The translations under genes were made by a program, and so were the position numbers. Of a DNA stretch of 64,000 nucleotides, positions 1 through 64,000 are shown piece after piece. Within the stretch, counting starts at the first letter, position 1; each line of letters begins with the position of its first letter. The notes beneath the pieces were generated by a model. It saw nothing but the letters and a program-made list of their open reading frames with translations. It searched no databases and had not been told where the DNA came from. The DNA is taken from assembly GCA_965214705.1 (NCBI GenBank), contig OZ243972.1:352001-416000 (forward strand), in the 5' to 3' direction. The stretch comes from Alphaproteobacteria bacterium (lineage in GTDB: Bacteria > Pseudomonadota > Alphaproteobacteria > UBA828).

Positions 1-549
1 CTCGGCGACAGGCGCGACGCCTTCGAGAAGCTCCGCGACCTCGCCGCCGACGCCTACCGCGTCGAGACCGGCGACACATGGCGCCCGAGGCACGGCTCGC
101 ACACGAGCCAGACCGGACAGCTCACCTCCGCCGCCATCGACGCGCGCGACTTCCGCAGAGCTCGCAAGGACCGCGAGACGAGGGCGCACCTGCCCGAGGG
201 CACCCTGGTCGCGATCACCGGCGGCAAGACCGTCGCCGATGCCGACGCGGTCTGGAGCACGCTCGACATGGCGCGCGCAAAGTACGGCGACATGGTGCTG
301 CTACATGGTGGCGGTCCCGGCGTCGAGAAGATCGCCGCGAGCTGGGCAGAAGCGAGAGGCGTCAACCAGGTCATCTGCCGCCCGGACTGGAATGCGCACG
401 GCAAGGCCGCGCCCTTCCGCCGCAACGACGAGCTGCTGAACTTCCTGCCCAAGGGCGTCATCGCCTTCCCCGGCAGCGGCATCACCGGCAACCTCGTCGA
501 CAAAGCTCGGCAGCTCGGCATACCGGTTATGCAGATAAAGGCCGCGTAA
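1..549 (+). CDS. DUF2493 / YspA-SLOG family protein (5' truncated by window edge)
   Basis: Frame is open from base 1 to TAA at 549; motifs VAITGG, LLHGG-G-E, W..HGKAAPFRRND, AFPGSGIT are typical of plasmid/ICE DUF2493 proteins. Confidence 0.8.
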   Translation, partial: LGDRRDAFEKLRDLAADAYRVETGDTWRPRHGSHTSQTGQLTSAAIDARDFRRARKDRETRAHLPEGTLVAITGGKTVADADAVWSTLDMARAKYGDMVLLHGGGPGVEKIAASWAEARGVNQVICRPDWNAHGKAAPFRRNDELLNFLPKGVIAFPGSGITGNLVDKARQLGIPVMQIKAA

Positions 550-562
550 GCAGCGCGCGCCT

Positions 563-607
563 CGACGAAGCGGCCGATCCCCGATGCGGGATCGGCCGCT
601 TTCGTCG
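563..607 (+). terminator. GC-rich hairpin, probable intrinsic terminator
   Basis: AGCGGCCGATCCC-cgatgc-GGGATCGGCCGCT followed by TT, 14 bp after the stop codon. Confidence 0.6.
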
Positions 608-1323
608 TGTTTCACGACGGGCATCAACGAGCGTCTGCCTGTGTCCCCCGCCAGACCGCGCACCGCCAACCCGAGTGCGCGCTCGAAGCCCGGCGACGCC
701 GCGCTTCGCGCCGGCGCCGCTCGCGCTCGCTGCGGCGACCGTGCTTCCCCGCCCCTCCGCCGCCGCGCATCCGGCTCGGCGCTCGTGCGCCGTCGCCGGA
801 CGATGGCCTCGCAGCAGAGAGGCAGACCGCGGTTCAGTCCGCGAAGATCTGCCCGCAGTCAGGCAGCGCACGCCGTCGCCGGCCGTTGCAGCGGCGCCCC
901 CATGGACTGCGCGTGCTCCCGCTTGTGCCGGTGAGGACGATCAGGGCGATGAACATGGCCATGGTGCACCGGCGAGTGCGGCCGCCGACATCGTGCCGCA
1001 ATCCATCTTCGACCGCCGAACCGCAAGTCACGCGCGCGCCCTCGGTGTCAGCGCCGTCGCCGATGGCGACGAGCGCCTCCGCGGTTCGACGGACATTGAT
1101 GCCGTCGTGCCTGAACGGCCCGACGTCACCACGTCCGACACTCGTGAAGATCATGGTGATCGGTCCACTGCGCCGACCATGATCGCATGCCCCGGTTCCG
1201 CCGCATTTCCGAACGCCGCCAAGCCAGCGAGAACATGCCCCTGCACGAGCTCGGCAGATCGATCCCCGAGTGCGTCCCGAGCCGTGCCGAGCGCTCCGGC
1301 ATCGCCACACACGGACAACACAA

Positions 1324-3483
1324 CCCAAGTTGGCACTTTTTCCGACCAGCCGAGCCTGTTCGAGCCAGTTTTGCGGCGCTGAACCACTAGATGTTGGGGT
1401 TGGAGGACACCTGAGACCCACATTTGCCATTCGTGGTCCTGGAAGCCAATTGTGGGGCCAGGACTTTGGAGTTGAGTCGATATCCCTCTTGCCAGATGCC
1501 GCGAACGCCGTGTATGCGAAACAGGCATCGCAGAAACGGCGCCGCCATGTACATCAAGGCAACCAGGACACACACCGACAAGGCCGGCCAGCCGGTCCGA
1601 AGCCATCGCCTCGTGCTCGCCCAGCGCGTCGGCGACAAGGTGCGCCACAGGACGCTGCTCAATCTCGGCACCGACTATCCGGTGCCGCGCGAGAAGTGGA
1701 AGGCCGTCACCGAACTCGCCGAGGCGCTGCTTCACGGCAAGCCGCCGCTGTTCGAGGGCGAGGCGGATGTGCGGGCCGCAGCCGAGGACATCGTCGCCAA
1801 GCTCAGGGCCAGGGGGTTCCGCGTCGAGGCGATGCAGGAAGAGGCGCGCAAGCCCGACATCGCCACCGTCGACCTCGATACCCTGGAGCACGAGAACCCG
1901 CGCACGGTCGGCTGCGAGCGCCTGTGCCTCAAGGCCCTCGACGCCCTCGGCTTCGCCGAAATCCTCCACGGCCTCGACATCAAGGGCCGCGACGGGCGCA
2001 TCGCCAGCGCGCTGATCGTCGCCAGGATGGTCCATCCCGCCAGCGAGCGTGATACCAGCCGCTGGCTCCGCCACGACAGCGCGGCCGCCGAGCTCCTGGG
2101 CCTGGAGGGCGACCGCAAGGCGCTGCGGCGCAAGACGCTCTACCGCATCGGCGACCTGCTCTGGCGCCACCGCGCCGCCATCCAGCGGGAGCTGTTCAAC
2201 CGTGAGCGCGCACTGCTCGACCTGCCCGAGACGATCGCCTTCTACGATCTCACCAACGTCCACTACCACGGCCACACGGGCGGCGAGCTTCCCAGGTTCG
2301 GGCGCTCCAAGCAGAAGCGCGACGACTGTCCCCTCATCACGCTGGCGCTGGCGCTCGACGGCGCGGGCTTCCCGCGCAGTTGCGAGATCCTGCCGGGCAA
2401 CGTGAGCGAGCCGGGCACGCTGCACGAGGCGCTGGCGCGGCTCGAGGCGGTGTGCGGCGGCACGGCGCCGAAGCCCACGGTGGTCATGGACGCGGGCATC
2501 GCCACCGAGAAAAACATCGCGTGGCTGGGCGAGCAGGGCTACGACTGGATCGCGGTCAGCCGCGGTGCCAGGCCTGCGCCGCCCGAGGGCGGACCCGAGG
2601 CCCTGCTGATCACCAGCGCGCGCCACGAGGTGCGGGCCTGGCGGCTTGCCAGCGAGGACGGCGAGGCGCGGCTCTACGTCGTCAGCGAGGGCAAGAAGAA
2701 GGCCGAGAACGCGATCATCGGCCTGAGGCGGAACCGCTTCGAGGCGGCGCTGGAAAGGCTCCACGGCGGCCTCCCGGTCAAGGGCCGCCTCAAGCGCTAC
2801 GACAAGGTGCTGGAGAGCATAGGCCGCCTCAAGCAGCGCTTCTCCGCCGTCGCCAGGCACTACGAGATCACGGTCGAGAGGGCGAAAACCGGCCCCAATG
2901 CCACCGCCGTGCGCTTCAAGCGCAGGCCGCGATACGACGAGGCCGATGAGGGCGCCGGTGCCTATGTGCTGCGCACCAGCCACGTCGACTGGGACATCGA
3001 GACGGTCCTGCGGACGTACTGGCGGATCACGGATATCGAGGCGACATTCCGGAGCCTGAAATCCGAGCTCGGCCTTCGCCCGATCTGGCACCAGCTCGAC
3101 CGGCGCATCGCGGCCCACCTGCTGATCGCCGTGCTGGCCTACCACGCCGTGCATCTGATCCGTACCCGGCTGGCCGCGCGCGGCATCCACAAGTGCTGGG
3201 CGTCGATCCGCGAGAGCATGCGGACCTGGGTGCGGATCACCACGCGCCTGCGCCAGACCGACGGCACCTTGATCGTCAACCGCCAGGACACGCGCCCGGC
3301 CGCCGAGGTTGCCGCAATCTCCTCGGCGGCGGGCGTGGACCCCGCCATCCACCGCACGAGGACCCGTCTGATGAGCTGACAGAATCTCACAAAATGTGGG
3401 GCCATGTTGGAATCGACCGAGAAAAATATCGCGTTGAATCAAACCAATAGGGAACACAGGCAGCGGAAAAGTGCCAACTTGGG
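1324..3483 (+). mobile_element. IS1634-family insertion sequence
   Basis: Terminal inverted repeats CCCAAGTTGGCACTTTT / AAAAGTGCCAACTTGGG; ACAA duplicated at 1320-1323 and 3484-3487. Confidence 0.85.
1547..3379 (+). CDS. IS1634-family DDE transposase
   Basis: Start MYIKAT; motifs FYDLTN, FGRSKQKR.DCP, VVMDAGIA, IEATFRSLKSELGLRPIWH. Confidence 0.9.
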   Translation: MYIKATRTHTDKAGQPVRSHRLVLAQRVGDKVRHRTLLNLGTDYPVPREKWKAVTELAEALLHGKPPLFEGEADVRAAAEDIVAKLRARGFRVEAMQEEARKPDIATVDLDTLEHENPRTVGCERLCLKALDALGFAEILHGLDIKGRDGRIASALIVARMVHPASERDTSRWLRHDSAAAELLGLEGDRKALRRKTLYRIGDLLWRHRAAIQRELFNRERALLDLPETIAFYDLTNVHYHGHTGGELPRFGRSKQKRDDCPLITLALALDGAGFPRSCEILPGNVSEPGTLHEALARLEAVCGGTAPKPTVVMDAGIATEKNIAWLGEQGYDWIAVSRGARPAPPEGGPEALLITSARHEVRAWRLASEDGEARLYVVSEGKKKAENAIIGLRRNRFEAALERLHGGLPVKGRLKRYDKVLESIGRLKQRFSAVARHYEITVERAKTGPNATAVRFKRRPRYDEADEGAGAYVLRTSHVDWDIETVLRTYWRITDIEATFRSLKSELGLRPIWHQLDRRIAAHLLIAVLAYHAVHLIRTRLAARGIHKCWASIRESMRTWVRITTRLRQTDGTLIVNRQDTRPAAEVAAISSAAGVDPAIHRTRTRLMS

Positions 3484-3786
3484 ACAAGTCGCACCTTGTG
3501 TTTCCATGCAAGCGTGCCATAGGAATTTCCCGTGTTCTCCGGCAAACACACCCGAATTCTCGGATCCCTGGCCTCACCAAGCCTCCCCTCGCCCCATAAG
3601 TGGCTGGGCCTGATAGTTTTTCTGCGGACCCTTGGACCTGTCCTACGCCCTCAGGGCGCTTTTACCGTCACACCCCACGCGCCTGAAGGCGCAAAGATGT
3701 TTTCAGGCGACATAGCCTGTCATGGCCGGACACGAGAGGACAGAATCGTAGCGAATCCACAGGCAGTGGCGTTGGAACGAGCGAAC

Positions 3787-3857
3787 TACATTGAAATACG
3801 GCCCCTAGCCACCTGATTGGACGCATGTCTTGACAGGTAGTAATACATTGAAATACG
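3787..3857 (+). promoter_or_regulatory. 14-bp direct repeat TACATTGAAATACG x2 flanking a TTGACA box
   Basis: Copies at 3787-3800 and 3844-3857; TTGACA at 3830-3835; lies upstream of an RHH gene. Confidence 0.45.
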
Positions 3858-3996
3858 AAGGAGCTTTGCGAATCCAACCGGCGCGTAGTTCTTTGAAACA
3901 CGCGACTTGCAGGGGCTGACAGGGCGACACATGTCCGCAATCCGGAGCACGAGAAGATGAACGCCCAGCGAGATCGCCTTGCGGGAGAACGCTAAC

Positions 3997-4588
3997 GTGA
4001 CGAACAAAAAACGGTCATGGCCAGCGGATTGGCCACCCCGTAGAATGAGAATTTAGACGCGCTCGGCGGAGGCCGACTTCGGGCCACATCGGGGAAGCCT
4101 ACCGGTCGTAGCCACCCAGCCGGGCGCCTGTTGCCGACGGTGAGCTGGGCGACGCGGGATGAGCGCCAGCGTCGCAACAAGTTGGCTTGCGCCGATCCCC
4201 AGGCATTTTCACGGCAAGCAAGACAAGACCCCGCTCCAAATCCCAAGTCGATGAAAAACCGGCCGGGATTCGCTCGCCGAGAACCGTCAGATTCACAGAT
4301 GCCGAGTGGGCGAAGGTCCAGCGAGCCGCAGCAGCAGCCAACATTTCGACCGCCACCTTCGCGCGCAACGCCGTCCTGAACGCCGTAGTCGAACCCACGG
4401 AAGCCTCCGACGGCACCCTTCCGCCCGGCATGCTCGAGCGGGTCAAGCGCACTTATCGCAGCGCCTACACCCTTTCGACGCTCATGCGGGACGACATGAT
4501 CCGCGAAGGGCGGCAGGAACAACTCGAACGTACGGTTCAGGCGGCGCGGGATGCCGAGGCTCACGTCCTGGGCGACGCGTCAGAGTAG
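3997..4588 (+). CDS. Ribbon-helix-helix / MobC-like DNA-binding protein, 5' end interrupted by a mini-element
   Basis: RTVRFTDAEWAKVQRAAAAANISTATFARNAV fits the RHH pattern; GGGAG RBS and GTG at 3997 are separated from the gene body by the 4012-4215 insertion. Confidence 0.6.
4012..4215 (+). mobile_element. Non-autonomous IS110-derived mini-element (~204 bp)
   Basis: Left end CGGTCATGG..GCCACCCCGTAGAATGA, internal CTTCGGGCCACATCGGGGAAG and right end TTTCACGGC|AA all match the ends of the IS110 at 11398-13166. Confidence 0.7.
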
Positions 4589-4818
4589 CCCCGTACCGCG
4601 CCTGCTCCGTTCCCGTCGCGGCAGGCGGCAAACGAGAGCTAGAGGAGGGCTTTGGGAAGAGTGAGCAGGGAGGGGGTCGAGAGAGTGTCCCCTGACCCAC
4701 TCGTCACCCATCGTCAGCAACCTGGATGTGAAGGAGACGAACAATGGCCTTCGGTTTGTAACTGCCCAGGTTGTTTCTGGGGATGATTCCGCTGTTGGGG
4801 AGTTCTCGCCGGGTCGGC

Positions 4819-6324
4819 TCACGCGCACTTGACGGTGGCGATGAGTTGGTCCGATGGGCTCATCAGGGCTTCGATGATGTTCCAGCCCTGCTTTCTGGCG
4901 GTGGTGATGACGCTGCGCAGGATGGCGAAGTTCTCGGCCCCCTTCTCGGATCGGAAGCCCCCGGAGATCTTCTGGCGCAGCTTCATCATCCGAAGGTCGC
5001 GCTCGGCCTCGTTGTTTGTGAACCCGACCTCGAGGTCGGTCAGGAACCGGAGCACCGCGCACTTGCGGTCGCGCAGCCTCAAGGCCAGATTGTGACCGAT
5101 CCGTCGTTTCCGGCGTTTCTTCCTCTTGCCAGGCGAGAACGGCGGTTGGCTCTCGTGGAAGGCCAACGCCTCGGCAATGATCTCGTCGTATCGGCGCTCG
5201 ATCAGCGCCGCAAGCCTCGCCGGAACGGCGATATCCTTGTCCTGTGCGATCCGGGCGGCGCGATTTGCCCGGCGCAGAAGCTGCTGCATGTGGCGAGCCC
5301 AGGCCTCCCCTTCGATGTCCACCAGAGCCTGCAACTCCCGCAGGTGATGGGCGTTGCACAGGCTGTGCTCCACACCCTCCATCGTAAAGTACGGCTTCCA
5401 GTGATCGTGAACGACGATGCCGGAAACACCCGAGAGCAAGGCGCCGCGCCTGCCGCTGACCCGGTACGCCGCCAGATGCGGCGTGCAGATCACATGAAGC
5501 CACTGCGTCTGCCCGCCGATCCGGAACCCGGTCTCGTCCATGTGCTTCACCCGCGCCGTGCCCGCCGCCAGATCCTGTATGTGCGAGGCCACGTCCCGCA
5601 GCCGCTCTGCCGCCCTCTCGCTCATCGTCGCCAGCGTCGCAGCCGTCACCGGCGCGCCGAACAGCTCGGCCATCACCTGCGACAGCCGATCCTCCGGCAG
5701 GAAGTGGGCGTGCTGAAGGTAGACCGCCACGCCTGCAATGCGAGGGCCGTACTGCACCGGTGCCGACACCCCGTCGGGGAACGCCGCCCGCGTCACCGTC
5801 CCGCAATGCCCGCAGCACTTGGCATGCGCCCGGTGCTCGGTCACCTCCAGTGGGCTCGGCTCGGGCAGATCGAAGACCTGGCGGGCGACCGGCGTTCCCG
5901 CCTTGGCCGCGTCCGAAAGCGACGAGCCGCATCCCTTGCAGGAAGCCGGCATGTGGTCCTTCACCCGATCCGGGTGATCGCGGTGGCGCAGCGTCTTGCC
6001 CTCATGGCCGGGCTGCCCGCCGGGCTTGCGGCCCGATTTGCCGCGCAGGCTTCGGGTTCGCCGCTTCGACCTCGGCTTCTTCAGCCCATCGCTCGAAGGC
6101 GGCTTGCCACTGTTGCCGCTGTCGAGGCCAAGACGGCGCTCCAACTCCTCGATGCGCTCGACGAGACGCGCGACTTGCTCTTCCAGCCGCGCGTTCTGCT
6201 GCCGAAGCCAAGCGTTTTCCTCTCGAAGCCGGGTGTTCTCCTCTTCCAGATGGGCGATCTTCTGTGCGGGCGTTTCGGGCGCTGCCCCCGTCGAAGGGCC
6301 GCGCGGCGACTCGGGATTGCTCAT
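4819..6324 (-). CDS. tnpC: IS66-family transposase (TnpC-like)
   Basis: Leucine zipper, NSGKPPSSD, zinc finger, HMDETG, VHDHW, CNAHHLREL, FTNNEAERDLR. Confidence 0.92.
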   Translation of the reverse strand: MSNPESPRGPSTGAAPETPAQKIAHLEEENTRLREENAWLRQQNARLEEQVARLVERIEELERRLGLDSGNSGKPPSSDGLKKPRSKRRTRSLRGKSGRKPGGQPGHEGKTLRHRDHPDRVKDHMPASCKGCGSSLSDAAKAGTPVARQVFDLPEPSPLEVTEHRAHAKCCGHCGTVTRAAFPDGVSAPVQYGPRIAGVAVYLQHAHFLPEDRLSQVMAELFGAPVTAATLATMSERAAERLRDVASHIQDLAAGTARVKHMDETGFRIGGQTQWLHVICTPHLAAYRVSGRRGALLSGVSGIVVHDHWKPYFTMEGVEHSLCNAHHLRELQALVDIEGEAWARHMQQLLRRANRAARIAQDKDIAVPARLAALIERRYDEIIAEALAFHESQPPFSPGKRKKRRKRRIGHNLALRLRDRKCAVLRFLTDLEVGFTNNEAERDLRMMKLRQKISGGFRSEKGAENFAILRSVITTARKQGWNIIEALMSPSDQLIATVKCA

Positions 6325-6373
6325 GCCGCTGTTGAGTCATTTCCCGAAATTCCCGTCAACCCCTTTACGCCAA

Positions 6374-7584
6374 AAGGCTTATCCCCTTGACCCCGGTTTG
6401 ACGACATCTTGTGTTTGGGTTGGCAGGGACGAGTTGTTCGTGTAATGTTCTCGCCATGCCGAGCCGCTGGAAGCACGACCGCCCGATGTCCCGCGCTGCC
6501 TTCGAGGCGCGCTTCCCCGATGAAGAGGCCTGCGCCAGACACCTCGCGGCAAAGCGTTGGCCCGACGGCTTCGTTTGCCCCGCTTGCGGCCATGACAAGG
6601 GTTGGGAGTTGAAGCGTCGCAGGGCGAGTTGGGAATGTGCGGGCTGCGGCAAGGAGACGTCGGTGACCGCGGGCACGATCATGCATCGCAGCCACCTGCC
6701 GCTGAAGACCTGGTTCACCGCCATCCATATGGTGACCAGCCATTCGAACGGCATCTCCGCCCTGCAACTCCAGGCCCAGCTCGGGCTCGGCAGCTACAAG
6801 AGTGCGTGGCTGCTGCTGCACAAGCTGCGTCGCGCCATGGTCGATCCCGACCGCAGCCTGCTTGAGGATCTGGTTGAGATCGACGAAGCCTCGTTGCCGC
6901 AGCGCACCGCGCAAGACCCGCCCACCGGCGGGCAAGGCCGCAGCGCGCAAGGCAAGATGCTCATCGCCGGAGCGGTCGAGCTGTCTCCCGAGGGTGAGCC
7001 GCGCCGCATCCGCCTCGCGCCGATCGTGGATTACTCCGCGCTCAGCCTGCACGCCTTCGTTGCCGCCACCTCGGCGTCGGGCGCGCTGGTGATCACCGAC
7101 GGTTGGAGCGGCTATCCCGGCCTGTCCGGGCACGACCATGAGGCCAGGATCGTCGGCGACACGCCCGCCCATCTCGTGCTGAAGTGGACCCATCGCGTCT
7201 TCTCGAACCTGAAACGCTGGGCGCTCGGCACCTTTCACGGCCTGCGCCGCGCCCATTTGCGCCGTTACCTCGACGAGTTCGTCTTCCGTTGGAACCGACG
7301 CCGCCACACCGACGCCGCCTTCGACACCCTGCTCGGCATCGGCGCCGGCCTTCAACCCGCCAGCTACCGCGACTTCGTCGAACAACGCGCCTGATCCCAC
7401 CGGCCGGTCAACACCGTGCCGCAGCCAGCCATTCCGGCTGTCTCGGAGTCATTATACCGAACTCCGGCACCGCGTGACGGGGCCGGGCAGCGCTCTCGCC
7501 AGTCCAAGATATCACGCGTGCGACGCGCGCCGATGCCGGCGACGATCAACATCTTGCGTCACCGGAACCAAGGGGAGAAGCCTT
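6374..7584 (+). mobile_element. IS1595-family insertion sequence
   Basis: Inverted repeats AAGGCTTATCCCCTT / AAGGGGAGAAGCCTT; 8-bp TSD TACGCCAA at 6366-6373 and 7585-7592. Confidence 0.85.
6456..7394 (+). CDS. IS1595-family transposase
   Basis: RWPDGFVCPAC zinc ribbon, VEIDE, ITDGW, YLDEFVFRWNRR. Confidence 0.92.
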   Translation: MPSRWKHDRPMSRAAFEARFPDEEACARHLAAKRWPDGFVCPACGHDKGWELKRRRASWECAGCGKETSVTAGTIMHRSHLPLKTWFTAIHMVTSHSNGISALQLQAQLGLGSYKSAWLLLHKLRRAMVDPDRSLLEDLVEIDEASLPQRTAQDPPTGGQGRSAQGKMLIAGAVELSPEGEPRRIRLAPIVDYSALSLHAFVAATSASGALVITDGWSGYPGLSGHDHEARIVGDTPAHLVLKWTHRVFSNLKRWALGTFHGLRRAHLRRYLDEFVFRWNRRRHTDAAFDTLLGIGAGLQPASYRDFVEQRA

Positions 7585-7811
7585 TACGCCAATTCCGCAG
7601 GACTATCCCACGCTCCCCAAATGCGGACGATCCGGGCTGCGTTCGGGCGATTTCGGGTGTTGCGGCTCCCGCGCGATAGCCCGATTCGCAGGCTCACGGT
7701 TCGGGCGAGACGTTGGCTTGGCCGCAATGGGCGTCAGGTGCTGACAGACCGGCGGTGACGAGGCTGCACACCGCCATTGTCCGCCGTCCGGATCGGCCGG
7801 CGTCGTAGCGC

Positions 7812-8468
7812 TCAGGGAGAAAGGATTGCTTCGAAGGCGTCCTCGCGCTGGAGCGCGAAGTGCCGGGTTGCCGAGGCGACGCTGTCGAAGTCGGTCTTGT
7901 GGATGATGAGCGCGATCGCGATGTTGGTGCAGAGCGCGTTGTTCTCGGGCGCGAACCCGGTGCGCGCGAGGCAGGCGTCCTCGGCGAAGAGCTTGTCCCT
8001 GACGTGGTGGTTGACCTCGACGGACCAGTGGCCGCGGTTCCAGGCGAGAAGGTCCTGTGGCGAGGCGCGCTCTGCCGGCACCGAGGTGATGCCGTAGGCG
8101 TGCTCGATGCTGGTCTCGCCTGTGCCGTTGCGCCGTGCGTCGGTGCGCTTGCGGGTGACGCGGAACATCTGCGCGACATGAGGGTAGTTGATCAGGCCTG
8201 GAAGCGGGGTCAGGGTCTCGATGCGGCGTTGCTCGATGCGGCCATGGGCCTTGGCGACATCTTCCTCGAAGTGTCCGCTCGCGTCGCGCTCCCAGTCGAT
8301 GGAGGCGAGGGTCTCGCAGGTCTCGGGCGCGTTTTCCTTGACCGTCATGAGATAGTCGGCGCCGTGGGTTTCCTTGATGGTGCGCGCGGTGTCGCGGGTG
8401 GTGTCGCGGGTGGTGTCGCGGGTGGTGTCGCGGGTGGTGTCGCGGGTGGTGTCGCGGGTGGTGTGCAC
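7812..8468 (-). pseudogene. ISAs1 transposase, C-terminal half
   Basis: GADYLMTVKEN, HGRIEQR, RGHWSVE..HHVRD..F.ED; joins in frame to 30341-31548 at DALH|TTRDT. Confidence 0.88.
8388..8464. repeat. Tandem repeat (GGTGTCGCGGGT)x6 plus GGTGT at an element junction
   Basis: Six exact 12-bp units, encoding (TRDT)6. Confidence 0.95.
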
Positions 8469-8498
8469 TAAATAACGCTATTGCTTAGTGCACGGGGG

Positions 8499-8896
8499 CT
8501 GACGCAGGGTTGCAGTTTCCTCCTTTATTAAAGTTATACTACAAAAGGTTATGTCTCAAGTCAAGGGTGATTGGAGCGGGGACGTAGGACACATTGGCTG
8601 ATCCTGTGTCTCTCGGCAGTTGCATTCAGGGGAGCCGGCAAGTGGAATTCGTCGTGGAGTAGTGATCTGGTGGCTGTTGCGGGATCGGATCATTCGGTCA
8701 GGACACAAGTATGGCACAGGTTCTTGTGTGCGAGGAATGTCATAGGAGTTTCGTGATCTATTCTACATGCAGGGGTAGCCCCGTGTCCCGGTTGCAGCAG
8801 GTTCCTACGGGCGGCTGGGCCGCGATGAGGGAGGATACCGGCGGACGCCGCCAGCGCGCGATCATGGCCACCGATGCCGAGTGGGAGCGGAGTGCG
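8499..8896 (+). repeat. Conserved ~400-bp distal end of the element with a truncated RHH gene start (copy 1)
   Basis: Diverged direct repeat of 13481-13874; shared blocks TGACGCAGGGTTGC, ACACATTGGC, CGTGTCCCGGTTGCAGCAGG, MRED..GRRQRA.MATDAEWER. Confidence 0.8.
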
Positions 8897-8934
8897 AGAC
8901 AATCCCGCCGCTACCGTGGACTAATTTCTCACCG

Positions 8935-9234
8935 CCGTTCACACTGTCGCGCCTGCTGAACGGCAAGGCGGGCGTATCGGCGAACATGGCCTTGGCGCTG
9001 GAGGATATCGGCTGGGGAACCGCCGAGCACTGGATGCGGATGCAGGCGAGCTACGAGCTTGCACAGGCGCGCCGCAACCGAGCCGTTGTCGAACGCCGCG
9101 CTGGCGCGCTTCAAGCTTGCCCGAGCGTCGTGCCAGCACTGCCGGACAGGGAGTTGTCCCGCATGCCGCCGGTCATCCGCTTCCTGACAACGGCAGGCTG
9201 CGACACGCCGCGCACCACGCGCGGCGCCGCCTGA
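8935..9234 (+). pseudogene. higA: HigA-type antitoxin (HTH-XRE) fragment lacking its N-terminus
   Basis: TLSRLLNGKAGVSANMALALEDIGWGTAEHWMRMQASYELAQAR. Confidence 0.7.
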
Positions 9235-9314
9235 TGCGCCTGTCGTGGAACGAGGTCCGCCCGAAATCTTGGTGAGCAATTTCCGGACCTTCGAGCTTCA
9301 CGATCTTGACTCGC

Positions 9315-9406
9315 GCATGGACGCAGCGATGATCGCGTCCACCTTTTTCGCCGCTTAGACGACATGCGCATCGGCAAGGTGAGCATAGCTCGCCATCGTC
9401 CGGTGC
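9315..9406 (-). pseudogene. Tyrosine recombinase C-terminal scrap 1
   Basis: HRTMASYAHLADAHVV*AAKKVDAIIAASM, the catalytic-Tyr helix. Confidence 0.6.
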
Positions 9407-9426
9407 TGCCTTAGGAGACAGCCAGA

Positions 9427-10209
9427 ATGCCGATTTACGAGAAAACCGTCAAGGAGCTGATGCACGAGTTCGCGGCCCAGGAATTGGGGCCAGGGAAGGT
9501 CTTCTCTCGTAAAGATGCGATTCGCTGGTTTGCCGAGCACTATCCGAGAATCAAGAGCAACACCGTCGGGTTGCATGTGGACGGCATGTCGGTGAACAAT
9601 TTTACTCAACGTCGGCACAGCCCCCAGATAAAGCCGGACAAGGACTGGGACCTGTTCTACAAGGAGGGCCCGCGCGAATTTCGCTTATGGGATCGCGAGA
9701 ACGATCCAGACCCCCGCTACAAGACCGATCTTGATGCAGATATTGGAGGAAGCGTTGCCAGGGCGGACGATATTGCCGGAGAGACCTCTGAGGAAGACGA
9801 CCCCGGTTCGCGCAAGTTCGCGTTCGAGCGGGACCTTCAGAACTATCTCGTGCAAAATCTCGGACTTTTGGAACCCGGCCTGAAGCTCTACGAAGACGAG
9901 GACGGAGAATTCACCGGCGTCGAGTTTCCCGCAGGCCAGCGCCGCATAGACATTCTCGCGGTCGGTGGCGACAGCGCCTACGTGGTGATCGAGACCAAGG
10001 TGTCCCGCGCCTACGACCGAGTCGTAGGTCAGGTTCTCCGGTATATGGGCTGGATTAAGGAAAACCTCGCTGGCGATGCGCCGGTCAGGGGCGTTATCGT
10101 CGCCAGCGAGATTTCGGAGGACCTCATTCTGGCAACTTCCTCCGTCGAGAACATTAGGCTCGTTGAGTACGAAATTTCTTTCTCCCTTAAATCCGTTTTC
10201 GGGCAATGA
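9427..10209 (+). CDS. PD-(D/E)xK endonuclease, NucS/DUF91-like C-terminal domain with an N-terminal putative DNA-binding domain
   Basis: AGGAG RBS; FAFERDLQNYL, RRIDILA, VVIETK, VVGQVLRYMGW. Confidence 0.75.
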   Translation: MPIYEKTVKELMHEFAAQELGPGKVFSRKDAIRWFAEHYPRIKSNTVGLHVDGMSVNNFTQRRHSPQIKPDKDWDLFYKEGPREFRLWDRENDPDPRYKTDLDADIGGSVARADDIAGETSEEDDPGSRKFAFERDLQNYLVQNLGLLEPGLKLYEDEDGEFTGVEFPAGQRRIDILAVGGDSAYVVIETKVSRAYDRVVGQVLRYMGWIKENLAGDAPVRGVIVASEISEDLILATSSVENIRLVEYEISFSLKSVFGQ

Positions 10210-10299
10210 CCCGGCATGCCGGTATGTGGTGAAGACGGTCATCAACTGGTTCGCCAGCGCACAAACGCACGCCGGAACTGACGTTCAGAGCATCGGCAC

Positions 10300-10397
10300 C
10301 GATTCCCATGGCTGCTGCGATAAAGCCTCCCACTTTCTCCGCCGCCGCGACCAAGTGCGCATCGTCAAGATGGGCGTAGCCTGCCGTGGTCCGGTGT
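10300..10397 (-). pseudogene. Tyrosine recombinase C-terminal scrap 2
   Basis: RHRTTAGYAHLDDAHLVAAAEKVGGFIAAAM. Confidence 0.65.
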
Positions 10398-10441
10398 CTC
10401 TCCGCCCTTGACAGTCTTGGGCGCAGACAGACAGCTCCGTC

Positions 10442-10549
10442 ATTTCCGGGGCGTAACCGCCCCGGCCTCATTGAGGCCACCGTGAGCGTGTGAAGCAGAC
10501 CTTCCGCGCGGCGATTTCCGGGGCGTCACCGCCCCGGCCTCATTGAAGC
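10442..10549 (+). CRISPR. Orphan mini-array: two 36-nt type I-G-like repeats and one 36-nt spacer
   Basis: ATTTCCGGGGCGT(A/C)ACCGCCCCGGCCTCATTGA(G/A)GC at 10442-10477 and 10514-10549; internal hairpin and ATTGAAGC 3' end. Confidence 0.85.
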
Positions 10550-10580
10550 GCGTTGCCGATCCGGGTACGAGCGCGTCGAG

Positions 10581-11397
10581 TCAGTGGGACGAACTGGCCT
10601 CATTGCCACCGATAGCCCGCGCGATGGCCGCGCCGACGCGTTCTGCCGCCGCCTCGATCTCCCAGTCCCCGACATGGGCGTATCGTAGCGTCATGCTCGG
10701 GCGCTTGTGGCCGAGCAGGCGGGAGACGACCGGCAGCGGGATGCCCCGCAGCACGGCATGGCTGGCAAACGTATGACGAAGGTCATGCAGGCGCACGTCC
10801 TCGATCCCCGCTTCCCCGCGCACCGAGTACCAGAGCCTCAGATCGCACGAGAACGGCCGCCCGGGGTTCGACGGCGAGGGGAAGACATACGCGCACCCGG
10901 ATCGTGGTTGCCGTTCCAGGATGGCGCGGGCCGGCGCGTTCAGGAAGACCCGTCTCGGCCCGGTCTTGGTGTCGCTCAAATTGAGCGTGTCCTCGTCCAC
11001 ATCCTGCCAGCGAAGGGTCCGGATCTCGCTCTTCCGGCAGCCGGTCAGTAAGAGAAGGCGGATGATGTCCGCCTGTCGAGCGTGTGAGGCCCGCGCGTCG
11101 GCGTAGCGGTCCAGCACGCGGTGAAGGCGGCGGATCTCCTCGCGCGACAGAAAACGAGTGAGTTTCGGGCGGGGGTTGCGCTTGATGCCACGCGCCGGGT
11201 TCGTCTGGAGATGGCCGTAACCGGCCGCATGGTTCAGGATCTGGCGAAGCAGGCTCAGCGCGCGATTGGCCCCGCCGGGCGCGGACCGGCTATACTCGTC
11301 GAACCAGCGGGTCACGCCGGCCCGGGTGATCCGGTCCAGGGGCAACGCCCCGAACGCTGGAAGCAAGTGTGCTCTCAGGATCCAGGCTGCGGTCTTT
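10581..11397 (-). pseudogene. Outer-element intB, C-terminal part (3 of 3)
   Basis: LLLLTGCRKSEI, HDLRH, LLGH, RYAH; joins 13167-13446 once the IS110 is removed. Confidence 0.85.
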
Positions 11398-11562
11398 GCC
11401 GTGAAACAGATTCCGGCGAGGCACGCGTGGTGACGGTCCAACCCGCGAGTTGTGCGGAGTTGGCTGAGATCGCCGGCGTCGGCGCGGCAGTGACGAGCGG
11501 TGGACTTCCCCGATGTGGCCCGAAGCCGGTCCCGCGTAGCCGACAGGCGTGATGCAGGCTGC

Positions 11563-12813
11563 TCAGGCGACCTTGAGTTCCGCGTCCACGGGCTCGATGT
11601 AGCCGTAGCGGCGGAGCATGCGGATCCACCGAGGGGCGTTGCGCTTGACCATCAGCGCGTCGTAGTCGGCCGTGCGGTCGTAGTAGGGCCTGCCGGTCTT
11701 GAGGACGACATAGATGATGCGCAGCATCTTGTGTGCGCCGGCGACGATGGCGCGCTTGTAGCCGCGCCGGGCGGCGAGGGCGCGGTGGTGAGCCTCGAAC
11801 TGGCACCCCTTGGTTCGGGCCGCGCCGTGGGCACACTCGACGAGGCAGGCGCGCAGGGTCTTGGAACCCATGCGGGTGCGCGCGTTGCGGCGCTTGCCGC
11901 CACTTTCGTTGTTGCCGGGGCAGAGGCCGGCCCAGGCGGCGAAGTGCTCCTTGGAGGCGAACGCCTCGATATCGGGGCCGATCTCGATCAGGATCGTGGA
12001 CGCGGCGATGCGGTCGATGCCGGGGATGGTGGTCAGCAGGCGGAGCTGCTCCTCCCACGGGGTCATCTGCCCGTCGATCTTCTTGGTGTAGGACGCGATG
12101 CGCGCCTCGAGTGCGTCGTGCTCCTCCAGAAGATCGTTGAGCATGAAGCGATCGTTGTCGCCCAGGCTCAGGGAGAGCGCCTCGCCGAGCCCCTCCAGCT
12201 TGTTCGCGACGTGGCGGGTGAGGGAGGCGAGGATGACCTCCCGCTCCGTGCCTTGAGCCAGGCCGTCGAGGATCTTGCGGCCGTTGACGCCGAAGACATC
12301 GGAGATGATGCCGCCGATGCGCGCACCGGCACGGTCGATGATCTTCTGCACACGGTTGCGAACGGTGGAGCGCTGCCTGACCAGGACGCGGCGCTGGCGG
12401 CTCAGAGCGCGCAGCTCCCGGAACGGCTCAGGCGGAACATGGGACGGCGTGCAGAGCCCGAACTGGCACACACAGGCCAGCCACACGCTGTCGGCCACAT
12501 CGGTCTTGCGCCCCTTCAACTGCTTCACCTGGCGCGCGTGCACCAGGATCGCCTCGATCCCGGCCGCCTCCAGGGCCGCGAAGGGCGCCTGCCAGTAGAC
12601 CCCGGTCCCCTCCATGACCGCAGCCTCGACGCCGTGAGCGGTCAGCCATGCGACCATCTCCTCCAGACCGCTCGGCAGCGTGCTGAAGCAGCGCGTCTCC
12701 ACCACCGGCTCGCCCTCGCCCTCGCAGAGGCGAACCGTCGCGGTGATCTCCATCTTGTGCACGTCCAGACCCGCCGCGCGCGGCCGGACGACGTGCAAGC
12801 CTTCCGTCTTCAT
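11563..12813 (-). CDS. IS110-family DEDD recombinase/transposase
   Basis: AGLDVHK, VMEGTGVYW, GRKTDVAD, TIPGI, AWAGLCPGNNESGGK; GAGGAGG RBS before the ATG at 12813. Confidence 0.93.
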   Translation of the reverse strand: MKTEGLHVVRPRAAGLDVHKMEITATVRLCEGEGEPVVETRCFSTLPSGLEEMVAWLTAHGVEAAVMEGTGVYWQAPFAALEAAGIEAILVHARQVKQLKGRKTDVADSVWLACVCQFGLCTPSHVPPEPFRELRALSRQRRVLVRQRSTVRNRVQKIIDRAGARIGGIISDVFGVNGRKILDGLAQGTEREVILASLTRHVANKLEGLGEALSLSLGDNDRFMLNDLLEEHDALEARIASYTKKIDGQMTPWEEQLRLLTTIPGIDRIAASTILIEIGPDIEAFASKEHFAAWAGLCPGNNESGGKRRNARTRMGSKTLRACLVECAHGAARTKGCQFEAHHRALAARRGYKRAIVAGAHKMLRIIYVVLKTGRPYYDRTADYDALMVKRNAPRWIRMLRRYGYIEPVDAELKVA

Positions 12814-12844
12814 CGCCTTCCTCCTCATTTGCGCTCTCGCCACG

Positions 12845-13085
12845 GCGGCGTACGATCACGCCGTGGCATCGCCACGGTGGAGGCGGGGACAGCGGTCGGA
12901 AGGACACGCATCCGCCGAGCGGGTGCGGTTCGATTTGCCGCGCGTCCACGGCCAAAGGCCGGGTACAATACGGGGTGCGGAGCCGACCGCCGGAAGCAGT
13001 TTTGTCATCGGGAACTACGTCACCGATATAACGACGCTCACACGTCCCCGCCTCCGCCAACACCCATCCTGACACGGCAGAACCA
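12845..13085 (-). ncRNA. Candidate IS110 bridge RNA (boundaries approximate)
   Basis: ~350-bp non-coding end upstream of the recombinase; contains short matches to the donor end (TTTGCCG, 12934) and the target flanks (GACCGC, 12985; TTTTGT, 13000). Confidence 0.55.
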
Positions 13086-13166
13086 GTGCAGGCGTGAGAA
13101 AAACGTCAGCCCAAGCGCCCCTGTTTCATGCCACGGGGTGGCTCAGAACCGCGGGGACCATGACTG

Positions 13167-13446
13167 TTTTGTGTCGATGGTTTGCATCTGTCGAGACGCG
13201 CCCGCGCCGGACCTGCGGCGAATTCCGCGAAGGTCGGGACAGTTCCTCTTCTCGGCCTGCCGGACCGCGCTTCGGTCTCGACGGCGAGGCACTTGGCGCG
13301 CGCCTCCTCGACCCTCATCAACGCGGCAGACCCGAGCGTGATCCTGCGCGCGCCGCCCTCGCCCTTCCGGCAATAGACATAGCTCCGGTGCCCCGACGAC
13401 CGAACCCGCACGCCGAGACCGGTCTGGCGCGTGTCCCAGACGGTGT
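13167..13446 (-). pseudogene. Outer-element intB, middle part (2 of 3)
   Basis: TVWDTRQTGLGVRVRSSGHRSYVYCRKGEGGARRITLG, arm-binding domain. Confidence 0.85.
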
Positions 13447-13480
13447 GCACTACCTAAAGCGAACTGTTCGCGAACGAACC

Positions 13481-13874
13481 GTGACGCAGGGTTGCTCTTT
13501 CCTCCTGTATATGACTGACGCTACAGTGAGTTAGGATTCTTGTCAAGGGCGGATTGGGCGGAGATGGAGAACACATTGGCAAATCTTGTGTCTCTCAGGA
13601 GTTGCACGCGGGGAAGTGGGTTGTGGATATTGACGTAGAGCGCTGGTATGGCTTTTATCATGAATTGGGGGCTCTGCGAGGACACAATGGCGGCATATAC
13701 TATCGCTCACGAGGAATGCCATAGGATTTTGGTGACATATTCCTCGTCCTCACGAAGCCACGTGTCCCGGTTGCAGCAGGTCCCTACGGGCGGCTCGCCA
13801 CCATGAGGGAGGATGCCAGTGGGCGCCGCCAGCGCGCGGTCATGGCGACCGATGCGGAGTGGGAGCGGAGTGCG
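13481..13874 (+). repeat. Conserved ~400-bp distal end of the element (copy 2)
   Basis: Homologous to 8499-8896. Confidence 0.8.
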
Positions 13875-14059
13875 TCAGGCGAACTGGTGCGAGTGCAGTT
13901 GGTGAAAGTCTAACAGGAAGGAGAAGGTGAGCCACCACTTCCACCCCGAGTCATGGGCCGTTGTTCGCGAGGGCGAGGGTCAAGCGTTGACAGGGGCGCG
14001 TGTGGGCGGGGCTATTGAGCACCGAAAGAAAAACATCATCCGGGATGCCGAGGCTCTTT
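13870..14059 (+). ncRNA. Group II intron 5' fragment (domain I only)
   Basis: Starts GTGCG; GTGAAAGTC, CCCCGAGTCATG, AAGCGTTGACAGGGG, TATTGAGC.CCGAAA and TCCGGGATGCCGA resemble bacterial group II intron domain I; no RT gene or domains V/VI seen. Confidence 0.65.
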
Positions 14060-14267
14060 GCCGTGAAAATGCCCTCGGGTTCGGCACAAACACTCCCGCG
14101 CGACGCCGGTGTGCTGCTCCGGGGTCGCCGGGTATCCGCGACGAACGGTGCTCCTCTTATGAGGACTGCGACCGGTAGGCTACCCCGATGTGGTCCGAAG
14201 TCCGTCCGCGCGACGGGCACCGATTTTCATTCTACGGGGTGGTCCAGCACGGCGTCGACCATGATCG
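14060..14267 (-). mobile_element. Non-autonomous IS110-derived mini-element (~208 bp), copy 2
   Basis: Same ends and internal motif as 4012-4215; TTT on both flanks. Confidence 0.7.
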
Positions 14268-14579
14268 TTTCTTGACGGTGTAGGGGACGGTCAGCTTCCG
14301 TCCGCAGCGGCGGACTCGCCGTCCAGGCGGAGTGACGGGAGATTGTCGCGTGCGCGTGATGTGAGCCGAAGCCGTCGCGGCGCTTGAGCGACGAGCGACT
14401 CCCGTTCCCGACCGTGCACGCCTTGCTTCGTGATGTTCGAGGCGTTGCCTTCTCCGGAGCCATCTCGATAATGCCGGTCTTCAACGTTGCGCACGATCAC
14501 GGCACGGACGGCTTGCCGCCGCGATTGGTGTCGTGGCGGCCATGACGGCGATTTCTCCTGGAGCATCCGACGCTAAACC

Positions 14580-16070
14580 ATGCGGTGCGAACAGACCTGC
14601 CGGACGACCGACGAGGCGCCTGCCGAGGCGCCGCTGGTCGTCGATGTCGACGGCTCGCTGATCGGCGGCGATCTGCTGATCGAGGGGATCGCCCGGCTGC
14701 TCTCGGTCTCGCCGCTCAGCCTGTTCGCCCTGCCGTTCTGGCTGGCCGCCTCGATGGTGAGGGGACGCGCCGGGCTGAAACGCAGGATCGCGGAGGCGGT
14801 TCCGTTGCCGCCTGACACGCTGGCGTTGAACCCGGCCGTGCTGGAGGAGATCGCCGCGGCGCAGGCGGCGGGACGCGCGGTCTGGCTTGCCTCTGCCTCC
14901 GACGAACGCGCGGTGGCCCCGCTCGCCGAGACGGTGGGAGCGGCAGGCTGTCTTGCTTCGGACGGACGCACCAACCTGGCGGGCGAGGCCAAGGCGGCCG
15001 CTCTGGTCGCGCGCTTCGGCGAGGGCGGGTTCGATTACATCGGCAACGAGCGGCGCGATCTGGCGGTCTGGAAGCGGGGGCGACGGGCCATCGGGGTCGG
15101 TCTTTCGGCGGGCCTAGCGCGCAAGGTTCGGGCGCTGGACGGCGAGGCCCGGTTCCTGCCCGGGCTCGGCGGCGGTCCGCTCGACCGGTTCCGGGCGTTG
15201 CGGCCGCACCAGTGGATCAAGAACGTGCTGGTGTTCGTTCCCCTCGCGGCGGCGCACGAGACCGGCGCGGGGCCGTATCTGGTGGCCGCCGGGATGTTCG
15301 CGGCGCTGTCGGCCGTAGCATCGGGCACCTATCTGCTGAACGACCTGCTCGATCTCCCGCACGACCGCCGGCACCCGGTCAAGCGCCACCGCCCGATGGC
15401 TGCGGGGAGGGTGCCGCTGCTGCCGATGATCGGCATCGGCGCCGCGCTGGCGTCGGGCGGCCTCGCCCTGGCGTTCTGGCTGTCGACCGCGGCGGGGCTC
15501 TGGGTCCTTCTGTATCTGGCCGCGACCTGCGCCTACTCGCTGTCGCTGAAGCGCAAGACCTTCATCGACGTGGTGACCCTCGCCATGCTCTATGCGGTCC
15601 GTGTGCTGGCCGGCGCGGCGGCGGTGTCGGTCGCGCTGTCGCCCTGGCTGCTCGCCTTTTTCCTGTTCCTTTTCCTCGCCCTGGCCATCGTCAAGCGTCA
15701 GGGCGAGCTGCGCGCGCTGCTCGGGTCCGACCAGTCCGCGCCCAGCGGCCGGGCCTATCTTGCCGAGGATTTCCCCGTGATGGCGGCGCTGGGCGCGGCG
15801 AGCGGCGTGGCCTCGGTGGTGATTCTGACCCTCTACATCCAGAGCCCGGAGACGGGGGAGCGCTATGCCCGCCCGGAGCTCCTGTGGCTGATCTGCCCGC
15901 TGCTTCTCTACTGGCTGGGGCGCATGGCGCTCCTCGCCTGTCGCGGGGGGGGGGGGGGGGACTCAAAACGGGTACCGGGTAACGACGACCCGCTGATCTT
16001 CGCGCTGCGTGACCGGACGAGCTGGCTGACCGGCCTCGGCGTCCTGGCCGCGTTCGCGGCAGCCCTGTGA
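14580..16070 (+). CDS. UbiA-family polyprenyl-phosphate phosphoribosyltransferase with N-terminal HAD-like domain
   Basis: LVVDVDGSL (HAD-like), LRPHQWIKNVLVFVP, YLLNDLLD..HDRRHPVKRHRP; G16 tract at 15945-15960. Confidence 0.88.
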   Translation: MRCEQTCRTTDEAPAEAPLVVDVDGSLIGGDLLIEGIARLLSVSPLSLFALPFWLAASMVRGRAGLKRRIAEAVPLPPDTLALNPAVLEEIAAAQAAGRAVWLASASDERAVAPLAETVGAAGCLASDGRTNLAGEAKAAALVARFGEGGFDYIGNERRDLAVWKRGRRAIGVGLSAGLARKVRALDGEARFLPGLGGGPLDRFRALRPHQWIKNVLVFVPLAAAHETGAGPYLVAAGMFAALSAVASGTYLLNDLLDLPHDRRHPVKRHRPMAAGRVPLLPMIGIGAALASGGLALAFWLSTAAGLWVLLYLAATCAYSLSLKRKTFIDVVTLAMLYAVRVLAGAAAVSVALSPWLLAFFLFLFLALAIVKRQGELRALLGSDQSAPSGRAYLAEDFPVMAALGAASGVASVVILTLYIQSPETGERYARPELLWLICPLLLYWLGRMALLACRGGGGGDSKRVPGNDDPLIFALRDRTSWLTGLGVLAAFAAAL

Positions 16071-16077
16071 CGCGCGC

Positions 16078-16491
16078 ATGGTGCCGCCCGCGTCTCTCGG
16101 CCTGCGCTACGCCGCCTTCGCCGCGGCCGCGACGGCGGTCAACGCCGCAACCCAGTATATCGGCAGCACCCTGTACACGGGCCGCTACGAGCTGTACGCG
16201 GCCATGGCGGCGGGAACGCTTGCCGGGCTGATCGCCAAGTACGTCCTCGACCGCCGCTGGATCTTCCATGACCGGCCCGCCTCGCCGCGCGGCCACGCGG
16301 TCAAGTTCACCCTCTATTCGCTGACGGGCGTCCTGACGACCGTCATCTTCTGGGGCACCGAGCTTGCGTTCGCAGCGCTGGGCGATGCGCCCTGGCTGCG
16401 CTACGCCGGCGCCGTCCTCGGGCTCGCCGTCGGCTACACCGCGAAGTACCGCCTCGACCGGCGCTTCGTCTTCCGGGAGCGGGCCGCATGA
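16078..16491 (+). CDS. GtrA-family lipid-linked sugar flippase
   Basis: 137 aa, four hydrophobic helices, KYVLDRRWIF / KYRLDRRFVF. Confidence 0.85.
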   Translation: MVPPASLGLRYAAFAAAATAVNAATQYIGSTLYTGRYELYAAMAAGTLAGLIAKYVLDRRWIFHDRPASPRGHAVKFTLYSLTGVLTTVIFWGTELAFAALGDAPWLRYAGAVLGLAVGYTAKYRLDRRFVFRERAA

Positions 16492-17825
16492 CGCTCTCCG
16501 GCTGGGGCCGGCATCCGGTGCTCGATTGCCGGCTGGAGCGCCTGCGCCGGCGCGAGGACCTGCCCACTCTGCTCCGGCGCGGCGGGACGCTGATCGCGCG
16601 CGGCAACGGGCGCTCCTACGGCGACGCCGCGCTCAACCCGGATCTGACGCTCTCGATGCTGGCGATGGACCGGATGTGGGCGTTCGACGCCGGGACCGGC
16701 CTGCTCGACTGCGAGGCCGGGGTGCTGCTCGCGGACATCCTGGAGACCTTCGTGCCGCGCGGCTGGTTCCCGCCGGTGGTGCCGGGGACCGGGCTCGTCA
16801 CCGTCGGCGGCATGATCGCGGCGGACGTGCACGGCAAGAACCATCACCGCGACGGGAGCTTCGGCGCGCACGTGGAAGCGCTGACGCTCGCGACCGCGGA
16901 CGGCGCGATACGGGCGTGCAGCCGCACGGAGAACGCCGATCTCTTCCGCGCCACCCTCGGCGGGATGGGGCTGACCGGGGTGATCCTGTCGGCACGCTTC
17001 CGCCTGATGCCGGTCGAGACCGCCTTCGTGTTGGCGGAGACCTGGGCCGCGCGCGACCTCGACGAGACGATGGCCCTGTTCGAGGAGTCCCGGGACTGGC
17101 CCTACAGCGTGGCCTGGATCGACAGCCTGGCGCGGGGCACGAGGCTGGGCCGCGCGGTGATGACGCGCGGCGCGTTCATGGAGCGCGGCGCGCTGCCGCC
17201 GCGGCTCGCGTCCGATCCCTTGCGCTTGGCGCATGCGGGCAATCTCCGGGTTCCCGCCGATGCGCCATCCGCCCTGCTCAACCGGGTCTCGATCGGTCTC
17301 TTCAACGAACTCCATTACCGGCGCGGGCGGGGACGAGCACGGGCCGGGGCGCGCCCGGTCCGTTTCGACCGCTTCTTCTTTCCCCTCGACCGGATCGAGG
17401 CGTGGAACCGCCTCTACGGGCGGCGTGGGTTCGTCCAGTACCAGTGCGTGCTGCCCAGGGGCGAGAGCGCGGCCGGGATCGCCGCGCTTCTGGAGCGCGT
17501 CGCCGCGTCCGGGCGGGGCTCGTTCCTGGCGGTGCTCAAGCTGTTCGGCCCCGCAGGCGAGGGGCCGATGTCGTTCCCCATGGAGGGCTACACGCTGGCG
17601 CTCGACTTTCCGATGCGCCGCGGCACGCCGGCGCTGCTCGATGCGCTCGACGAAATCGCCCACCGGCACGGCGGGCGCGTCTATTTCGCCAAGGACGCCC
17701 GCTGCGCGCCGGAACGGGTGCGCGAGGGCTATCCCCGGCTCGGCGCCTTCGAGGCGGTCCGCGCCGAGGCGGCCGGGGCGCCGCCCAGGTTCGCCTCCGC
17801 GCTCTCACGGCGGCTCGCTCTGTGA
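16488..17825 (+). CDS. dprE1: FAD-linked oxidoreductase, DprE1-like
   Basis: LSGWGR, ARGNGRSYGDAA, VPGT..VTVGGMIAADVHGKNHH, GFVQYQ, SFLAVLKLFG, GGRVYFAKD. Confidence 0.88.
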   Translation: MTLSGWGRHPVLDCRLERLRRREDLPTLLRRGGTLIARGNGRSYGDAALNPDLTLSMLAMDRMWAFDAGTGLLDCEAGVLLADILETFVPRGWFPPVVPGTGLVTVGGMIAADVHGKNHHRDGSFGAHVEALTLATADGAIRACSRTENADLFRATLGGMGLTGVILSARFRLMPVETAFVLAETWAARDLDETMALFEESRDWPYSVAWIDSLARGTRLGRAVMTRGAFMERGALPPRLASDPLRLAHAGNLRVPADAPSALLNRVSIGLFNELHYRRGRGRARAGARPVRFDRFFFPLDRIEAWNRLYGRRGFVQYQCVLPRGESAAGIAALLERVAASGRGSFLAVLKLFGPAGEGPMSFPMEGYTLALDFPMRRGTPALLDALDEIAHRHGGRVYFAKDARCAPERVREGYPRLGAFEAVRAEAAGAPPRFASALSRRLAL

Positions 17826-17851
17826 CCTCCCCTTCGAGAGAGAGGAACGAT

Positions 17852-20371
17852 ATGTCCCGTCGAACGACGCGAGGCCCGTTGATCGCTGGCGCGCCCTTAA
17901 TCGCACGGTGTCTGGATATTGCGGCGGAAGGCCAGATCCCGCCCGCTCCGTGGCGCAACGCGCTGTTCGCCCTGTTCATCGGCGGTATCCTCGCCTACGG
18001 GGCGGCGTTCGCCTGGTACATGCTCACCCATTTCGACCTGATCAACCTGATCCGCGACGTGAACAACGACGACGCCTTCTACTACTTCCAGATCGCCTAC
18101 CACTTGGCCGAGGGGAAGTTCTCGACCTTCGACGGCGGCATCACGCGCACCAACGGCTACCATCCGATCTGGCTGTTTCTGATCACGCCGTTCTACTGGG
18201 TATTCGACAAGGAGACCGCGCTGTTCGCTATCAAGGCGTTCGAGATCATGCTCGTCGCGGGCGGCGTCGCCCTCATCACCGCAGCCGCCCGTCTGGCACG
18301 CCTGCCGTGGTATCTACTGTTTGCAGCGCTGCCGATGCTCTACCAACACCGCAGCTTGTTTTCGGGGTTGGAAGGGGCGGCGGCGTTGTTCATGCTGGGC
18401 CTGTTTTTCCTGGCGCTGTGTCTTTATGCGCGGGATCCCGCGCGATGGCGGCGGCCGCTGGCCGCCGTCGCCTTTGCGCTGCCCTGGGCGCGTCTGGAGT
18501 ATGTCGCCATATCGCTGGCGGCGACAGGAGCGCTGTGCCTTGTCGAGTGGTCCCGGCAAGACCGCCCGCCCGGCGCGCCGCTCGGAGAGCGAGTTCGTTC
18601 CACACTCTCCGCCAAGGCGGTCGTTCCGCTCCTCTCCGGCTGCGCGGGCATCCTGGTGTATTTCTCCTACAACCGGCTCGTGTTCGGCGGCATCGTGCCG
18701 GTGAGCGCCGCGTCGAAGCAGGTCTGGTCGCAGACGCGATGGGAAAAGGAAGGCGGATACAGCCTGACGCAGAACTTCCGGGACGTATTGCAGATCGGCG
18801 TCTTCGACCTTGAGCTGCTGGTCGCGCTGGAGATCTGCGCCTACCTGCTGCTGGTCTGGTGGTTCGCCCGCCGCTCCCACAGCCGGGAGGACTGGTTGCT
18901 GCTTGTCTTTCTGGTGGGCGTGTTCGGCTTGGCGGCAGGTCACGTGGCCAAGTTCGCACAGAGCGTTCTCACCGTGCATCCTTATTGGGGGAGTTACTCT
19001 TGGTATTTCGTCCCGGCGTACCTGATGATGGCGATGATCATTCCAGTGCGATGTTATGTCGCCATTCACTTTGTTCGGCGTTTCATCGAGCCGCGATCGC
19101 ATCGGGCGGCAAATGTTCTGTGCCTGGGCATTGTCGTTGCCGGCGCGGTCTTCCTGCTTGCAAGGGCGGATTTCACCTCTCCGTTCCGGTTTGTGGACTG
19201 GGCGAGCGGGTCAACCGACCGCGAATGGGAGGTTACTTCTCATATGGGTACGCTGGTCATGGATCGCCTGCTCCCCGAGGACAGCGTGATCGGGTCGTGG
19301 GACGCTGGCGTCATAGGGTACTTCTCGCGCTTTCCGGTGGTGAACCTGGACGGCCTGGTCAATTCCTACGATTACATGCACGCCCGCAAGGAAGGAACCG
19401 CAGCCACGTTTTACCGGCAGTATGGGATTACCCACTTCGCGAACGTCGACAATGTAAGAAACAACCGGCGCCTCATGCTGTTCGAAGGCCCGCCATATCT
19501 CCACCCATCGGGTGAACGCCGATTCAGGCTGTGGTCGAACGAGCAGCCACCGGAGGCGTCGCAGAGCGGATTCGATCGTTCCGCGAAGTTCTGGGAGAGA
19601 ATGACGCCGCATTTCGATTACGTGTCGGAGTCAGTTGCAGTCATCGTCGACGGCAACATGGCGCAGGCAGTCGCCAGGGATTGCGTGCCGGCGGAAATAC
19701 ATGGCCAACTCCTGGTGTTTTCCTGGTTGACCGAAGGAGGCGAAACGGTTTCCCGCGCTTGGCGTCCGTGGAAGGACGCCGGCGAGAACAGCCTGGACTT
19801 TTGCGTGAACGCTTTCGAATTGCCCAACGATGCCCGCCCTCCCATTCGGATCGGAACGGCACCAGCCGGCAGTATCACGATTCACAGCGGCGACCATCTG
19901 TATCTTGGCGAGCAGGTGCTGGCGCGCTTCGAGGACGGCTTCGACGGCTGGCTTCTGGAAGGTGAAGCGGTCACGAATCACAGCCAGTATGGGCGCTACA
20001 GGGGTCAGCAGCCGATCAGCGGCAACGAGGGCCGAGGCTTCCTGACGAGTTACCATCCCGACAAGGGAGACCGGGCCACCGGACGGGCGCTCTCGCCGGA
20101 GTTCACCGCAGTGCATGGCCAATATCTCACATTCCTGATCGCCGGAGGCAAGGGCGGCGGTGTCGGGCTGCGCCTGTTGGCCGACGGCGACGAAACCGCG
20201 GTCTGGCGCGGCCGGAACACCGAACGGTTCGAACGGGTCGTTCATCCCCTGGCTGACGTCGCCGGCAAGCGTCTGCAACTGGAACTGTTCGACGGTGAAT
20301 CCGGCGGCTGGGGCCACATCATGCTTGATCAGGTCATGCTGGTGCGCCGCAACGCAAACGATCTCCAATGA
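17852..20371 (+). CDS. GT-C-type membrane glycosyltransferase (putative arabinosyltransferase) with C-terminal beta-sandwich domain
   Basis: [17 protein letters not shown], many TM helices, [18 protein letters not shown]; start taken at the ATG after an RBS-like GAGG (the ORF-track start at 16364 is spurious). Confidence 0.7.
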
Positions 20372-22581
20372 AAGGGAGTGCCCTCCGCAATGCGCGAGTA
20401 ATCCTGCTGCATTTGCCGTGGTTGGCACTGCTGGGCTGGCTGGCCAGCGTGTCTTGGTTCCTGACGGACGACGCCTTCATCAGCTTCCGCTACGTCCGCA
20501 ACCTTCTGGAGGGTCACGGCCTGGTATTCAACCCCGGCGAAATTGTCGAAGGCTATTCCAACTTCCTGTGGGTGTTGGAACTCGCCGCGATATGGGCATT
20601 GTCGGGAGTCGCGCCGGAGGTCGCGGCCCCGTGGCTGTCCGTCGCGTTCACCGCCGGCACTATCGCCGCAGTGATGTGGTGGATCGCTCGCCTGCCGGGG
20701 CTACGCCATCGGGGTCTGGTCGCATGGATGGCTCTCGGCCTCGTGTGCTCCAGCGGCACCTTCGCGGTGTGGACGTCCGGCGGCGGGCTGGAGACGCGGC
20801 AGTTCACCTTCTTCATCGTCCTGGCCGTGATGTGCCTGAGCCTTTACCGGGACAGCCGCCGAGGCCTGCTGGCGGCGTCGTTGAGCCTGGCCGCCGCCGC
20901 CTTGACGCGGCCCGAAGGCCCGCTGATAGCGGCCTTGTGTTTCGGCTGGTTCGTTATCCAGCGGATGGCAGACACGGGGCGCCTGAAGCCGGACTGGCGC
21001 TGGCTGGTCTGCCTGATCGGGCCTTTCCTCGTCCTGGTCTCCGCCCATTTTCTGTGGCGCTACGCCTATTATGGCGAGTGGCTGCCCAACACCTACTACG
21101 CCAAGCATGTGCGGCCGTGGTACGAGTCGGGCTTCCGCTATCTGTGGGCGGCGGCGGTTGAGACGGGGCTGTATCTGCTGATCCCCCTGGCCGCTGTCAC
21201 CATGCGGAACCGCTGGCGAGCGTCCCGCGACGGGACAGGTGCCCTAGTGCTGCTATTGGTCGGCGTCCACATGGCCTATGTGATGCGTATCGGCGGCGAC
21301 CATTTCGAGTACCGCCCGCTGGACTTCTACTGGCCGCTACTGGCTGTCCCGGCTTCCATGGGAATCGTACACCTCGGCTCGAGGATTGCCGCCGGTCGGT
21401 GGTTACGAAAGTCCCCCCCCCCCCCCCCGCGTTCGGCAGCAGGTATGCGGATGTGCGCAATCGCTCTCTTCGTGCCGGTGTTGTTCTACACCAGTACGAT
21501 TCAGGGCACCCTGTTATTCGAGGGGGCCGCAATTCGCGAACGCATCCTGAAGTTGCACATAGAACTCGATGACGACAGCGCTGGGTGGTTACTCGCCGTG
21601 CCGGGGATGCCGATGCTTGTCGCCGTCTCAAACGACTTGCGCCGCCAAGCTGCCCAGCAGTCCGTCGCGTCGCCTTTTGCGGAACACCGCGAGTTCGCCA
21701 ACTCGCAATTGCGGACATGGAAACCATACGAGAACATGGAGAGAGGAGTGATTCCCGATGACGCGCTGATGGCTGGCGGCGGGCTCGGAATCCGCTTCTA
21801 TTATCTTCCCGACCTGAAGGTCATCGACATATTCGGCTTGACCGACGCGACGGTGGCGCGCAACCCGGTCACAAGACCCAACCACCAGCGTGTCATCGCC
21901 CACGACCGTCAACCACCTCCCGGATACCTCGAAGAACGGGGCGTCAACTTCACTATACACCCCGCAGCACCCAGCGCATCCAGGGCACTTCGCCGCGCGG
22001 CATACGCCGTGAGGGTCGGCCCGGATCTGTGGATGCCCTTCGACTCCTCCGACCGGCAGTGGGTCTTGGACCGTTTTTCCGGTCGAGACTTGCGCGCCCT
22101 CGTCTTCGACGAGCGGTTTCTCGGACGCTTCGAAGATGGCTTCGACGGCTGGCTTCTGGAAGGCGAAGCAGTCACGGTTCATGATCAACATGAACGCTAC
22201 AGAGGCCAGCAGCCGATCAGCGGCAACGTGGGCCGAGCGTTCCTAACGAGTTACCATCCCGACAAGGGAGACCGAGCCACCGGACGGGCGCTCTCGCCTG
22301 CGTTCGCCGCCGAGTCCGACCAGTATCTTATATTCCTGATCGCCGGAGGCGTGGGCAGCGGCGTCGGGTTACGCCTGTTGGCCGACGGCGGCGAAGCCGC
22401 GGTCTGGCGTGGCGAGAACACCGAGCGGTTCAGGCGGGTCATCTTCCCCTTGGCCGACGTCGCCGGCCAGCGTCTGCAACTGGAGCTGTTCGACGACGAA
22501 ACCGGCGGCTGGGGCCACATCATGCTCGACCAAGTCATGCTGGTGCGGCAACAATCCGAAGAGCCATCGGAGGAGCCTTAG
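20368..22581 (+). CDS. GT-C-type membrane glycosyltransferase (AftB-like) with C-terminal beta-sandwich domain
   Basis: [52 protein letters not shown]; C16 tract at 21413-21428. Confidence 0.75.
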
Positions 22582-22696
22582 TGTGCCCTCGCCTGATCGC
22601 GGCAACCGGCAGCGGCCAGCGGACACCCAGCGAGGACCACGCTTGGAGGAGCGGCTTCGATCTCGTCGAAACGGCGAGCGGCGCGAAAACCCTGCC

Positions 22697-23443
22697 ATGA
22701 ACAGCGCGGTCGAAACAGCGCTGGTGATCGGCGCCACATCGGACATTGGCCGCGCCATCGCTCACACGATGGCGGACGGGGGCTGCGCGTTGCAGCTCGC
22801 GGCGCGCGACCCGGCGCGGCTGGAGCGGGAAGCGCGTGACATCCGGGTGCGCAAGGGGGCAGCCGTAGCCGCGCACCACTGCGACGTGCTCGATGAAGAC
22901 GGCGGCGTCTCGCTGCTCGATGAGCTCGATCCCCTGCCCGACGTGGCGGTGTGCGTCGTCGGGTTGCTCGGCGATCAGGCGGAAAGTCAGCGGGACGCCA
23001 ACGCCGCCGGGCCAGTGATGCGGACGAACTATATCGGTCCCGCGCTGCTGATGGGGGCGCTCGCCGAGCGCTTCGAGCAGCGTGGCGGCGGCATCCTGGT
23101 CGGTGTCAGCTCGGTGGCCGGCGACCGCGGGCGTGCATCGAACTACGTCTATGGCTCGGCGAAGGCGGGGTTCACCGCGTTCCTCTCCGGTCTGCGCGGC
23201 CGACTGGTTGCCTCCGGCGTCCACGTGGTGACGGTCAAGCCGGGCTTCGTGCGCACACGCATGACCGACGGGATGGACCTGCCGGCCCGGCTGACCGCTA
23301 ACCCCGAGGAGGTCGCCACGGTGGTCGTCGAAGCGATCCGCCGACGCCGCGACGTCGTTTACGTACGCCACGCCTGGCGCCCGATCATGTTCGTTATACG
23401 CGCTATTCCTGAGCGCCTGTTCAAGCGGATGAAGCGCCTGTGA
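22697..23443 (+). CDS. dprE2: SDR oxidoreductase, DprE2-like
   Basis: IGATSDIG, SSVAGDRGRASNYVYGSAKAG, VKPGFVRTRMT. Confidence 0.85.
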   Translation: MNSAVETALVIGATSDIGRAIAHTMADGGCALQLAARDPARLEREARDIRVRKGAAVAAHHCDVLDEDGGVSLLDELDPLPDVAVCVVGLLGDQAESQRDANAAGPVMRTNYIGPALLMGALAERFEQRGGGILVGVSSVAGDRGRASNYVYGSAKAGFTAFLSGLRGRLVASGVHVVTVKPGFVRTRMTDGMDLPARLTANPEEVATVVVEAIRRRRDVVYVRHAWRPIMFVIRAIPERLFKRMKRL

Positions 23444-23670
23444 AGAATTCACAATCCATCAGTCCATGGCGATTGCTTCTCGGCGGCGCTGCAAATTTGA
23501 TCTCGAATTCCGACCATGTGGAGTTGGTCGCACCTGGGGATTGGACGTGTCACCCAAAGGGCTGGAACGCTCGGAGGAGCCGCCGAACGGCTTGATGCGT
23601 CGTAGCCGCAAGTGCCCAGTTCCACCATTGGTGGGTATCGCGAGGAAAGCTGCACCGATACTCGAAGCCA

Positions 23671-24831
23671 TCAACAGTCTACGTTGACCCCACTGCAATC
23701 CAATGCGGACGCAATTGCCGCACCGATGCGTTCCGCCGCCGCCTCGGTCTCACGGTCGCCGACGTGAGCGTAGCGCAGCGTCATGCTTGGGCGCTTGTGG
23801 CCGAGCAGGCGCGAGACGACGGGCAAGGGGATGCCTTGCATCACGGCGTGGCTGGCGAACGTGTGTCGCAAGTCGTGAAGGCGCACGTCTTCGATTCCGA
23901 TTTCCCTGCGCACTAGGTACCAGAGCGGCAGGTGGGACGACAGCGGCCGCGTCGGATCGAACGGCGAGGGAAAGACATACGCGCTTCCGGTTCGCAGCTG
24001 CCGCTCCAGGATGGCGCGCGCGGGCGCATTCAGGACGACCCGCCGCGGCCCGGACTTGGCATCCGCGAGATTGAGCGCGTCCCCGTCGATGTCCTGCCGA
24101 CGCATGGTCACGATCTCGTTCTTGCGGCAGCCGGTCAGCAGGAGAAGGCGGATGATGTCCGCCTGCCGTGCGCGCGACGGCCGCGCGCCGGCATGGTGGT
24201 CCAGCGCGCGGTGAAGGCGCTGGATCTCCTCGCGCGAGAGGAAGCGGGTTAGCTTCGGGCGCGGATTCCGCTTCACGCAGCTGGCCGGGTTCGTGTCGAG
24301 ATGCCCGCACGCGACGGCCTGGTTCAGTATCCGGCGGAGCAGGCCCAACGCCTGGTTGGCCCCGCCCGGCGCGGTCCGGCTGTACTCGCCGAACCAGCGG
24401 TGCACATTCGCGGGGGCGATCCGGTCCAGCGGCGACGGGCCGAAGGCCGGAAGCAAGTGCCTCCGCAAGACCCAGTTCGCTCTCTTCCGCGCCGAAGGCT
24501 TGAGATTGTCGAGCCGCGCCTTCACCGGACCTGCGACGAAATCCCCGAACGTCGGCACCGCTCCCCGTTCCGGCCGCCCGGACCGTGCTGCGGTCTCCAG
24601 GGTGAGGCACTTGGCGCGCGCTTCCTCGACGCCCATCAGGGCCGCAGGCGCGAGGGTCATCCTGCGCGCGCCGCCCTCGCCCTTCCGGCAATAGACGTAG
24701 CTGCGGTGTCCCGAGGGCCGGACCCGCACGCCGAGGCCGGCATGGCGGGTGTCCCAGACCGTGTACTCGCGCGCCGCCGGCGTCAGCCAAGCCACGTTGG
24801 CGTCGGTCAGACGCTTCCTCTTCCCGGCCAT
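23671..24831 (-). CDS. Tyrosine recombinase B of the inner element (intact)
   Basis: Arm-binding N-terminus (GLGVRVRPSG); catalytic motifs TGCR, HDLRH, LLGH, RYAH. Confidence 0.92.
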   Translation of the reverse strand: MAGKRKRLTDANVAWLTPAAREYTVWDTRHAGLGVRVRPSGHRSYVYCRKGEGGARRMTLAPAALMGVEEARAKCLTLETAARSGRPERGAVPTFGDFVAGPVKARLDNLKPSARKRANWVLRRHLLPAFGPSPLDRIAPANVHRWFGEYSRTAPGGANQALGLLRRILNQAVACGHLDTNPASCVKRNPRPKLTRFLSREEIQRLHRALDHHAGARPSRARQADIIRLLLLTGCRKNEIVTMRRQDIDGDALNLADAKSGPRRVVLNAPARAILERQLRTGSAYVFPSPFDPTRPLSSHLPLWYLVRREIGIEDVRLHDLRHTFASHAVMQGIPLPVVSRLLGHKRPSMTLRYAHVGDRETEAAAERIGAAIASALDCSGVNVDC

Positions 24832-24834
24832 GCG

Positions 24835-24961
24835 TCAGCCCTCAAGGACAGCGCCGACGGCCTCGGCCGCCTCGCGCACCATGGCGTCGGACAAATGCAA
24901 GTATTTCAGCGTCGTTGCCGGATCGCGGTGCCCGAGAAGACAGCCGATGGTCAGCACCGTC
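24835..24961 (-). pseudogene. Inner-element intA, C-terminal part
   Basis: TVLTIGCLLGHRDPATTLKYLHL; separated from 27891-28896 by IS66. Confidence 0.85.
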
Positions 24962-25051
24962 GTAAGCGGTATCGAGGCCCCATACTTCCAACGCATCTGA
25001 TTTCGCGGCTGACTCTTGGCCTTGGCAAGGAGCCTTGGAGGAGGCATCGCG

Positions 25052-25654
25052 ATGAAGGATTTGGATTTTCTGCGTGGCCACGAGTTCGGCGGTCACTCGG
25101 TCGAGGCGCGAGCGCCTGAAGAGGCCGCCCCATCTGCCGCAGCCCCATCTACGGCAACTGTTCCGGCTGATCACACTCGGCGGTCATGGTCCGCCGAGGA
25201 GAAGGCACGGATCGTCGCGGAGAGCGACAGGCCGGGAGTTGTGCAGAAGGAGGTCGCGGCTCGCCACGGCATCAGCGCACAAACTCTTCGTCAGTGGCGC
25301 AGTCGGTCAGCGGCTTCCGGGAAGCGGCGTGGCCGGCCTTGGCCGGCTGATGTGAAGGCGCGGATTGTTGCGGAGAGCGAGCGCCCGGATGCATCGATAT
25401 CGGCAGTTGCCCGCCGTCACGGCATCAGCGAGAAGACGCTGCGCACCTGGCGTCGCCAGGCGGCGAGTGACGCTGGTGGCGATCGGCAGGGAGCCGGGTC
25501 TTCGCCCCCCTATATTCCGGTTGTAGTTGACGGGTCTGCGTCCGAGCGGACGGTCGCGATTGAGGCGCTGGGCGTCGTCGTTCGCCTTCCGGTGGAGAGC
25601 GCGGTCGATCGGATCGTGGCTGTGGCCTCGGGCCTGGGTCGTGCGTCGTCATGA
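25052..25654 (+). CDS. tnpA: IS66 TnpA with two tandem HTH modules
   Basis: RRSWSAEEKARIVAES..VAARHGIS..WR and RPWPADVKARIVAES..VARRHGIS..WR. Confidence 0.8.
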   Translation: MKDLDFLRGHEFGGHSVEARAPEEAAPSAAAPSTATVPADHTRRSWSAEEKARIVAESDRPGVVQKEVAARHGISAQTLRQWRSRSAASGKRRGRPWPADVKARIVAESERPDASISAVARRHGISEKTLRTWRRQAASDAGGDRQGAGSSPPYIPVVVDGSASERTVAIEALGVVVRLPVESAVDRIVAVASGLGRASS

Positions 25655-26001
25655 TCGCGGTGCCCTCGCTTCGCATCGTGTTGGCGACGCGTCCGGTTGA
25701 TTTTCGTCGCGGCCACGACGCGCTTGCGGCGACGGCGGCGAGGGAGCTGGACCTCGATATCTATTCCGGGGTGATCGTGATCTTCCGCTCGCGCCGCGGG
25801 GACAGGCTCAAGCTTCTCACCTGGGACGGGACCGGTCTGGTGATGACCTACAAGCGTCTGGAGCAAGGCCGCTTCGCCTGGCCCCGGATCGAGGACGGTG
25901 TGATTCGCCTTACGAAGGGCCAGTTCGAGGCTCTCTTCGAGGGCCTCGACTGGCGCCGGGTGAAGGCCCGCCCGGTTCGCCGCCCGCTGGCGGCGGAGTG
26001 A
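25651..26001 (+). CDS. tnpB: IS66 accessory protein TnpB
   Basis: PVDFRRGHD, FRSRRGDRLKLL.WDGTG, KRLE.GRF.WP. Confidence 0.92.
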   Translation: MIAVPSLRIVLATRPVDFRRGHDALAATAARELDLDIYSGVIVIFRSRRGDRLKLLTWDGTGLVMTYKRLEQGRFAWPRIEDGVIRLTKGQFEALFEGLDWRRVKARPVRRPLAAE

Positions 26002-26094
26002 GGCGAGACGCAGGCGGGTCCGCAGATTTTTGTCGAGGTCCCGCCTGCACTTTTCCCTGGTCACGCATTGGCGAATCGGATTAAGGGATCGGCC

Positions 26095-27810
26095 ATGCCG
26101 AAGGTCACGCCCTCACCCCTCAGCAGCGCCGGTTCGCCGTCGCCTGCGGTGGTTTCGGCGGCGCTGGCGACCCTGCAGGCGGAGCTTGCCGAGGAGCGCG
26201 CGGCGCGCCGTGCGACCGAAGCAGCCCTATGCGAAGCGGAGCAGGCACGCGGCGCGGCGGAGGCGGCGAGGCAGACGGCGGAAGCGCGGGCGGCACGGCT
26301 GGAGGCCGAGAACGCGCACAGCGCGGAGCAGATCAGCCGGCTTGAGCATCTCAACAAGGAGCTCAGGAAGGCGCTGTTCGGTCCGCGCTCCGAGAAGCTC
26401 AACGAGGACGAGCGCCAGCTTACGTTCGAGGAGTTTTGGGCGGCGATCGCTGAAGCCGGCGGTCGGCCCGAGGCAGATGACCAGGAGCAGGACGAGGGGG
26501 CTGGCGGCAAGCGCCGGCGGCGCTCTTCCCGGGGGTCGCGCAGCGGGGTGCGCTTCGGGCCCCAGGTCGACCGGCGCGAGGAGGTGATCGAGCCGGACAC
26601 GATCATGTGCCCCTGCGGCTGCGGCGAGATGACGAAGATCGGCGAGGACCGCAGCGAGCGGCTGGACTATGAGCCGGCGAAGTTCACCGTCATCGAGACC
26701 GTGCGCCCCCGCTACGCCTGCAACAAGTGCAAGGGCGGCGGGGTGGTGCAGGCGTCGGCGCCCGCCTCTCTGGTGGAGGGCGGCCTTCCCACCGAGGCTC
26801 TTCTGGCGCAGGTGCTGATCGCGAAGTACGGCGATCATTGCCCGCTCTACCGTCAGTCGCAGATTTACGAGCGCTCGGGGATCGAGGTTCACCGTGCGAC
26901 GCTGGCGACGTGGGTGGGGCAGGCGTCGTTTCACCTGCGCCCCGTGGTCGCTTGCCTGAAGGATGAGCTGAAGAAGTCGGATCACCTGGGTCTGGACGAG
27001 ACCACGATCCGCGTTCTCGACCCGGGCCGGGGCAAGACGAAGACGGGCTACATGTGGACCCTTGTGCGCGACGAGCGCCACTGGAGCGGCGCCGACCCGC
27101 CGGGCGTTGTCTATCGCTATGAGCCCGGTCGCGGCGGCAAGTATGGCGCCAGGCTCTTGAAGGGCTTTTCGGGGACGGTGCAGCTCGACGCCTACTCGGG
27201 CCACAACATCCTGGCGCGGCCGGACCGGCCCGGCGGCCCCGTGACGCGGGCTCTGTGCTGGGCGCACGTCAGGCGCAAGCTGAAAGAGGTGTACGACTCG
27301 AGCGCCTCGCCGATCGCGCTGGCTGGCCTGAAGCGGATCGCGACGCTCTATGCGATCGAGGAGAAGATCCGGGGCGAGCCGCCGGCGACGCGTCAGGCGA
27401 TCCGCTGGGAGGAGTCGGCGCCGATCGTGAACGCCTTCGGTGTCTGGCTCGACGAACAGCGCTCGCGGGTCTCACCGCGCTCGCGTCTCGGCGAGAAGCT
27501 CACCTATATCGCCAACCAGTGGGACGGGCTGCTGGAGTTCCTGCACGACGGCCGCGTCGAGATCGACTCGAACCTGGTGGAAAACCGAATCCGCCCGCTG
27601 AAGCTCACCGCCAAGAATGCGCTCTTCGCCGGCAACGACGAGGGTGCGCAAGCCTGGGCCCGCATCGCATCGCTGATCGAGACCTGCAAGATGAACGGCG
27701 TCGAGCCTTACGCCTGGATGCGGAGCACGCTCGAGAAGATCGCCAAGGGTCACCCGCAGTCCAAAATCCAGGAACTGCTGCCGTGGAACTTCGAGCCCGA
27801 GACAAATTGA
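26095..27810 (+). CDS. tnpC: IS66 transposase TnpC
   Basis: FGPRSEK, KYGDHCPLYRQ, LDET, CWAHVRRK, IDSNLVENRIR. Confidence 0.93.
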   Translation: MPKVTPSPLSSAGSPSPAVVSAALATLQAELAEERAARRATEAALCEAEQARGAAEAARQTAEARAARLEAENAHSAEQISRLEHLNKELRKALFGPRSEKLNEDERQLTFEEFWAAIAEAGGRPEADDQEQDEGAGGKRRRRSSRGSRSGVRFGPQVDRREEVIEPDTIMCPCGCGEMTKIGEDRSERLDYEPAKFTVIETVRPRYACNKCKGGGVVQASAPASLVEGGLPTEALLAQVLIAKYGDHCPLYRQSQIYERSGIEVHRATLATWVGQASFHLRPVVACLKDELKKSDHLGLDETTIRVLDPGRGKTKTGYMWTLVRDERHWSGADPPGVVYRYEPGRGGKYGARLLKGFSGTVQLDAYSGHNILARPDRPGGPVTRALCWAHVRRKLKEVYDSSASPIALAGLKRIATLYAIEEKIRGEPPATRQAIRWEESAPIVNAFGVWLDEQRSRVSPRSRLGEKLTYIANQWDGLLEFLHDGRVEIDSNLVENRIRPLKLTAKNALFAGNDEGAQAWARIASLIETCKMNGVEPYAWMRSTLEKIAKGHPQSKIQELLPWNFEPETN

Positions 27811-27890
27811 CTCGCGCGCTCACGGCGCTCCTCAACAAGTCCCCCTCGTAGTCAACCCAGATTCCGGCATGGGGTCTGCGTAACGCTTAC

Positions 27891-28896
27891 GCACCGTCTC
27901 GCCCCGCACCAGGGCCGTGCTGGCGTACGTATGTCGAAGGTCGTGAAGGCGGACGTCGCACAGGTCCGCTTCCGCCCTCACGCGATGCCAAGACTTGCCG
28001 ACACCGACCGTGTGCAGGAAGCCGTCGGACCGCGGCGAGGGGAAGACCCAGACGGACGTGCGGGGCAGGCCGTCGAGGATTGCGCGCGCGGCGGACGAGA
28101 GCCAGACCGTGCGCGGACCGGTCTTGGAATCGGGCAGGAACAGCTTGCCCTCGCGGTAGAAAGACCACTTCAGGGTGACGATCTCGCTCTTGCGGCATCC
28201 GGTGAGCAGCAGCAGGCGAATGATCGCCACGGCCAGCGGCCGGTCGGCCTCGTGGCGTGCCAGCACGGCGCCCAGCCGGCGCATCTCCGCGGCCGACAGG
28301 AAGCGCTCCCGCCCCTGGCGGCGGTACCGCCTGATGCCCGCGCACGGGTTGGTCCCCTCGGTCCGGTAGCCGTAGACCTCGGCTTGGCGCATGATGACCG
28401 AGAGGACTGGGGCCGAGCGGTCCGCCGCCACCGGGGTCACGTGGAGGGAGGCGAACCAGCGCTGGACGTCGTGCGCGGTGATGTCGGCGATCGGGCGCCC
28501 TTCGAAGCAGGGCAAAATCTGGTTGCGGTAGTAGTAGCGGTTGACCTTGAGCGTCGATGGTTTCCAGTTTCGGGCATAGCGGTGGAAGACTTCATCGGCG
28601 ACCGTCTCGAACGGGATGTCCGGCGCCGCTGTGGCATCGCCGCCGTTGCCCTTGCGGACCGAGGCCACCAGGGTCCTGGCCCGGTCGCGGGCCTCGTCGG
28701 CGCCGATGGCCCCGGCCTGGCCGACGATCTTCCAGACCCGCCGGCCCTGGTGCTGGGTATGGACGAAGTAGCGTTTGGCGCCCGAGGGAAGGACCCTGAC
28801 GCCGAAGCCCTTGAGATCGCGGTCGCGCACGTCGTAGGCGGACTTGCGGGGCTTGAGCGCGTCGACGCGGTGTTCGTTGAGGCGAACCGTCGCCAT
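27891..28896 (-). pseudogene. Inner-element intA, N-terminal part
   Basis: LKGFGVRVLPSG arm domain, TGCRKSE, HDLRH; interrupted by IS66. Confidence 0.88.
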
Positions 28897-29013
28897 GAAA
28901 CTCCTCCTGCGTTCTGTTGCAGCCGGGGAAGAACGCGGACCGATTCCGCGTCTTCCGGGCTTGACAGGAGGAAAAAAGCAACGCTATGTCAGTGCATTAG
29001 AACCGAAGGTGCG

Positions 29014-29091
29014 CCAGACGGTGTACTCGCGGGCCATCGGCGCCAGCCGGGCCACGTTGGCGTCGGTCAGACGCCGCCTCTTCACGGCCAT
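29014..29091 (-). pseudogene. Outer-element intB, N-terminal part (1 of 3)
   Basis: MAVKRRRLTDANVARLAPMAREYTVW, broken at the inner-element junction. Confidence 0.85.
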
Positions 29092-29093
29092 GC

Positions 29094-30218
29094 CTAGCCC
29101 TCCAGGACGGCGCCGACGGTATCGACGGCCTCGAGCACTGTGAGGTCGGACATGTGTGTGTATTTCAGCGTCGTTGCCGGATCGCGGTGTCCGAGAAGAC
29201 GGCCGATCGTGAGCACCGTCTCACCCTGCGCGAGTGCCATGCTGGCGTACGAATGCCGCAGATCGTGAAGGCGGACGTCGCGCAGATCCGCTTCCGTTCT
29301 CACGCGACACCAGACCGCGCCGACTGCCCTTGCGCTCAGGAAGCCACCTGTTCTTGGCGAGGGGAAAACCCAGGCGGCTTCGCGGGGCAAGCCGTCCAGG
29401 ATTGCGCGCGCGGCGGACGACAGCCAGACCGTGCGCGGCCCGGACTTGCTGTCGGGCAGGAACAGCTTCCCCTCGCGGTAGAAGCGCCATTTCAGGGAGA
29501 TGACCTCGCCCTTGCGGCAGCCGGTCAGCAGCAGCAGGCGTATGATCGCCATGGCCTGAGGGCAGGCGGCTTCATGGCGTGCCAGCACATCGCCCAGACG
29601 GCGGAGTTCGGCGGTCGACAGGAAGCGCTCCCGCCCCTGGCGGCGGTATCGCCTGATGCCCGCGCACGGGTTGCTTCCCTCGGGCCGGTAGCCGTAGATC
29701 TCGGCCTGGCGCATGATGACGGACAGGACGGGAGCCGAGCGGTCCGCCGCCACCGGGGTCTCGTGAAGGGATGCGAACCAGTGCCGGACATCGCGGGCGG
29801 CGATGCCGGCGATCGGGCGTCCCTTGAACCAGGGCAGAATCTGGTTCCGGTAGTAGCCCTGGTTGACCTTGAGCGTCGACGGCTTCCAGTTCCGAGCGTA
29901 GCGCCGGAACACTTCGTCGCCGACCGTCTCGAACGGAGTGTCCGGCGGTGCTGCGGCTTCGTCGTCGTTGCCCTTGCGGATGGAGGCCACCAGGGTTCTG
30001 GCCCGTTCGCGGGCCTCGTCAACGCTGACGGAGCCGGCGCGGCCGACGATCTTCCAGACCCGCCGACCGTCGTGCTGAGCATGTACGAAGTAGCGCTTGG
30101 CGCCCGAGGGCAGGACCCTGACGCCGAAGCCCTTGAGATCGCGGTCACGGACATCGTAGGCGGCCTTGCGGGGCTTGAGCGCGTTGACACGGCGTTGGTT
30201 GAGGCGAACTCTTGCCAC
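29094..30218 (-). CDS. Tyrosine recombinase A of the outer element (intact)
   Basis: GGAGG RBS and GTG at 30218; arm domain; TGCR, HDLRH, LLGH, KYTH. Confidence 0.92.
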   Translation of the reverse strand: MARVRLNQRRVNALKPRKAAYDVRDRDLKGFGVRVLPSGAKRYFVHAQHDGRRVWKIVGRAGSVSVDEARERARTLVASIRKGNDDEAAAPPDTPFETVGDEVFRRYARNWKPSTLKVNQGYYRNQILPWFKGRPIAGIAARDVRHWFASLHETPVAADRSAPVLSVIMRQAEIYGYRPEGSNPCAGIRRYRRQGRERFLSTAELRRLGDVLARHEAACPQAMAIIRLLLLTGCRKGEVISLKWRFYREGKLFLPDSKSGPRTVWLSSAARAILDGLPREAAWVFPSPRTGGFLSARAVGAVWCRVRTEADLRDVRLHDLRHSYASMALAQGETVLTIGRLLGHRDPATTLKYTHMSDLTVLEAVDTVGAVLEG

Positions 30219-30340
30219 AGATATTCCTCCTGCATTCACTGTTGCGGCCGGGGCGAAAACACGGACCGGTTCCGTGTTCTTCGGCCGAATCAGGAGGAGA
30301 AATGCAACGCTATGTCAGTGTGTTAGAACCGCAGGTGCGC

Positions 30341-31548
30341 CGGGTGGTGTGAAGCGCGTCGATGGTGATCACGCGGCCTTCGACGGGAACCTCGTCCAGC
30401 AGTGCGCGCACGGCGGCGATCTCGCCGCCGTCGTCGTTGAAGGCGAGGCTCGCGAGCGGCGCGCCGGTTGCGTGGTCGACCAGGGTCGCGGTCTCGTGGT
30501 GGCCCTCGCCGTTGCGGTTGGCGCCGCGAATGCGCTTTCCGTCGAGCGCGATTGCACGGCCAAGGTTCAGTCTCGGCATCGAGAAGCGTTGCAGCGCCGC
30601 CTCGATCTGCTCGGGGTCGAGGGAGGCGATGACCCGGTGCAGGGTCGACTTCGAGACCGGCACGTAGAGGCCGGTCTTCGGGTTCTTCCAGGCGCCGAGC
30701 GCTTCCAGTTCCCGCTGCGCCAGCTTGCTCGCATACTCGGCGGCGGCGACGGGACCGCGCATGTTGGCGAGCCTTGCGAGGATATAGACCGCGAGCGTGG
30801 TTGCGACGCTGTGCTTGCGCCCCTGGCCGCGCCGGAAGTCCTCGATCCCGTCGAGTTCCTGGTAGAGCGAGCGCAGTTCGCTCGGCGCCCTGCCGGCGTG
30901 GCCCTTGGGCTCCCAGCTTGCGGGCAGCGGGCGGGGCGCGCTGAGCCGCCGGCGGGCATCGCGGCGCAGGGGATAGACATAGAGCCGCTTGGGCTCGCCG
31001 TGGGGGTCGGTGTAGCGGCCGTTGTGGCGGGCAAAGCCCCTGGTGTCGCCGAGATAATGCCAGTTGGCGGCCTCGTAGATCGTGCCCTCGAAGAGCGCCG
31101 GGTTCACGAAGGTCTCCGCGATCAGAATCGGATGCCCATAACAGGACTGCCAGTCGTCGCCGAGGCGGCGCAGCATCGCGGCGATCGCGAACGAGGCAAG
31201 ACACGGAAAGACGCGCTTCGCGCCGAGGATGACGAAGCGGGTGTTGTTCGCGATCAGATGCAGGCGCTGGAACTGCTGCGCCGCCGACCACCCGATCCAG
31301 CGGTCCCGGTGCCTGCTCTTGAAGGCGCCGGCCTGCCACCCGGCAAGCGCGATCCACAACCCGCACCATTCGACGATGTAGCGCAGGCCGCGTCCGGCGA
31401 AGCGCTTGAAGCCGAGGTAATGGTAACGCTCGACCGTCGCATCCCACTGCGCCCGTTCATGCGGCTCTGCGAGGCGGACCACGACATCGGCAAGCGAGAA
31501 GTCGGACGCGCGCTCGAAGAAGGGTCTGTCGTCCGCTCGGTGGCCCAT
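30341..31548 (-). pseudogene. DUF4338 (DruA-like)-ISAs1 transposase fusion, N-terminal part
   Basis: HYLG..GRGLRY, RDRWIGWS, IANNTRF, ETFV..GTIY.AANW (DUF4338); then IALDGK, GEI, ITIDALHT (ISAs1). Confidence 0.85.
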
Positions 31549-32056
31549 GCCGCCATCACTAATCGAACCGGCGGCGAAAAGCCAGAGAAAAGTGCAACTA
31601 CCTCGACTGGAAGCTCAAATCGTCAACAAAGCCTAGCGTGGGATGGCCCTGGCCAATTCCGACCGAGACACGCCTCAACTCACTGGCCCAAAATGACAAA
31701 TCAGACGACCTGGGCAGTTACTTCGGTTTGAGAATGAGGAGAGAGGTCAAACCAGATAATTGGAATGATAATAAAAGGTTAGTGAAGTGGGACGAAGATC
31801 TGCAAAGCGAGAATCAACACCATGGAAGCACAAGGCGCAAAAACCGTGGCAGGACGCCGACGTGGGTCGTCCATGCGCTACCGGCGAAAGCCTTCGGAGG
31901 TGGGATGGCGGGTCAGGGGAAAGCGCTACACCGTGCCACGCACCTACGGTGCTAACTATCTGACAAAGGGTCGTTTTCTCTCCCTCATCTTGTTGCATCC
32001 GGACCCATGGGGCAACCCCCTGTTCCCCGGCTGCAACCGCAACCGGGAGACCGCGA

Positions 32057-33178
32057 ATGACCAGACCCGCCCTCACCGACGCCCGCGTGAGCGCGCTCAA
32101 GCCCCGCAACGCCGCACGCGACCTCCGCGACGGCAAGCTGAAGGGCTTCGGCGTCCGTGTCCTGCCCTCGGGACGCAAGCGCTTCTTCGTCCACTGCCAG
32201 CACTGCGGCGAGCGGGTCTGGAAGATCATAGGCGACGCCGGCACCATGAGCGTGGAGAATGCGCGTTCGCGCGCACGCGAGACGCTCGCCGCCATCCGGC
32301 GGGGCGGGGACGCCCCCCGCGATCCCGCCGAGACCCTCTTCGAGGCCGTCGCCGAGACCGTGTTCGAGCGTCACCGGCGCCTCTGGAAGACCGGAACCCT
32401 CGAGGTCAACCGCTGCTACCTCAAGAACCAGATCCTGCCCCATTTCTCGGGACGGCAGATCGCCGACATCGACGGCAAGGACGTCCGGAGCTGGTTCGCC
32501 GCGCTCCGCGCCACCCCGGTCGCCGCCGACCGCTCGATGCCGGTGCTCTCCGTCATCATGCGCGAGGCCGAGGCGATGGGGCTCAGGCCCGAAGGCTCCA
32601 ACCCATGCCGGGGCATCCGCAGATATCGCCGCAAGGGGCGGGAACGCTTCCTGTCCGACGAGGAGATCCGCCGCCTGTCGGCGGTGCTCTCGGCCCGTGA
32701 GGAGCGGTGCCCGGAGAAGGTCGCGGTCGTCCGCCTTCTTCTGCTGACCGGATGCCGCAAGAGCGAGGTCCTGACGCTCCGCTGGTCCGACTACCGCGAG
32801 GGGCTTCTGTTCCTGCGCGATTCCAAGACCGGACCCAGAACCGTCTGGCTGTCCACACCTGCCCGCAAGGTGCTCAATGCGCTCCAGCGAAAGGGCCGCT
32901 GGGTCTTCCCGGCGCAGCAGGCCGGAGGGCCGCGCAGCAAGAGTTGGCTGAACCGGTTCTGGTACGGGGTTCGCGCCGAGGCCGGTCTTCGCGACGTCCG
33001 GCTCCACGATCTCCGCCACACCAACGCGACCCTCGCCCTGAAGGAAAACGTCCCCGTCCTCGCCATCGGCCGGCTGCTCGGTCACCGCAACGCGGAAACA
33101 ACGCTCAAATATACCCATCTCGCCGACGCCATGGTTGACGATGCCGCCGAGACCGTCGGGGCCGTGCTGGAGCGCTAA
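32057..33178 (+). CDS. Tyrosine recombinase A (third copy, intact)
   Basis: Homologous to 29094-30218; catalytic motifs intact. Confidence 0.92.
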   Translation: MTRPALTDARVSALKPRNAARDLRDGKLKGFGVRVLPSGRKRFFVHCQHCGERVWKIIGDAGTMSVENARSRARETLAAIRRGGDAPRDPAETLFEAVAETVFERHRRLWKTGTLEVNRCYLKNQILPHFSGRQIADIDGKDVRSWFAALRATPVAADRSMPVLSVIMREAEAMGLRPEGSNPCRGIRRYRRKGRERFLSDEEIRRLSAVLSAREERCPEKVAVVRLLLLTGCRKSEVLTLRWSDYREGLLFLRDSKTGPRTVWLSTPARKVLNALQRKGRWVFPAQQAGGPRSKSWLNRFWYGVRAEAGLRDVRLHDLRHTNATLALKENVPVLAIGRLLGHRNAETTLKYTHLADAMVDDAAETVGAVLER

Positions 33179-33181
33179 GCC

Positions 33182-34330
33182 ATGGCCGGCAAGCGCGTCA
33201 GGCTCAGCGACGCCGCCATCGCCCGCCTCCGGCCGCGCGAGCGGGAATATACCCTCTGGGACGACCGCGTCCCCGGCCTCGGCGTCCGGGTCCGGCCCAC
33301 CGGCGGGAAGACCTTCGTCCTCCTCGTCGATGACGGAGGCCGCTCCAGGCGGGTCTCCCTCGGGCCGGTCTCGACCATCGACGTCGCCGAGGCGCGCAGG
33401 CAGTGCCACGCGCGCAAGGCCGGTGGGGAGCCGGACGCGATTGCCCGCCCGGCGCGCACCGCCCCCCTGTTCCGCGACTTCGTCGAAGGCGAGTGGAAGG
33501 AGGCGCATTTCGGGGGGTACAAGCCATCGTCCCGCAGGACCGTGTCCAGTCTCCTCCGGGCTCGGCTCCTGCCCGCCTTCGGCGAGACGCCGCTCAACCG
33601 CATCGCCCCGGCCCGGGTCCGGCGATGGTTCGACGACTTCAGCCGCACCGCCCCCGGCAACGCCAACCATGCGCTCGGCCTGTTGCGCCGGATCATGAAC
33701 TACGCGATCGCCCGCGGCCATGTCGACGCCAACCCGGCACGCGGCATCAGGGACAACCCCAGGCCCAGGCTCACCCGCTTCCTGTCGCGCGAGGAGATCG
33801 CGCGGCTTCACGCCGTCCTCGACGAAGAGGCCGGGCGGGGCGAACGGTTCAGGCCGCAGGCCGACATCATCCGTCTTCTCCTGCTCACCGGGTGCCGCAG
33901 GGGAGAAATCGTCGGGCTCCGCTGGTCGGAGGTCCAGGGCGGCGCGCTGATGCTGGCCGACAGCAAGACGGGGCCGAAAAGGGTCCCGCTCAATACCCCG
34001 GCACGGCGCGTCCTCGAACGACAGCCGCGCGAGGGAAGCCCGTTCGTGTTCCCCTCGCCGCGCGACCCTTCGCGGCCGCGCGGCCATGGCATCGCGCTCT
34101 GGTACAGGGTCCGCCGGGAAGCCGGCATCGAAGATGTCCGCCTTCACGATCTTCGCCATACCGTCGCAAGCCATGCGGCGATCGCCGGCGTGCCCATCCC
34201 GGTCGTCGCCAGGCTGCTCGGGCACCGCCGCGTCGGCGCCACGCTGCGCTACGCCCATCTCGGAGACCGGGAGATCGAGCAGGCGGCCGAGAAGGTCGGG
34301 CAGTCCATCGGCGAGATGCTGAACATATAG
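33182..34330 (+). CDS. Tyrosine recombinase B (third copy, intact)
   Basis: Homologous to 23671-24831; catalytic motifs intact. Confidence 0.92.
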   Translation: MAGKRVRLSDAAIARLRPREREYTLWDDRVPGLGVRVRPTGGKTFVLLVDDGGRSRRVSLGPVSTIDVAEARRQCHARKAGGEPDAIARPARTAPLFRDFVEGEWKEAHFGGYKPSSRRTVSSLLRARLLPAFGETPLNRIAPARVRRWFDDFSRTAPGNANHALGLLRRIMNYAIARGHVDANPARGIRDNPRPRLTRFLSREEIARLHAVLDEEAGRGERFRPQADIIRLLLLTGCRRGEIVGLRWSEVQGGALMLADSKTGPKRVPLNTPARRVLERQPREGSPFVFPSPRDPSRPRGHGIALWYRVRREAGIEDVRLHDLRHTVASHAAIAGVPIPVVARLLGHRRVGATLRYAHLGDREIEQAAEKVGQSIGEMLNI

Positions 34331-34759
34331 CCGTCGGTGGCAAGCCCCGGGACGGCGGGCCGGAGAAGACGTAGGAGCCGAAGCGGACCGAACGCGATCC
34401 CGGGCTGTGGCGGAGGGCCGGGTTGGCGCGAGGCCCGACCGGCAACAGGCAGAGACGGGGACGGGCGCCACCACCGCATCCACAGGATGGGGGAGACGCC
34501 GTGCTCGGCGGGTTCTTCGCCCGCCTCCCGGCGCTCACCTTCGAGGTCGAGCTCGAACGTCGGCCCGATCCCGAGGCGCCCGCCCAGGCTGTAGCGCCCG
34601 TCGCCACGGCCACCGGGGTCGTCAGCGCAGGGTGGTTGACGTTGTGCACCGTCACCGCCCGCGCCTTGGTCGGCGGCGGCCTCGGTGACGGAGTAGAACG
34701 TCACCTTGAACCACTAGTGTCCCAACGTTAGCGGAATAAATTCAAAAGGCTTATCCCTC

Positions 34760-36263
34760 GAGCCACTTGCAAAACTCCCAGGCGCGGTCTTCTTTTCCCG
34801 AAAGCCCGTCGTGAGGACATTGACGGTCGGAACGTAACATGAACTTCGGGACGAGCGGACGTCGCTGGCTGCCGCCGGGGCGCCGATTCGCGGCAAACCG
34901 ATGCCCATGCGGGCGCATTCTGGACCCGCCGTCGCGATGCGGACATGGCTTTTTGCGCCTCCGCCGAGGGGAGGCGTGCCGGCGTGACAGGGACGGAGGC
35001 GCCCGCTCAGGCCAGGAGGCGCATCAACTGGTCGACCGTCAGCACCAGGATGCCGAACATCAGGTGGCAATGAACCTTGGCATGGCCGCGCACGCGGACA
35101 TGGCGGCCCCCGCAGTTGTCCTTCAGCCCACCGTTGATGCGCTCGATGTTCGAGCGCTCGTTGTAGCGCTCGTCCGCCGGGTGGCGGTGACCGACGCCTC
35201 TCTGCGCCCGGGCCTCGCGCGCCAGTTCCTCCTTGTACTCCTTGTCGCGAGGGTTGATGTCGATGATCGGGACGTGGCCCAGCAGGTAGCTGTGCCAGCC
35301 GATCTCGGGCGCGTCATAGGCTGAGTCCATGAGGTCGTACAGATTGGTGACGCGGTCGGCGGTCATACTCGCCAGCGGGATCGCGGCCTGGCTGTCGTGC
35401 AGCGAGGCGGACGTCAGGATGCAACTGATCGGAATGCCGCCATCGGCGGCGTCGATGTGCAGCTTGTAACCGATCCACGATGTGGTATGGCCCTTGGCGT
35501 TCCGCTTGGTGCCGACGTCGCAGGCTTTCGGCAGGTCGTCGAGCATCTGGGGCAAGCTCATCGTGAGTTGGCGTTTCACGCGGCGCTCCTCCCTGGGCCG
35601 CTCCTCGCCCTTGCGCGGGCGGCCGCGCTTGCGCTTCGGCTTCTCCGCCCTGGGCTTGGGCTGAGGCTTCTCGCGCGCCTCGATCGCCGTCGAGTCGCGC
35701 GAGACGTGCCCGACCAGATGGTCTCCGAGGGTCTGCTTGATCAGCGCCTCATGCACGCGAGCGGGCAACGCACTCTCGGAGAACTCCGCAAACGCCCGCG
35801 AAAACGTCGCCTCGCTCGGGATCTCTGCGGCATAGGTCCAGCCGCAGAGACGGCGTAGCGTCTTGTCGTTCTCAAGGCGCTCGATCAGGGCGCGCGTCGT
35901 GGGTACGTCGAACACCGCCTTGGCGATGAAGGCGCGGGCCAAGGCCGCCCGATCCTCGACCGGCCGACCGGGCAGGCCATGGAAATGGGGAAGGAAGCTC
36001 TCGACCCGCGCAAGCTCAAGCACGGTGACGAAGCGCCGGTACCTCTCGCCGAGCGGCCCGAGCTCCTCCTCAAGCCACGGGAAAAGATCCGCTTGAATGT
36101 GATGCCAGAATCCGGATAGTGTCTGTCCCAGCGACATGGGGCCGCCCTCTCCGTCGACGTTGTCCGAAACCCGACAGGAACAGAGAGCGGTCCCGATTTC
36201 CAGGACAATCTGACCGCCACGGCGGCAAAATCCCGCTCAAATGCGGAATTTTGCAAGTGGCTC
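34760..36263 (-). mobile_element. IS5/IS1182-like insertion sequence
   Basis: Inverted repeats GAGCCACTTGCAAAA / TTTTGCAAGTGGCTC; TSD CCTC. Confidence 0.8.
35007..36137 (-). CDS. IS5/IS1182-like DDE transposase
   Basis: PSEATFSR, SRDSTAI, GYKLH, LMDSAYD, RSNIER.NG.LK. Confidence 0.85.
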   Translation of the reverse strand: MSLGQTLSGFWHHIQADLFPWLEEELGPLGERYRRFVTVLELARVESFLPHFHGLPGRPVEDRAALARAFIAKAVFDVPTTRALIERLENDKTLRRLCGWTYAAEIPSEATFSRAFAEFSESALPARVHEALIKQTLGDHLVGHVSRDSTAIEAREKPQPKPRAEKPKRKRGRPRKGEERPREERRVKRQLTMSLPQMLDDLPKACDVGTKRNAKGHTTSWIGYKLHIDAADGGIPISCILTSASLHDSQAAIPLASMTADRVTNLYDLMDSAYDAPEIGWHSYLLGHVPIIDINPRDKEYKEELAREARAQRGVGHRHPADERYNERSNIERINGGLKDNCGGRHVRVRGHAKVHCHLMFGILVLTVDQLMRLLA

Positions 36264-36420
36264 CCTCTGGCTCCGGTTCCCCAACATGTTGTACCGGCCG
36301 CCTCGGCGGCGGTATCCGACACGGTCGCAGTTCCTTCCGTGTCTCAACGGATTGCCCGTTAAGTGCCCAGCGATCCGGCACCCCACATATGGAGAAGCCG
36401 GATGTAAGGGGATAAGCCTT

Positions 36421-37254
36421 AAATTCAATTGGTTAGGGTGGTCTAGTTGGCCGATTTGCAGGTCCTCTGGGTCAAACAGTTGATAGAGAGGCGTTTTCTC
36501 GAACACCGTAAGGCTCAGGATCTGTAGAATTGTGTAGAGGCTCTGCTCCAGCTTCAGCCGCTTGCGGATGATGGCGACCAGGACATGGACCGACACCGCG
36601 ATCCAGATCTGGGTCTTCACAGCGTTCTCCGAGGTGCCGAAGAAGGACTTGATCCGGAGGTGCTGCTTGATCCATTTGAAGAACAACTCGATGTGCCAGC
36701 GGGCACGGTAGAGTTCGGCGATCGTCAGAGCCGGCAGAACGAAGTTGTTGGTGAGGAAGACGAGGGTTTTGTCGCGCTCGGCATCTCGGTACCGGATCCG
36801 CCGTAGCTTGTCGGGATAATCGGTCGCGCTGTTGACGCCGCTTGGCCGTACGACCTGATCGCAGATGAGACCGCGGGTGCGATCGACAGGGCGGGAGTAG
36901 AGGCGGCGGAGCTTGGTGTTGGATTTCGCGCGCAGGACAAGGAAGCTGCCACTGTGATGCAGGTGATGGAGACGGCTGAAGTCGAGGTAGGCCCGGTCCA
37001 TGATGTAGAAGGCTCCGGCCTCCGGCAGCAGCATGTCCATCACATTGACGTCGTGGAGTTTTCCGTCGGAGATGTGGATGAAGGCGGGGATGTGGCCGTG
37101 CAGGTCGAGCAGGGTGTGGAGCTTGACGGCGCCCTTTGTCTTGCGGAACGGAGCCCACGGGAACAGCGACAGGCAGAGGTCGATTGTCGAGGAGTCGAGG
37201 GCATAGACGGTGTTATCAAGATCAAGGCCGAGCGTATTGTCGTCGGCGTAGAGG
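36421..37254 (-). pseudogene. IS4 transposase, C-terminal part
   Basis: ALDSSTIDLCL, VKLHTLLDL, MDRAYLDF, YRARWHIELFFKWIKQHL. Confidence 0.88.
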
Positions 37255-37487
37255 TTTTGAACGAAGCCGCTACGCGGAGTTAGCGGCGTAGAGTTCATTC
37301 ATTTCCGAGGCGTCGCGGGTGCCGTTTGCCCTGTGCGTTCGCTTCCCGGTTGCGTCAGTGGCGCTCCGCCCGTCGAGTGGCGGATCCCCAGCAGCCTCCC
37401 GATCACCAGTGGTTAGCATCGACCCCTGCGACGGACCGTCGCCGGATCGGTCCGGCGGCGCGCCGTCGCGATCCAGGGAGATCGATC

Positions 37488-38366
37488 ATGACCGGGACCG
37501 CGTGCGACACGAACACCGTCACCCCTCTTCGCCAGCGCATGGAGGAGCAGCTCCGCATCGCCAATCTGGCCGCGAGCACGTCCAAGGCCTACATCTGCGA
37601 GATCAAGAACCTGGCCAGGTACTACGACGCCTCGCCGGACGAGCTCGACGCCGAGCAGGTGCGCCAGTGGTACCTGGGGCGGATCGACAAGGGGCTCAGT
37701 CCGGGCACGACCAACGTCTCCTTCGCCGCGCTGAACTTCCTCTACATCGACACACTCGGCTGGCCTGACCACGTCGCCGGCCTGCGCTCCCGCAAGAAGC
37801 CCGGCAAGCTGCCGCGCTACATGTCGGAGCAGGAGGTCGAGCACCTCATCCTTGCGACGCCCGACCTCCGCCACCGTGCTGCCATTGTCACCGGCTATGG
37901 CGGCGGGCTCCGCATCTCCGAGACCTTGGCCATCAAGGTCGGCGACATCCTGTCGGAGAAGAAGCTGCTACACATCCCCTCCGGCAAAGGCGGCACCGAG
38001 AGAATGGCACCGTTGCCGGACAGCGTCATCCACTACTTGCGCGCCTACTACAGGAACATCTGGCCGCGTCCGACGAGCTGGCTCTTCTACGGCGTCTCGC
38101 TCGACAGGCCCATCGCAACGGAGACCTTGCAGGCCGCCTTCAGGAGGGCGCGCGACATTGCCGCGCTCGACCGCAGCTACACCTTCCATTGCCTGCGCCA
38201 TTCGGCGGCGACCCATCTCCTCGAGCGCGGCGGCGATATCGAGGTGATCCGGGACATGCTCGGCCATCGAAGCGCGAACACGACCCGTCACTACGCCCGC
38301 GTCACCGGCAAGATGTTCGAGGGCCTCGACCACCCGATCTCAGGCTTCGCAGCGTTGCGCAACTGA
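37488..38366 (+). CDS. Tyrosine recombinase (SAM_4-type N-terminus)
   Basis: TPLRQRM, YGGGLRISE, HCLRHS.ATHLLE.G, LGH..TTRHY. Confidence 0.9.
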   Translation: MTGTACDTNTVTPLRQRMEEQLRIANLAASTSKAYICEIKNLARYYDASPDELDAEQVRQWYLGRIDKGLSPGTTNVSFAALNFLYIDTLGWPDHVAGLRSRKKPGKLPRYMSEQEVEHLILATPDLRHRAAIVTGYGGGLRISETLAIKVGDILSEKKLLHIPSGKGGTERMAPLPDSVIHYLRAYYRNIWPRPTSWLFYGVSLDRPIATETLQAAFRRARDIAALDRSYTFHCLRHSAATHLLERGGDIEVIRDMLGHRSANTTRHYARVTGKMFEGLDHPISGFAALRN

Positions 38367-38372
38367 CGGCGC

Positions 38373-39614
38373 GTGGAGGCCGAACGCGCGGGCGTGGCGG
38401 AGATCTTCCGCCGCGCCGGCGCCGCTTTCCGTGAGCGCCACAAAGGGCGCATCGACGCCGCCCGGCTCAAGGTCATGGGCGCCATCGAGGCGTGCCGCAC
38501 CGCCGTGCTCGGCGGCCACATGTACGCCTGCGAGGGCTGCGGGCGCGAGCATCCGCTCTTCAACTCCTGCCGCAACCGCCACTGCCCGACCTGCCAGGGT
38601 CTCGCCGCCAACCTCTGGAGCGAGGCCCGCGCCGGGGACATCCTGCCGGTGCCCTACTTCCATGTGGTCTTCACCCTGCCCAAGGAGGTCGCCGCCATTG
38701 CCTTCTGCAACCGAAGGGTGGTGTTCGACATCCTCTTCCGGGCCGTCGCCGAGACCCTGCGCACCATCGCCGCCGATCCCCACCACGGTGGCATGCGCAT
38801 CGGCGGCACCGCGGTCCTCCATACCTGGGATCAGAAGCTCCGCTTCCACCCGCACCTGCACGTGGTCGTGCCCAACGCGGGCTTCGACGTAGACAGCGGC
38901 GAGTGGAAGACGGGGAGCACCACCTTCCTCGCCCCCGTCAAGGTCCTCGGCAGCCTGTTCCGCCGCCTCTTCCTCAAGGAGCTCGCCCGCGCCCACGGCC
39001 GGGGGGACCTGGAGTTCCACGGCACCGTCGCCCACCTCGCCAATCCCGGCGAGTTCCACGCCACGCTTGCCGCCGCCCGGGCCAGGGACTGGGTGGTCTA
39101 CGCCAAGCGGCCCTTCCGCGGGCCTGAGCAGGTCTTCCGGTACCTCTCGCACTACACGCACAGAATCGCCATCTCCGACAGCCGCATCGTCTCCTTCGAC
39201 GGCGAGACGGTCTCCTTCCGCCACCGAAAGCCCAAGGCGCCGGGGCAGAGAAAGCCGCGCTACGGCATCGCCACCGTGAGCGCAGACGAGTTCATCCGCC
39301 GCTTCCTGATGCACGTCCTGCCGGACGGCATGCACCGCATCCGCTACTTCGGCATTCTCGCCAACGGCTGTCGCGCCAGCACGCTGGAGAGAGCACGCCA
39401 GACTCTCGGCGCCCTCGGCTGCGCCGTCCCCGAGGAAAGCGTGGGCGGCGCTCGGGCCGAGCCCGACGAAGAGACCGTGATCGACACCGCGCCCGTGGCC
39501 TGCCCCCACTGCGGCGGCGTCATGCGCCTCGTCCGCGAAATCCGCCGCCGCCATGAGCCCCGCTCGACGCGCGGTCCGCCGGCCGTGCCGCCGACCCACA
39601 GGGGGAAACCGTGA
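38373..39614 (+). CDS. IS91-family rolling-circle transposase
   Basis: NSCRNRHCPTCQ, YFHVVFTLP, LHTW..HPHLH (HUH), YLSHY. Confidence 0.92.
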   Translation: MEAERAGVAEIFRRAGAAFRERHKGRIDAARLKVMGAIEACRTAVLGGHMYACEGCGREHPLFNSCRNRHCPTCQGLAANLWSEARAGDILPVPYFHVVFTLPKEVAAIAFCNRRVVFDILFRAVAETLRTIAADPHHGGMRIGGTAVLHTWDQKLRFHPHLHVVVPNAGFDVDSGEWKTGSTTFLAPVKVLGSLFRRLFLKELARAHGRGDLEFHGTVAHLANPGEFHATLAAARARDWVVYAKRPFRGPEQVFRYLSHYTHRIAISDSRIVSFDGETVSFRHRKPKAPGQRKPRYGIATVSADEFIRRFLMHVLPDGMHRIRYFGILANGCRASTLERARQTLGALGCAVPEESVGGARAEPDEETVIDTAPVACPHCGGVMRLVREIRRRHEPRSTRGPPAVPPTHRGKP

Positions 39615-39876
39615 GACGCCCGCTCGCTTCGGCCCCGCGCAACGGCGCCAAAGCGCCGACGCACGACCGAACCTGTCTCCGCTTGGGCCGGGCTGACAGC
39701 CCTCGGCTCACACCCCGCTCAGTCCTCGCAGCGTGCGCCCGCATGCCTGCCGAAAGGCCGGCGCGAGCGTCGATCTCATGCGCAACTCTGCTGCCGGTGG
39801 ATGCCGCCTGACGCTGACATCAGCGCACTTTCCACATAGCTCAACTTCGCCTCTCGTGGCCCGCGCCTCCGTTCAA

Positions 39877-39922
39877 AAGGGTTGGGCAGGCTCTCGAGAG
39901 AGAGCCTGCCCAACCCTTAACC
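39877..39922. repeat. Perfect 19-bp-stem palindrome next to the IS91-like element end
   Basis: AAGGGTTGGGCAGGCTCTC-gaga-GAGAGCCTGCCCAACCCTT. Confidence 0.9.
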
Positions 39923-40260
39923 TTGGGCGATGTGGATGAGATGTTGAGCGAAGTCGGCGTAGATCTGCCATTCGCGAACGGCGTTGGCATTGGCGAGGGT
40001 GTTGCGCGAGACCCTGCCGCGGATCCCCATGTGATAGAGCTTTGTGGGTTGAACGTTGTGGGTTGAACGCGCAGGCAGGTCTCGATGTCGCGCAAGCTGG
40101 CCCGATAAGTGAGCTGAGCGAAGGCCATGCATCGGTACTGATCCGCGCAGGTGAACGACTTGATCTTGCGGTTTCCGTTGTAACGGGCCACGCAGCGACG
40201 GAAACTGTGCCAGGGTAGGTGATCCATGATTTGCGCGAAGACCAGCTTACCAGAATACAT
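39921..40260 (-). pseudogene. IS4 transposase, N-terminal part (DUF4372), frameshifted
   Basis: MYSGKLVFAQIM, MAFAQLTYR.SLRDIE; a 14-bp tandem duplication at 40042-40069 shifts the frame. Confidence 0.85.
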
Positions 40261-40494
40261 CGGCCATCCTCTCCTGATACATGTTGGACAGGAAAAGCGT
40301 GCCGAACCGGCGCTACGATCTCAAGTCGGTGACTCCCTTGAACAGGATTTCTCGGACGAATATCAATCTGTTAACCGCATCAGCTTCGAAAACGTTGGGT
40401 AACTGCCCAGGTCTGCTTCCGCCGAGCACTCACGCGTGATGGACTGATGCCTCTGGCCTGGTGCCGCTGACGTGGAGCGGAGCGGCGGGGGATT

Positions 40495-42036
40495 TCAGAA
40501 GCGCAGTACCGGGATTAGCTGCATGGGATCGGGGTGCGCCAGGGTTTCGAGGACATTCCAGCGCTGTTTTCGAGCGGTGGCGATGACGGACCGCAGGTTT
40601 GCGAAGTCGCAGGCACCTTGCATCGAGCGGAAGCCGCCTGAGATTTTCTGACGCAGCTTGCCCATTCGCAGATCGCGCTCCGCCTCATTGTTCGAGAACG
40701 GGGTTCGCGGGTCGGTGAGGAAGCGCAGGCAGCCCTCCTTGTACTTCTGGAGCCGGAGCGCGAGGTTGTGACCGATGTGGCGCTTTTGTCGTCCGCGCTT
40801 TCCGGTCTGGAGCGGCGGCATCTCTTCGTGAGCGGCGATGGCACGTTCGAGGATGCGGTCCCAGGCTCGCGAGATGCGGGCGACCAGTGATGCGGGCACG
40901 TCGCGATCATTCTTGCGGGCGAAGCGGGCGGCTCTGTTGGCACGGGAGAGCAGCTGGTGCGTGCTCGTTGCCCAGTCTTCCTTCTCGATCTCGATCAGGG
41001 CCTGGAGCTCACGCAGGTGATGGGCGTTGCAGGCCCCGTGGCGCACGCCCTTGAGAGCGAAGTAGGTGGCATAGTCGTCATGGATGACGATGCCGTTGAG
41101 CTTCTCGTCGAAATGGCCGCGCCCGCTGGCGACGCGCAGGATGGTCAGCAACGGGGTGCACAGCACGTGGAGCCAATGGGTCCGGGCGGCGATGCGGATG
41201 CCGGTCTCGTCGAGGTGTTTGACCGGGGCTTCGGTGCGGATGATCTCTGCGACACGATCGAGGAAGCCCTCGAAGCGCCGGGCGGTGCGCCTGCCCATGG
41301 CGGCGATGGTGGCCGTTGAGATCTTGACCGCGAAGAGATCGCTCATGACCTCGGCGACGCGCTTCTCCGGAATGAACTGAGCGTGCAGCAGGTAGGTCAC
41401 CCACGCGGTGATGCGCGGCCCGTACTGGACCGGGGCGCTCACGCCGTTCGGGAAGGCGGCTGTTGTCATGGTACCGCAGGCGGCGCAGAGGCAGCGATGG
41501 CCGCGATGCTCGGTGGCCTCGAGGGGCTGCGGCTCGGGCACATCGAAGACCTGCCGGCAGACGGCGGCTCCGTGACGGTCGGCGTCCGACAGCGGCGCGC
41601 CGCAGCCCTCGCAGGCGGACGGATCATGATCCACGACGTGGTCCGGGTTCTCGGTCCGCTCCAGGGTGGTTCCCTTGTGGCCCGGCTGACCGCCGCTGGG
41701 CCTGTCGGATTTGCCGCGCCGGCTCCGGGTGCGCTTCTCCTGGTCTCCGCTCTTCTTCTTCAGGCCGTCGCTGGCCGGTGGCTTGGAGCTGGTGGTGCTG
41801 TCGAGCGCGGCGCTGCGCTCAAGTTCGGCGATCCGCTCGCGCAAGCGGGCGTTCTCCCGCTCCAGCGCGTCGTTCTCCTTGACCAGCGCCGCGCTCAGGC
41901 GAAGCAGCCCCTGGCCCCATTCCCGGATGGCTTTGACGGCGGTCATCGCGAAGGATTGTGGGGTGAAAAGGTCCTGCAGGCACGCGAAAGCCTCGTCGTG
42001 AGCGGCGAGGTCCGTGTGCCAGCGCGACACTGTCAC
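40495..42036 (-). CDS. tnpC: IS66-family transposase (single-ORF type); true start may be downstream
   Basis: SSKPPASD, HLDETG, CNAHHLREL, FSNNEAERDLR; homologous to 4819-6324. Confidence 0.9.
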   Translation of the reverse strand: MTVSRWHTDLAAHDEAFACLQDLFTPQSFAMTAVKAIREWGQGLLRLSAALVKENDALERENARLRERIAELERSAALDSTTSSKPPASDGLKKKSGDQEKRTRSRRGKSDRPSGGQPGHKGTTLERTENPDHVVDHDPSACEGCGAPLSDADRHGAAVCRQVFDVPEPQPLEATEHRGHRCLCAACGTMTTAAFPNGVSAPVQYGPRITAWVTYLLHAQFIPEKRVAEVMSDLFAVKISTATIAAMGRRTARRFEGFLDRVAEIIRTEAPVKHLDETGIRIAARTHWLHVLCTPLLTILRVASGRGHFDEKLNGIVIHDDYATYFALKGVRHGACNAHHLRELQALIEIEKEDWATSTHQLLSRANRAARFARKNDRDVPASLVARISRAWDRILERAIAAHEEMPPLQTGKRGRQKRHIGHNLALRLQKYKEGCLRFLTDPRTPFSNNEAERDLRMGKLRQKISGGFRSMQGACDFANLRSVIATARKQRWNVLETLAHPDPMQLIPVLRF

Positions 42037-42701
42037 AAACCCTCGTCAGCCTCGACGGCCATGATCGCGGCCAGCACCGCCAGGCGTTCGCCCGCCGGCA
42101 TGGCCTCGTAGCGCCGGCCCCAGTTGGCCGCCTTGCGCTTGATGCGCTGGCGGTCGGTGAAGTTGCGGCCCGCGCAGCTCGCCCAGTGCACCCGGTCGGG
42201 CGCGAAGTTGAACCACACCACCTCGGTCCGCACCCGGGCCTGGGTCGTCACCTGCAGCGCCAGCCGGCGCCAGCCCGCCAGCAACTCGTCATAGAGCGCA
42301 GACGGGTGGCCCGAGACCATCACCTGGCAGGGCAGACCCTTGAGCAGTTCGAGGAGCGCGACGTGGTCGGCCTCCTCGTACTCGAAGCGGTAGCGCTGCG
42401 ACGAACGCCGGGTCGCGTGCAGATAGGGCGGATCGCTGTAGACCAGCTCCGGGCCCAGGAACGGGAACGAGGCCAGAAAGGAGTGGGCGCAGCCGTGCAC
42501 CAACTCCACCGGGTAGCCACAGTCGAAGGACTCAAGCGCCCGCTCGTCGCGGTCAATCCCGATCGAGCGCACGGCCGCAGGCTTGCGCTTCATCAGCGCC
42601 CCGCCCCCCAAGTGGCTCTCAATATAGACAGGGTGCGGGGGCATCAGCGCAATCAGCGCCTGGCTCAGACCACTCGTCGCCTTCGATCCGAAATACCCCA
42701 C
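42033..42701 (-). CDS. D12/Dam-class N6-adenine DNA methyltransferase
   Basis: YFGSK, YIESHLGGGA (motif I), YSDPPY (motif IV). Confidence 0.8.
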   Translation of the reverse strand: MGYFGSKATSGLSQALIALMPPHPVYIESHLGGGALMKRKPAAVRSIGIDRDERALESFDCGYPVELVHGCAHSFLASFPFLGPELVYSDPPYLHATRRSSQRYRFEYEEADHVALLELLKGLPCQVMVSGHPSALYDELLAGWRRLALQVTTQARVRTEVVWFNFAPDRVHWASCAGRNFTDRQRIKRKAANWGRRYEAMPAGERLAVLAAIMAVEADEGL

Positions 42702-43185
42702 CGGCTGCTCCTCTCATGCGAGAGAGCAACCCATAGGCGAGCGCGCCTATACAGTCAAGGGGCAGATCATCGACGCGCCGACGGCCAAACGGCACCGGCG
42801 GCGACCAACATCAGCACGCACTCAGATCTGGCGGCGGGGTACCTGGGTAGTTACAACGTTGGGACACTAGTGACCTTGAACTGCACCTTCAGCACCGGAA
42901 CGTTCAGTGTCACCCCATCCCCCGCCTTCCGCCTTGTCATCGCCGGCATCATGGAGGCCGATGCCGTTGCGGCATTTCGGCGCCGCCGGGCCGCCCCGGC
43001 GCGTCACCCGAACGCTGCCCCGCGCTCGGCGCCCTTCCGCAGCGGCGCCGCGGCCGGCCGGGTGCTCGCCCTCATCGCAGACGAGGCGGCGCACGCGCAC
43101 GCGCACGCGCCCATCTGCGCTGCCGCAGCCTCCGCCGCGCTAACCTCCCGAGCGCCCGCACCCCGAAAAGAGCGAGAGGCCTGCC

Positions 43186-43941
43186 GTGACGGGGCCGCGG
43201 GCGGGCATTCCCGAGAGGCGCGCATTGCGGCCGGCCTCTGCCGCCGGTGCGGCCGCCGGCCGCCTGCGCCCAAACGCACTTCGTGCGAGGAATGTCTCAA
43301 GCGCAAGCGTGTCGCCGACCGGGCCAGGTATGACAAGGGCAAACTTGCCGGCCTGCTCTACGGCGGGTTCGATGCCGAGGTTCGAAGGCGCAACGCCCGC
43401 GCCAGGTCGAAGCGGCGCTATGAGGCGCGCAGGGCCGCTGGAACATGTACCCATTGCGGCCACCGCCCTCCCGCAGACGGGCGAACCAGGTGCGAGCCAT
43501 GCCTCAGCCGGCGCAGTGCCGCCGACCGGGATCAATGGGCAAGCAGACGGGAGCGCCGCCCCGGCGCCCGACGGTGCCGCGAGGTGCGGAACCTGCGCGG
43601 CGAAGCAGGCGGGCAGGCCGTCACGACGGGAATATGCCAGGAAGCAGTACGCACGGCGGCGCGTGCGAGGGGCATGCGCGGATTGCGGCGAGCACGCAGC
43701 CGGCGCCTCGCGATGCCCCACCTACGCACGCAGGTCGTGGCACCGCTCGACGGAACACCGCGGACTGCCCGCAGGTCCGCCCCGCTTCCGGGTCGTCGTC
43801 ATCGACACCGGCGAGACCCTCGAGGGCGAGTGGGAAACCCTGGCCGAGGCCCGCGCCTCGCTGGCCTTCGCCAAGCTCGGTCCCGACGACGTCGAGATCG
43901 GCTGCGACATGCCCGGGATGACGACGCTGGCCTCGTGGTGA
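43186..43941 (+). pseudogene. Cys-rich repeated zinc-finger-like protein, frameshifted
   Basis: Repeated R..AG.C..CG...C..C units spread over two frames; C-terminal IDTGE..WET.AEARASLAFAKL. Confidence 0.6.
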
Positions 43942-44139
43942 TCGTCCTCGACGTGTCCACCCGACGCCGGGCAACTCCCTGGAAGAAGCGCGCGGGAGCC
44001 AGGACAGGGACTCGGATCGGCTCCCGCGCACCCAGCAGGGACAGCGCCAATGTGGGCGTGGCGAGCCCATATGCTCATGCCCGTGCCGCACAAGATCCGC
44101 GGCGTCAATCCCGTGCGGACAGCAATGTCCCAGCCTTCC

Positions 44140-44425
44140 CGGTAACCCGGCACTTCCCGCTCCAGCGCGAGAACGCCTTCGCCGCGATCCTTTCTCCCTG
44201 AGCGTCGCCGCACCGTCCGTCCGTCCGGACGGCGGACAAATCGCGTTGTGCAGCCTCGTCACCGCTGGTCTGCCAGCACTGACGCACATTGCGGCCAAGC
44301 CAACCTCTCGCCCGAACCGAGAGCCGCGAGCCTGCGAATTGGGCCATCGCGCGTGAGCTGCAACACCCGAAAACGCCCGAACGCAGCCCGGATCGTCCGT
44401 AATTGGGGAACGTGGGATGGTCCTG
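44140..44425 (+). mobile_element. ISAs1 3'-end remnant
   Basis: TRHFPLQRENAFAAILSP* plus a trailer homologous (inverted) to 7598-7870; ends CGTGGGATGGTCCTG. Confidence 0.8.
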
Positions 44426-44490
44426 GAATGTTTACTGCTTGTTGAAGACTGCCCGGAGCAACTAAGCTGGCGGCGGACATTGGTCTGGCA

Positions 44491-45699
44491 ATGTATGGAT
44501 ACAGAATGCCACGCTGGATAGACCTTGCTGCGCTCCTCACGGCGTGCGCTGACGAATCTCACGACGACGGCATCCGCATTGACAGCCATCTTGAACCGCT
44601 TTCCGGCGCCGGTGGCACGGTCAAGCCGGCGGTCTACAAGGGCGGGATATATCAGCGCGACCGGCGGTGGGTTTCTCCTGAAGATGAGGAACCGGCACAG
44701 GTCATCGTCATCGACAACGTCCCTTCGCAGGCCAACCGCCTTGAGGAAGCCTTGCGGCGGAACCGCGAATCCACGTCGATACCGGAGTTCGTGCTTGACC
44801 TTTCGGAACTGCCGCATCTTCCCGCGCACCTGCCCCGATCCATGTCGAGCCTCCAGTTCCCTCACCGCAATGCGGATGCATACCTGCGCGACGCGCAATT
44901 GGACGGGAAGGATTTCCTCAAGACCGAGATCGGCCAAGCGATCTTCGGCGCAACGGCTCAGACCTGCGGACCGTTGATCGCATGGTTCCCACAAGCACTG
45001 CTTTACGGCTTCTGGCAATCTCATCTGGGCAAGAAGCGCCAGAACACCAAGCACGCGCGTGCGTGGGTCTCGGAGATCATCGGCTGGCAGCCGGCTTCGA
45101 CAGAGACAAAGGTTCTCGGGTTGAAGGGGGATGCCCTCAATCTGAACACGGACGACACCGTGACGTTCAATCCCGACGACCGCACGACATGGGAGGTCGG
45201 CAAGGGCGCGAGGGACAAGGGCGAGAAGAGCGACAAGCTCTCCGAGATCGGTCATGGGCAAGTGCCGTTCATGGGAAGCGACGCTTCGGCGGCGGCAGTG
45301 TCATTTGCGAAGGTGACGCAGCGCGCGACGGTGTCCTTTGCCCAGCTCCGGCGAGTGAGCCTGGGGAGCGATTCGGGGGACGAGGATGCGGCCGTCAGGG
45401 CGCTGCTGGTCGCGCTCGGACTGCACGCCCATCAGCTAGCCTTCGGCCGGGGATTCGCACTGCGGTCCGGCGCCGAACTCCGGCCCAGATCGACGACGGC
45501 GATCTGGCTTGGTGCGGGAGGCGACGAGCCAATCGACCTCGGCGGGCCCGAAATGACGAGCGCACTCCTCGAGTCGGCAAGAGAGCATGCGGCCTCCCAG
45601 GGAGTGCCACTCGACGGTTGGGGAGCGCCCGCAACGAGGCTTACTCCGAAACCGAACCTCAGCGCCGCAATCCGGTCGACCTGGCCCGAACTGGCCTGA
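44491..45699 (+). CDS. cas7: Type I-G Cas7 (Csb1)
   Basis: V.PAVY, IDNVPSQANRLE, PHRNADAY, P.ALLYGFW.S, SEIGHGQVP, LRSGAEL. Confidence 0.9.
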   Translation: MYGYRMPRWIDLAALLTACADESHDDGIRIDSHLEPLSGAGGTVKPAVYKGGIYQRDRRWVSPEDEEPAQVIVIDNVPSQANRLEEALRRNRESTSIPEFVLDLSELPHLPAHLPRSMSSLQFPHRNADAYLRDAQLDGKDFLKTEIGQAIFGATAQTCGPLIAWFPQALLYGFWQSHLGKKRQNTKHARAWVSEIIGWQPASTETKVLGLKGDALNLNTDDTVTFNPDDRTTWEVGKGARDKGEKSDKLSEIGHGQVPFMGSDASAAAVSFAKVTQRATVSFAQLRRVSLGSDSGDEDAAVRALLVALGLHAHQLAFGRGFALRSGAELRPRSTTAIWLGAGGDEPIDLGGPEMTSALLESAREHAASQGVPLDGWGAPATRLTPKPNLSAAIRSTWPELA

Positions 45700-47144
45700 T
45701 GCTGGCGATCAGCGTCGAGTTCCTGCACGGGACCTTCCGCGGTGACCCGGATGGCACCGCGGTCACCGGAAGGCTGACCCGAGGCGAGTGGCCGCCGTCT
45801 CCGGCACGGTTGTTCGCCGCGCTCGTGGCGGCCGACGGAACCCGGCAGGCTTCGCGAGTCACGGATGGCCGCGAGCTCGTCTGGCTGGAAAGACTGCCGC
45901 CCCCTGCGATTCATGCGCAACCCGACCCCTGGCATCAGAAGCTTCATCCCAGGTATGTCGTCGAGCACGTTTCGCGCGGCAAGCCGACGAAGACAACGCA
46001 TCATGAGTATGCTGCTCGAAGGGGCATTCTCTACCGCCCGGGCGTGCGGGTTGTGCCTCGCAATCCCCAGGTGGTCTACCGATGGGACGTCGAGCCGCCG
46101 AATTCGGTGATCTTCGACTCGATAGTGCGCCGCGCTGCGCGGGTGGGCTATCTCGGTACATCCGACTCCCCCGTGCGCGTCCGCGTGGTGACAGAGATGC
46201 CGCGCGGCGCGGCAGTCGAGGTGTTCGTTCCAGATCCGAAAGGCGGTGCCCGAATCGGTGTCCCAAGGTCGGGCGATGTCGATGCGCTGGACCGGATGTA
46301 CGACATCTGGCAGGAACGGGGTGCGTCGGCGACGCGCTCACAGTTTGCGGCACTCCTCCACTTGGCAACCTACCGGTCGCCCGGCGATCGTGAAGAGACG
46401 AACCGCGGAGAGGTGGTGGCGTGGCTGCGACTGCGCCCGGCGATCTCGGGGCGAAGGATTTCTGCTGTTGCCGCGTTGTTCAAAGATGCCGTCCTCAGCC
46501 GCCACCAGCGCGTGCATGGGGAGCCGCCTGCAATTCTGCACGGTCACGGGTTCGCGCGCTCGGGTTACGACCTGGCCCGTTATCTGGCGCTGCCTGATGT
46601 CGGCTTTCCACGTTCGCGGGGCCGCATCCACGGCCTGGCCCTGTGGCTTCCGCCTGGGTCCGACCGCGTTCAACGCCGGCAGGCCCGCGATGCGGCTCTT
46701 TTCATCGACGCGCTCGTCGGCCGGGACATCAAGGCGTCCGTGGAACCGCATGGAGACGAGGAACGCCCCTGGGCCGCGAATCCACGCCGCTGGCAGGGGC
46801 CATCGGCGGCTTGGATAACGGCGTTCCCCGTGATTCACGAGAGGCGGGGCGTTCCCGGTCTCTCGGAAGCCGTTCGCTGGTGCCGTCACGCCGGCCTGCC
46901 TGAGCCGGTGGCCTTTCGTTCACTGCGCACCCCGCTGATTCCGGGCGCGGTCGATCTGGCGCCGGCGGAGGTCAACCGTCCGGGGCGTCCAGCGCTACCG
47001 TATTCTCACGCCGAGTTCCGCTTCGCCGAACCCATCACGGGACCGGTCGTCGTTGGCGCCGGGCGGCAGCGTGGTCTTGGACTCTGCGCGCCAGTCGATG
47101 AGTGGCGCGAGGTCAGCACCTGGCGGCTTGGTGCGACCGTCTGA
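45699..47144 (+). CDS. csb2: Type I-G Csb2 (Cas5/Cas6 fusion)
   Basis: Start overlaps the cas7 stop; EWPPSPARLFAALVA, YLGTSDS, GPVVVGAGRQRGLGLC. Confidence 0.9.
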   Translation: MLAISVEFLHGTFRGDPDGTAVTGRLTRGEWPPSPARLFAALVAADGTRQASRVTDGRELVWLERLPPPAIHAQPDPWHQKLHPRYVVEHVSRGKPTKTTHHEYAARRGILYRPGVRVVPRNPQVVYRWDVEPPNSVIFDSIVRRAARVGYLGTSDSPVRVRVVTEMPRGAAVEVFVPDPKGGARIGVPRSGDVDALDRMYDIWQERGASATRSQFAALLHLATYRSPGDREETNRGEVVAWLRLRPAISGRRISAVAALFKDAVLSRHQRVHGEPPAILHGHGFARSGYDLARYLALPDVGFPRSRGRIHGLALWLPPGSDRVQRRQARDAALFIDALVGRDIKASVEPHGDEERPWAANPRRWQGPSAAWITAFPVIHERRGVPGLSEAVRWCRHAGLPEPVAFRSLRTPLIPGAVDLAPAEVNRPGRPALPYSHAEFRFAEPITGPVVVGAGRQRGLGLCAPVDEWREVSTWRLGATV

Positions 47145-49926
47145 TCCCGCGCGGATTCCGCCATTGCCTACGTTCACGGAGTTCTACCGCGCCATCAATG
47201 GACGCGATCCGTTTCCATGGCAGGCGCGTCTGGCCCGTCACGTCGCGAGCAAGGAGCAATGGCCAACCGAGATCGGCATACCCACCGGGCTCGGCAAGAC
47301 CGCCTGTCTCGACATCGCAGTGTGGTGGTTGGCGTCTCAGTCGGACCGCGTGCCGAAACGTCGCACCGCACCAACGCGCATCTGGTGGGTCGTCAACCGG
47401 CGCCTTCTCGTGGATTCGACGGCCGCGCACGCGAGGGATATCGCGAGCGCGCTCCGCAATCCCGCGTCGGTGGGGTCGGATACTATGGCGCGTGAGGTCA
47501 TCGAGCGGATCGCCGAGCGGCTCCGTGCGCTTTGGGTCGACCCCGACGCGCCTCCACTGGACGTGATCAGCCTCCGGGGCGGCATTGCTTCGCGCACCCC
47601 CACGGACCCCGCACGGCCGACCGTTGTCCTCTGCACGCTGCCGATGTACGGCTCGCGTCTGCTGTTTCGAGGCTATGGGTCGAGTCGACGGCCGGTCGAC
47701 GCGGCGATGGCCGGTACCGACAGCCTGGTGCTGCTGGACGAGGCGCACCTTGCGGGGCACCTGAGAACGTTGATCCCTGCTCTCGCCGCTTGTACTGCAA
47801 CTGCGCGCGAGGTACTCGGTCCGGAGCGCTCACGGCCGACGGTCGTCTCATTGACCGCGACAGGGGAGTCCGCACAGAGCGAACGGTTCGATCTGGACGG
47901 CGAAGACCAGGCGCACCCGGTCGTTGGTCAGCGGCTGGACGCCCGGAAGCCTCTGCAAGTGAACATCGCAAATGGCGAGTTGGCGAGACGGCTCGCGGAG
48001 GCTGCCGTCGCGCTCGTTCAGAAGGCTCCCGCTCCCGCTGCATGTCTTGTGTTCAGCAACACGCCGAAGACGGCACGAGAGGCATTCGAATTCTTGCGCA
48101 AGATGCTGCCGGAAGCGGAGATCCTGCTCCTCACGGGGCGCGTGCGTGAACGCGAAGCGACGCGGACCCGTGCCCGAATTCTCGATCCGGAGACAGGGAT
48201 GGCAACGGCCCGTGCCGCGGACGCACCGCGCGAGAATCACTTGATCGTGGTGGCGACGCAGACCTTGGAAGTAGGGGCTGATATCGACGCCGAATATCTT
48301 GTGACGGAGGCCTGCGGTGTCAGAGCGCTTACCCAACGATTGGGGCGGCTGAACAGACTCGGGCGTTTTCCCCACGCGCGTACAACTTACGTCCATGTGC
48401 CGCCATCGAGGTCTCGCCGAGTGAGTGGCTCGGCTACGGACATGGACACGTGGCCGGTGTACGGTCCGGAACCGAACACGGTACTCGATCGGCTGCAGAA
48501 ATCGCGATCCGGGAGCGCTGCCGAGACCGTCGATCTTTCTCCTCGGTCGATTGCCTCGGTATTGGGGCCGCCGCTCGACGACTCTGGCCGTGCACCAGAA
48601 ATCCTTCCGGGACTGCTGTATGAATGGACGAAGACGACAACGCCCCCCGAGGGCGAGGCGCCGGTGGAACCGTACTTCAGTGGCATCGCCGCCTCCCGGC
48701 TGTCGGTGGCCTTGCTTTGGCGCGCACACGTTCCGGCCCCGGGCCGGCGGCTATGGCCCCGGGGTACGGATCGCGAGGCCATCGAGGTGCCGTTGGTAGA
48801 GGCGCGCGAGGTTCTTGGGGAGGCTGTGATGTGCCGGTTGGCGCCGGATGGCGTCACGGTCGAGGAAGTATCCACCGGCAAATTGCATCCTGGGGACCGG
48901 ATCGTCGTCGCCAGCGACATGGGACTCATGGACCGGTTCGGTTGGAATCCCACCGCTTCAGATCCCGTCCCGGACGCGTCTCTCGCCAACCTGGGTCTGC
49001 CGCTCGATGCTGTCGCAATCAGGCGACTGTGCGGCGCGAACCTTGGTGGGTTCGTCGACACCGCATTGGGTATTGTCGACGACGACCGCGACCTCGACGA
49101 GACGGAACGGTCAGAAGCGGTGTCCGACATCCTTACGATACTCAGAGATACGCCAGTGCCGGCCGGGTGGGAGGAGGCGGAGTGGACCGAATTCATCGCC
49201 CGGCTGCGCCCGCGCGTTCTCGAACCTCGCAACGAAGTACCACGCCTGCTTGTCGACCAGCCTGGCGACGAGGCCCTGAACGATGAGTTTGACGAATTGT
49301 CGCTGGGCCCCGTCGCCGTCGAACTGGACCAGCATGGTCACGCTGTCGGGACCCGTGCAAGGACGGTGGCGGAACGGATCGGCCTGCCCGATGACTTACT
49401 GGAAGTGGTCGAGCGCGCCGCTCGGCTCCACGACATCGGCAAGGCCGACGAGCGCTTTCAGCGGTGGCTGGACTCACGGCGCGAATCGGGGCCGCTTCTT
49501 GCGAAGTCGAACGCGCCACGGCACCGCTGGGAGGCGATGCGCGTGTCGTCCGGCTGGCCCAGGGGAGGGCGGCACGAGGATCTGTCCGCGCGGCTGGTAA
49601 GCGCGTGGCTGGCGCTGACGCCCGATTGGGGCACGCCCCTTCAACGCGACCTCCTGGTCCATCTGGTGATCAGCCATCATGGAAAGGGGCGCCCGCTGGT
49701 GCCGCCCGCGGCCGACGGTTCCACCGGTTCTGTGGGTGGAGTCGTGGAGGGAGTATCGATATCGGCGGACGCGGACCTTGCCATCGTCGACTGGGAGCAG
49801 CCAAGTCGATTTCGGCAGCTGCAGGACCGGCTCGGGCCTTGGGGACTGGCATTGCTGGAGTGCGTCGTCATCCGCGCCGACCATGCCGTTTCGGCCGGCG
49901 TCGACGGGACACTGGGGGACACCTGA
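47131..49926 (+). CDS. cas3: Type I-G Cas3 helicase with C-terminal HD nuclease
   Basis: PFPWQ, PTGLGKT, DEAH, TQTLEVGADID, QRLGRLNR; LHDIGK, RHE, SHHG, RADH. Confidence 0.93.
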   Translation: MRPSDPARIPPLPTFTEFYRAINGRDPFPWQARLARHVASKEQWPTEIGIPTGLGKTACLDIAVWWLASQSDRVPKRRTAPTRIWWVVNRRLLVDSTAAHARDIASALRNPASVGSDTMAREVIERIAERLRALWVDPDAPPLDVISLRGGIASRTPTDPARPTVVLCTLPMYGSRLLFRGYGSSRRPVDAAMAGTDSLVLLDEAHLAGHLRTLIPALAACTATAREVLGPERSRPTVVSLTATGESAQSERFDLDGEDQAHPVVGQRLDARKPLQVNIANGELARRLAEAAVALVQKAPAPAACLVFSNTPKTAREAFEFLRKMLPEAEILLLTGRVREREATRTRARILDPETGMATARAADAPRENHLIVVATQTLEVGADIDAEYLVTEACGVRALTQRLGRLNRLGRFPHARTTYVHVPPSRSRRVSGSATDMDTWPVYGPEPNTVLDRLQKSRSGSAAETVDLSPRSIASVLGPPLDDSGRAPEILPGLLYEWTKTTTPPEGEAPVEPYFSGIAASRLSVALLWRAHVPAPGRRLWPRGTDREAIEVPLVEAREVLGEAVMCRLAPDGVTVEEVSTGKLHPGDRIVVASDMGLMDRFGWNPTASDPVPDASLANLGLPLDAVAIRRLCGANLGGFVDTALGIVDDDRDLDETERSEAVSDILTILRDTPVPAGWEEAEWTEFIARLRPRVLEPRNEVPRLLVDQPGDEALNDEFDELSLGPVAVELDQHGHAVGTRARTVAERIGLPDDLLEVVERAARLHDIGKADERFQRWLDSRRESGPLLAKSNAPRHRWEAMRVSSGWPRGGRHEDLSARLVSAWLALTPDWGTPLQRDLLVHLVISHHGKGRPLVPPAADGSTGSVGGVVEGVSISADADLAIVDWEQPSRFRQLQDRLGPWGLALLECVVIRADHAVSAGVDGTLGDT

Positions 49927-50831
49927 TGCATGCTCTCACCTGTCCGGGTCTACCCGCTTCGTGGGTCAATGCCTGGCTCGCGGGTATAGGTGCGACGGTG
50001 CTGGATTGCCGCATTCGACTGCACTGGACCGAAGAGGATGCGCCCGTGGCCGTGCTCTCATCGGTCGAGATCGATCCGGTTGCGGCGTTGGTCGAATCGT
50101 GGCCGGACGAAGCATTTCTGAGTGAGCTGCCGATTGCCGAGAACTGGCGCGTGGATGGCGAACTGAAGCGGAAGGTATCGATCGAGCAGTTCGTTGCACG
50201 AGTGCAGGGGGCGCGTGGAGATCCGCATGCCTGGACGCTCTCCTCAACAATGACGGATCTAAGTGTCTACCAGGACGGAGAGGTTGCTCACGCTCCCCTC
50301 GACCCCGCCGCTACCGGAACGACGAAATGGCTGCATCATCGGTTGCTGAAGGTTCACGAACTGATCGGGCCGGGACGCGAGGAACGTCTGCGTGATTCGC
50401 TGATCGGGCGGGCGCAGCGAGTCAAGAGCAACGGCCTTGGGTTTGACAGCACGCGGCTAGGGTCTTTGGCGGACTCATCGGATCCGTGGGTCGAACCCGT
50501 GATTGAGTTGCTGGCGTTCTTCGGTTTGGCGGTGTTTCCGGTACGAGGTCGGGGCGTGGACCGTCGGCTCAGTCGCTACGGTGATCCGGACGAGCGGCAG
50601 CGGGGGTGGCGGAGAGCGCCGGGTAGTAACGAGCCACGACGGCTCGTCTGGCCTGCATGGCACCAACCTCTTTCCGCTGCCGGCGTCGATGCGTTGCTGG
50701 ATGTATGGAGACCCTTCTCCCCTAAGCAAGCTTGGGGCGTCCTCGGCGTCCACGCTGGTTGGCGGAGCGTCGAGTATGAAGCCAGGGCCAAGGCCGATCC
50801 CACGAGAGGCATCGGATCGGAAATGCTTTGA
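49926..50831 (+). CDS. Putative type I-G large subunit (short Cas8u/Csb3-like, ~301 aa)
   Basis: Translationally coupled between cas3 and cas4; N-terminal WLAGIG and VIELLAFFGL..FPV resemble Cas8u. Confidence 0.6.
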   Translation: MHALTCPGLPASWVNAWLAGIGATVLDCRIRLHWTEEDAPVAVLSSVEIDPVAALVESWPDEAFLSELPIAENWRVDGELKRKVSIEQFVARVQGARGDPHAWTLSSTMTDLSVYQDGEVAHAPLDPAATGTTKWLHHRLLKVHELIGPGREERLRDSLIGRAQRVKSNGLGFDSTRLGSLADSSDPWVEPVIELLAFFGLAVFPVRGRGVDRRLSRYGDPDERQRGWRRAPGSNEPRRLVWPAWHQPLSAAGVDALLDVWRPFSPKQAWGVLGVHAGWRSVEYEARAKADPTRGIGSEML

Positions 50832-51445
50832 TGCTCGAACCAATCATTCTTATCTCCGCGATAGAGCACTTCGTCTATTGTCCGCGTCAATGTGCACTCA
50901 TCCACTGCGATGGCGTTTGGTCCGACAATGCTCATACCGTCCGGGGCTCGCGGGCCCACCGGCGCGTTGATGGTGGCCAGCACAGCGCGGTGCGGGGTCG
51001 TCGAGTGCTGCGCGGCATTCCTCTCTGGTCGGAGTCGCTGGGGCTGTCCGGGCGCGCCGATGTCGTCGAGATGGACGGCGATGCGATCCGGCCAGTGGAA
51101 TACAAATCTGGCGTCCGGCACGGAGTTGCCGCTGATCTCCAACTCTGCGCGCAGGCCCTTTGCCTGGAAGAGATGCTCGGAGTTGCCGTCCCGTCAGGCA
51201 GCGTCTGGTACGGGGGGACACGACGGCGCGTGGAGGTCGAGTTCACCGGCGCATTGCGGGATCAGGTGTTAGTCGCCATCGCCTCTATTCGCGAGCAACT
51301 GCTCAAAGGGAAGTTGCCCGCCGCAGTGAACGACGACCGATGCAACGCGTGCCAACTCCTGCATCATTGTCTGCCCGGGGTGACCAATGCGACACGCAAG
51401 GTCCGGCGGTACCTGTCCGACGTCGTGTTCGAATGCGCTACCTGA
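50831..51445 (+). CDS. cas4: Cas4 exonuclease
   Basis: YCPRQ, G.ADVVE, PVEYK, QLCAQALCLEEM, C..C.L...C. Confidence 0.92.
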   Translation: MLEPIILISAIEHFVYCPRQCALIHCDGVWSDNAHTVRGSRAHRRVDGGQHSAVRGRRVLRGIPLWSESLGLSGRADVVEMDGDAIRPVEYKSGVRHGVAADLQLCAQALCLEEMLGVAVPSGSVWYGGTRRRVEVEFTGALRDQVLVAIASIREQLLKGKLPAAVNDDRCNACQLLHHCLPGVTNATRKVRRYLSDVVFECAT

Positions 51446-51542
51446 GCACCCTGTACGTTCGCAACGTAAGCGGTACGCAGACCCCATACCGGAATCTGGG
51501 TTGACTACGGAGAGTTTTGGATGAGCGCCGTGAGCGCGCGAG

Positions 51543-53237
51543 TCACTTTGCCTCGGGCTGGAAGTTCCACGGCAGAAGCTCCTGGATGCCCGACTGCGGG
51601 TGGCCCTTGGCGATCTTCTCGAGCGTGCTCCGCATCCAGGCGTAGGGCTCGACGCCGTTCATCTTGCAGGTCTCGATCAGCGAGGCGATGCGGGCCCAGG
51701 CTTGCGCACCCTCGTCGTTGCCGGCGAAGAGCGCATTCTTGGCTGTGAGCTTCAGCGGCCGGATTCGGTTTTCCACCAGGTTCGAGTCGATCTCGACGCG
51801 GCCGTCGTGCAGGAACTCCAGCAGCCCGTCCCACTGGTTGGCGATATAGGTCAGCTTCTCGCCGAGACGGGAGCGCGGTGAGACGCGCGAGCGCTGCTCG
51901 TCGAGCCAGACACCGAAGGTGTTCACGATCGGCGCCGACTCCTCCCAACGGATCGCGCGGCGCTCCGCCGGCGGCTTACCCCGGATCTTCTTCTCGATCG
52001 CATAGAGCTTCGCGATCCGATTCAGACCGGCCAGCGCGATCGGCGATGCGCTCGAGTCGTATACCTCTTTCAGCTTCCGTCTTACATGCGCCCAACAGAG
52101 GGCCCGCGTCACAGGGCCTTCCGCCCGGTCCGGCCGCGCCAGGATGTTGTGGCCCGAGTAGCCGTCGAGCTGCACCGTCCCCGAAAAGCCCTCCATAAGC
52201 TCGGCGCCATACTTGCCGCCGCGGCCGGGCGCATAGCGATAGACGACGCCCGGCGGGTCCGTGCCGCTCCAGTGGCGCTCGTCACGCACAAGGGTCCACA
52301 TGTAGCCCGTCTTCGTCTTGCCCCGGCCCGGGTCGAGAACGCGGATCGTGGTCTCGTCCAGACCCAGGTGATCCGACTTCTTCAGCTCATCCTCCAGGCA
52401 AGCGACCACGGGGCGCAGGTGAAACGACGCCTGGCCCACCCACGTCGCCAGCGTCGCGCGGTGAACCTCGATCCCCGAGCGCTCGTAAATCTGCGACTGA
52501 CGGTAGAGCGGGCAATGATCGCCGTACTTCGCGATCAGCACCTGCGCCAGAAGAGCCTCGGTGGGAAGGCCGCCCTCCACCAGAGCGGCCGGCGCCGGCG
52601 ACTGCACCACCCCGCCCCCCTTGCACTTGTTGCAGGCGTAGCGGGGGCGCACGGTCTCGATGACGGTGAACTTCGCCGGCTCATAGTCCAGACGCTCGCT
52701 TCGGTCCTCGCCGATCTTCGTCATCTCGCCGCAGCCGCAGGGGCACATGATCGTGTCCGGCTCGATCACCTCCTCGCGCCGGTCGACCTGGGGCCCGAAG
52801 CGCACCCCGCTGCGCGACCCCCGGGAAGAGCGCCGCCGGCGCTTGCCGCCAGCCCCCTCGTCCTGCTCCTGGTCATCTGCCTCGGGCCGACCGCCGGCTT
52901 CAGCGATCGCCGCCCAAAACTCCTCGAACGTAAGCTGGCGCTCGTCCTCGTTGAGCTTCTCGGAGCGCGGACCGAACAGCGCCTTCCTGAGCTCCTTGTT
53001 GAGATGCTCAAGCCGGCTGATCTGCTCCGCGCTGTGCGCGTTCTCGGCCTCCAGCCGTGCCGCCCGCGCTTCCGCTGTCTGCCTCGCCGCCTCCGCTTCG
53101 CACAGGGCCGCTTCGGTCGCACGGCGCGCCGCGCGCTCGTCGTCAAGCTCCGCATGCAGGGCCACCAGCGCCGCCGAAACCACCGCAGGCGACGGCGAAC
53201 CGGCGCTGCTGGGGGGTGAGGGCGTGGCCTTCGGCAT
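51543..53237 (-). CDS. tnpC: IS66 transposase TnpC
   Basis: Close homolog of 26095-27810. Confidence 0.93.
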   Translation of the reverse strand: MPKATPSPPSSAGSPSPAVVSAALVALHAELDDERAARRATEAALCEAEAARQTAEARAARLEAENAHSAEQISRLEHLNKELRKALFGPRSEKLNEDERQLTFEEFWAAIAEAGGRPEADDQEQDEGAGGKRRRRSSRGSRSGVRFGPQVDRREEVIEPDTIMCPCGCGEMTKIGEDRSERLDYEPAKFTVIETVRPRYACNKCKGGGVVQSPAPAALVEGGLPTEALLAQVLIAKYGDHCPLYRQSQIYERSGIEVHRATLATWVGQASFHLRPVVACLEDELKKSDHLGLDETTIRVLDPGRGKTKTGYMWTLVRDERHWSGTDPPGVVYRYAPGRGGKYGAELMEGFSGTVQLDGYSGHNILARPDRAEGPVTRALCWAHVRRKLKEVYDSSASPIALAGLNRIAKLYAIEKKIRGKPPAERRAIRWEESAPIVNTFGVWLDEQRSRVSPRSRLGEKLTYIANQWDGLLEFLHDGRVEIDSNLVENRIRPLKLTAKNALFAGNDEGAQAWARIASLIETCKMNGVEPYAWMRSTLEKIAKGHPQSGIQELLPWNFQPEAK

Positions 53238-53330
53238 GGCCGATCCCTTAATCCGATTCGCCGATGCGTGACCAGGGAAAAGTGCAGACGGGACCGCGAC
53301 CGAAATCTGCGGCCCCGCCTGCGTGCCGCC

Positions 53331-53681
53331 TCACTCCGCCGCCAGCGGGCGGCGAACCGGGAGGGCCTTCACCCGGCGCCAGTCAAGGCCCTCGAAAAGA
53401 GCCTCGAACTGGCCCTTCGTAAGGCGCATCACACCGTCCTCGATCCGGGGCCAGGCGAAACGACCCCGCTCAAGACGCTTGTAGGTCATCACCAGACCGG
53501 TGCCGTCCCACGCAAGGAGCTTGAGCCTGTCGCCGCGGCGCGAGCGGAAGATCACGATCACCCCGGAATAGATATCGAGATCCAGCTCCCCCGCCGCCGT
53601 CGCCGCAAGCGCGTCGTGGCCGCGACGAAAATCAACCGGCCGCGTCGCCAACACGATGCGAAGCGAGGGCACCGCGATCAT
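53331..53681 (-). CDS. tnpB: IS66 TnpB
   Basis: Close homolog of 25651-26001. Confidence 0.92.
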   Translation of the reverse strand: MIAVPSLRIVLATRPVDFRRGHDALAATAAGELDLDIYSGVIVIFRSRRGDRLKLLAWDGTGLVMTYKRLERGRFAWPRIEDGVMRLTKGQFEALFEGLDWRRVKALPVRRPLAAE

Positions 53682-54103
53682 GACGACGCCCGACCCAGAC
53701 CCGAGGCCACAGCCACGATCCGATCGACCGCGCTCTCCACCGGAAGGCGAACGACCACGCCCAGCGCCTCGATCGCCACCGTCCGCTCGGACGTCACGCT
53801 ATCAACCACCACGGGAACAAATGGCGGTGCAGAGCCACCAATCCGAGCGCCCGGAAGAGTTCCCTCCCGCGCGCGCCGCCGCCACTTGGTCAGGGTCGTA
53901 TCGCTGACGCCATGGCGGCGCGCGACCGCCGCAACCGAAGAGCCCGGCTCAAAGCTCTCCGAGACAATCCGCGCCTTCTCATCGTCCGGCCAGCGTCGCA
54001 TGGGGGCCGGCTCAGACGGAGCCGGGGCGGCTCCCTCAGAAGCTGGGAGCTCAACCGAAGCAACAGCGACACCGTCGCCAGATGCCAAAATCGAATCTGT
54101 CAT
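53678..54103 (-). CDS. tnpA: IS66 TnpA (single HTH)
   Basis: RRWPDDEKARIVSES..VARRHGVS..WRR. Confidence 0.85.
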   Translation of the reverse strand: MTDSILASGDGVAVASVELPASEGAAPAPSEPAPMRRWPDDEKARIVSESFEPGSSVAAVARRHGVSDTTLTKWRRRAREGTLPGARIGGSAPPFVPVVVDSVTSERTVAIEALGVVVRLPVESAVDRIVAVASGLGRASS

Positions 54104-55188
54104 CGCGATCTCTCCTGTGTGGCTCGTGGTCAAGGCGGAGAGTCAGCCCCGAAATCAGATCCGCTGGAAGTATGGGGGCCCGATACCGCTTACTTCGCAA
54201 CCACCGCGCCCGAGTCCAGCACCGGCGGGGATCGTTGACGGTGTCGTCACCCGATGGGAGCCAACGTGTCCCACTTGAGGCGATCGACGCGTTGATAGTG
54301 CTGGGCGGGGCGCAGGTCACCATGCAGGCATTGGATGCATGTGTGCGGCGGGGCATACGCGTCGCGGCCCTCCACCGGAGCGGTGCCGTGCGCTTCCTCG
54401 TAAGCGGCGCGACCAAAGGCAACATTCACCTCCGCACAGCGCTCTTTGAGGCGGTCATGGATGAATCCCGCTCGCTCGAGTTGTCGAGGGCTATTGTCGC
54501 GGCAAAACTGCAGAATAGCCGGAGGGTCGTTGGCCGCTGGTCGCGTGACGAAAGGGATACGGTAAAAAGCAAGCGACTCGCCGACCGGAGCGAGCAGATT
54601 CGGCAACGAATTGCGCGACTGGCGGACGCGGTGTCGGGCGATTCCGTGCGCGGTATCGAAGGAGATGCGGCCCGGATTTACTTCCGGGCGGTGGAGCAGG
54701 TCGTGGCGCCGGCCAAACTGGGCTTCTCGTCGAGGTCGCGGCGACCGCCTCGTGACCCCGTCAATGCGATGTTGAGCTTCTGCTACGGGCTGTTGGTGAC
54801 CGAGTGCTGCGGTGCGCTGGAGAGTGTCGGTCTAGACTACCAGATGGGGTTTTTCCATCGCCCGCGGGCAGGCCGTCCCTCCCTTGCGCTGGATCTGGCA
54901 GAAGAGCTGCGCGCGTTGACGGATCGGTTCGTGGTGTCGCTGGTACGCCGCCGGCAAATCGGACCTGCAGGCTTCGACTATACGCCTGGCGGCGGCGTTT
55001 ACCTGAACGACGACGCGAGAACCGCTCTGATCGAGGCGTGGGAAGAATACAAGGAAACAGAAACTGCGCATAGAATACTCGGGCGACCAGTTGGACGATG
55101 GGCGATCCCCTCGGTCCAGGCAACACTGCTTGCGCGGCATCTACGCGGAGACCTCGCTGCGTATCCGCCATTTGTTCTCCCATAACCG

Positions 55189-55479
55189 ATGGACGTATTG
55201 GTCACCTACGACATCGCAGATACGGAATCCACTGGAGCGTTGCGCCTTAGGCGGATCTCGGACGTGTGCGAGAAGTATGGGCAGCGGGTGCAGTTCTCGG
55301 TCTTCGAATGCCGCCTCTCCAAAGCGAGGCTGGTCCGGTTTGTCGGGGAGGTGGAAGACATCATCGACCGCGATCGCGACTCCGTGCTCGTCTACCGTTT
55401 CCCCGGTGGAATTGAGGCCGCGACGCTGCGTTTAGGTCGGCGTCCGGAACATGCTCTTGGCAAGCCTTGGATCCTATGA
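55189..55479 (+). CDS. cas2: Cas2
   Basis: VLVTYDI, YGQRVQFSVFEC, DSVLVY. Confidence 0.93.
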   Translation: MDVLVTYDIADTESTGALRLRRISDVCEKYGQRVQFSVFECRLSKARLVRFVGEVEDIIDRDRDSVLVYRFPGGIEAATLRLGRRPEHALGKPWIL

Positions 55480-55674
55480 GACAGCTTGCGAACCTCCGGT
55501 GACTCTCGTTTCAGAGCGTCGAATTGGCGAATTGTGGCATGATCGGAAAGTGGGAGTGTCTCGCTATCCTGCGGCTTTGCGGCGGATGAGACAATTCAGC
55601 CACCCTCTCGGCGGTCTGACGACTGGATTGGGACGAAATTTCTCCGAGCAGACAGCAGTTCGCCGTGATTAGGG
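55480..55674 (+). promoter_or_regulatory. CRISPR leader
   Basis: Non-coding, lower-GC segment between cas2 and the first repeat. Confidence 0.7.
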
Positions 55675-56817
55675 GTGTCGCCGGGGTTTCGACTCCGGCC
55701 TTCGTTGAGCGACGACGCATGTGCAATCCGGGACGGCGACGGTCGCGCGTCGCCGGGGTTTCGACTCCGGCCTTCGTTGAGCGACCGGGGCCTCCACCGA
55801 TACCGACACCGTGTGGCGGTGTCGCCGGGGTTTCGACTCCGGCCTTCGTTGAGCGTCGCTACCCGCCATGGGAACTAGCTGGGGGCAGGGGGTGTCGCCG
55901 GGGTTTCGACTCCGGCCTTCGTTGAGCGAGCAGCGTGTCGGCGACGATCACGATGCGCTCGGCGTGTGTCGCCGGGGTTTCGACTCCGGCCTTCGTTGAG
56001 CGCACCTAGGGGACAGGGTGCTCACCGCGGACGGCAGGTGTCGCCGGGGTTTCGACTCCGGCCTTCGTTGAGCGTACCCGCGCCAGCGCGCTGGCCTGCC
56101 CGGCCGAGTGGTGTCGCCGGGGTTTCGACTCCGGCCTTCGTTGAGCGGCCCACGTCTGCGACGACGCGCGCGTCTACGGCGACGGTGTCGCCGGGGTTTC
56201 GACTCCGGCCTTCGTTGAGCGATTTCGGGCAGCGATTTGGTCCATCCCGGACCGCGAGTGTCGCCGGGGTTTCGACTCCGGCCTTCGTTGAGCGGGATAG
56301 CGGGGAATCGGAGGTACCGGACCCAGTCAGCGTGTGTCGCCGGGGTTTCGACTCCGGCCTTCGTTGAGCGCCCGTCGAGTAGTAGTTGCACGACGGACCG
56401 GGGTGGGTGTCGCCGGGGTTTCGACTCCGGCCTTCGTTGAGCGACGACGCGGGACGAGCGGCGGCGTATCTGGAGACGCAGGTGTCGCCGGGGTTTCGAC
56501 TCCGGCCTTCGTTGAGCGCTGGCGCCGGTCGATACCTATACCGTGCCCACCATGGACGTGTCGCCGGGGTTTCGACTCCGGCCTTCGTTGAGCGAGGCGC
56601 GTATGTTGAGGTGGTTCATGTCACGTCTCCCGGTGTCGCCGGGGTTTCGACTCCGGCCTTCGTTGAGCGTCCGAGGTGGCGACTGCGACGGGCAACCGTT
56701 CACGGGGTGTCGCCGGGGTTTCGACTCCGGCCTTCGTTGAGCGGCCATGCAGGTCGGGCTGTACCGCAGGGTCGTCGGAGGTGTCGCCGGGGTTTCGACT
56801 CCGGCCTTCGTTGAGCG
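55675..56817 (+). CRISPR. CRISPR array: 16 repeats (37 nt) and 15 spacers (35-39 nt)
   Basis: Repeat GTGTCGCCGGGGTTTCGACTCCGGCCTTCGTTGAGCG starting at 55675, 55747, 55819 ... 56707, 56781. Confidence 0.97.
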
Positions 56818-56883
56818 ACGTAGAGGTCGCAGGCGTCAGGGCAAATTCGTCCATGGGGTTGGTAGGCTGCTGAGTTTTCGGTA

Positions 56884-57912
56884 GGCTCAATTCGCAAACC
56901 GTAGGCATGGCTTTGCCATCGCAGCCTCAAGGCAGGCTCTCGGCGATGGCTGATCGTCGAGTGCGATGAGATGGAACCACCTCAGATAGCTGTCCAGGTA
57001 CTTGGTGGCGATGCCGCGGCGGATGCGCAGAAAGCCCTTGATCTGGCTGTGGCGGCTGTTGACCGTCTGGATGTGCACGGCACCCCGGACCCGCTCCCCT
57101 GCAGAGCCGTTGATGCTCTCGTGAGGGATGTCGAGCGCGGCTGCGACGGGCGGATAGCAGCGGTTGGCGTCGGAGACCAGCAGGGCATCCGGGGCGAGGA
57201 CCGGCTCCAGCACCGCCTTCACGTTGTCTGCGTTCAGCGCGGGCAGGGTGTGGCTGAGGGTCTCGCCGCCACGGTCGGCGGCGACCAGAACCGGCACCTG
57301 CTCGCGCGAGAGGCCGCGCTTCTTGGCCTTGCCGCCGCGCCGGCGCGGCTTGCGGTCGAGCTTCCGCTGCCCCTTGCGGCTCTCCAGGACGAAGGTCTCG
57401 TCCGCCTCGACGATCCCGGCAAGCCGCTCCGGCGCCTGGCGGACCGCCGCCAGGAAGCGGTGGCGCCAGCGATGCGCCGTGCTCGGCGCAATCCCGCAGC
57501 GCGCGGCGGACGCCTTGATCGTCTCGCCCTCGGCAAGCGAGGCGCCAAAGGACAGCCAGCGCTCCTTGTGGTGAAGGCCCGACAGCGCCGTGCCCGTGAG
57601 CGCACCAAAGGTCCTCCCGCACTCCTTGCAGCGGAAGCGGCGAAGACCGCGCGCCTTGCCCCGCGACACAGCCCCGCCGGCGCCGCAGTGCCGGCAGCGC
57701 CGCTCGTCATCCACACCAAGCTCGATCGCCGCCAACGAGGCCGCGCCCTCCGGCGGGTCCGACAGCATCGCCGCCACTTCCTTGCGCTGCGCCGCAGTCA
57801 ACTCATCGACACGCGAGAACCAGTCCCGAAACCGCTCGTGATCCATCTCTCTGACTCCATAAACGAATCCGGCATGATTCTACCATCACGCATACGATTC
57901 ACGAATTGAGCT
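56884..57912 (-). mobile_element. IS1595-family insertion sequence
   Basis: Inverted repeats GGCTCAATTCG / CGAATTGAGCT; 8-bp TSD TTTCGGTA at 56876-56883 and 57913-57920. Confidence 0.88.
56887..57846 (-). CDS. IS1595-family transposase
   Basis: C..C..RFRCKEC, VEADET, HIQTVN, RGIATKYL..YL.W. Confidence 0.9.
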   Translation of the reverse strand: MDHERFRDWFSRVDELTAAQRKEVAAMLSDPPEGAASLAAIELGVDDERRCRHCGAGGAVSRGKARGLRRFRCKECGRTFGALTGTALSGLHHKERWLSFGASLAEGETIKASAARCGIAPSTAHRWRHRFLAAVRQAPERLAGIVEADETFVLESRKGQRKLDRKPRRRGGKAKKRGLSREQVPVLVAADRGGETLSHTLPALNADNVKAVLEPVLAPDALLVSDANRCYPPVAAALDIPHESINGSAGERVRGAVHIQTVNSRHSQIKGFLRIRRGIATKYLDSYLRWFHLIALDDQPSPRACLEAAMAKPCLRFAN

Positions 57913-58009
57913 TTTCGGTAAGGGGCGTGCGGGTCTCGTTTCGTGCGGCATTTGCAGGCGCTTCGGCGCAGATCCGGCTCGGGGCGGCGGTTTCTCGCAG
58001 CATCCTGTG

Positions 58010-59639
58010 GGCGCGTCTTCACCAGCTCGACGATCCTGGCGGCGGCGGTCTCCGGGTCGTCCGCCGGCACGAAGTAGAAGTCGCTGTCGCCGTCGGGCCG
58101 TGACAGGTCGGGGATGGCGCCCCGGTTGATCCCGTGAGCCGAGGTCACGATCCGGCTCCGCACCGCCTGGCGGAACACCTCGGTCAGCCGCGCCACAGGC
58201 ACCGCGCCCGAGACGATGATGTCGGCGAGCACCTGGCCGGGTCCCACGGAGGGCAGCCGGTCGACATCGCCCACGATCAGCAGCGCGGCTTCGTCGGGCA
58301 CCGCCGCCAGCAGCGAGCGCATCAGCGCGACATCCACCATCGAGGTCTCGTCGATTACCAGAAGGTCGCAGTCAAGCGGGTTGGCCGCATCGCGCCTGAA
58401 GCCGCCGTGCCCGGGGTCCACCTCCAGCAGGCGATGCACCGTCTTCGCCTCCATCCCGGTGGCCTCGCTCATCCGCTTCGCGGCGCGCCCGGTCGGCGCG
58501 CACAGGAGAATGTCCACGCCCTTGGCCGAGAGGATGCGCAGGATCGCGTTGACGATCGTCGTCTTGCCCACGCCAGGCCCGCCCGTGACCACGGTGGCCT
58601 TGGCGGTGAGCGCAATACGGACCGCGTCGGCCTGGCCCGCTGCCAGGGCAAGGCCGGTCTTCCGCTCGACCCAGGGCAGCGCCTTCCCGATATCGATGTC
58701 CGGCCAGGGCAGCGGGCCGGCCGCGATCCGCAGAATCCGGTCCGCGATCGCCTGCTCCGCCCGGTAGAGGCCCCCGAGGAACACGCAGGGGGTATCGGCC
58801 ACCGTGTCCGCGACCACGCTGCCTTCGGCCAACTCAAGGTCGAGCGCGCTTCGGACCAGGTCGTCGGGAACCTCCAGAAACCGGGATGCGAGCGGCCCCA
58901 GCTCTTCCGCCGGCAGGCCGCAATGCCCCTCGTCCATCGCCTCGGTCAGCGCATAGGAGATGCCCGCTCTAACCCGAATCGTCGCCGTCTTCTCGATGCC
59001 GAGCTTCATCGCGATGGTGTCGGCGGTCCTGAAGCCGATCCCGCGTATGTCGCGGGCGAGGCGGTAGGGGTTCTCCGTCATCACCTCGATGGCGTCCGCA
59101 CCGTAGGTCCTGAATATGCGCACCGCCCGCGCCGTGCCCACGCCATGGCCGTGCAGGAATACCATGATCTCGCGCGACGCCTTCTGCTCCGCCCACGCGC
59201 CGGTGATGCGCCCGGCCCGGACCTTCCCGATCCCGGTCACCTCGCGAAGCCGTTCCGGCTCCGCCTCGATCACGTCGAACATCTTCTCGCCGAAGGCCCG
59301 CACTAGCTTGCCGGCATAGACGGGGCCGATGCCCCGGATCATGCCCGAGCCCAGGTACTTCTCGATGCCCTCCACGGATGACGGTGTGGACGTGCGCACG
59401 AAGCGCGCCTTGAACTGGTGCCCGTGGGTGCGGTCGTTGACCCATTCGCCCGACGCCGTGATCCATTCCCCGGCTCCACCATCGCGGCTCGGCCCACCAC
59501 CGTGACAAGGTCGCGATGGCCCCCTGGCCTTCGTCCTGAGAACGCAGAAGCCGTTCTCGGGGTTGTGGTAGGTGACGCGCTCCACCAGGCCGGCCAGGAC
59601 CTCCCGCTCCTCGGACGGCCGCTGCCGGCCGGCGGTCAA
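58010..59639 (-). pseudogene. recD2: RecD2-like SF1B helicase, C-terminally truncated
   Basis: GIGP, NPYRL..IRGIGF.TAD, TGGPGVGKT, APTGRAAKR, IDETSMVD, LPSVGPG; compensating frameshifts near 59470-59525; homology stops near 58010. Confidence 0.85.
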
Positions 59640-59730
59640 GCCGCGCCGGGCGCGGATTGCGCCGCCCGCTCCCCGTTGCGCGAGGCGGGCATGCGCGTGT
59701 CGTGCGCTGCCGCTCCGGCGTCCCTGCGGT

Positions 59731-60417
59731 TCAGCACGATGCCAGGGTCACCATGACCTCGTTCCTGCGGAGCATCGGGATCGTCCAGGGCGGGTTGTAG
59801 CCTGCCATACGCCAGTCCCCCGCATGCTCCAGATCGCGCGCTTCGATCCAGCGCTCAAGCCGCTGCCGCTCCGCCTCGCCCGCCTCGTTGTCCAGCTTGT
59901 CGCTGAAGCGGATGCTCGCGACACAGCGCGCGCCTAGGTCCCTGACCGCAACGCCGCCGTCCACCGGCGCCGTCGCGGCCGTGTACCCGTCCGGCAGGAC
60001 GAAGCCGACCCGCCAGCCGCCGATGCCGGGGCCGGCCAGCGCCTCCGGACTCTCCCCGTCATCGGCGCCGAGGTCCGGCTCCAAGACCGTCGTGCCCGTG
60101 TTCACTATCGCAGGCGCTGCCAGCACCGGCGCGGTCATCGCGATATCGGAGCCGCCCGCGTTGGCCCCCGTGATGTACTCGAACAGCCGCCGGAAGCCGG
60201 CGCCGACCGCCTCGTCGAACGAGCCCGCCGCAGCGGTCCACGCCATCGCATGGCCGTCGTACTCGCGCATCTCGATGTCGCCGTCGGCAAGCACGATCCT
60301 GTACGGGGGTTCCTCGGCAGCCTTGCCGCCGAACACGGAACAGGCGCCCAGGAAGAACGGCCGTGCAATGGCGACCAATGCGCCTATCAACTTCGTTCGC
60401 ATCGACATCGAACCCAA
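59731..60417 (-). CDS. SOUL heme-binding family protein (possible lipoprotein)
   Basis: LGAC lipobox-like motif, EEPPY, GFRRLFEYI.GAN, IAMTAPV, YNPPWT.P.LRRNEV. Confidence 0.8.
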   Translation of the reverse strand: MGSMSMRTKLIGALVAIARPFFLGACSVFGGKAAEEPPYRIVLADGDIEMREYDGHAMAWTAAAGSFDEAVGAGFRRLFEYITGANAGGSDIAMTAPVLAAPAIVNTGTTVLEPDLGADDGESPEALAGPGIGGWRVGFVLPDGYTAATAPVDGGVAVRDLGARCVASIRFSDKLDNEAGEAERQRLERWIEARDLEHAGDWRMAGYNPPWTIPMLRRNEVMVTLASC

Positions 60418-60689
60418 CCTCCGCTCGGTGCGACCTCTCGCGCCGCGGCGATGCGCCTCAGTATATGGCCTCCCGGAAGCGTCGTCCTACCCGTGCGACT
60501 TCGGCAATAAACAGCCCCCGGTGCTCGGTCGAATCGCATGCCGCGGGGCGCGACCGCGCCCGGACAGGCAGGAGACCCGTTCCCGCGCGCATTCCTCATG
60601 TCGCAGCCGAGAGCTGGGCTCCTTCCGGCCCATGACGAACGTGCCATAATCCACTTGCGGCTCCGCCGCGAGCAGCATCCGCACTCGAT

Positions 60690-60736
60690 GAGGCCGCGCG
60701 CCGTCGGCAGGTGTCAGGAAGCCGAACCCTTTCACC
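60690..60736 (-). pseudogene. Cold-shock domain fragment
   Basis: KGFGFLTPADG (RNP-1) with no intact downstream frame. Confidence 0.45.
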
Positions 60737-60993
60737 GGGTCGCATCACGTCAACCTCCTCATGAATGACCGAAGCGGCAGCCCCGACGACCTTGATGCCT
60801 GGCGCCCCGTCGCCGTCGTCGGCGTCTTTTCGCTGCACGCGCGCCGGAAAGAGAAAGAGCCAGCCGGAACGGGGCGGCGGGCGGGGCGTCCCGGCGAGGG
60901 GCGCGTCGTTCCTCGCCGTTCGGGACGATGGCAGGCGGTTGCGCTGCGGAGAATAGCCCCTACATTCGCCGCTAATCATGCGGAGTATGGACC

Positions 60994-61570
60994 ATGTACA
61001 TCTGGGAACACCCGCATTGGCCGCGCTTAGAGCAGGATCGGACCCGCCTCGCGGACGCTCTCGCCGAGACGCGCCACGCGCAGGGTGAGCGCATCGCTGC
61101 GGGGCTTTGCCCCAATTGCGGTGTCCATCCTCCGGTGCCGGAACGCCGGCTGTGTGCCGGCTGTGGCGAGCGGAAGCGCGCCGCCGAGCGCGAGCGCTAC
61201 GCCCATCGCAAGGCCGAAAGCCGCTGTGTCCGATGCCGCGAGCCAGTGCCGACGGGCACCTCCTGCTGCCGACGCTGTGCAGCCATGGAGGCGTCGCGGC
61301 CGAAAGAGCGGAAGAATGCCGCCGATCGAAAGCGGTACGCTCGTCGGCGTGCCAGCCGGAGTTGTTCGCGGGCGCGTTCGCCGGATCGTCGCGGAGCGCC
61401 GGTGCCCGAGGCGCGCTTCACCATCGTCGAGATCGCCACCGGTCTGGCGTTGGACACATTCGAGACCGAAGCCGAGGCCATGGCCTCCCTGGCGTTTCCG
61501 GGCCTCGGTTCCGACGAGGTCGAGATTGTCTCGGATATCGACCCGGCGTTGACTGCGTGGGAGCCGGCCG
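60994..61570 (+). pseudogene. Chimera: Fic-associated N-terminus (DUF4172-like) joined to a Cys-rich zinc-finger protein
   Basis: MYIWEHPHWP..LAETRHAQG, then RIAAGLCPNCG.. and IATG..FETEAEAMASLAF, homologous to 43186-43941. Confidence 0.55.
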
Positions 61571-61932
61571 AGACAGGGATTGCCGGTTCCCACGCTCTCC
61601 TCGCGGAGACCCGTCCGGGCGGCCCGAGGCTACATCCCGGTGTGGCGCTCCGGCAAGGCGCCGGCCACCCAGGCGGAAGACTCCTCTGGCCTTTGCTGCA
61701 GCTGCGTGCGCCTGCCGAATTCTCTCCACGGGGCATCGCTCCTTCGCGGCGCCTGGCCGTTCATCTCGTGCACCCGCTTCTGCTGCAATTGCCTGGAACC
61801 GTCTTGGTCTGTGGGTGTTATTCTGTCGGCGGATGGCCGTTTCGCGGTCCGCGTCACGCGGATCGGGGAGGCGCGTGGCGGCCGGCATTGCTGACGTGCC
61901 CTTCGCATGTCGGCATGAGAGGAGCGCGCCAT

Positions 61933-63089
61933 ATGAGTTCCACCAACAACAATGGAAACCAGTCCCCGCCGCCGGACGATGAGGATCGCAGTCTTCTGTT
62001 CGGCCCCACGAAGGCCGCAGCGGAGCGGGCTGGTGACAGGCAGAAGCCGCGCCGACCACATGCGGGTGCCGCGTCGCCACCACCCCCAATTCCCCGCCCG
62101 CGGCGGAGGCGGCCACGGACCCTGCGGGCCGGGCCAGGCCGGTCCCGTCATCGGACGTTGCGCCGACCGCGGTTGCGTCGACCGAGGTCGCGTCGTCCGA
62201 CGCGGTTCTGCGTCGGATGCTCGCCCTGTTGGAGGATATGGACAAGAAGGTCGCGGTCTTGTCGGCTGGCGAGACCGATCTTGCAGGGGCAGCCCGGACC
62301 ATCGCCGGGCAAACGGAGCAGGTCGGCGCGGCGACCGAGTGGGTCAACGACATCAAGGCGGCGATTTCGGAGATCCTGGCGTCGACCGGCAAGCAGATCG
62401 AAGGGCTGAAGAGCGGGAACAGGGATCTCGACGCGGCGCTGGCGCAGCTGAATGTGCTGAAGGAGGGGCTGGACAAGGTCGTGGCGTTGCTCGACGCCAC
62501 GGCGAAGGGCCTCGACCGGAGATCGTCGGAGCTGGGGGCGGTCAAGCAGGAACTCGCCGGGTACTACCGGGAGTGGATCGCCGAGGCCAAGACCGGCCTG
62601 GGCGAGATGAGGGCGCTGTCGAAGCGTCTCGACGCGGGTGATCACATGGTGACCCGTCTGGAGAAGTCGATCGGCCCCTGGACCGAGCGCATGCAGGAGA
62701 GCATCGGGGCGAACAGCGCGGCGCAGCGCGATGCTGCGGCGAAGACCGCCGACAACGTGGACAAGCTCGCCATGACGGGCTTCAGGTTCCTGCAGGAATT
62801 CGGCACGGCCAGGGGGGAGGCGCTGAAGGAGGCCCGGCAGGAGTGGACGCGCATTCGGCGCTGGACGCTTCCGGCGCTGGCAATCGCGCTGGCGATCGCC
62901 GCGCCGCTGTTCGTGTTTGCGGGCGCGCTTGGGCAGAGCGAGTTCGGCGTATTCGCCCCCTACGACGACACCGGGGGCTGGAAGCAGGGGGTGTGGGAGC
63001 GTCACGGCCAGAAGGTCAAGGACTGCATGGTCAAGTCCTGGCGGGCAGGTGATGTCGTCAAATGCAGCTTCGACGTCCGACACCCGTGA
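61933..63089 (+). CDS. Coiled-coil protein with C-terminal TM helix upstream of the relaxase (probable frameshift near 62100)
   Basis: GAGGAG RBS and ATG at 61933; main body is ORF 62217-63089. Confidence 0.5.
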
Positions 63090-63135
63090 TCGGCGCGGCG
63101 AACGCGGCAGCTCTTGCCGCCAAGGGCCGAGAGGC

Positions 63136-64000
63136 ATGGTCGCGAGCCTGAGCGATCTCGGCTCGAGCGCGATGACGGTGGCGTATTTCGAGCGCGAGGG
63201 CTACTACGCGAAGAACGACGCGCGGCACCGGCGCGCGAGCTTCTGGCACGGCGAGGGGGCGGCGGCGCTGGGCCTGCCGCAGCACGTCTCGCCCAGGACC
63301 TTCGAGCGCGTTCTTGCCGGCCACGTTCCGGGGACGGAGATCCGGCTCGGCCGGGCGCGCGGCGGGGAGCACGAGCACCGGCCTGGGCTCGACCTCACGC
63401 TGTCCGCGCCGAAGTCGGTGTCGCTGGAGGCGCTGCTCTACGGCAACCGGCAAGTGCTGAGCGCCCACGACGCGGCGGTCAGGTCGACGCTGGACTGGGT
63501 CGAGGCGGAGCTTCTGCAGACGCGCGGCTATGACCCGGCGACAGGGCGGCGCCCGCGGGTGGCGGCGGACGGCCTGGTGGCGGCGGGGTTCCGGCACCTG
63601 ACGAGCCGGGACCAGGACCCGCAGCTGCACACGCACTGCATCCTCGCCAACATGACGCGCAACCGGGCGGGAGAGTGGCGGAGCGTGGAGCCCACGGAGA
63701 TCCGCCGCAACGTGAAGCTGATCGGCGCCTGTTACCGCCACGAGCTGGCGCGGCGGCTGATCGATCTGGGCTACCGCACGGAGACGACGATGATCGGCGG
63801 GGTCCCGGGCTTCGAGATCGCGGGCTACCCGCGCGCGCTGCTGGACACGTTCTCGTCGCGGCGCCGCGAGATCCTTGCCTGGCTGGACGAGCACGGTCTG
63901 CCCTACAGCGCGGCGCTGACGCAGCAGGCGGCGCTGATCACGCGCAAGCACAAGGTCGACAAGGATATCGACGCGCTGAAGACGGAGTGGAAGGGGCGGG
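63136..64000 (+). CDS. trwC: MobF/TrwC-family conjugative relaxase (3' truncated by window edge)
   Basis: AYFEREGYY, RPGLDLTLSAPKSVS, HLTSRDQDPQLHTHC (HUH), FSSRRREI. Confidence 0.92.
   Translation, partial: MVASLSDLGSSAMTVAYFEREGYYAKNDARHRRASFWHGEGAAALGLPQHVSPRTFERVLAGHVPGTEIRLGRARGGEHEHRPGLDLTLSAPKSVSLEALLYGNRQVLSAHDAAVRSTLDWVEAELLQTRGYDPATGRRPRVAADGLVAAGFRHLTSRDQDPQLHTHCILANMTRNRAGEWRSVEPTEIRRNVKLIGACYRHELARRLIDLGYRTETTMIGGVPGFEIAGYPRALLDTFSSRRREILAWLDEHGLPYSAALTQQAALITRKHKVDKDIDALKTEWKGR

Follow-up and report, generated by a model that had tools for sequence, protein, structure and literature searches.

The closest described counterparts of the elements reported here are the mobilizable transposons MTnPi1-3 of Prevotella intermedia. 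In their published descriptions, these are multicopy elements that carry a duo of tyrosine integrases and a primase-family gene, and they use an 11-bp att site of the form TTAC-N5-AA (PMC4755523, PMC5704250; Naito et al. 2016, Guedon et al. 2017). Their authors suspect that both integrases are necessary, and they report a conjugative transposon, CTnPi2-a, inserted in an integrase gene that is possibly part of a degraded MTn (PMC4755523). The same account gives, for the conjugative transposons of the CTnPg1 family, a degenerate short attachment site with variable centre bases, TTTTCNNNNAAAA (PMC4755523). In CTnDOT, the arm-domain tyrosine recombinase IntDOT acts on a short conserved motif and a variable overlap, and identity is reported to be required only beside the first cleavage site (PMC2817482). 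Two or more tyrosine recombinases are also described for Tn554 (TnpA with a large TnpB and with TnpC; the site last occupied leaves a 6-bp footprint at the junctions, which have no flanking repeat), for integrative elements of the strand-biased circularizing type or SE (operon intA-tfp-intB plus srap), for RIT (three recombinases in a row) and for GInt (four genes, ginABCD) (PMC10214605).

We analysed a window, by which we mean the whole stretch of 64,000 nucleotides at positions 352,001-416,000 of the forward strand of contig OZ243972.1 (assembly GCA_965214705.1). It comes from an Alphaproteobacteria bacterium (Pseudomonadota, Alphaproteobacteria, UBA828), whose genome is a metagenome-type assembly of 7.92 Mb with an estimated contamination of 8.7%. 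A sequence-only reading of the window had reported three occurrences of an intA-intB gene pair together with their junction sequences. The junctions are all present at the positions given, and so are the three pairs, although intB of the first element (E1) and intA of the second (E2) are split. The features are as follows, a slash marking a junction.

8465..30340, minus strand: E1, the outer element, from its junction sequences; its own DNA is ~4.6 kb, the remainder being E2 and an IS110-family insertion
8455..8464, minus strand: host-side 10-bp repeat ACACCACCCG at the E1 distal end
30341..30350, minus strand: host-side 10-bp repeat ACACCACCCG at the E1 proximal end; an element-borne purine occupies base 30340
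8388..8464, minus strand: 12-bp tandem array ACACCACCCGCG, 6.4 copies, adjoining the E1 distal end
8499..8524: E1 distal subterminal inverted-repeat arm, CTGACGCAGGGTTGCAGTTTCCTCCT on the plus strand, pairing with 30291-30318; read from the junction sequence
30291..30318: E1 proximal subterminal inverted-repeat arm, read from the junction sequence
8825..8959, plus strand: E1 NikA-like ribbon-helix-helix gene, truncated (44 aa against 120 aa at full length elsewhere)
9427..10209, plus strand: E1 cargo, a DUF7669 and NucS_C-like nuclease-fold protein
10581..11441, minus strand: E1 intB, C-terminal piece with the catalytic domain
11563..12843, minus strand: IS110-family transposase, whose insertion splits E1 intB
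13106..13446, minus strand: E1 intB, middle piece, resuming with TVWDTRQTGLGVRV
29015..29093, minus strand: E1 intB, N-terminal piece, reaching as far as the inserted E2; 29015-29024 doubles as the E2 proximal repeat copy
29094..30239, minus strand: E1 intA, intact, 381 aa
13447..29014, minus strand: E2, the inner element, 15.6 kb counting an IS66-family insertion
13437..13446, minus strand: E2 distal repeat copy ACACCGTCTG
13481..13507: E2 distal subterminal inverted-repeat arm, read from the junction sequence
28965..28992: E2 proximal subterminal inverted-repeat arm, read from the junction sequence
13803..13913, plus strand: E2 NikA-like gene, truncated, 36 aa
14580..23443, plus strand: E2 cargo (UbiA prenyltransferase/HAD, GtrA, FAD-binding oxidase, large membrane protein, short-chain dehydrogenase)
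23671..24831, minus strand: E2 intB, intact, 386 aa
24837..24961, minus strand: E2 intA, C-terminal remnant, 84% to 29096-29220
25016..27810, plus strand: IS66-family insertion splitting E2 intA (Orf2 25651-26001, transposase 26068-27810)
27832..28896, minus strand: E2 intA, N-terminal part
7812..8464, minus strand: host ISAs1-like transposase gene, C-terminal half, DDE_Tnp_1
30341..31548, minus strand: host ISAs1-like gene, N-terminal half, DruA-like and DDE_Tnp_1_assoc
31928..31944, plus strand: E3 proximal junction, ACACC GTGCC A/CGCACC
32057..33178, plus strand: E3 intA, 373 aa
33182..34330, plus strand: E3 intB, 382 aa, starting 3 nt after the intA stop

In gene orientation, E1 passes from the host at CTTC ACACC ACCCG G/CGCACCTGCGGTTCTAA (30340/30339) and returns to it at TTTAGTGC/ACACC ACCCG C (8465/8464). 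The corresponding junctions of E2 are GAGT ACACC GTCTG G/CGCACCTTCGGTTCTAA (29014/29013) and GGTAGTGC/ACACC GTCTG G (13447/13446). The third copy, E3, starts at 31938 with ACACC GTGCC A/CGCACCTACGGTGCTAA (31938/31939), and its distal end was not found. E2 lies within intB of its sister element E1, which agrees with the proposal that the element can insert into its own intB, and E1 in turn lies within the ISAs1-like transposase gene. When E2 and one repeat copy are removed, intB reads REYTVWDT, as had been claimed. Removal of E1 also leaves the ISAs1-like gene in frame (DALHTTRDT), but with six extra TTRD units, which are the 12-bp array at 8388-8464; intact ISAs1-like copies have no interruption at the E1 site and carry one 12-bp unit each. 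E1 and E2 are degraded, nested copies of the family: E1 intB is in three pieces, cut by E2 and by the IS110-family element, E2 intA is cut by the IS66-family element, and mobilization genes are lost or truncated in both.

In the genome as a whole, a regular-expression search recovered 35 proximal ends; ACACC precedes 33 of them and ACACG the other 2, in each case exactly at -11 to -7. The 20 distal ends that were catalogued all read C/ACAC, and 15 elements could be properly paired end to end. The comparison of flanks that had been suggested as a check gave a concordant picture in other genomes, where the proximal end was recognised at 45 of 53 related loci, with ACACC at 39, a one-letter variant at 5 and none at 1. 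The target had been read as ACACC-N7-ACAC with a 12-bp period; the ACACC part stands, but not the ACAC 12 bp further on, which is seen at 2 of 18 distal ends, both in the window. At uninterrupted paralogous targets, which are IS copies, the flanking repeat is present as a single copy. A real, many-copy family of mobile DNA with two adjacent integrases and short ACACC insertion sites is confirmed.

The proteins encoded by the pair are tyrosine recombinases of 373-386 aa, and both have the arm-binding PF13356, core-binding PF22022/PF14659 and catalytic PF00589 domains, those of the window matching PF13356, PF22022 and PF00589. The catalytic R, K, H-x-x-R, H and Y are invariant across 8 aligned IntA/IntB proteins. 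Judged from their sequences, IntA and IntB are thus heterobivalent (arm-domain) integrases with a full catalytic set, and they are paralogues of 36-39% identity. The Tn554 family was rejected as an assignment, since there are two proteins of this size, no third conserved gene alongside and a flanking repeat. SE was rejected because no gene lies between intA and the intB that starts 3 nt downstream, and RIT and GInt because only two adjacent genes of equal size are found.

The pair occupies one end of the element and a conserved module of ~430-510 bp the opposite one. In complete copies, a TrwC-type relaxase and three NikA-like genes come after this distal module, so the elements look like integrative mobilizable elements. 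In L055, all three NikA-like genes are present and the TrwC relaxase has 1592 aa, L054 has a NikA-like gene, and near-identical relaxases lie near other distal ends. Of 12 distal ends in one class, 5 have an intact 120-aa NikA-like gene and 5 a truncated one, and at 2 none was found. Minimal copies hold intA, intB and small genes, nothing more. The 15-22 kb of cargo that each move had been thought to carry does not hold up: the own DNA of E1 is far smaller, paired elements in this genome range from 4.1 to 53.6 kb, and one element in another MAG, L019, has 2.5 kb.

The family had also been taken for an undescribed kind, which is not so, as integrase-duo mobilizable transposons with an 11-bp att are in print for MTnPi1-3 (PMC4755523, PMC5704250). 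It is a rarely studied type, described once before in another bacterial group, and likened to MTnPi1-3 by architecture and by their published description. In both, two tyrosine integrase genes stand in tandem at one end, a relaxase module is present, a genome holds several copies, and a short att, found at both boundaries and with many targets, joins a fixed motif to variable bases and a dinucleotide (TTAC-N5-AA against ACACC, N3 and a lineage-specific dinucleotide). The hosts differ, Bacteroidota for MTnPi1-3 and Alphaproteobacteria here; the att motif is AT-rich in the former; and the MTnPi1-3 integrases, as described, have no significant mutual similarity, whereas IntA and IntB are paralogous and both carry PF13356. 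A genome is reported to hold 2-6 copies of MTnPi1-3, and the present one holds 35 or more copies of its family. The CTnPg1 family, as described, is conjugative with a single integrase type, and its likeness lies in the degenerate short site with a variable centre. CTnDOT shares the arm-domain recombinase and the short conserved motif with a variable overlap, but it has a single integrase where the present family has two.

The repeat shared at both ends is 10 bp long, ACACC+N5, and it is followed by a purine at 34 of the 35 proximal ends. When each end was joined to its nearest partner, the repeat itself not being used for pairing, the 17 pairs averaged 0.82 mismatches in N1-N5, against 3.47 for random pairings (10,000 sets, lowest 2.29); 9 pairs were perfect, 4 had one mismatch, 2 had two and 2 were mis-pairings due to nesting. 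These statistics rest on a subset, since 15 elements are paired and the group of the seven closest copies was incompletely recovered (two with one-mismatch nearest partners, one with a two-mismatch partner, the rest unpaired). Among 23 pairs of copies that are at least 96% identical and sit at different sites, N4N5R differs in none, whereas 2.0 of the 3 positions N1-N3 differ; even copies with 99.7-100% identity over 2.3 kb have unrelated N1-N3. N4N5 and the 11th-base purine are inherited with the element. Two copies that are 100% identical over 7 kb have ACACCACGGC in common beside different flanks. Recombination among copies may have shuffled some pairs; C1 3381546/3377404 and C2 610228/640507, for instance, have cores that match better when crossed over.

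We consider it reasonably likely that the elements form an integrative, mobilizable family in one alphaproteobacterial genus, moved by IntA/IntB through conservative recombination at ACACC and a largely matching, drifting spacer. The element would probably be excised as a circle with the joint distal end-C/ACACC-N1N2N3-N4N5-R/CGCACC-proximal end; no circle or empty-site joint was seen in the assembled contigs of four runs, which bridge both L055 junctions and in which rare forms are dropped. Insertion would be a conservative, site-specific recombination at any ACACC followed by a spacer matching that of the element, and the 10-bp repeat would therefore be a core common to element and target, not newly synthesised. 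Identity at N4N5 would be effectively obligatory and lineage-specific, with single mismatches tolerated in N1-N3. A mismatched insertion could rewrite the spacer, so that the set of targets would drift and allow the spread to dozens of sites per genome. If the spacer is inherited, mismatched hops would have to be very frequent, given that N1-N3 are unrelated in near-identical copies. There is some tension here, as most repeats are nevertheless perfect.

XerC and XerD at dif are a paralogous pair in which each protein binds one half of a non-palindromic core and exchanges one pair of strands; they have no arm domains, and their role is in chromosome segregation. IntA and IntB are also two paralogous tyrosine recombinases and, by analogy, they may act jointly on a non-palindromic core, one per half-site. 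It is rather unlikely that one of them alone integrates and excises, the other serving multimer resolution, excision control or a second site, with no heteromeric machine. Each is a complete enzyme by sequence, and one arm-domain integrase is reported to be enough for most integrative elements (PMC5704250). However, an intB-like gene directly adjoins 25 of 33 full-length intA-like loci, with a gap of 3 nt, and distant relatives of 36-41% identity on Sphingomonadales plasmids keep the pair in 4 of 5 loci examined. Furthermore, neither of the half-sites, ACACC and CGCACC, is an inverted version of the other, and MTnPi1-c, without a second integrase, is described as failing to excise (PMC4755523).

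A true transposition, in which an element without ACACC-N5 would enter a 10-11-bp staggered cut and gap filling would double the host sequence, is improbable in our view. Tyrosine recombinases perform a conservative strand exchange that leaves no gap to be filled, and no conserved DDE or HUH transposase was found in the elements. The duplication of ~11 bp proposed earlier survives as a flanking repeat that is single at empty sites, but its length does not, as 10 bp are shared and the 11th base comes with the element. Its single copy at empty paralogous sites, its perfection in 9 of 15 properly paired elements and the unrelated N1-N3 of near-identical copies, as if taken from each new target, are what such a duplication would give. 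Nonetheless, the repeat is imperfect (1-2 mismatches) in 6 of these 15, and also in two copies that share 99.8% identity over 7.2 kb (ends AGCGA/AGAGA and CGAGA/CGGGA), so these mismatches are too young to be decay. N4N5R is inherited in 23 of 23 close pairs, yet N4N5 match the host side in most pairs, and the full core is common to identical copies at different sites. The repeat thus does not behave like a replicative duplication, and a transposase-style event is not supported. A DDE transposon with target-site duplication was rejected on the same imperfect repeats and because the DDE genes inside are separate IS insertions.

We give equally little credence to a recombination of the IntDOT/Tn916 type that would be indifferent to spacer homology beyond ACACC and N4N5, identical repeats then arising by mismatch correction of the heteroduplex. 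Its expectation for N1-N3 is a difference of ~2.2 of 3 positions between ends, but N1-N5 are identical in 9 of 15 pairs, and we know of no repair bias that converts both junctions to the host sequence. A fixed N4N5 with freely changing N1-N3 does mirror the two-base rule described for IntDOT (PMC2817482), and ACACC sites with differing N5 bear a scar and 12-bp arrays that suggest recombination between heterologous spacers; in CTnDOT, however, the variable bases are normally heterologous and the junctions differ, whereas they are identical in most elements here. Finally, it is hardly credible that these are ordinary site-specific islands copied by segmental duplication rather than by their own insertion. 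Some copies do have common flanks (three with a GACAAG core, three with a TTAACA-type core), but the reading is already contradicted by unrelated flanks at most of the 35 proximal ends and by the occupied and empty versions of the same IS found side by side in the genome, along with the nested insertions and the same architecture in different flanks in other genomes.

A nest of mobile DNA spans 7.8-34.3 kb of the window, in a source genome whose assembly amounts to 7.92 Mb (67% G+C) in three contigs, C1 to C3. It comprises an outer element (E1), an inner element nested in it (E2) and a third copy (E3), each of which carries the adjacent tyrosine recombinase genes intA and intB at what we call its proximal end, the other end being the distal one.

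Features of the nest, in window coordinates
About 7812-8464 and 30341-31548, minus strand: ISAs1-like transposase gene split by E1 (domain and gene annotation)
8465-30340: element E1, interrupting the ISAs1-like gene
11563-12843: IS110-family transposase within the intB of E1
13447-29014: element E2, inside the intB of E1
23671-24831: intB of E2, intact
25016-27810: IS66-family element splitting the intA of E2
29094-30239: intA of E1, intact
31938, plus strand: start of E3
32057-33178, plus strand: intA of E3, intact
33182-34330, plus strand: intB of E3, intact

The intB of E1 lies in three pieces, with E2 inserted after codon 26 and the IS110-family element further on. As cargo, E2 carries clustered genes for UbiA, GtrA, an FAD-oxidase, a membrane protein and a dehydrogenase. 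No distal end was found for E3, the sole match being a 9-mer located 80.5 kb downstream without end-like context. In the IS gene that E1 interrupts, an N-terminal DruA-like (Druantia) region is joined to DDE_Tnp_1_assoc and DDE_Tnp_1 domains, and at least four near-full copies of this gene are present elsewhere in the genome.

All six recombinase genes or fragments of the window have matches to the Phage_integrase catalytic family; those of full length additionally match P4-type arm-binding and central domains. An alignment of eight proteins shows that the catalytic residues Arg, Lys, His-x-x-Arg, His and Tyr are kept in all. IntA and IntB share 36-39% identity, and an intB-like gene directly follows in 25 of the 33 full-length intA-like loci of the source genome.

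The junctions of these elements read as the sequence-only reading had written them, but the target that it had drawn from them, ACACC-N7-ACAC with a duplication of about 11 bp, needs to be revised. The proximal-end pattern occurs in 35 copies in the source genome, preceded at constant spacing by ACACC in 33 cases and by ACACG in two. At the other extremity, the 20 distal ends that we catalogued fall into several sequence classes, and every one of them ends with ...C|ACAC before the host DNA resumes. Empty sites are also available: the other copies of the IS interrupted by E1 are continuous and read CTTC-ACACCACCCGCG-ACACCGCGCG, and the element at C3 480174-509265 corresponds to a single ACACCACGTC at two empty paralogous sites. 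In other genomes, the end is recognisable in 45 of 53 related loci, with ACACC in 39 of these 45, a one-letter variant in five and no such motif in one. The second ACAC, placed 12 bp downstream, is not part of a general target, as it is absent from 16 of 18 distal ends of the family and is a property of the two window sites only. In place of the proposed 12-bp direct repeat with a transposase-like duplication, we put forward a shared core made of ACACC and a drifting spacer. Inside the ends lies an imperfect subterminal inverted repeat, CTGAC..AG.GTTGC...TTTCCTCC.

The length of the repeat had also been slightly overestimated. The base immediately before the CGCACC of the proximal end is a purine (R) in 34 of 35 copies, and we compared 23 pairs of copies that lie in different flanks and have an identity of 96% or more along 2.3 kb. 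The last two spacer bases, N4 and N5, and the purine do not differ in any of the 23 pairs, while N1-N3 differ at 2.0 of 3 positions, against 2.18 in unrelated copies. Since N4N5R stays constant among close copies found at different sites, it moves together with the element, and what the two ends have in common is a repeat of 10 bp (ACACC and N1-N5). Among the seven closest copies (96.7-98.6% identical), the distal ends were not recovered as a group, the 150-kb regions downstream being IS-ridden mosaics; one candidate end consists of the last 8 bp only, beside an IS. One IS present in about 25 places in the genome (for example C3 418610-419002) is 100% identical over 393 bp, and one of its copies lies 8 bp inside a distal end of the family.

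Whether this repeat is a duplication produced at insertion, as transposases make by gap-filling, or a core that element and target share can be judged from how well the two ends agree. For each distal end, the partner chosen was the closest same-strand proximal end, without regard to the repeat, which gave 17 pairs in the source genome. N1-N5 are identical in nine pairs, differ by one base in four and by two in two, and the remaining two are mis-paired through nesting; the mean is 0.82 mismatches per pair, compared with 3.47 for random pairings. N4 is free of mismatches in every case, and those observed are located at N1, N2, N3 and occasionally N5. Another genome of the genus contains two copies, 99.8% identical over 7.2 kb, with ends AGCGA/AGAGA and CGAGA/CGGGA, and such copies are far too young for their imperfect repeats to come from mutational decay. 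Two copies with 100% identity along 7 kb have ACACCACGGC in common in different flanks, and this same core is found at two different distal flanks. Mismatches of this kind, in near-identical copies included, fit a shared core and not gap-filling. To judge from the sequences, the repeat thus behaves as an element/target core in a conservative recombination that tolerates single mismatches. The weak point of the shared core is that N1-N3 are unrelated between nearly identical copies, so that, on this reading, mismatched hops must be frequent. The behaviour of the core recalls the rule of IntDOT, which asks for identity at two bases (PMC2817482), with the difference that in the ACACC family the remaining spacer bases usually match too.

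Two complete copies reveal what these elements carry when they are not decayed.

Complete copies outside the window
C3 909026-922929: L055, complete copy of 13.9 kb
C2 554447-569962: L054, complete copy

In both, a conserved module of 430-510 bp adjoins the distal end; beyond it lie three NikA-like ribbon-helix-helix genes and a TrwC relaxase-helicase of 1592 aa, so that they look like integrative mobilizable elements. Other distal ends have related relaxase genes next to them. In E1 and E2, the relaxase has been lost and the NikA-like gene is truncated. A further TrwC-like relaxase gene, 40-66% identical to that of L055, starts at about 63136 of the window (C1 415136-419476), and no family end was seen near it in 60400-62260. 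The elements that could be paired end to end in the source genome range from 4.1 to 53.6 kb. A copy of only 2.5 kb, with intA and intB alone, occupies positions 1627-4130 of a 4.5-kb contig of another MAG (L019), with ACACCATGG on its flanks; it interrupts another recombinase gene at the conserved RHT..ASH box.

Among the matches listed, 16 of the 20 further genomes of the genus contain close relatives (at least 57% identity), and the remaining four, like the genomes outside the genus, have matches of 40-47% only. Tandem IntA-like/IntB-like pairs (36-41% identity) are carried by plasmids of Polymorphobacter, Aurantiacibacter and Novosphingobium, with ACACC[CG]TAC[GA]C upstream of each pair (L075 3753-3790, L076, L077 and L078) and toxin-antitoxin genes after it in two of the loci. 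These Sphingomonadales pairs are possibly distant members of the family in cultured strains. The source genome also holds more adjacent recombinase pairs, about 40% identical to IntA (C2 33008-35311, 681658-683951, 538300-540608, 603358-605666 and 472784-475075), which may represent a second paired family.

In the literature searched, we found no prior description of the alphaproteobacterial ACACC element. The closest precedent, compared by description, is found in Prevotella intermedia, in the MTnPi1-3 group (PMC4755523; PMC5704250): its members are mobilizable transposons present in 2-6 copies, which encode a relaxase and a tandem of two tyrosine integrases and have an 11-bp att site (TTAC-N5-AA); they excise as circles, except for one copy that does not, which is devoid of the second integrase. 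On the same descriptive basis, the ACACC family differs in host phylum, relaxase type, motif and scale of expansion, and its arm-domain integrases are paralogous. Tn554, SE, GInt and RIT have a gene content unlike that of the ACACC family (PMC10214605), and BIM elements, which combine one recombinase with an SMC-like protein, were rejected. The ACACC family belongs to a known but little-studied kind of element. We infer that it moves through a circular intermediate, by the joint action of IntA and IntB; assembled contigs of four public runs span the two junctions of L055, without any that connects one end with the other, such contigs being uninformative on rare circles.

Repeats with a 12-bp period are found around the insertion sites. 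Two copies of the IS that E1 interrupts are free of any element (C3 1309754 and C3 1727492): one contains nine tandem ACACCACCCGCG units, and the other has, twice, a 25-bp piece that matches the tail of a distal end with an internal ACACC, and then three 12-bp units. E1 itself abuts 6.4 of these units. At C3 2760670-2760756, seven tandem copies of an element's own last 12 bp (TCATGTTTTGTC) directly precede the ACACC junction. The array and scar of the IS look like the footprint of a past occupation or of recombinase action. We read arrays and scar as probable products of unequal or aberrant exchanges at ACACC sites.

These observations can be brought together in a joint reading that we offer as tentative and as less likely than not, in which the spacer is a heritable guide that rewrites itself, IntA and IntB form an obligate heteromer, and the arrays and scar are by-products. 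The 3-5 variable bases beside ACACC would act as a DNA guide, the target being set by base-pairing of the spacer with the genome, and insertion at a site with one mismatch could overwrite this guide. A lineage would in this way walk through sequence space and reach dozens of sites, spreading like a transposon by conservative recombination only. The chemistry would be that of the heteromer on a non-palindromic core, and the 12-bp arrays and 25-bp scar would come from the same enzymes acting on host ACACC sites without an element. If the spacer truly steers insertion, the two proteins would constitute a naturally retargetable integrase pair, and this would explain how a conservative recombinase can expand in the manner of a transposon and interrupt genes, among them those for the integrases of sister copies.

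Elements with a tyrosine recombinase duo are barely characterised, with one genomic description and no biochemistry found in the literature searched. The present genome and its genus offer a natural data set, with at least 35 copies in a single genome and many others in the genus as a whole, which comprises insertions nested in one another, empty sites, a scar and nearly identical copies that occupy different sites. Target rules can be read from these copies, namely a fixed 5-bp motif, a dinucleotide that has to match the element and three bases that match in most cases and can change, and the tandem pairs on plasmids of cultured Sphingomonadales provide a route to experiments.

Other features of the window deserve mention. 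A CRISPR-like array at 55677-56817, the sole array of its repeat in the source genome, has 16 copies of a 35-37-bp repeat separated by 37-41-bp spacers, for which no convincing match was found in this genome (the best covers 28 bases at 93%). At 37326-39614, a tyrosine recombinase of the SAM_4 type is directly followed by an IS91-family Y2 transposase, and much of the 34-58 kb region is made of IS5-, IS66- and IS1595-family transposases.

Follow-up and report, generated by a model that had tools for sequence, protein, structure and literature searches.

Mobile elements, chiefly viruses and plasmids, are already known to carry CRISPR mini-arrays and solitary repeats, as described in the parts of PMC11656645 and PMC10651486 drawn on here. 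The mini-arrays described in the review PMC11656645 hold one spacer between two host-type repeats, have no nearby cas genes, and lie on or next to a mobile element. The Racr units in the sections of PMC10651486 used here are solitary repeats of the host's CRISPR subtype, and the term "I-G" has 0 occurrences in the main text of that paper. In Streptococcus, a phage that integrates in type II-A CRISPR repeats can delete or transfer spacers (10.1101/2020.10.09.333658, in the part used here). For type I-G, the relevant part of PMC9638904 describes a Thioalkalivibrio system with a 36-nt repeat, in which Csb2 cuts 4 nt past the stem and leaves an 8-nt 5' handle.

Here we describe a unit of two type I-G repeats and one spacer, hereafter the mini-array, in a 64,000-nt stretch of DNA that we call the window (C1:352001-416000) and that belongs to an alphaproteobacterial genome (G000) of 7.92 Mb in three contigs. 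It resembles the mini-arrays of PMC11656645 in its single spacer, its two repeats of host type, the lack of nearby cas genes, and its apparent position on or next to a mobile element. It differs from them in that no target was found for the spacer, in that the carrier is a decayed tyrosine-integrase element and not a virus, and in that its repeat equals that of no host array, the stem and the last 20-21 nt being common and the loop different. As with the Racr units, related elements bear a single CRISPR-like repeat of the host subtype in an intergenic spot; unlike Racr, the window's unit is not solitary and has no predicted promoter, and many of the homologous units are without a hairpin. The parallel with the repeat-integrating prophage is that a repeat-bearing mobile element would exchange DNA with an array at the repeat, but the prophage uses the repeat as its attachment site, whereas the attachment site of the integrase family considered here is the tRNA-fMet 3' half, next to which the repeat is found. 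The Thioalkalivibrio arrays are alike in the 36-nt repeat, the stem-loop, the predicted cut 4 nt past the stem and the 8-nt 5' handle; the mini-array, unlike them, is without adjacent cas genes, is without a leader, and has two repeats only. What appears to be added to these systems is the carrier, a tRNA-fMet-targeting tyrosine-integrase family in an alphaproteobacterial genus, and a breakpoint inside the repeat. The mini-array is a real CRISPR fragment linked to a mobile element. Our preferred reading, which we hold tentatively and at a little less than even confidence, is that it is a piece of an array that was joined by an exchange within a repeat and left behind as a scar.

The mini-array and its immediate surroundings comprise the following features, in window coordinates.

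10290..10417, minus strand: relic of another tyrosine integrase, corresponding to its last ~43 residues; holds a TTGACA box at 10408-10413.
10442..10477, plus strand: repeat R1, 36 nt; loop variant (A); 3' end ATTGAGGC.
10478..10513, plus strand: spacer, 36 nt, without a match in any search.
10514..10549, plus strand: repeat R2, 36 nt; 3' end ATTGAAGC; identical at 35/36 positions to the repeat of a metagenome I-G array; matched by Rfam CRISPR-DR16.
10550..10580, no strand assigned: 31-nt linker that separates the repeat from the integrase stop codon; conserved across the nine copies known from an integrase sub-lineage.
10581..11402, minus strand: C-terminal part of a tyrosine integrase with the catalytic domain, equivalent to residues 114-385 of a 386-aa paralogue (93% identical); the ORF extends to 11441.
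11403..13162, minus strand: IS110-family insertion that splits the integrase; transposase ORF at 11563-12843; boundaries approximate (tblastn).
13163..13447, minus strand: N-terminal part of the integrase with the Arm DNA-binding domain, equivalent to residues 23-117 of the paralogue.

The two 36-nt repeats and the 36-nt spacer that the earlier note had reported were borne out in both coordinates and sequence. R1 and R2 are identical at 34/36 positions, the loop and the final eight bases each holding one difference. When the window was searched with R2 at up to 3 mismatches, exactly 2 sites were recovered, and two or more sites were obtained in 0/100 shuffles. Both repeats are predicted to fold into an 8-bp stem, a 4-nt loop, and a 12-nt tail, at -17.3 kcal/mol for R1 and -20.8 kcal/mol for R2, and folds as good as these occurred in 0/200 shuffles. 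The Rfam CRISPR-DR16 model matched positions 10513-10549 with 39 bits, its gathering score being 35. The spacer is unique in the genome. The mini-array is not an assembly artefact, because contigs from public runs of two studies match across the locus with 0 differences (X1, 9045-10743; X4, 9418-10740; X5, 10333-10743). The motif GCAGAC occurs 19 nt ahead of both R1 and R2 and was taken as chance.

Judged by sequence, the repeats of the mini-array are genuine type I-G. Their layout is a stem, 4 nt, and an 8-nt handle, as in I-G repeats. Among the metagenome_contigs, one contig only (L055) carries the mini-array repeat variant: immediately after cas4g/cas1g and cas2 it has 32 identical repeats that equal R2 at 35/36 positions, with spacers 36-40 nt long between them. 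The I-G typing is sound because this R2 variant lies beside cas4g/cas1g-cas2 and because the layout fits a measured I-G system; sister repeats are also found beside I-G cas genes in the present genome, and the type I-G call of the earlier note was thereby upheld. The arrays of related genomes have variant forms of this 36-nt repeat, which depart from R2 at 3 to 6 positions, and spacers of 35-42 nt, a range that includes the 36 nt of the mini-array spacer. The exact mini-array repeat had 0 matches in genome_contigs, and none of the 31 spacers of L055 equals that of the mini-array, the best agreement being 20/36.

The earlier note had contrasted the mini-array repeat with that of a "resident" array 45 kb away. 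The locus of this array, at 42-57 kb of the window, is itself type I-G; its two parts are as follows.

42186..55435, plus strand: type I-G cas locus with Csb1, Csb2, Cas3g, a Cas3-extension, and Cas4g/Cas1g split by an IS66 element at 51543-53681.
55677..56818, plus strand: array of this I-G locus, with 16 copies of a different 37-nt I-G-type repeat that ends CGTTGAGCG.

The more specific observation, that the repeat end is unlike that of this nearby array, was correct: R1 ends ATTGAGGC and R2 ends ATTGAAGC, against CGTTGAGCG in the array. An IS1595-type transposase gene (56887-57846) is situated at the trailer end of the array. Further on, a TrwC-type relaxase ORF at 62917-64000 on the plus strand runs past the end of the window, and a conjugative or mobilisable element therefore adjoins the CRISPR locus.

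A check for a cognate I-G locus elsewhere in the genome, as the earlier note had proposed, revealed two further complete loci. BLAST of the mini-array repeat against the whole genome detected an array at C1:1946552-1947832 with 18 repeats, plus one more beyond an IS66 element, and an array at C3:1657062-1658447 with 17 repeats. Each of these arrays (C1:1.93-1.95 Mb and C3:1.655-1.667 Mb) lies beside a complete I-G set of Cas3g, Csb1, Csb2, and Cas4g/Cas1g, with Cas8g2 additionally present at the C1 locus; the C3 array is flanked on its opposite side by a type III-B Cmr set. The genome has two intact Cas4g/Cas1g genes. The repeats of both arrays have the stem CCGGGGC/GCCCCGG and the last 20-21 nt in common with the mini-array repeat, whereas the first four bases and the loop differ; the mini-array repeat differs from the two host repeats at 5 and 7 of 36 positions. 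The genome contains three type I-G loci, no two of which have a repeat variant in common (window 42186-56818; C1:1.931-1.950 Mb, locus L003; C3:1.640-1.674 Mb, loci L004 and L005). The 47 spacers of the three large arrays had no full-length match in their own genome, the best match being 26/28. After the last repeat of the C1 array (C1:1949612-1950586) comes the same terminal sequence as in the trailer of the window array. A single degenerate repeat at C3:616339 is followed by the short trailer sequence of the C1 array and probably remains from an array since lost.

At its own location the mini-array is an orphan, as had been claimed. There was no cas gene among the ORFs scanned in 1-31.5 kb of the window, nor among those scanned within 30 kb of the mini-array, and the leader motif common to the two complete arrays of the genome is absent beside it, with no likeness in the comparison.

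The mini-array is located just past an integrase stop codon, where the earlier note had placed it: the minus-strand ORF 10581-11441 has its stop 31 nt after R2. When the 386-aa integrase paralogue encoded on C3 was aligned with the window, its residues 114-385 fell at 11402-10587 and its residues 23-117 at 13447-13163, on the two sides of the IS110 insertion. At the other end of the mini-array, only ~24 nt separate R1 from the integrase relic at ~10290-10417. The relic is 72% identical to the C-terminus of a protein of genome G007 that has an integrase domain and 40% identical to residues 341-385 of a window paralogue; Pfam assigned no family to ORF 10187-10480 in the relic region, and the integrase nature of the relic comes from the protein comparisons. 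The TTGACA box reported 34 nt ahead of R1 is present at 10408-10413; it is situated inside this relic of another integrase gene and is without a -10 partner by consensus scan. Across 10000-10800 the consensus scan returned 0 promoter-like and 0 terminator-like sites. The statement that the mini-array is carried by a mobile element is supported in that homologous elements bear a repeat-like unit at the equivalent place, but the window's element is broken on both sides and its integrase split by IS110.

Several other features of the surrounding DNA were recorded. Upstream of the mini-array and on the same strand are a HigA-like antitoxin ORF (8881-9234, plus strand) and an ORF with a DUF7669 and a NucS-like nuclease domain (9427-10209, plus strand). 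A partial DDE transposase ORF (7812-8468, minus strand) has at its start a perfect 12-nt tandem repeat of 6.4 copies (8388-8464). Rfam matched group II intron domains D1-D4 at 13905-14134 on the plus strand with 87.8 bits, with no obvious reverse transcriptase among the adjacent listed ORFs. In the ORF at 30310-31548 on the minus strand, a Druantia DruA-like domain occurs together with a DDE_Tnp_1-associated domain.

The integrase family to which the carrier belongs had matches at E <= 1e-40 in 23/44 genomes of the taxonomic family searched, with 55 scored matches in the present genome and 49 in genome G004. By tblastn in the present genome, 106/120 hits reached the C-terminus. The tyrosine-integrase family is extremely expanded, and its members often occur as adjacent pairs that are ~45% identical and have overlapping stop and start codons (window 23671-24831, 27832-30239, and 32057-34330). 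In the paralogues L017, L045, and L027, the integrase stop codon leads straight into the 3' half of tRNA-fMet. An intact tRNA-fMet is found at C3:666311-666387, with direct copies of its 3' half at 713405 and 758090, 47 and 92 kb downstream, which points to two islands integrated in tandem. Because the paralogues end in the tRNA-fMet 3' half and partial tRNA-fMet copies lie downstream, we conclude that the family inserts at tRNA-fMet. An ARAGORN search of L008, L007, and L013, beside the G004 copy, detected no tRNA; the tRNA-fMet-like stretch beside that copy was recognized by eye and by motif scan. The mini-array repeat was itself considered as the attachment site of the integrase and was rejected, as the site of the family is the tRNA-fMet 3' half, from which the integrase is separated by the repeat.

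In one integrase sub-lineage, the stop codon is followed by the conserved 31-nt linker and then by a single I-G-repeat-like unit, after which, in the copies where it is readable, come a tRNA-like 5' half and the attachment core. In 3/106 C-terminal hits (window, C1:3418627, and C3:1649003), a repeat-like unit was present at a distance of 34 nt, counted from the first base of the integrase stop. A repeat-like unit was also found in 6 of the 21 integrases listed from 30 loci of the family's genomes, the window's own included (L016, L018, L019, L028, L042, and L043), and locus L008 of genome G004 has a repeat-like unit at the same place. Nine copies of unit plus linker all align, that is, eight besides the window's, six of which are in other genomes of the genus. 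Among the nine, two repeats with a spacer are seen in the window's copy only; the others appear single, to judge from one match per locus in the motif scans and from the aligned stretches. A strong hairpin (-12 kcal/mol or better) is predicted in 4/9 copies, and the hairpin is weak in 5/9. In the seven copies more distant from the window's, the repeat 3' half is identical at 13-16/19 positions and the linker at 19-23/31. The weak hairpins in 5/9 copies, together with 3' halves that are barely better kept than the linker, argue against strong selection on the unit. The linker-plus-repeat pattern recovered no copy from genome_contigs besides the known G004 one, and intact elements in G003, G004, and G008 had no second repeat unit at their other end, in searches that covered 20 kb to each side. 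At C3:1649035-1649075 (L005), a decayed solitary unit with an integrase pair directly adjoins the Cmr and I-G locus and is oriented as its array.

The nearest relative of the window's copy is L008 of G004, which is 96% identical over window positions 10531-10600. Comparison of the two gave the following identities.

Linker: 31/31 positions identical.
Repeat 3' half: 19/19 positions identical.
Repeat 5' half: 8/17 positions identical.

Beyond the repeat 5' half, the likeness of the two sequences is at chance level. From this abrupt divergence in the 5' half, after an identical linker and 3' half, it follows that one of the two lineages underwent an exchange within its repeat. In its repeat 5' half, L008 resembles L019 of the same genome, so L008 is perhaps the recombinant and the window form the older one; on these alignments, the recombinant could be either the window lineage or the L008 lineage.

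Of the suggestions put forward in the earlier note, the best-fitting is that the mini-array is a captured piece of another array. A piece of an I-G array, consisting of R1, the spacer, and at least the 5' half of R2, would have been joined to the solitary repeat of the element, the exchange taking place within the 19 nt common to the solitary repeat and real arrays. Decay would have come later, with IS110 splitting the integrase and a fragment of another integrase coming to abut the other side. This direction and mechanism of the exchange are the ones we infer as most likely. Because the element has decayed, the unit is best read as a scar among dead mobile elements and not as a maintained weapon. 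Against the scar reading, no donor array with the mini-array spacer was found, the ~24 nt ahead of R1 show no assignable spacer, leader, or tRNA-like sequence, and the geometry of 36 + 36 + 36 nt is equally expected from the insertion of a spacer in place. The intact state of the two repeats and the lack of differences among the runs of two studies also fit a maintained function. Alignment of the sequence after R1 and the spacer with the tRNA-like flanks of related copies gave no clear homology either way. If the plus strand were transcribed, the I-G cutting rule would predict one crRNA, made of the 8-nt handle AUUGAGGC, the 36-nt spacer, and the R2 hairpin. In the two cognate host arrays the handle is AUUGAAGC, which differs by one base from that of the mini-array, and this change allows the tail of the free repeat to self-pair. 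From the shared stem and tail, the two intact I-G systems of the genome could process mini-array RNA. The mini-array is now probably inert.

A functional alternative is that the mini-array works as such, its one guide being processed and loaded by the host I-G Cascade against a competing mobile element. The two complete host I-G loci with the same stem and last 20-21 nt would be available for this, both repeats have canonical folds, and the spacer has a canonical length. Mini-arrays of this kind are described in the parts of the review PMC11656645 used here, and viral contigs L057 and L058 each have two repeats of the same family and a 37-nt spacer, in the same arrangement as in the mini-array; because these contigs carry them, mini-arrays on mobile elements do exist for these I-G systems. 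L057 and L058 are related IMG/VR contigs of 28 and 39 kb, and the first repeat of each has its stem broken by a long insert. There is also no terminator-like site between the mini-array and the plus-strand ORF ending at 10209, so that read-through transcription of the unit may be possible. The search for a target, which the earlier note had proposed for phage, plasmid, and host sequences, was negative throughout. By blastn against phages and plasmids there was no target, with best E-values of 0.1 and 0.3; viral and metagenome contigs, searched with a pattern that left every 6th base free, gave 0 matches; 48 other genomes of the order contained none at up to 3 mismatches, and the genome itself none at up to 9 mismatches. 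To the lack of a target in any search are added the absence of a consensus promoter (10000-10800) and of a leader motif, the A-to-G change that lets the tail of R1, the would-be source of the handle, self-pair, and the broken integrase of the element. We consider a working mini-array unlikely.

It is likewise improbable that the mini-array was born in place, through host Cas4/Cas1-Cas2 mistaking a lone R2-type repeat for an array, inserting a 36-nt spacer, and duplicating the repeat. The geometry is exactly that left by integration, with two full 36-nt copies around a 36-nt insert; a lone repeat is the usual state in related elements, and the two intact Cas4g/Cas1g genes would provide the machinery. 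However, an exchange is needed in any case, as the 5' half is identical to that of the nearest relative at 8/17 positions while the adjoining 50 nt are identical. The leader motif of the two complete arrays is absent, the two repeat copies differ at 2 positions, and no intermediate with a single R2-type repeat was seen, the exact repeat having 0 matches in genome_contigs.

Very unlikely is a repeat decoy, or RNA anti-CRISPR, in which transcribed units would bind Csb2 and Cas7 and so lower I-G immunity against the element: solitary repeats of the host subtype on mobile elements can act in this way (PMC10651486, in the part used here), units of the sub-lineage occur in I-G-rich hosts, and on viral contig L059 an ORF that is capsid-like by eye is immediately followed by one repeat at the contig end, but the two repeats in the window are 36 nt apart and hence not solitary by the rule of that paper (no second repeat within 100 bp), there is no consensus promoter at 10000-10800, the integrase gene has the CRISPR-sense strand as its antisense, and 5/9 units have a weak hairpin, with 3' halves barely better kept than the linker.

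Whatever the origin of the second repeat, a chromosomal family of integrase elements in alphaproteobacteria bears an I-G repeat at a fixed place, and one copy has an in-repeat breakpoint and a spacer. It is possible, although doubtful, that the solitary I-G repeat is a working handle on the host CRISPR machinery, either for spacer insertion by Cas4/Cas1-Cas2 or for repeat-spacer swaps with host arrays. If this were so, a handle that acts by insertion would mean that a new array had arisen naturally on a mobile element, and a handle that acts by swapping would mean that immune memory is carried between genomes by the element. More strains could provide natural evidence for DNA exchange between the repeat of a mobile element and a host array, or for how arrays start.
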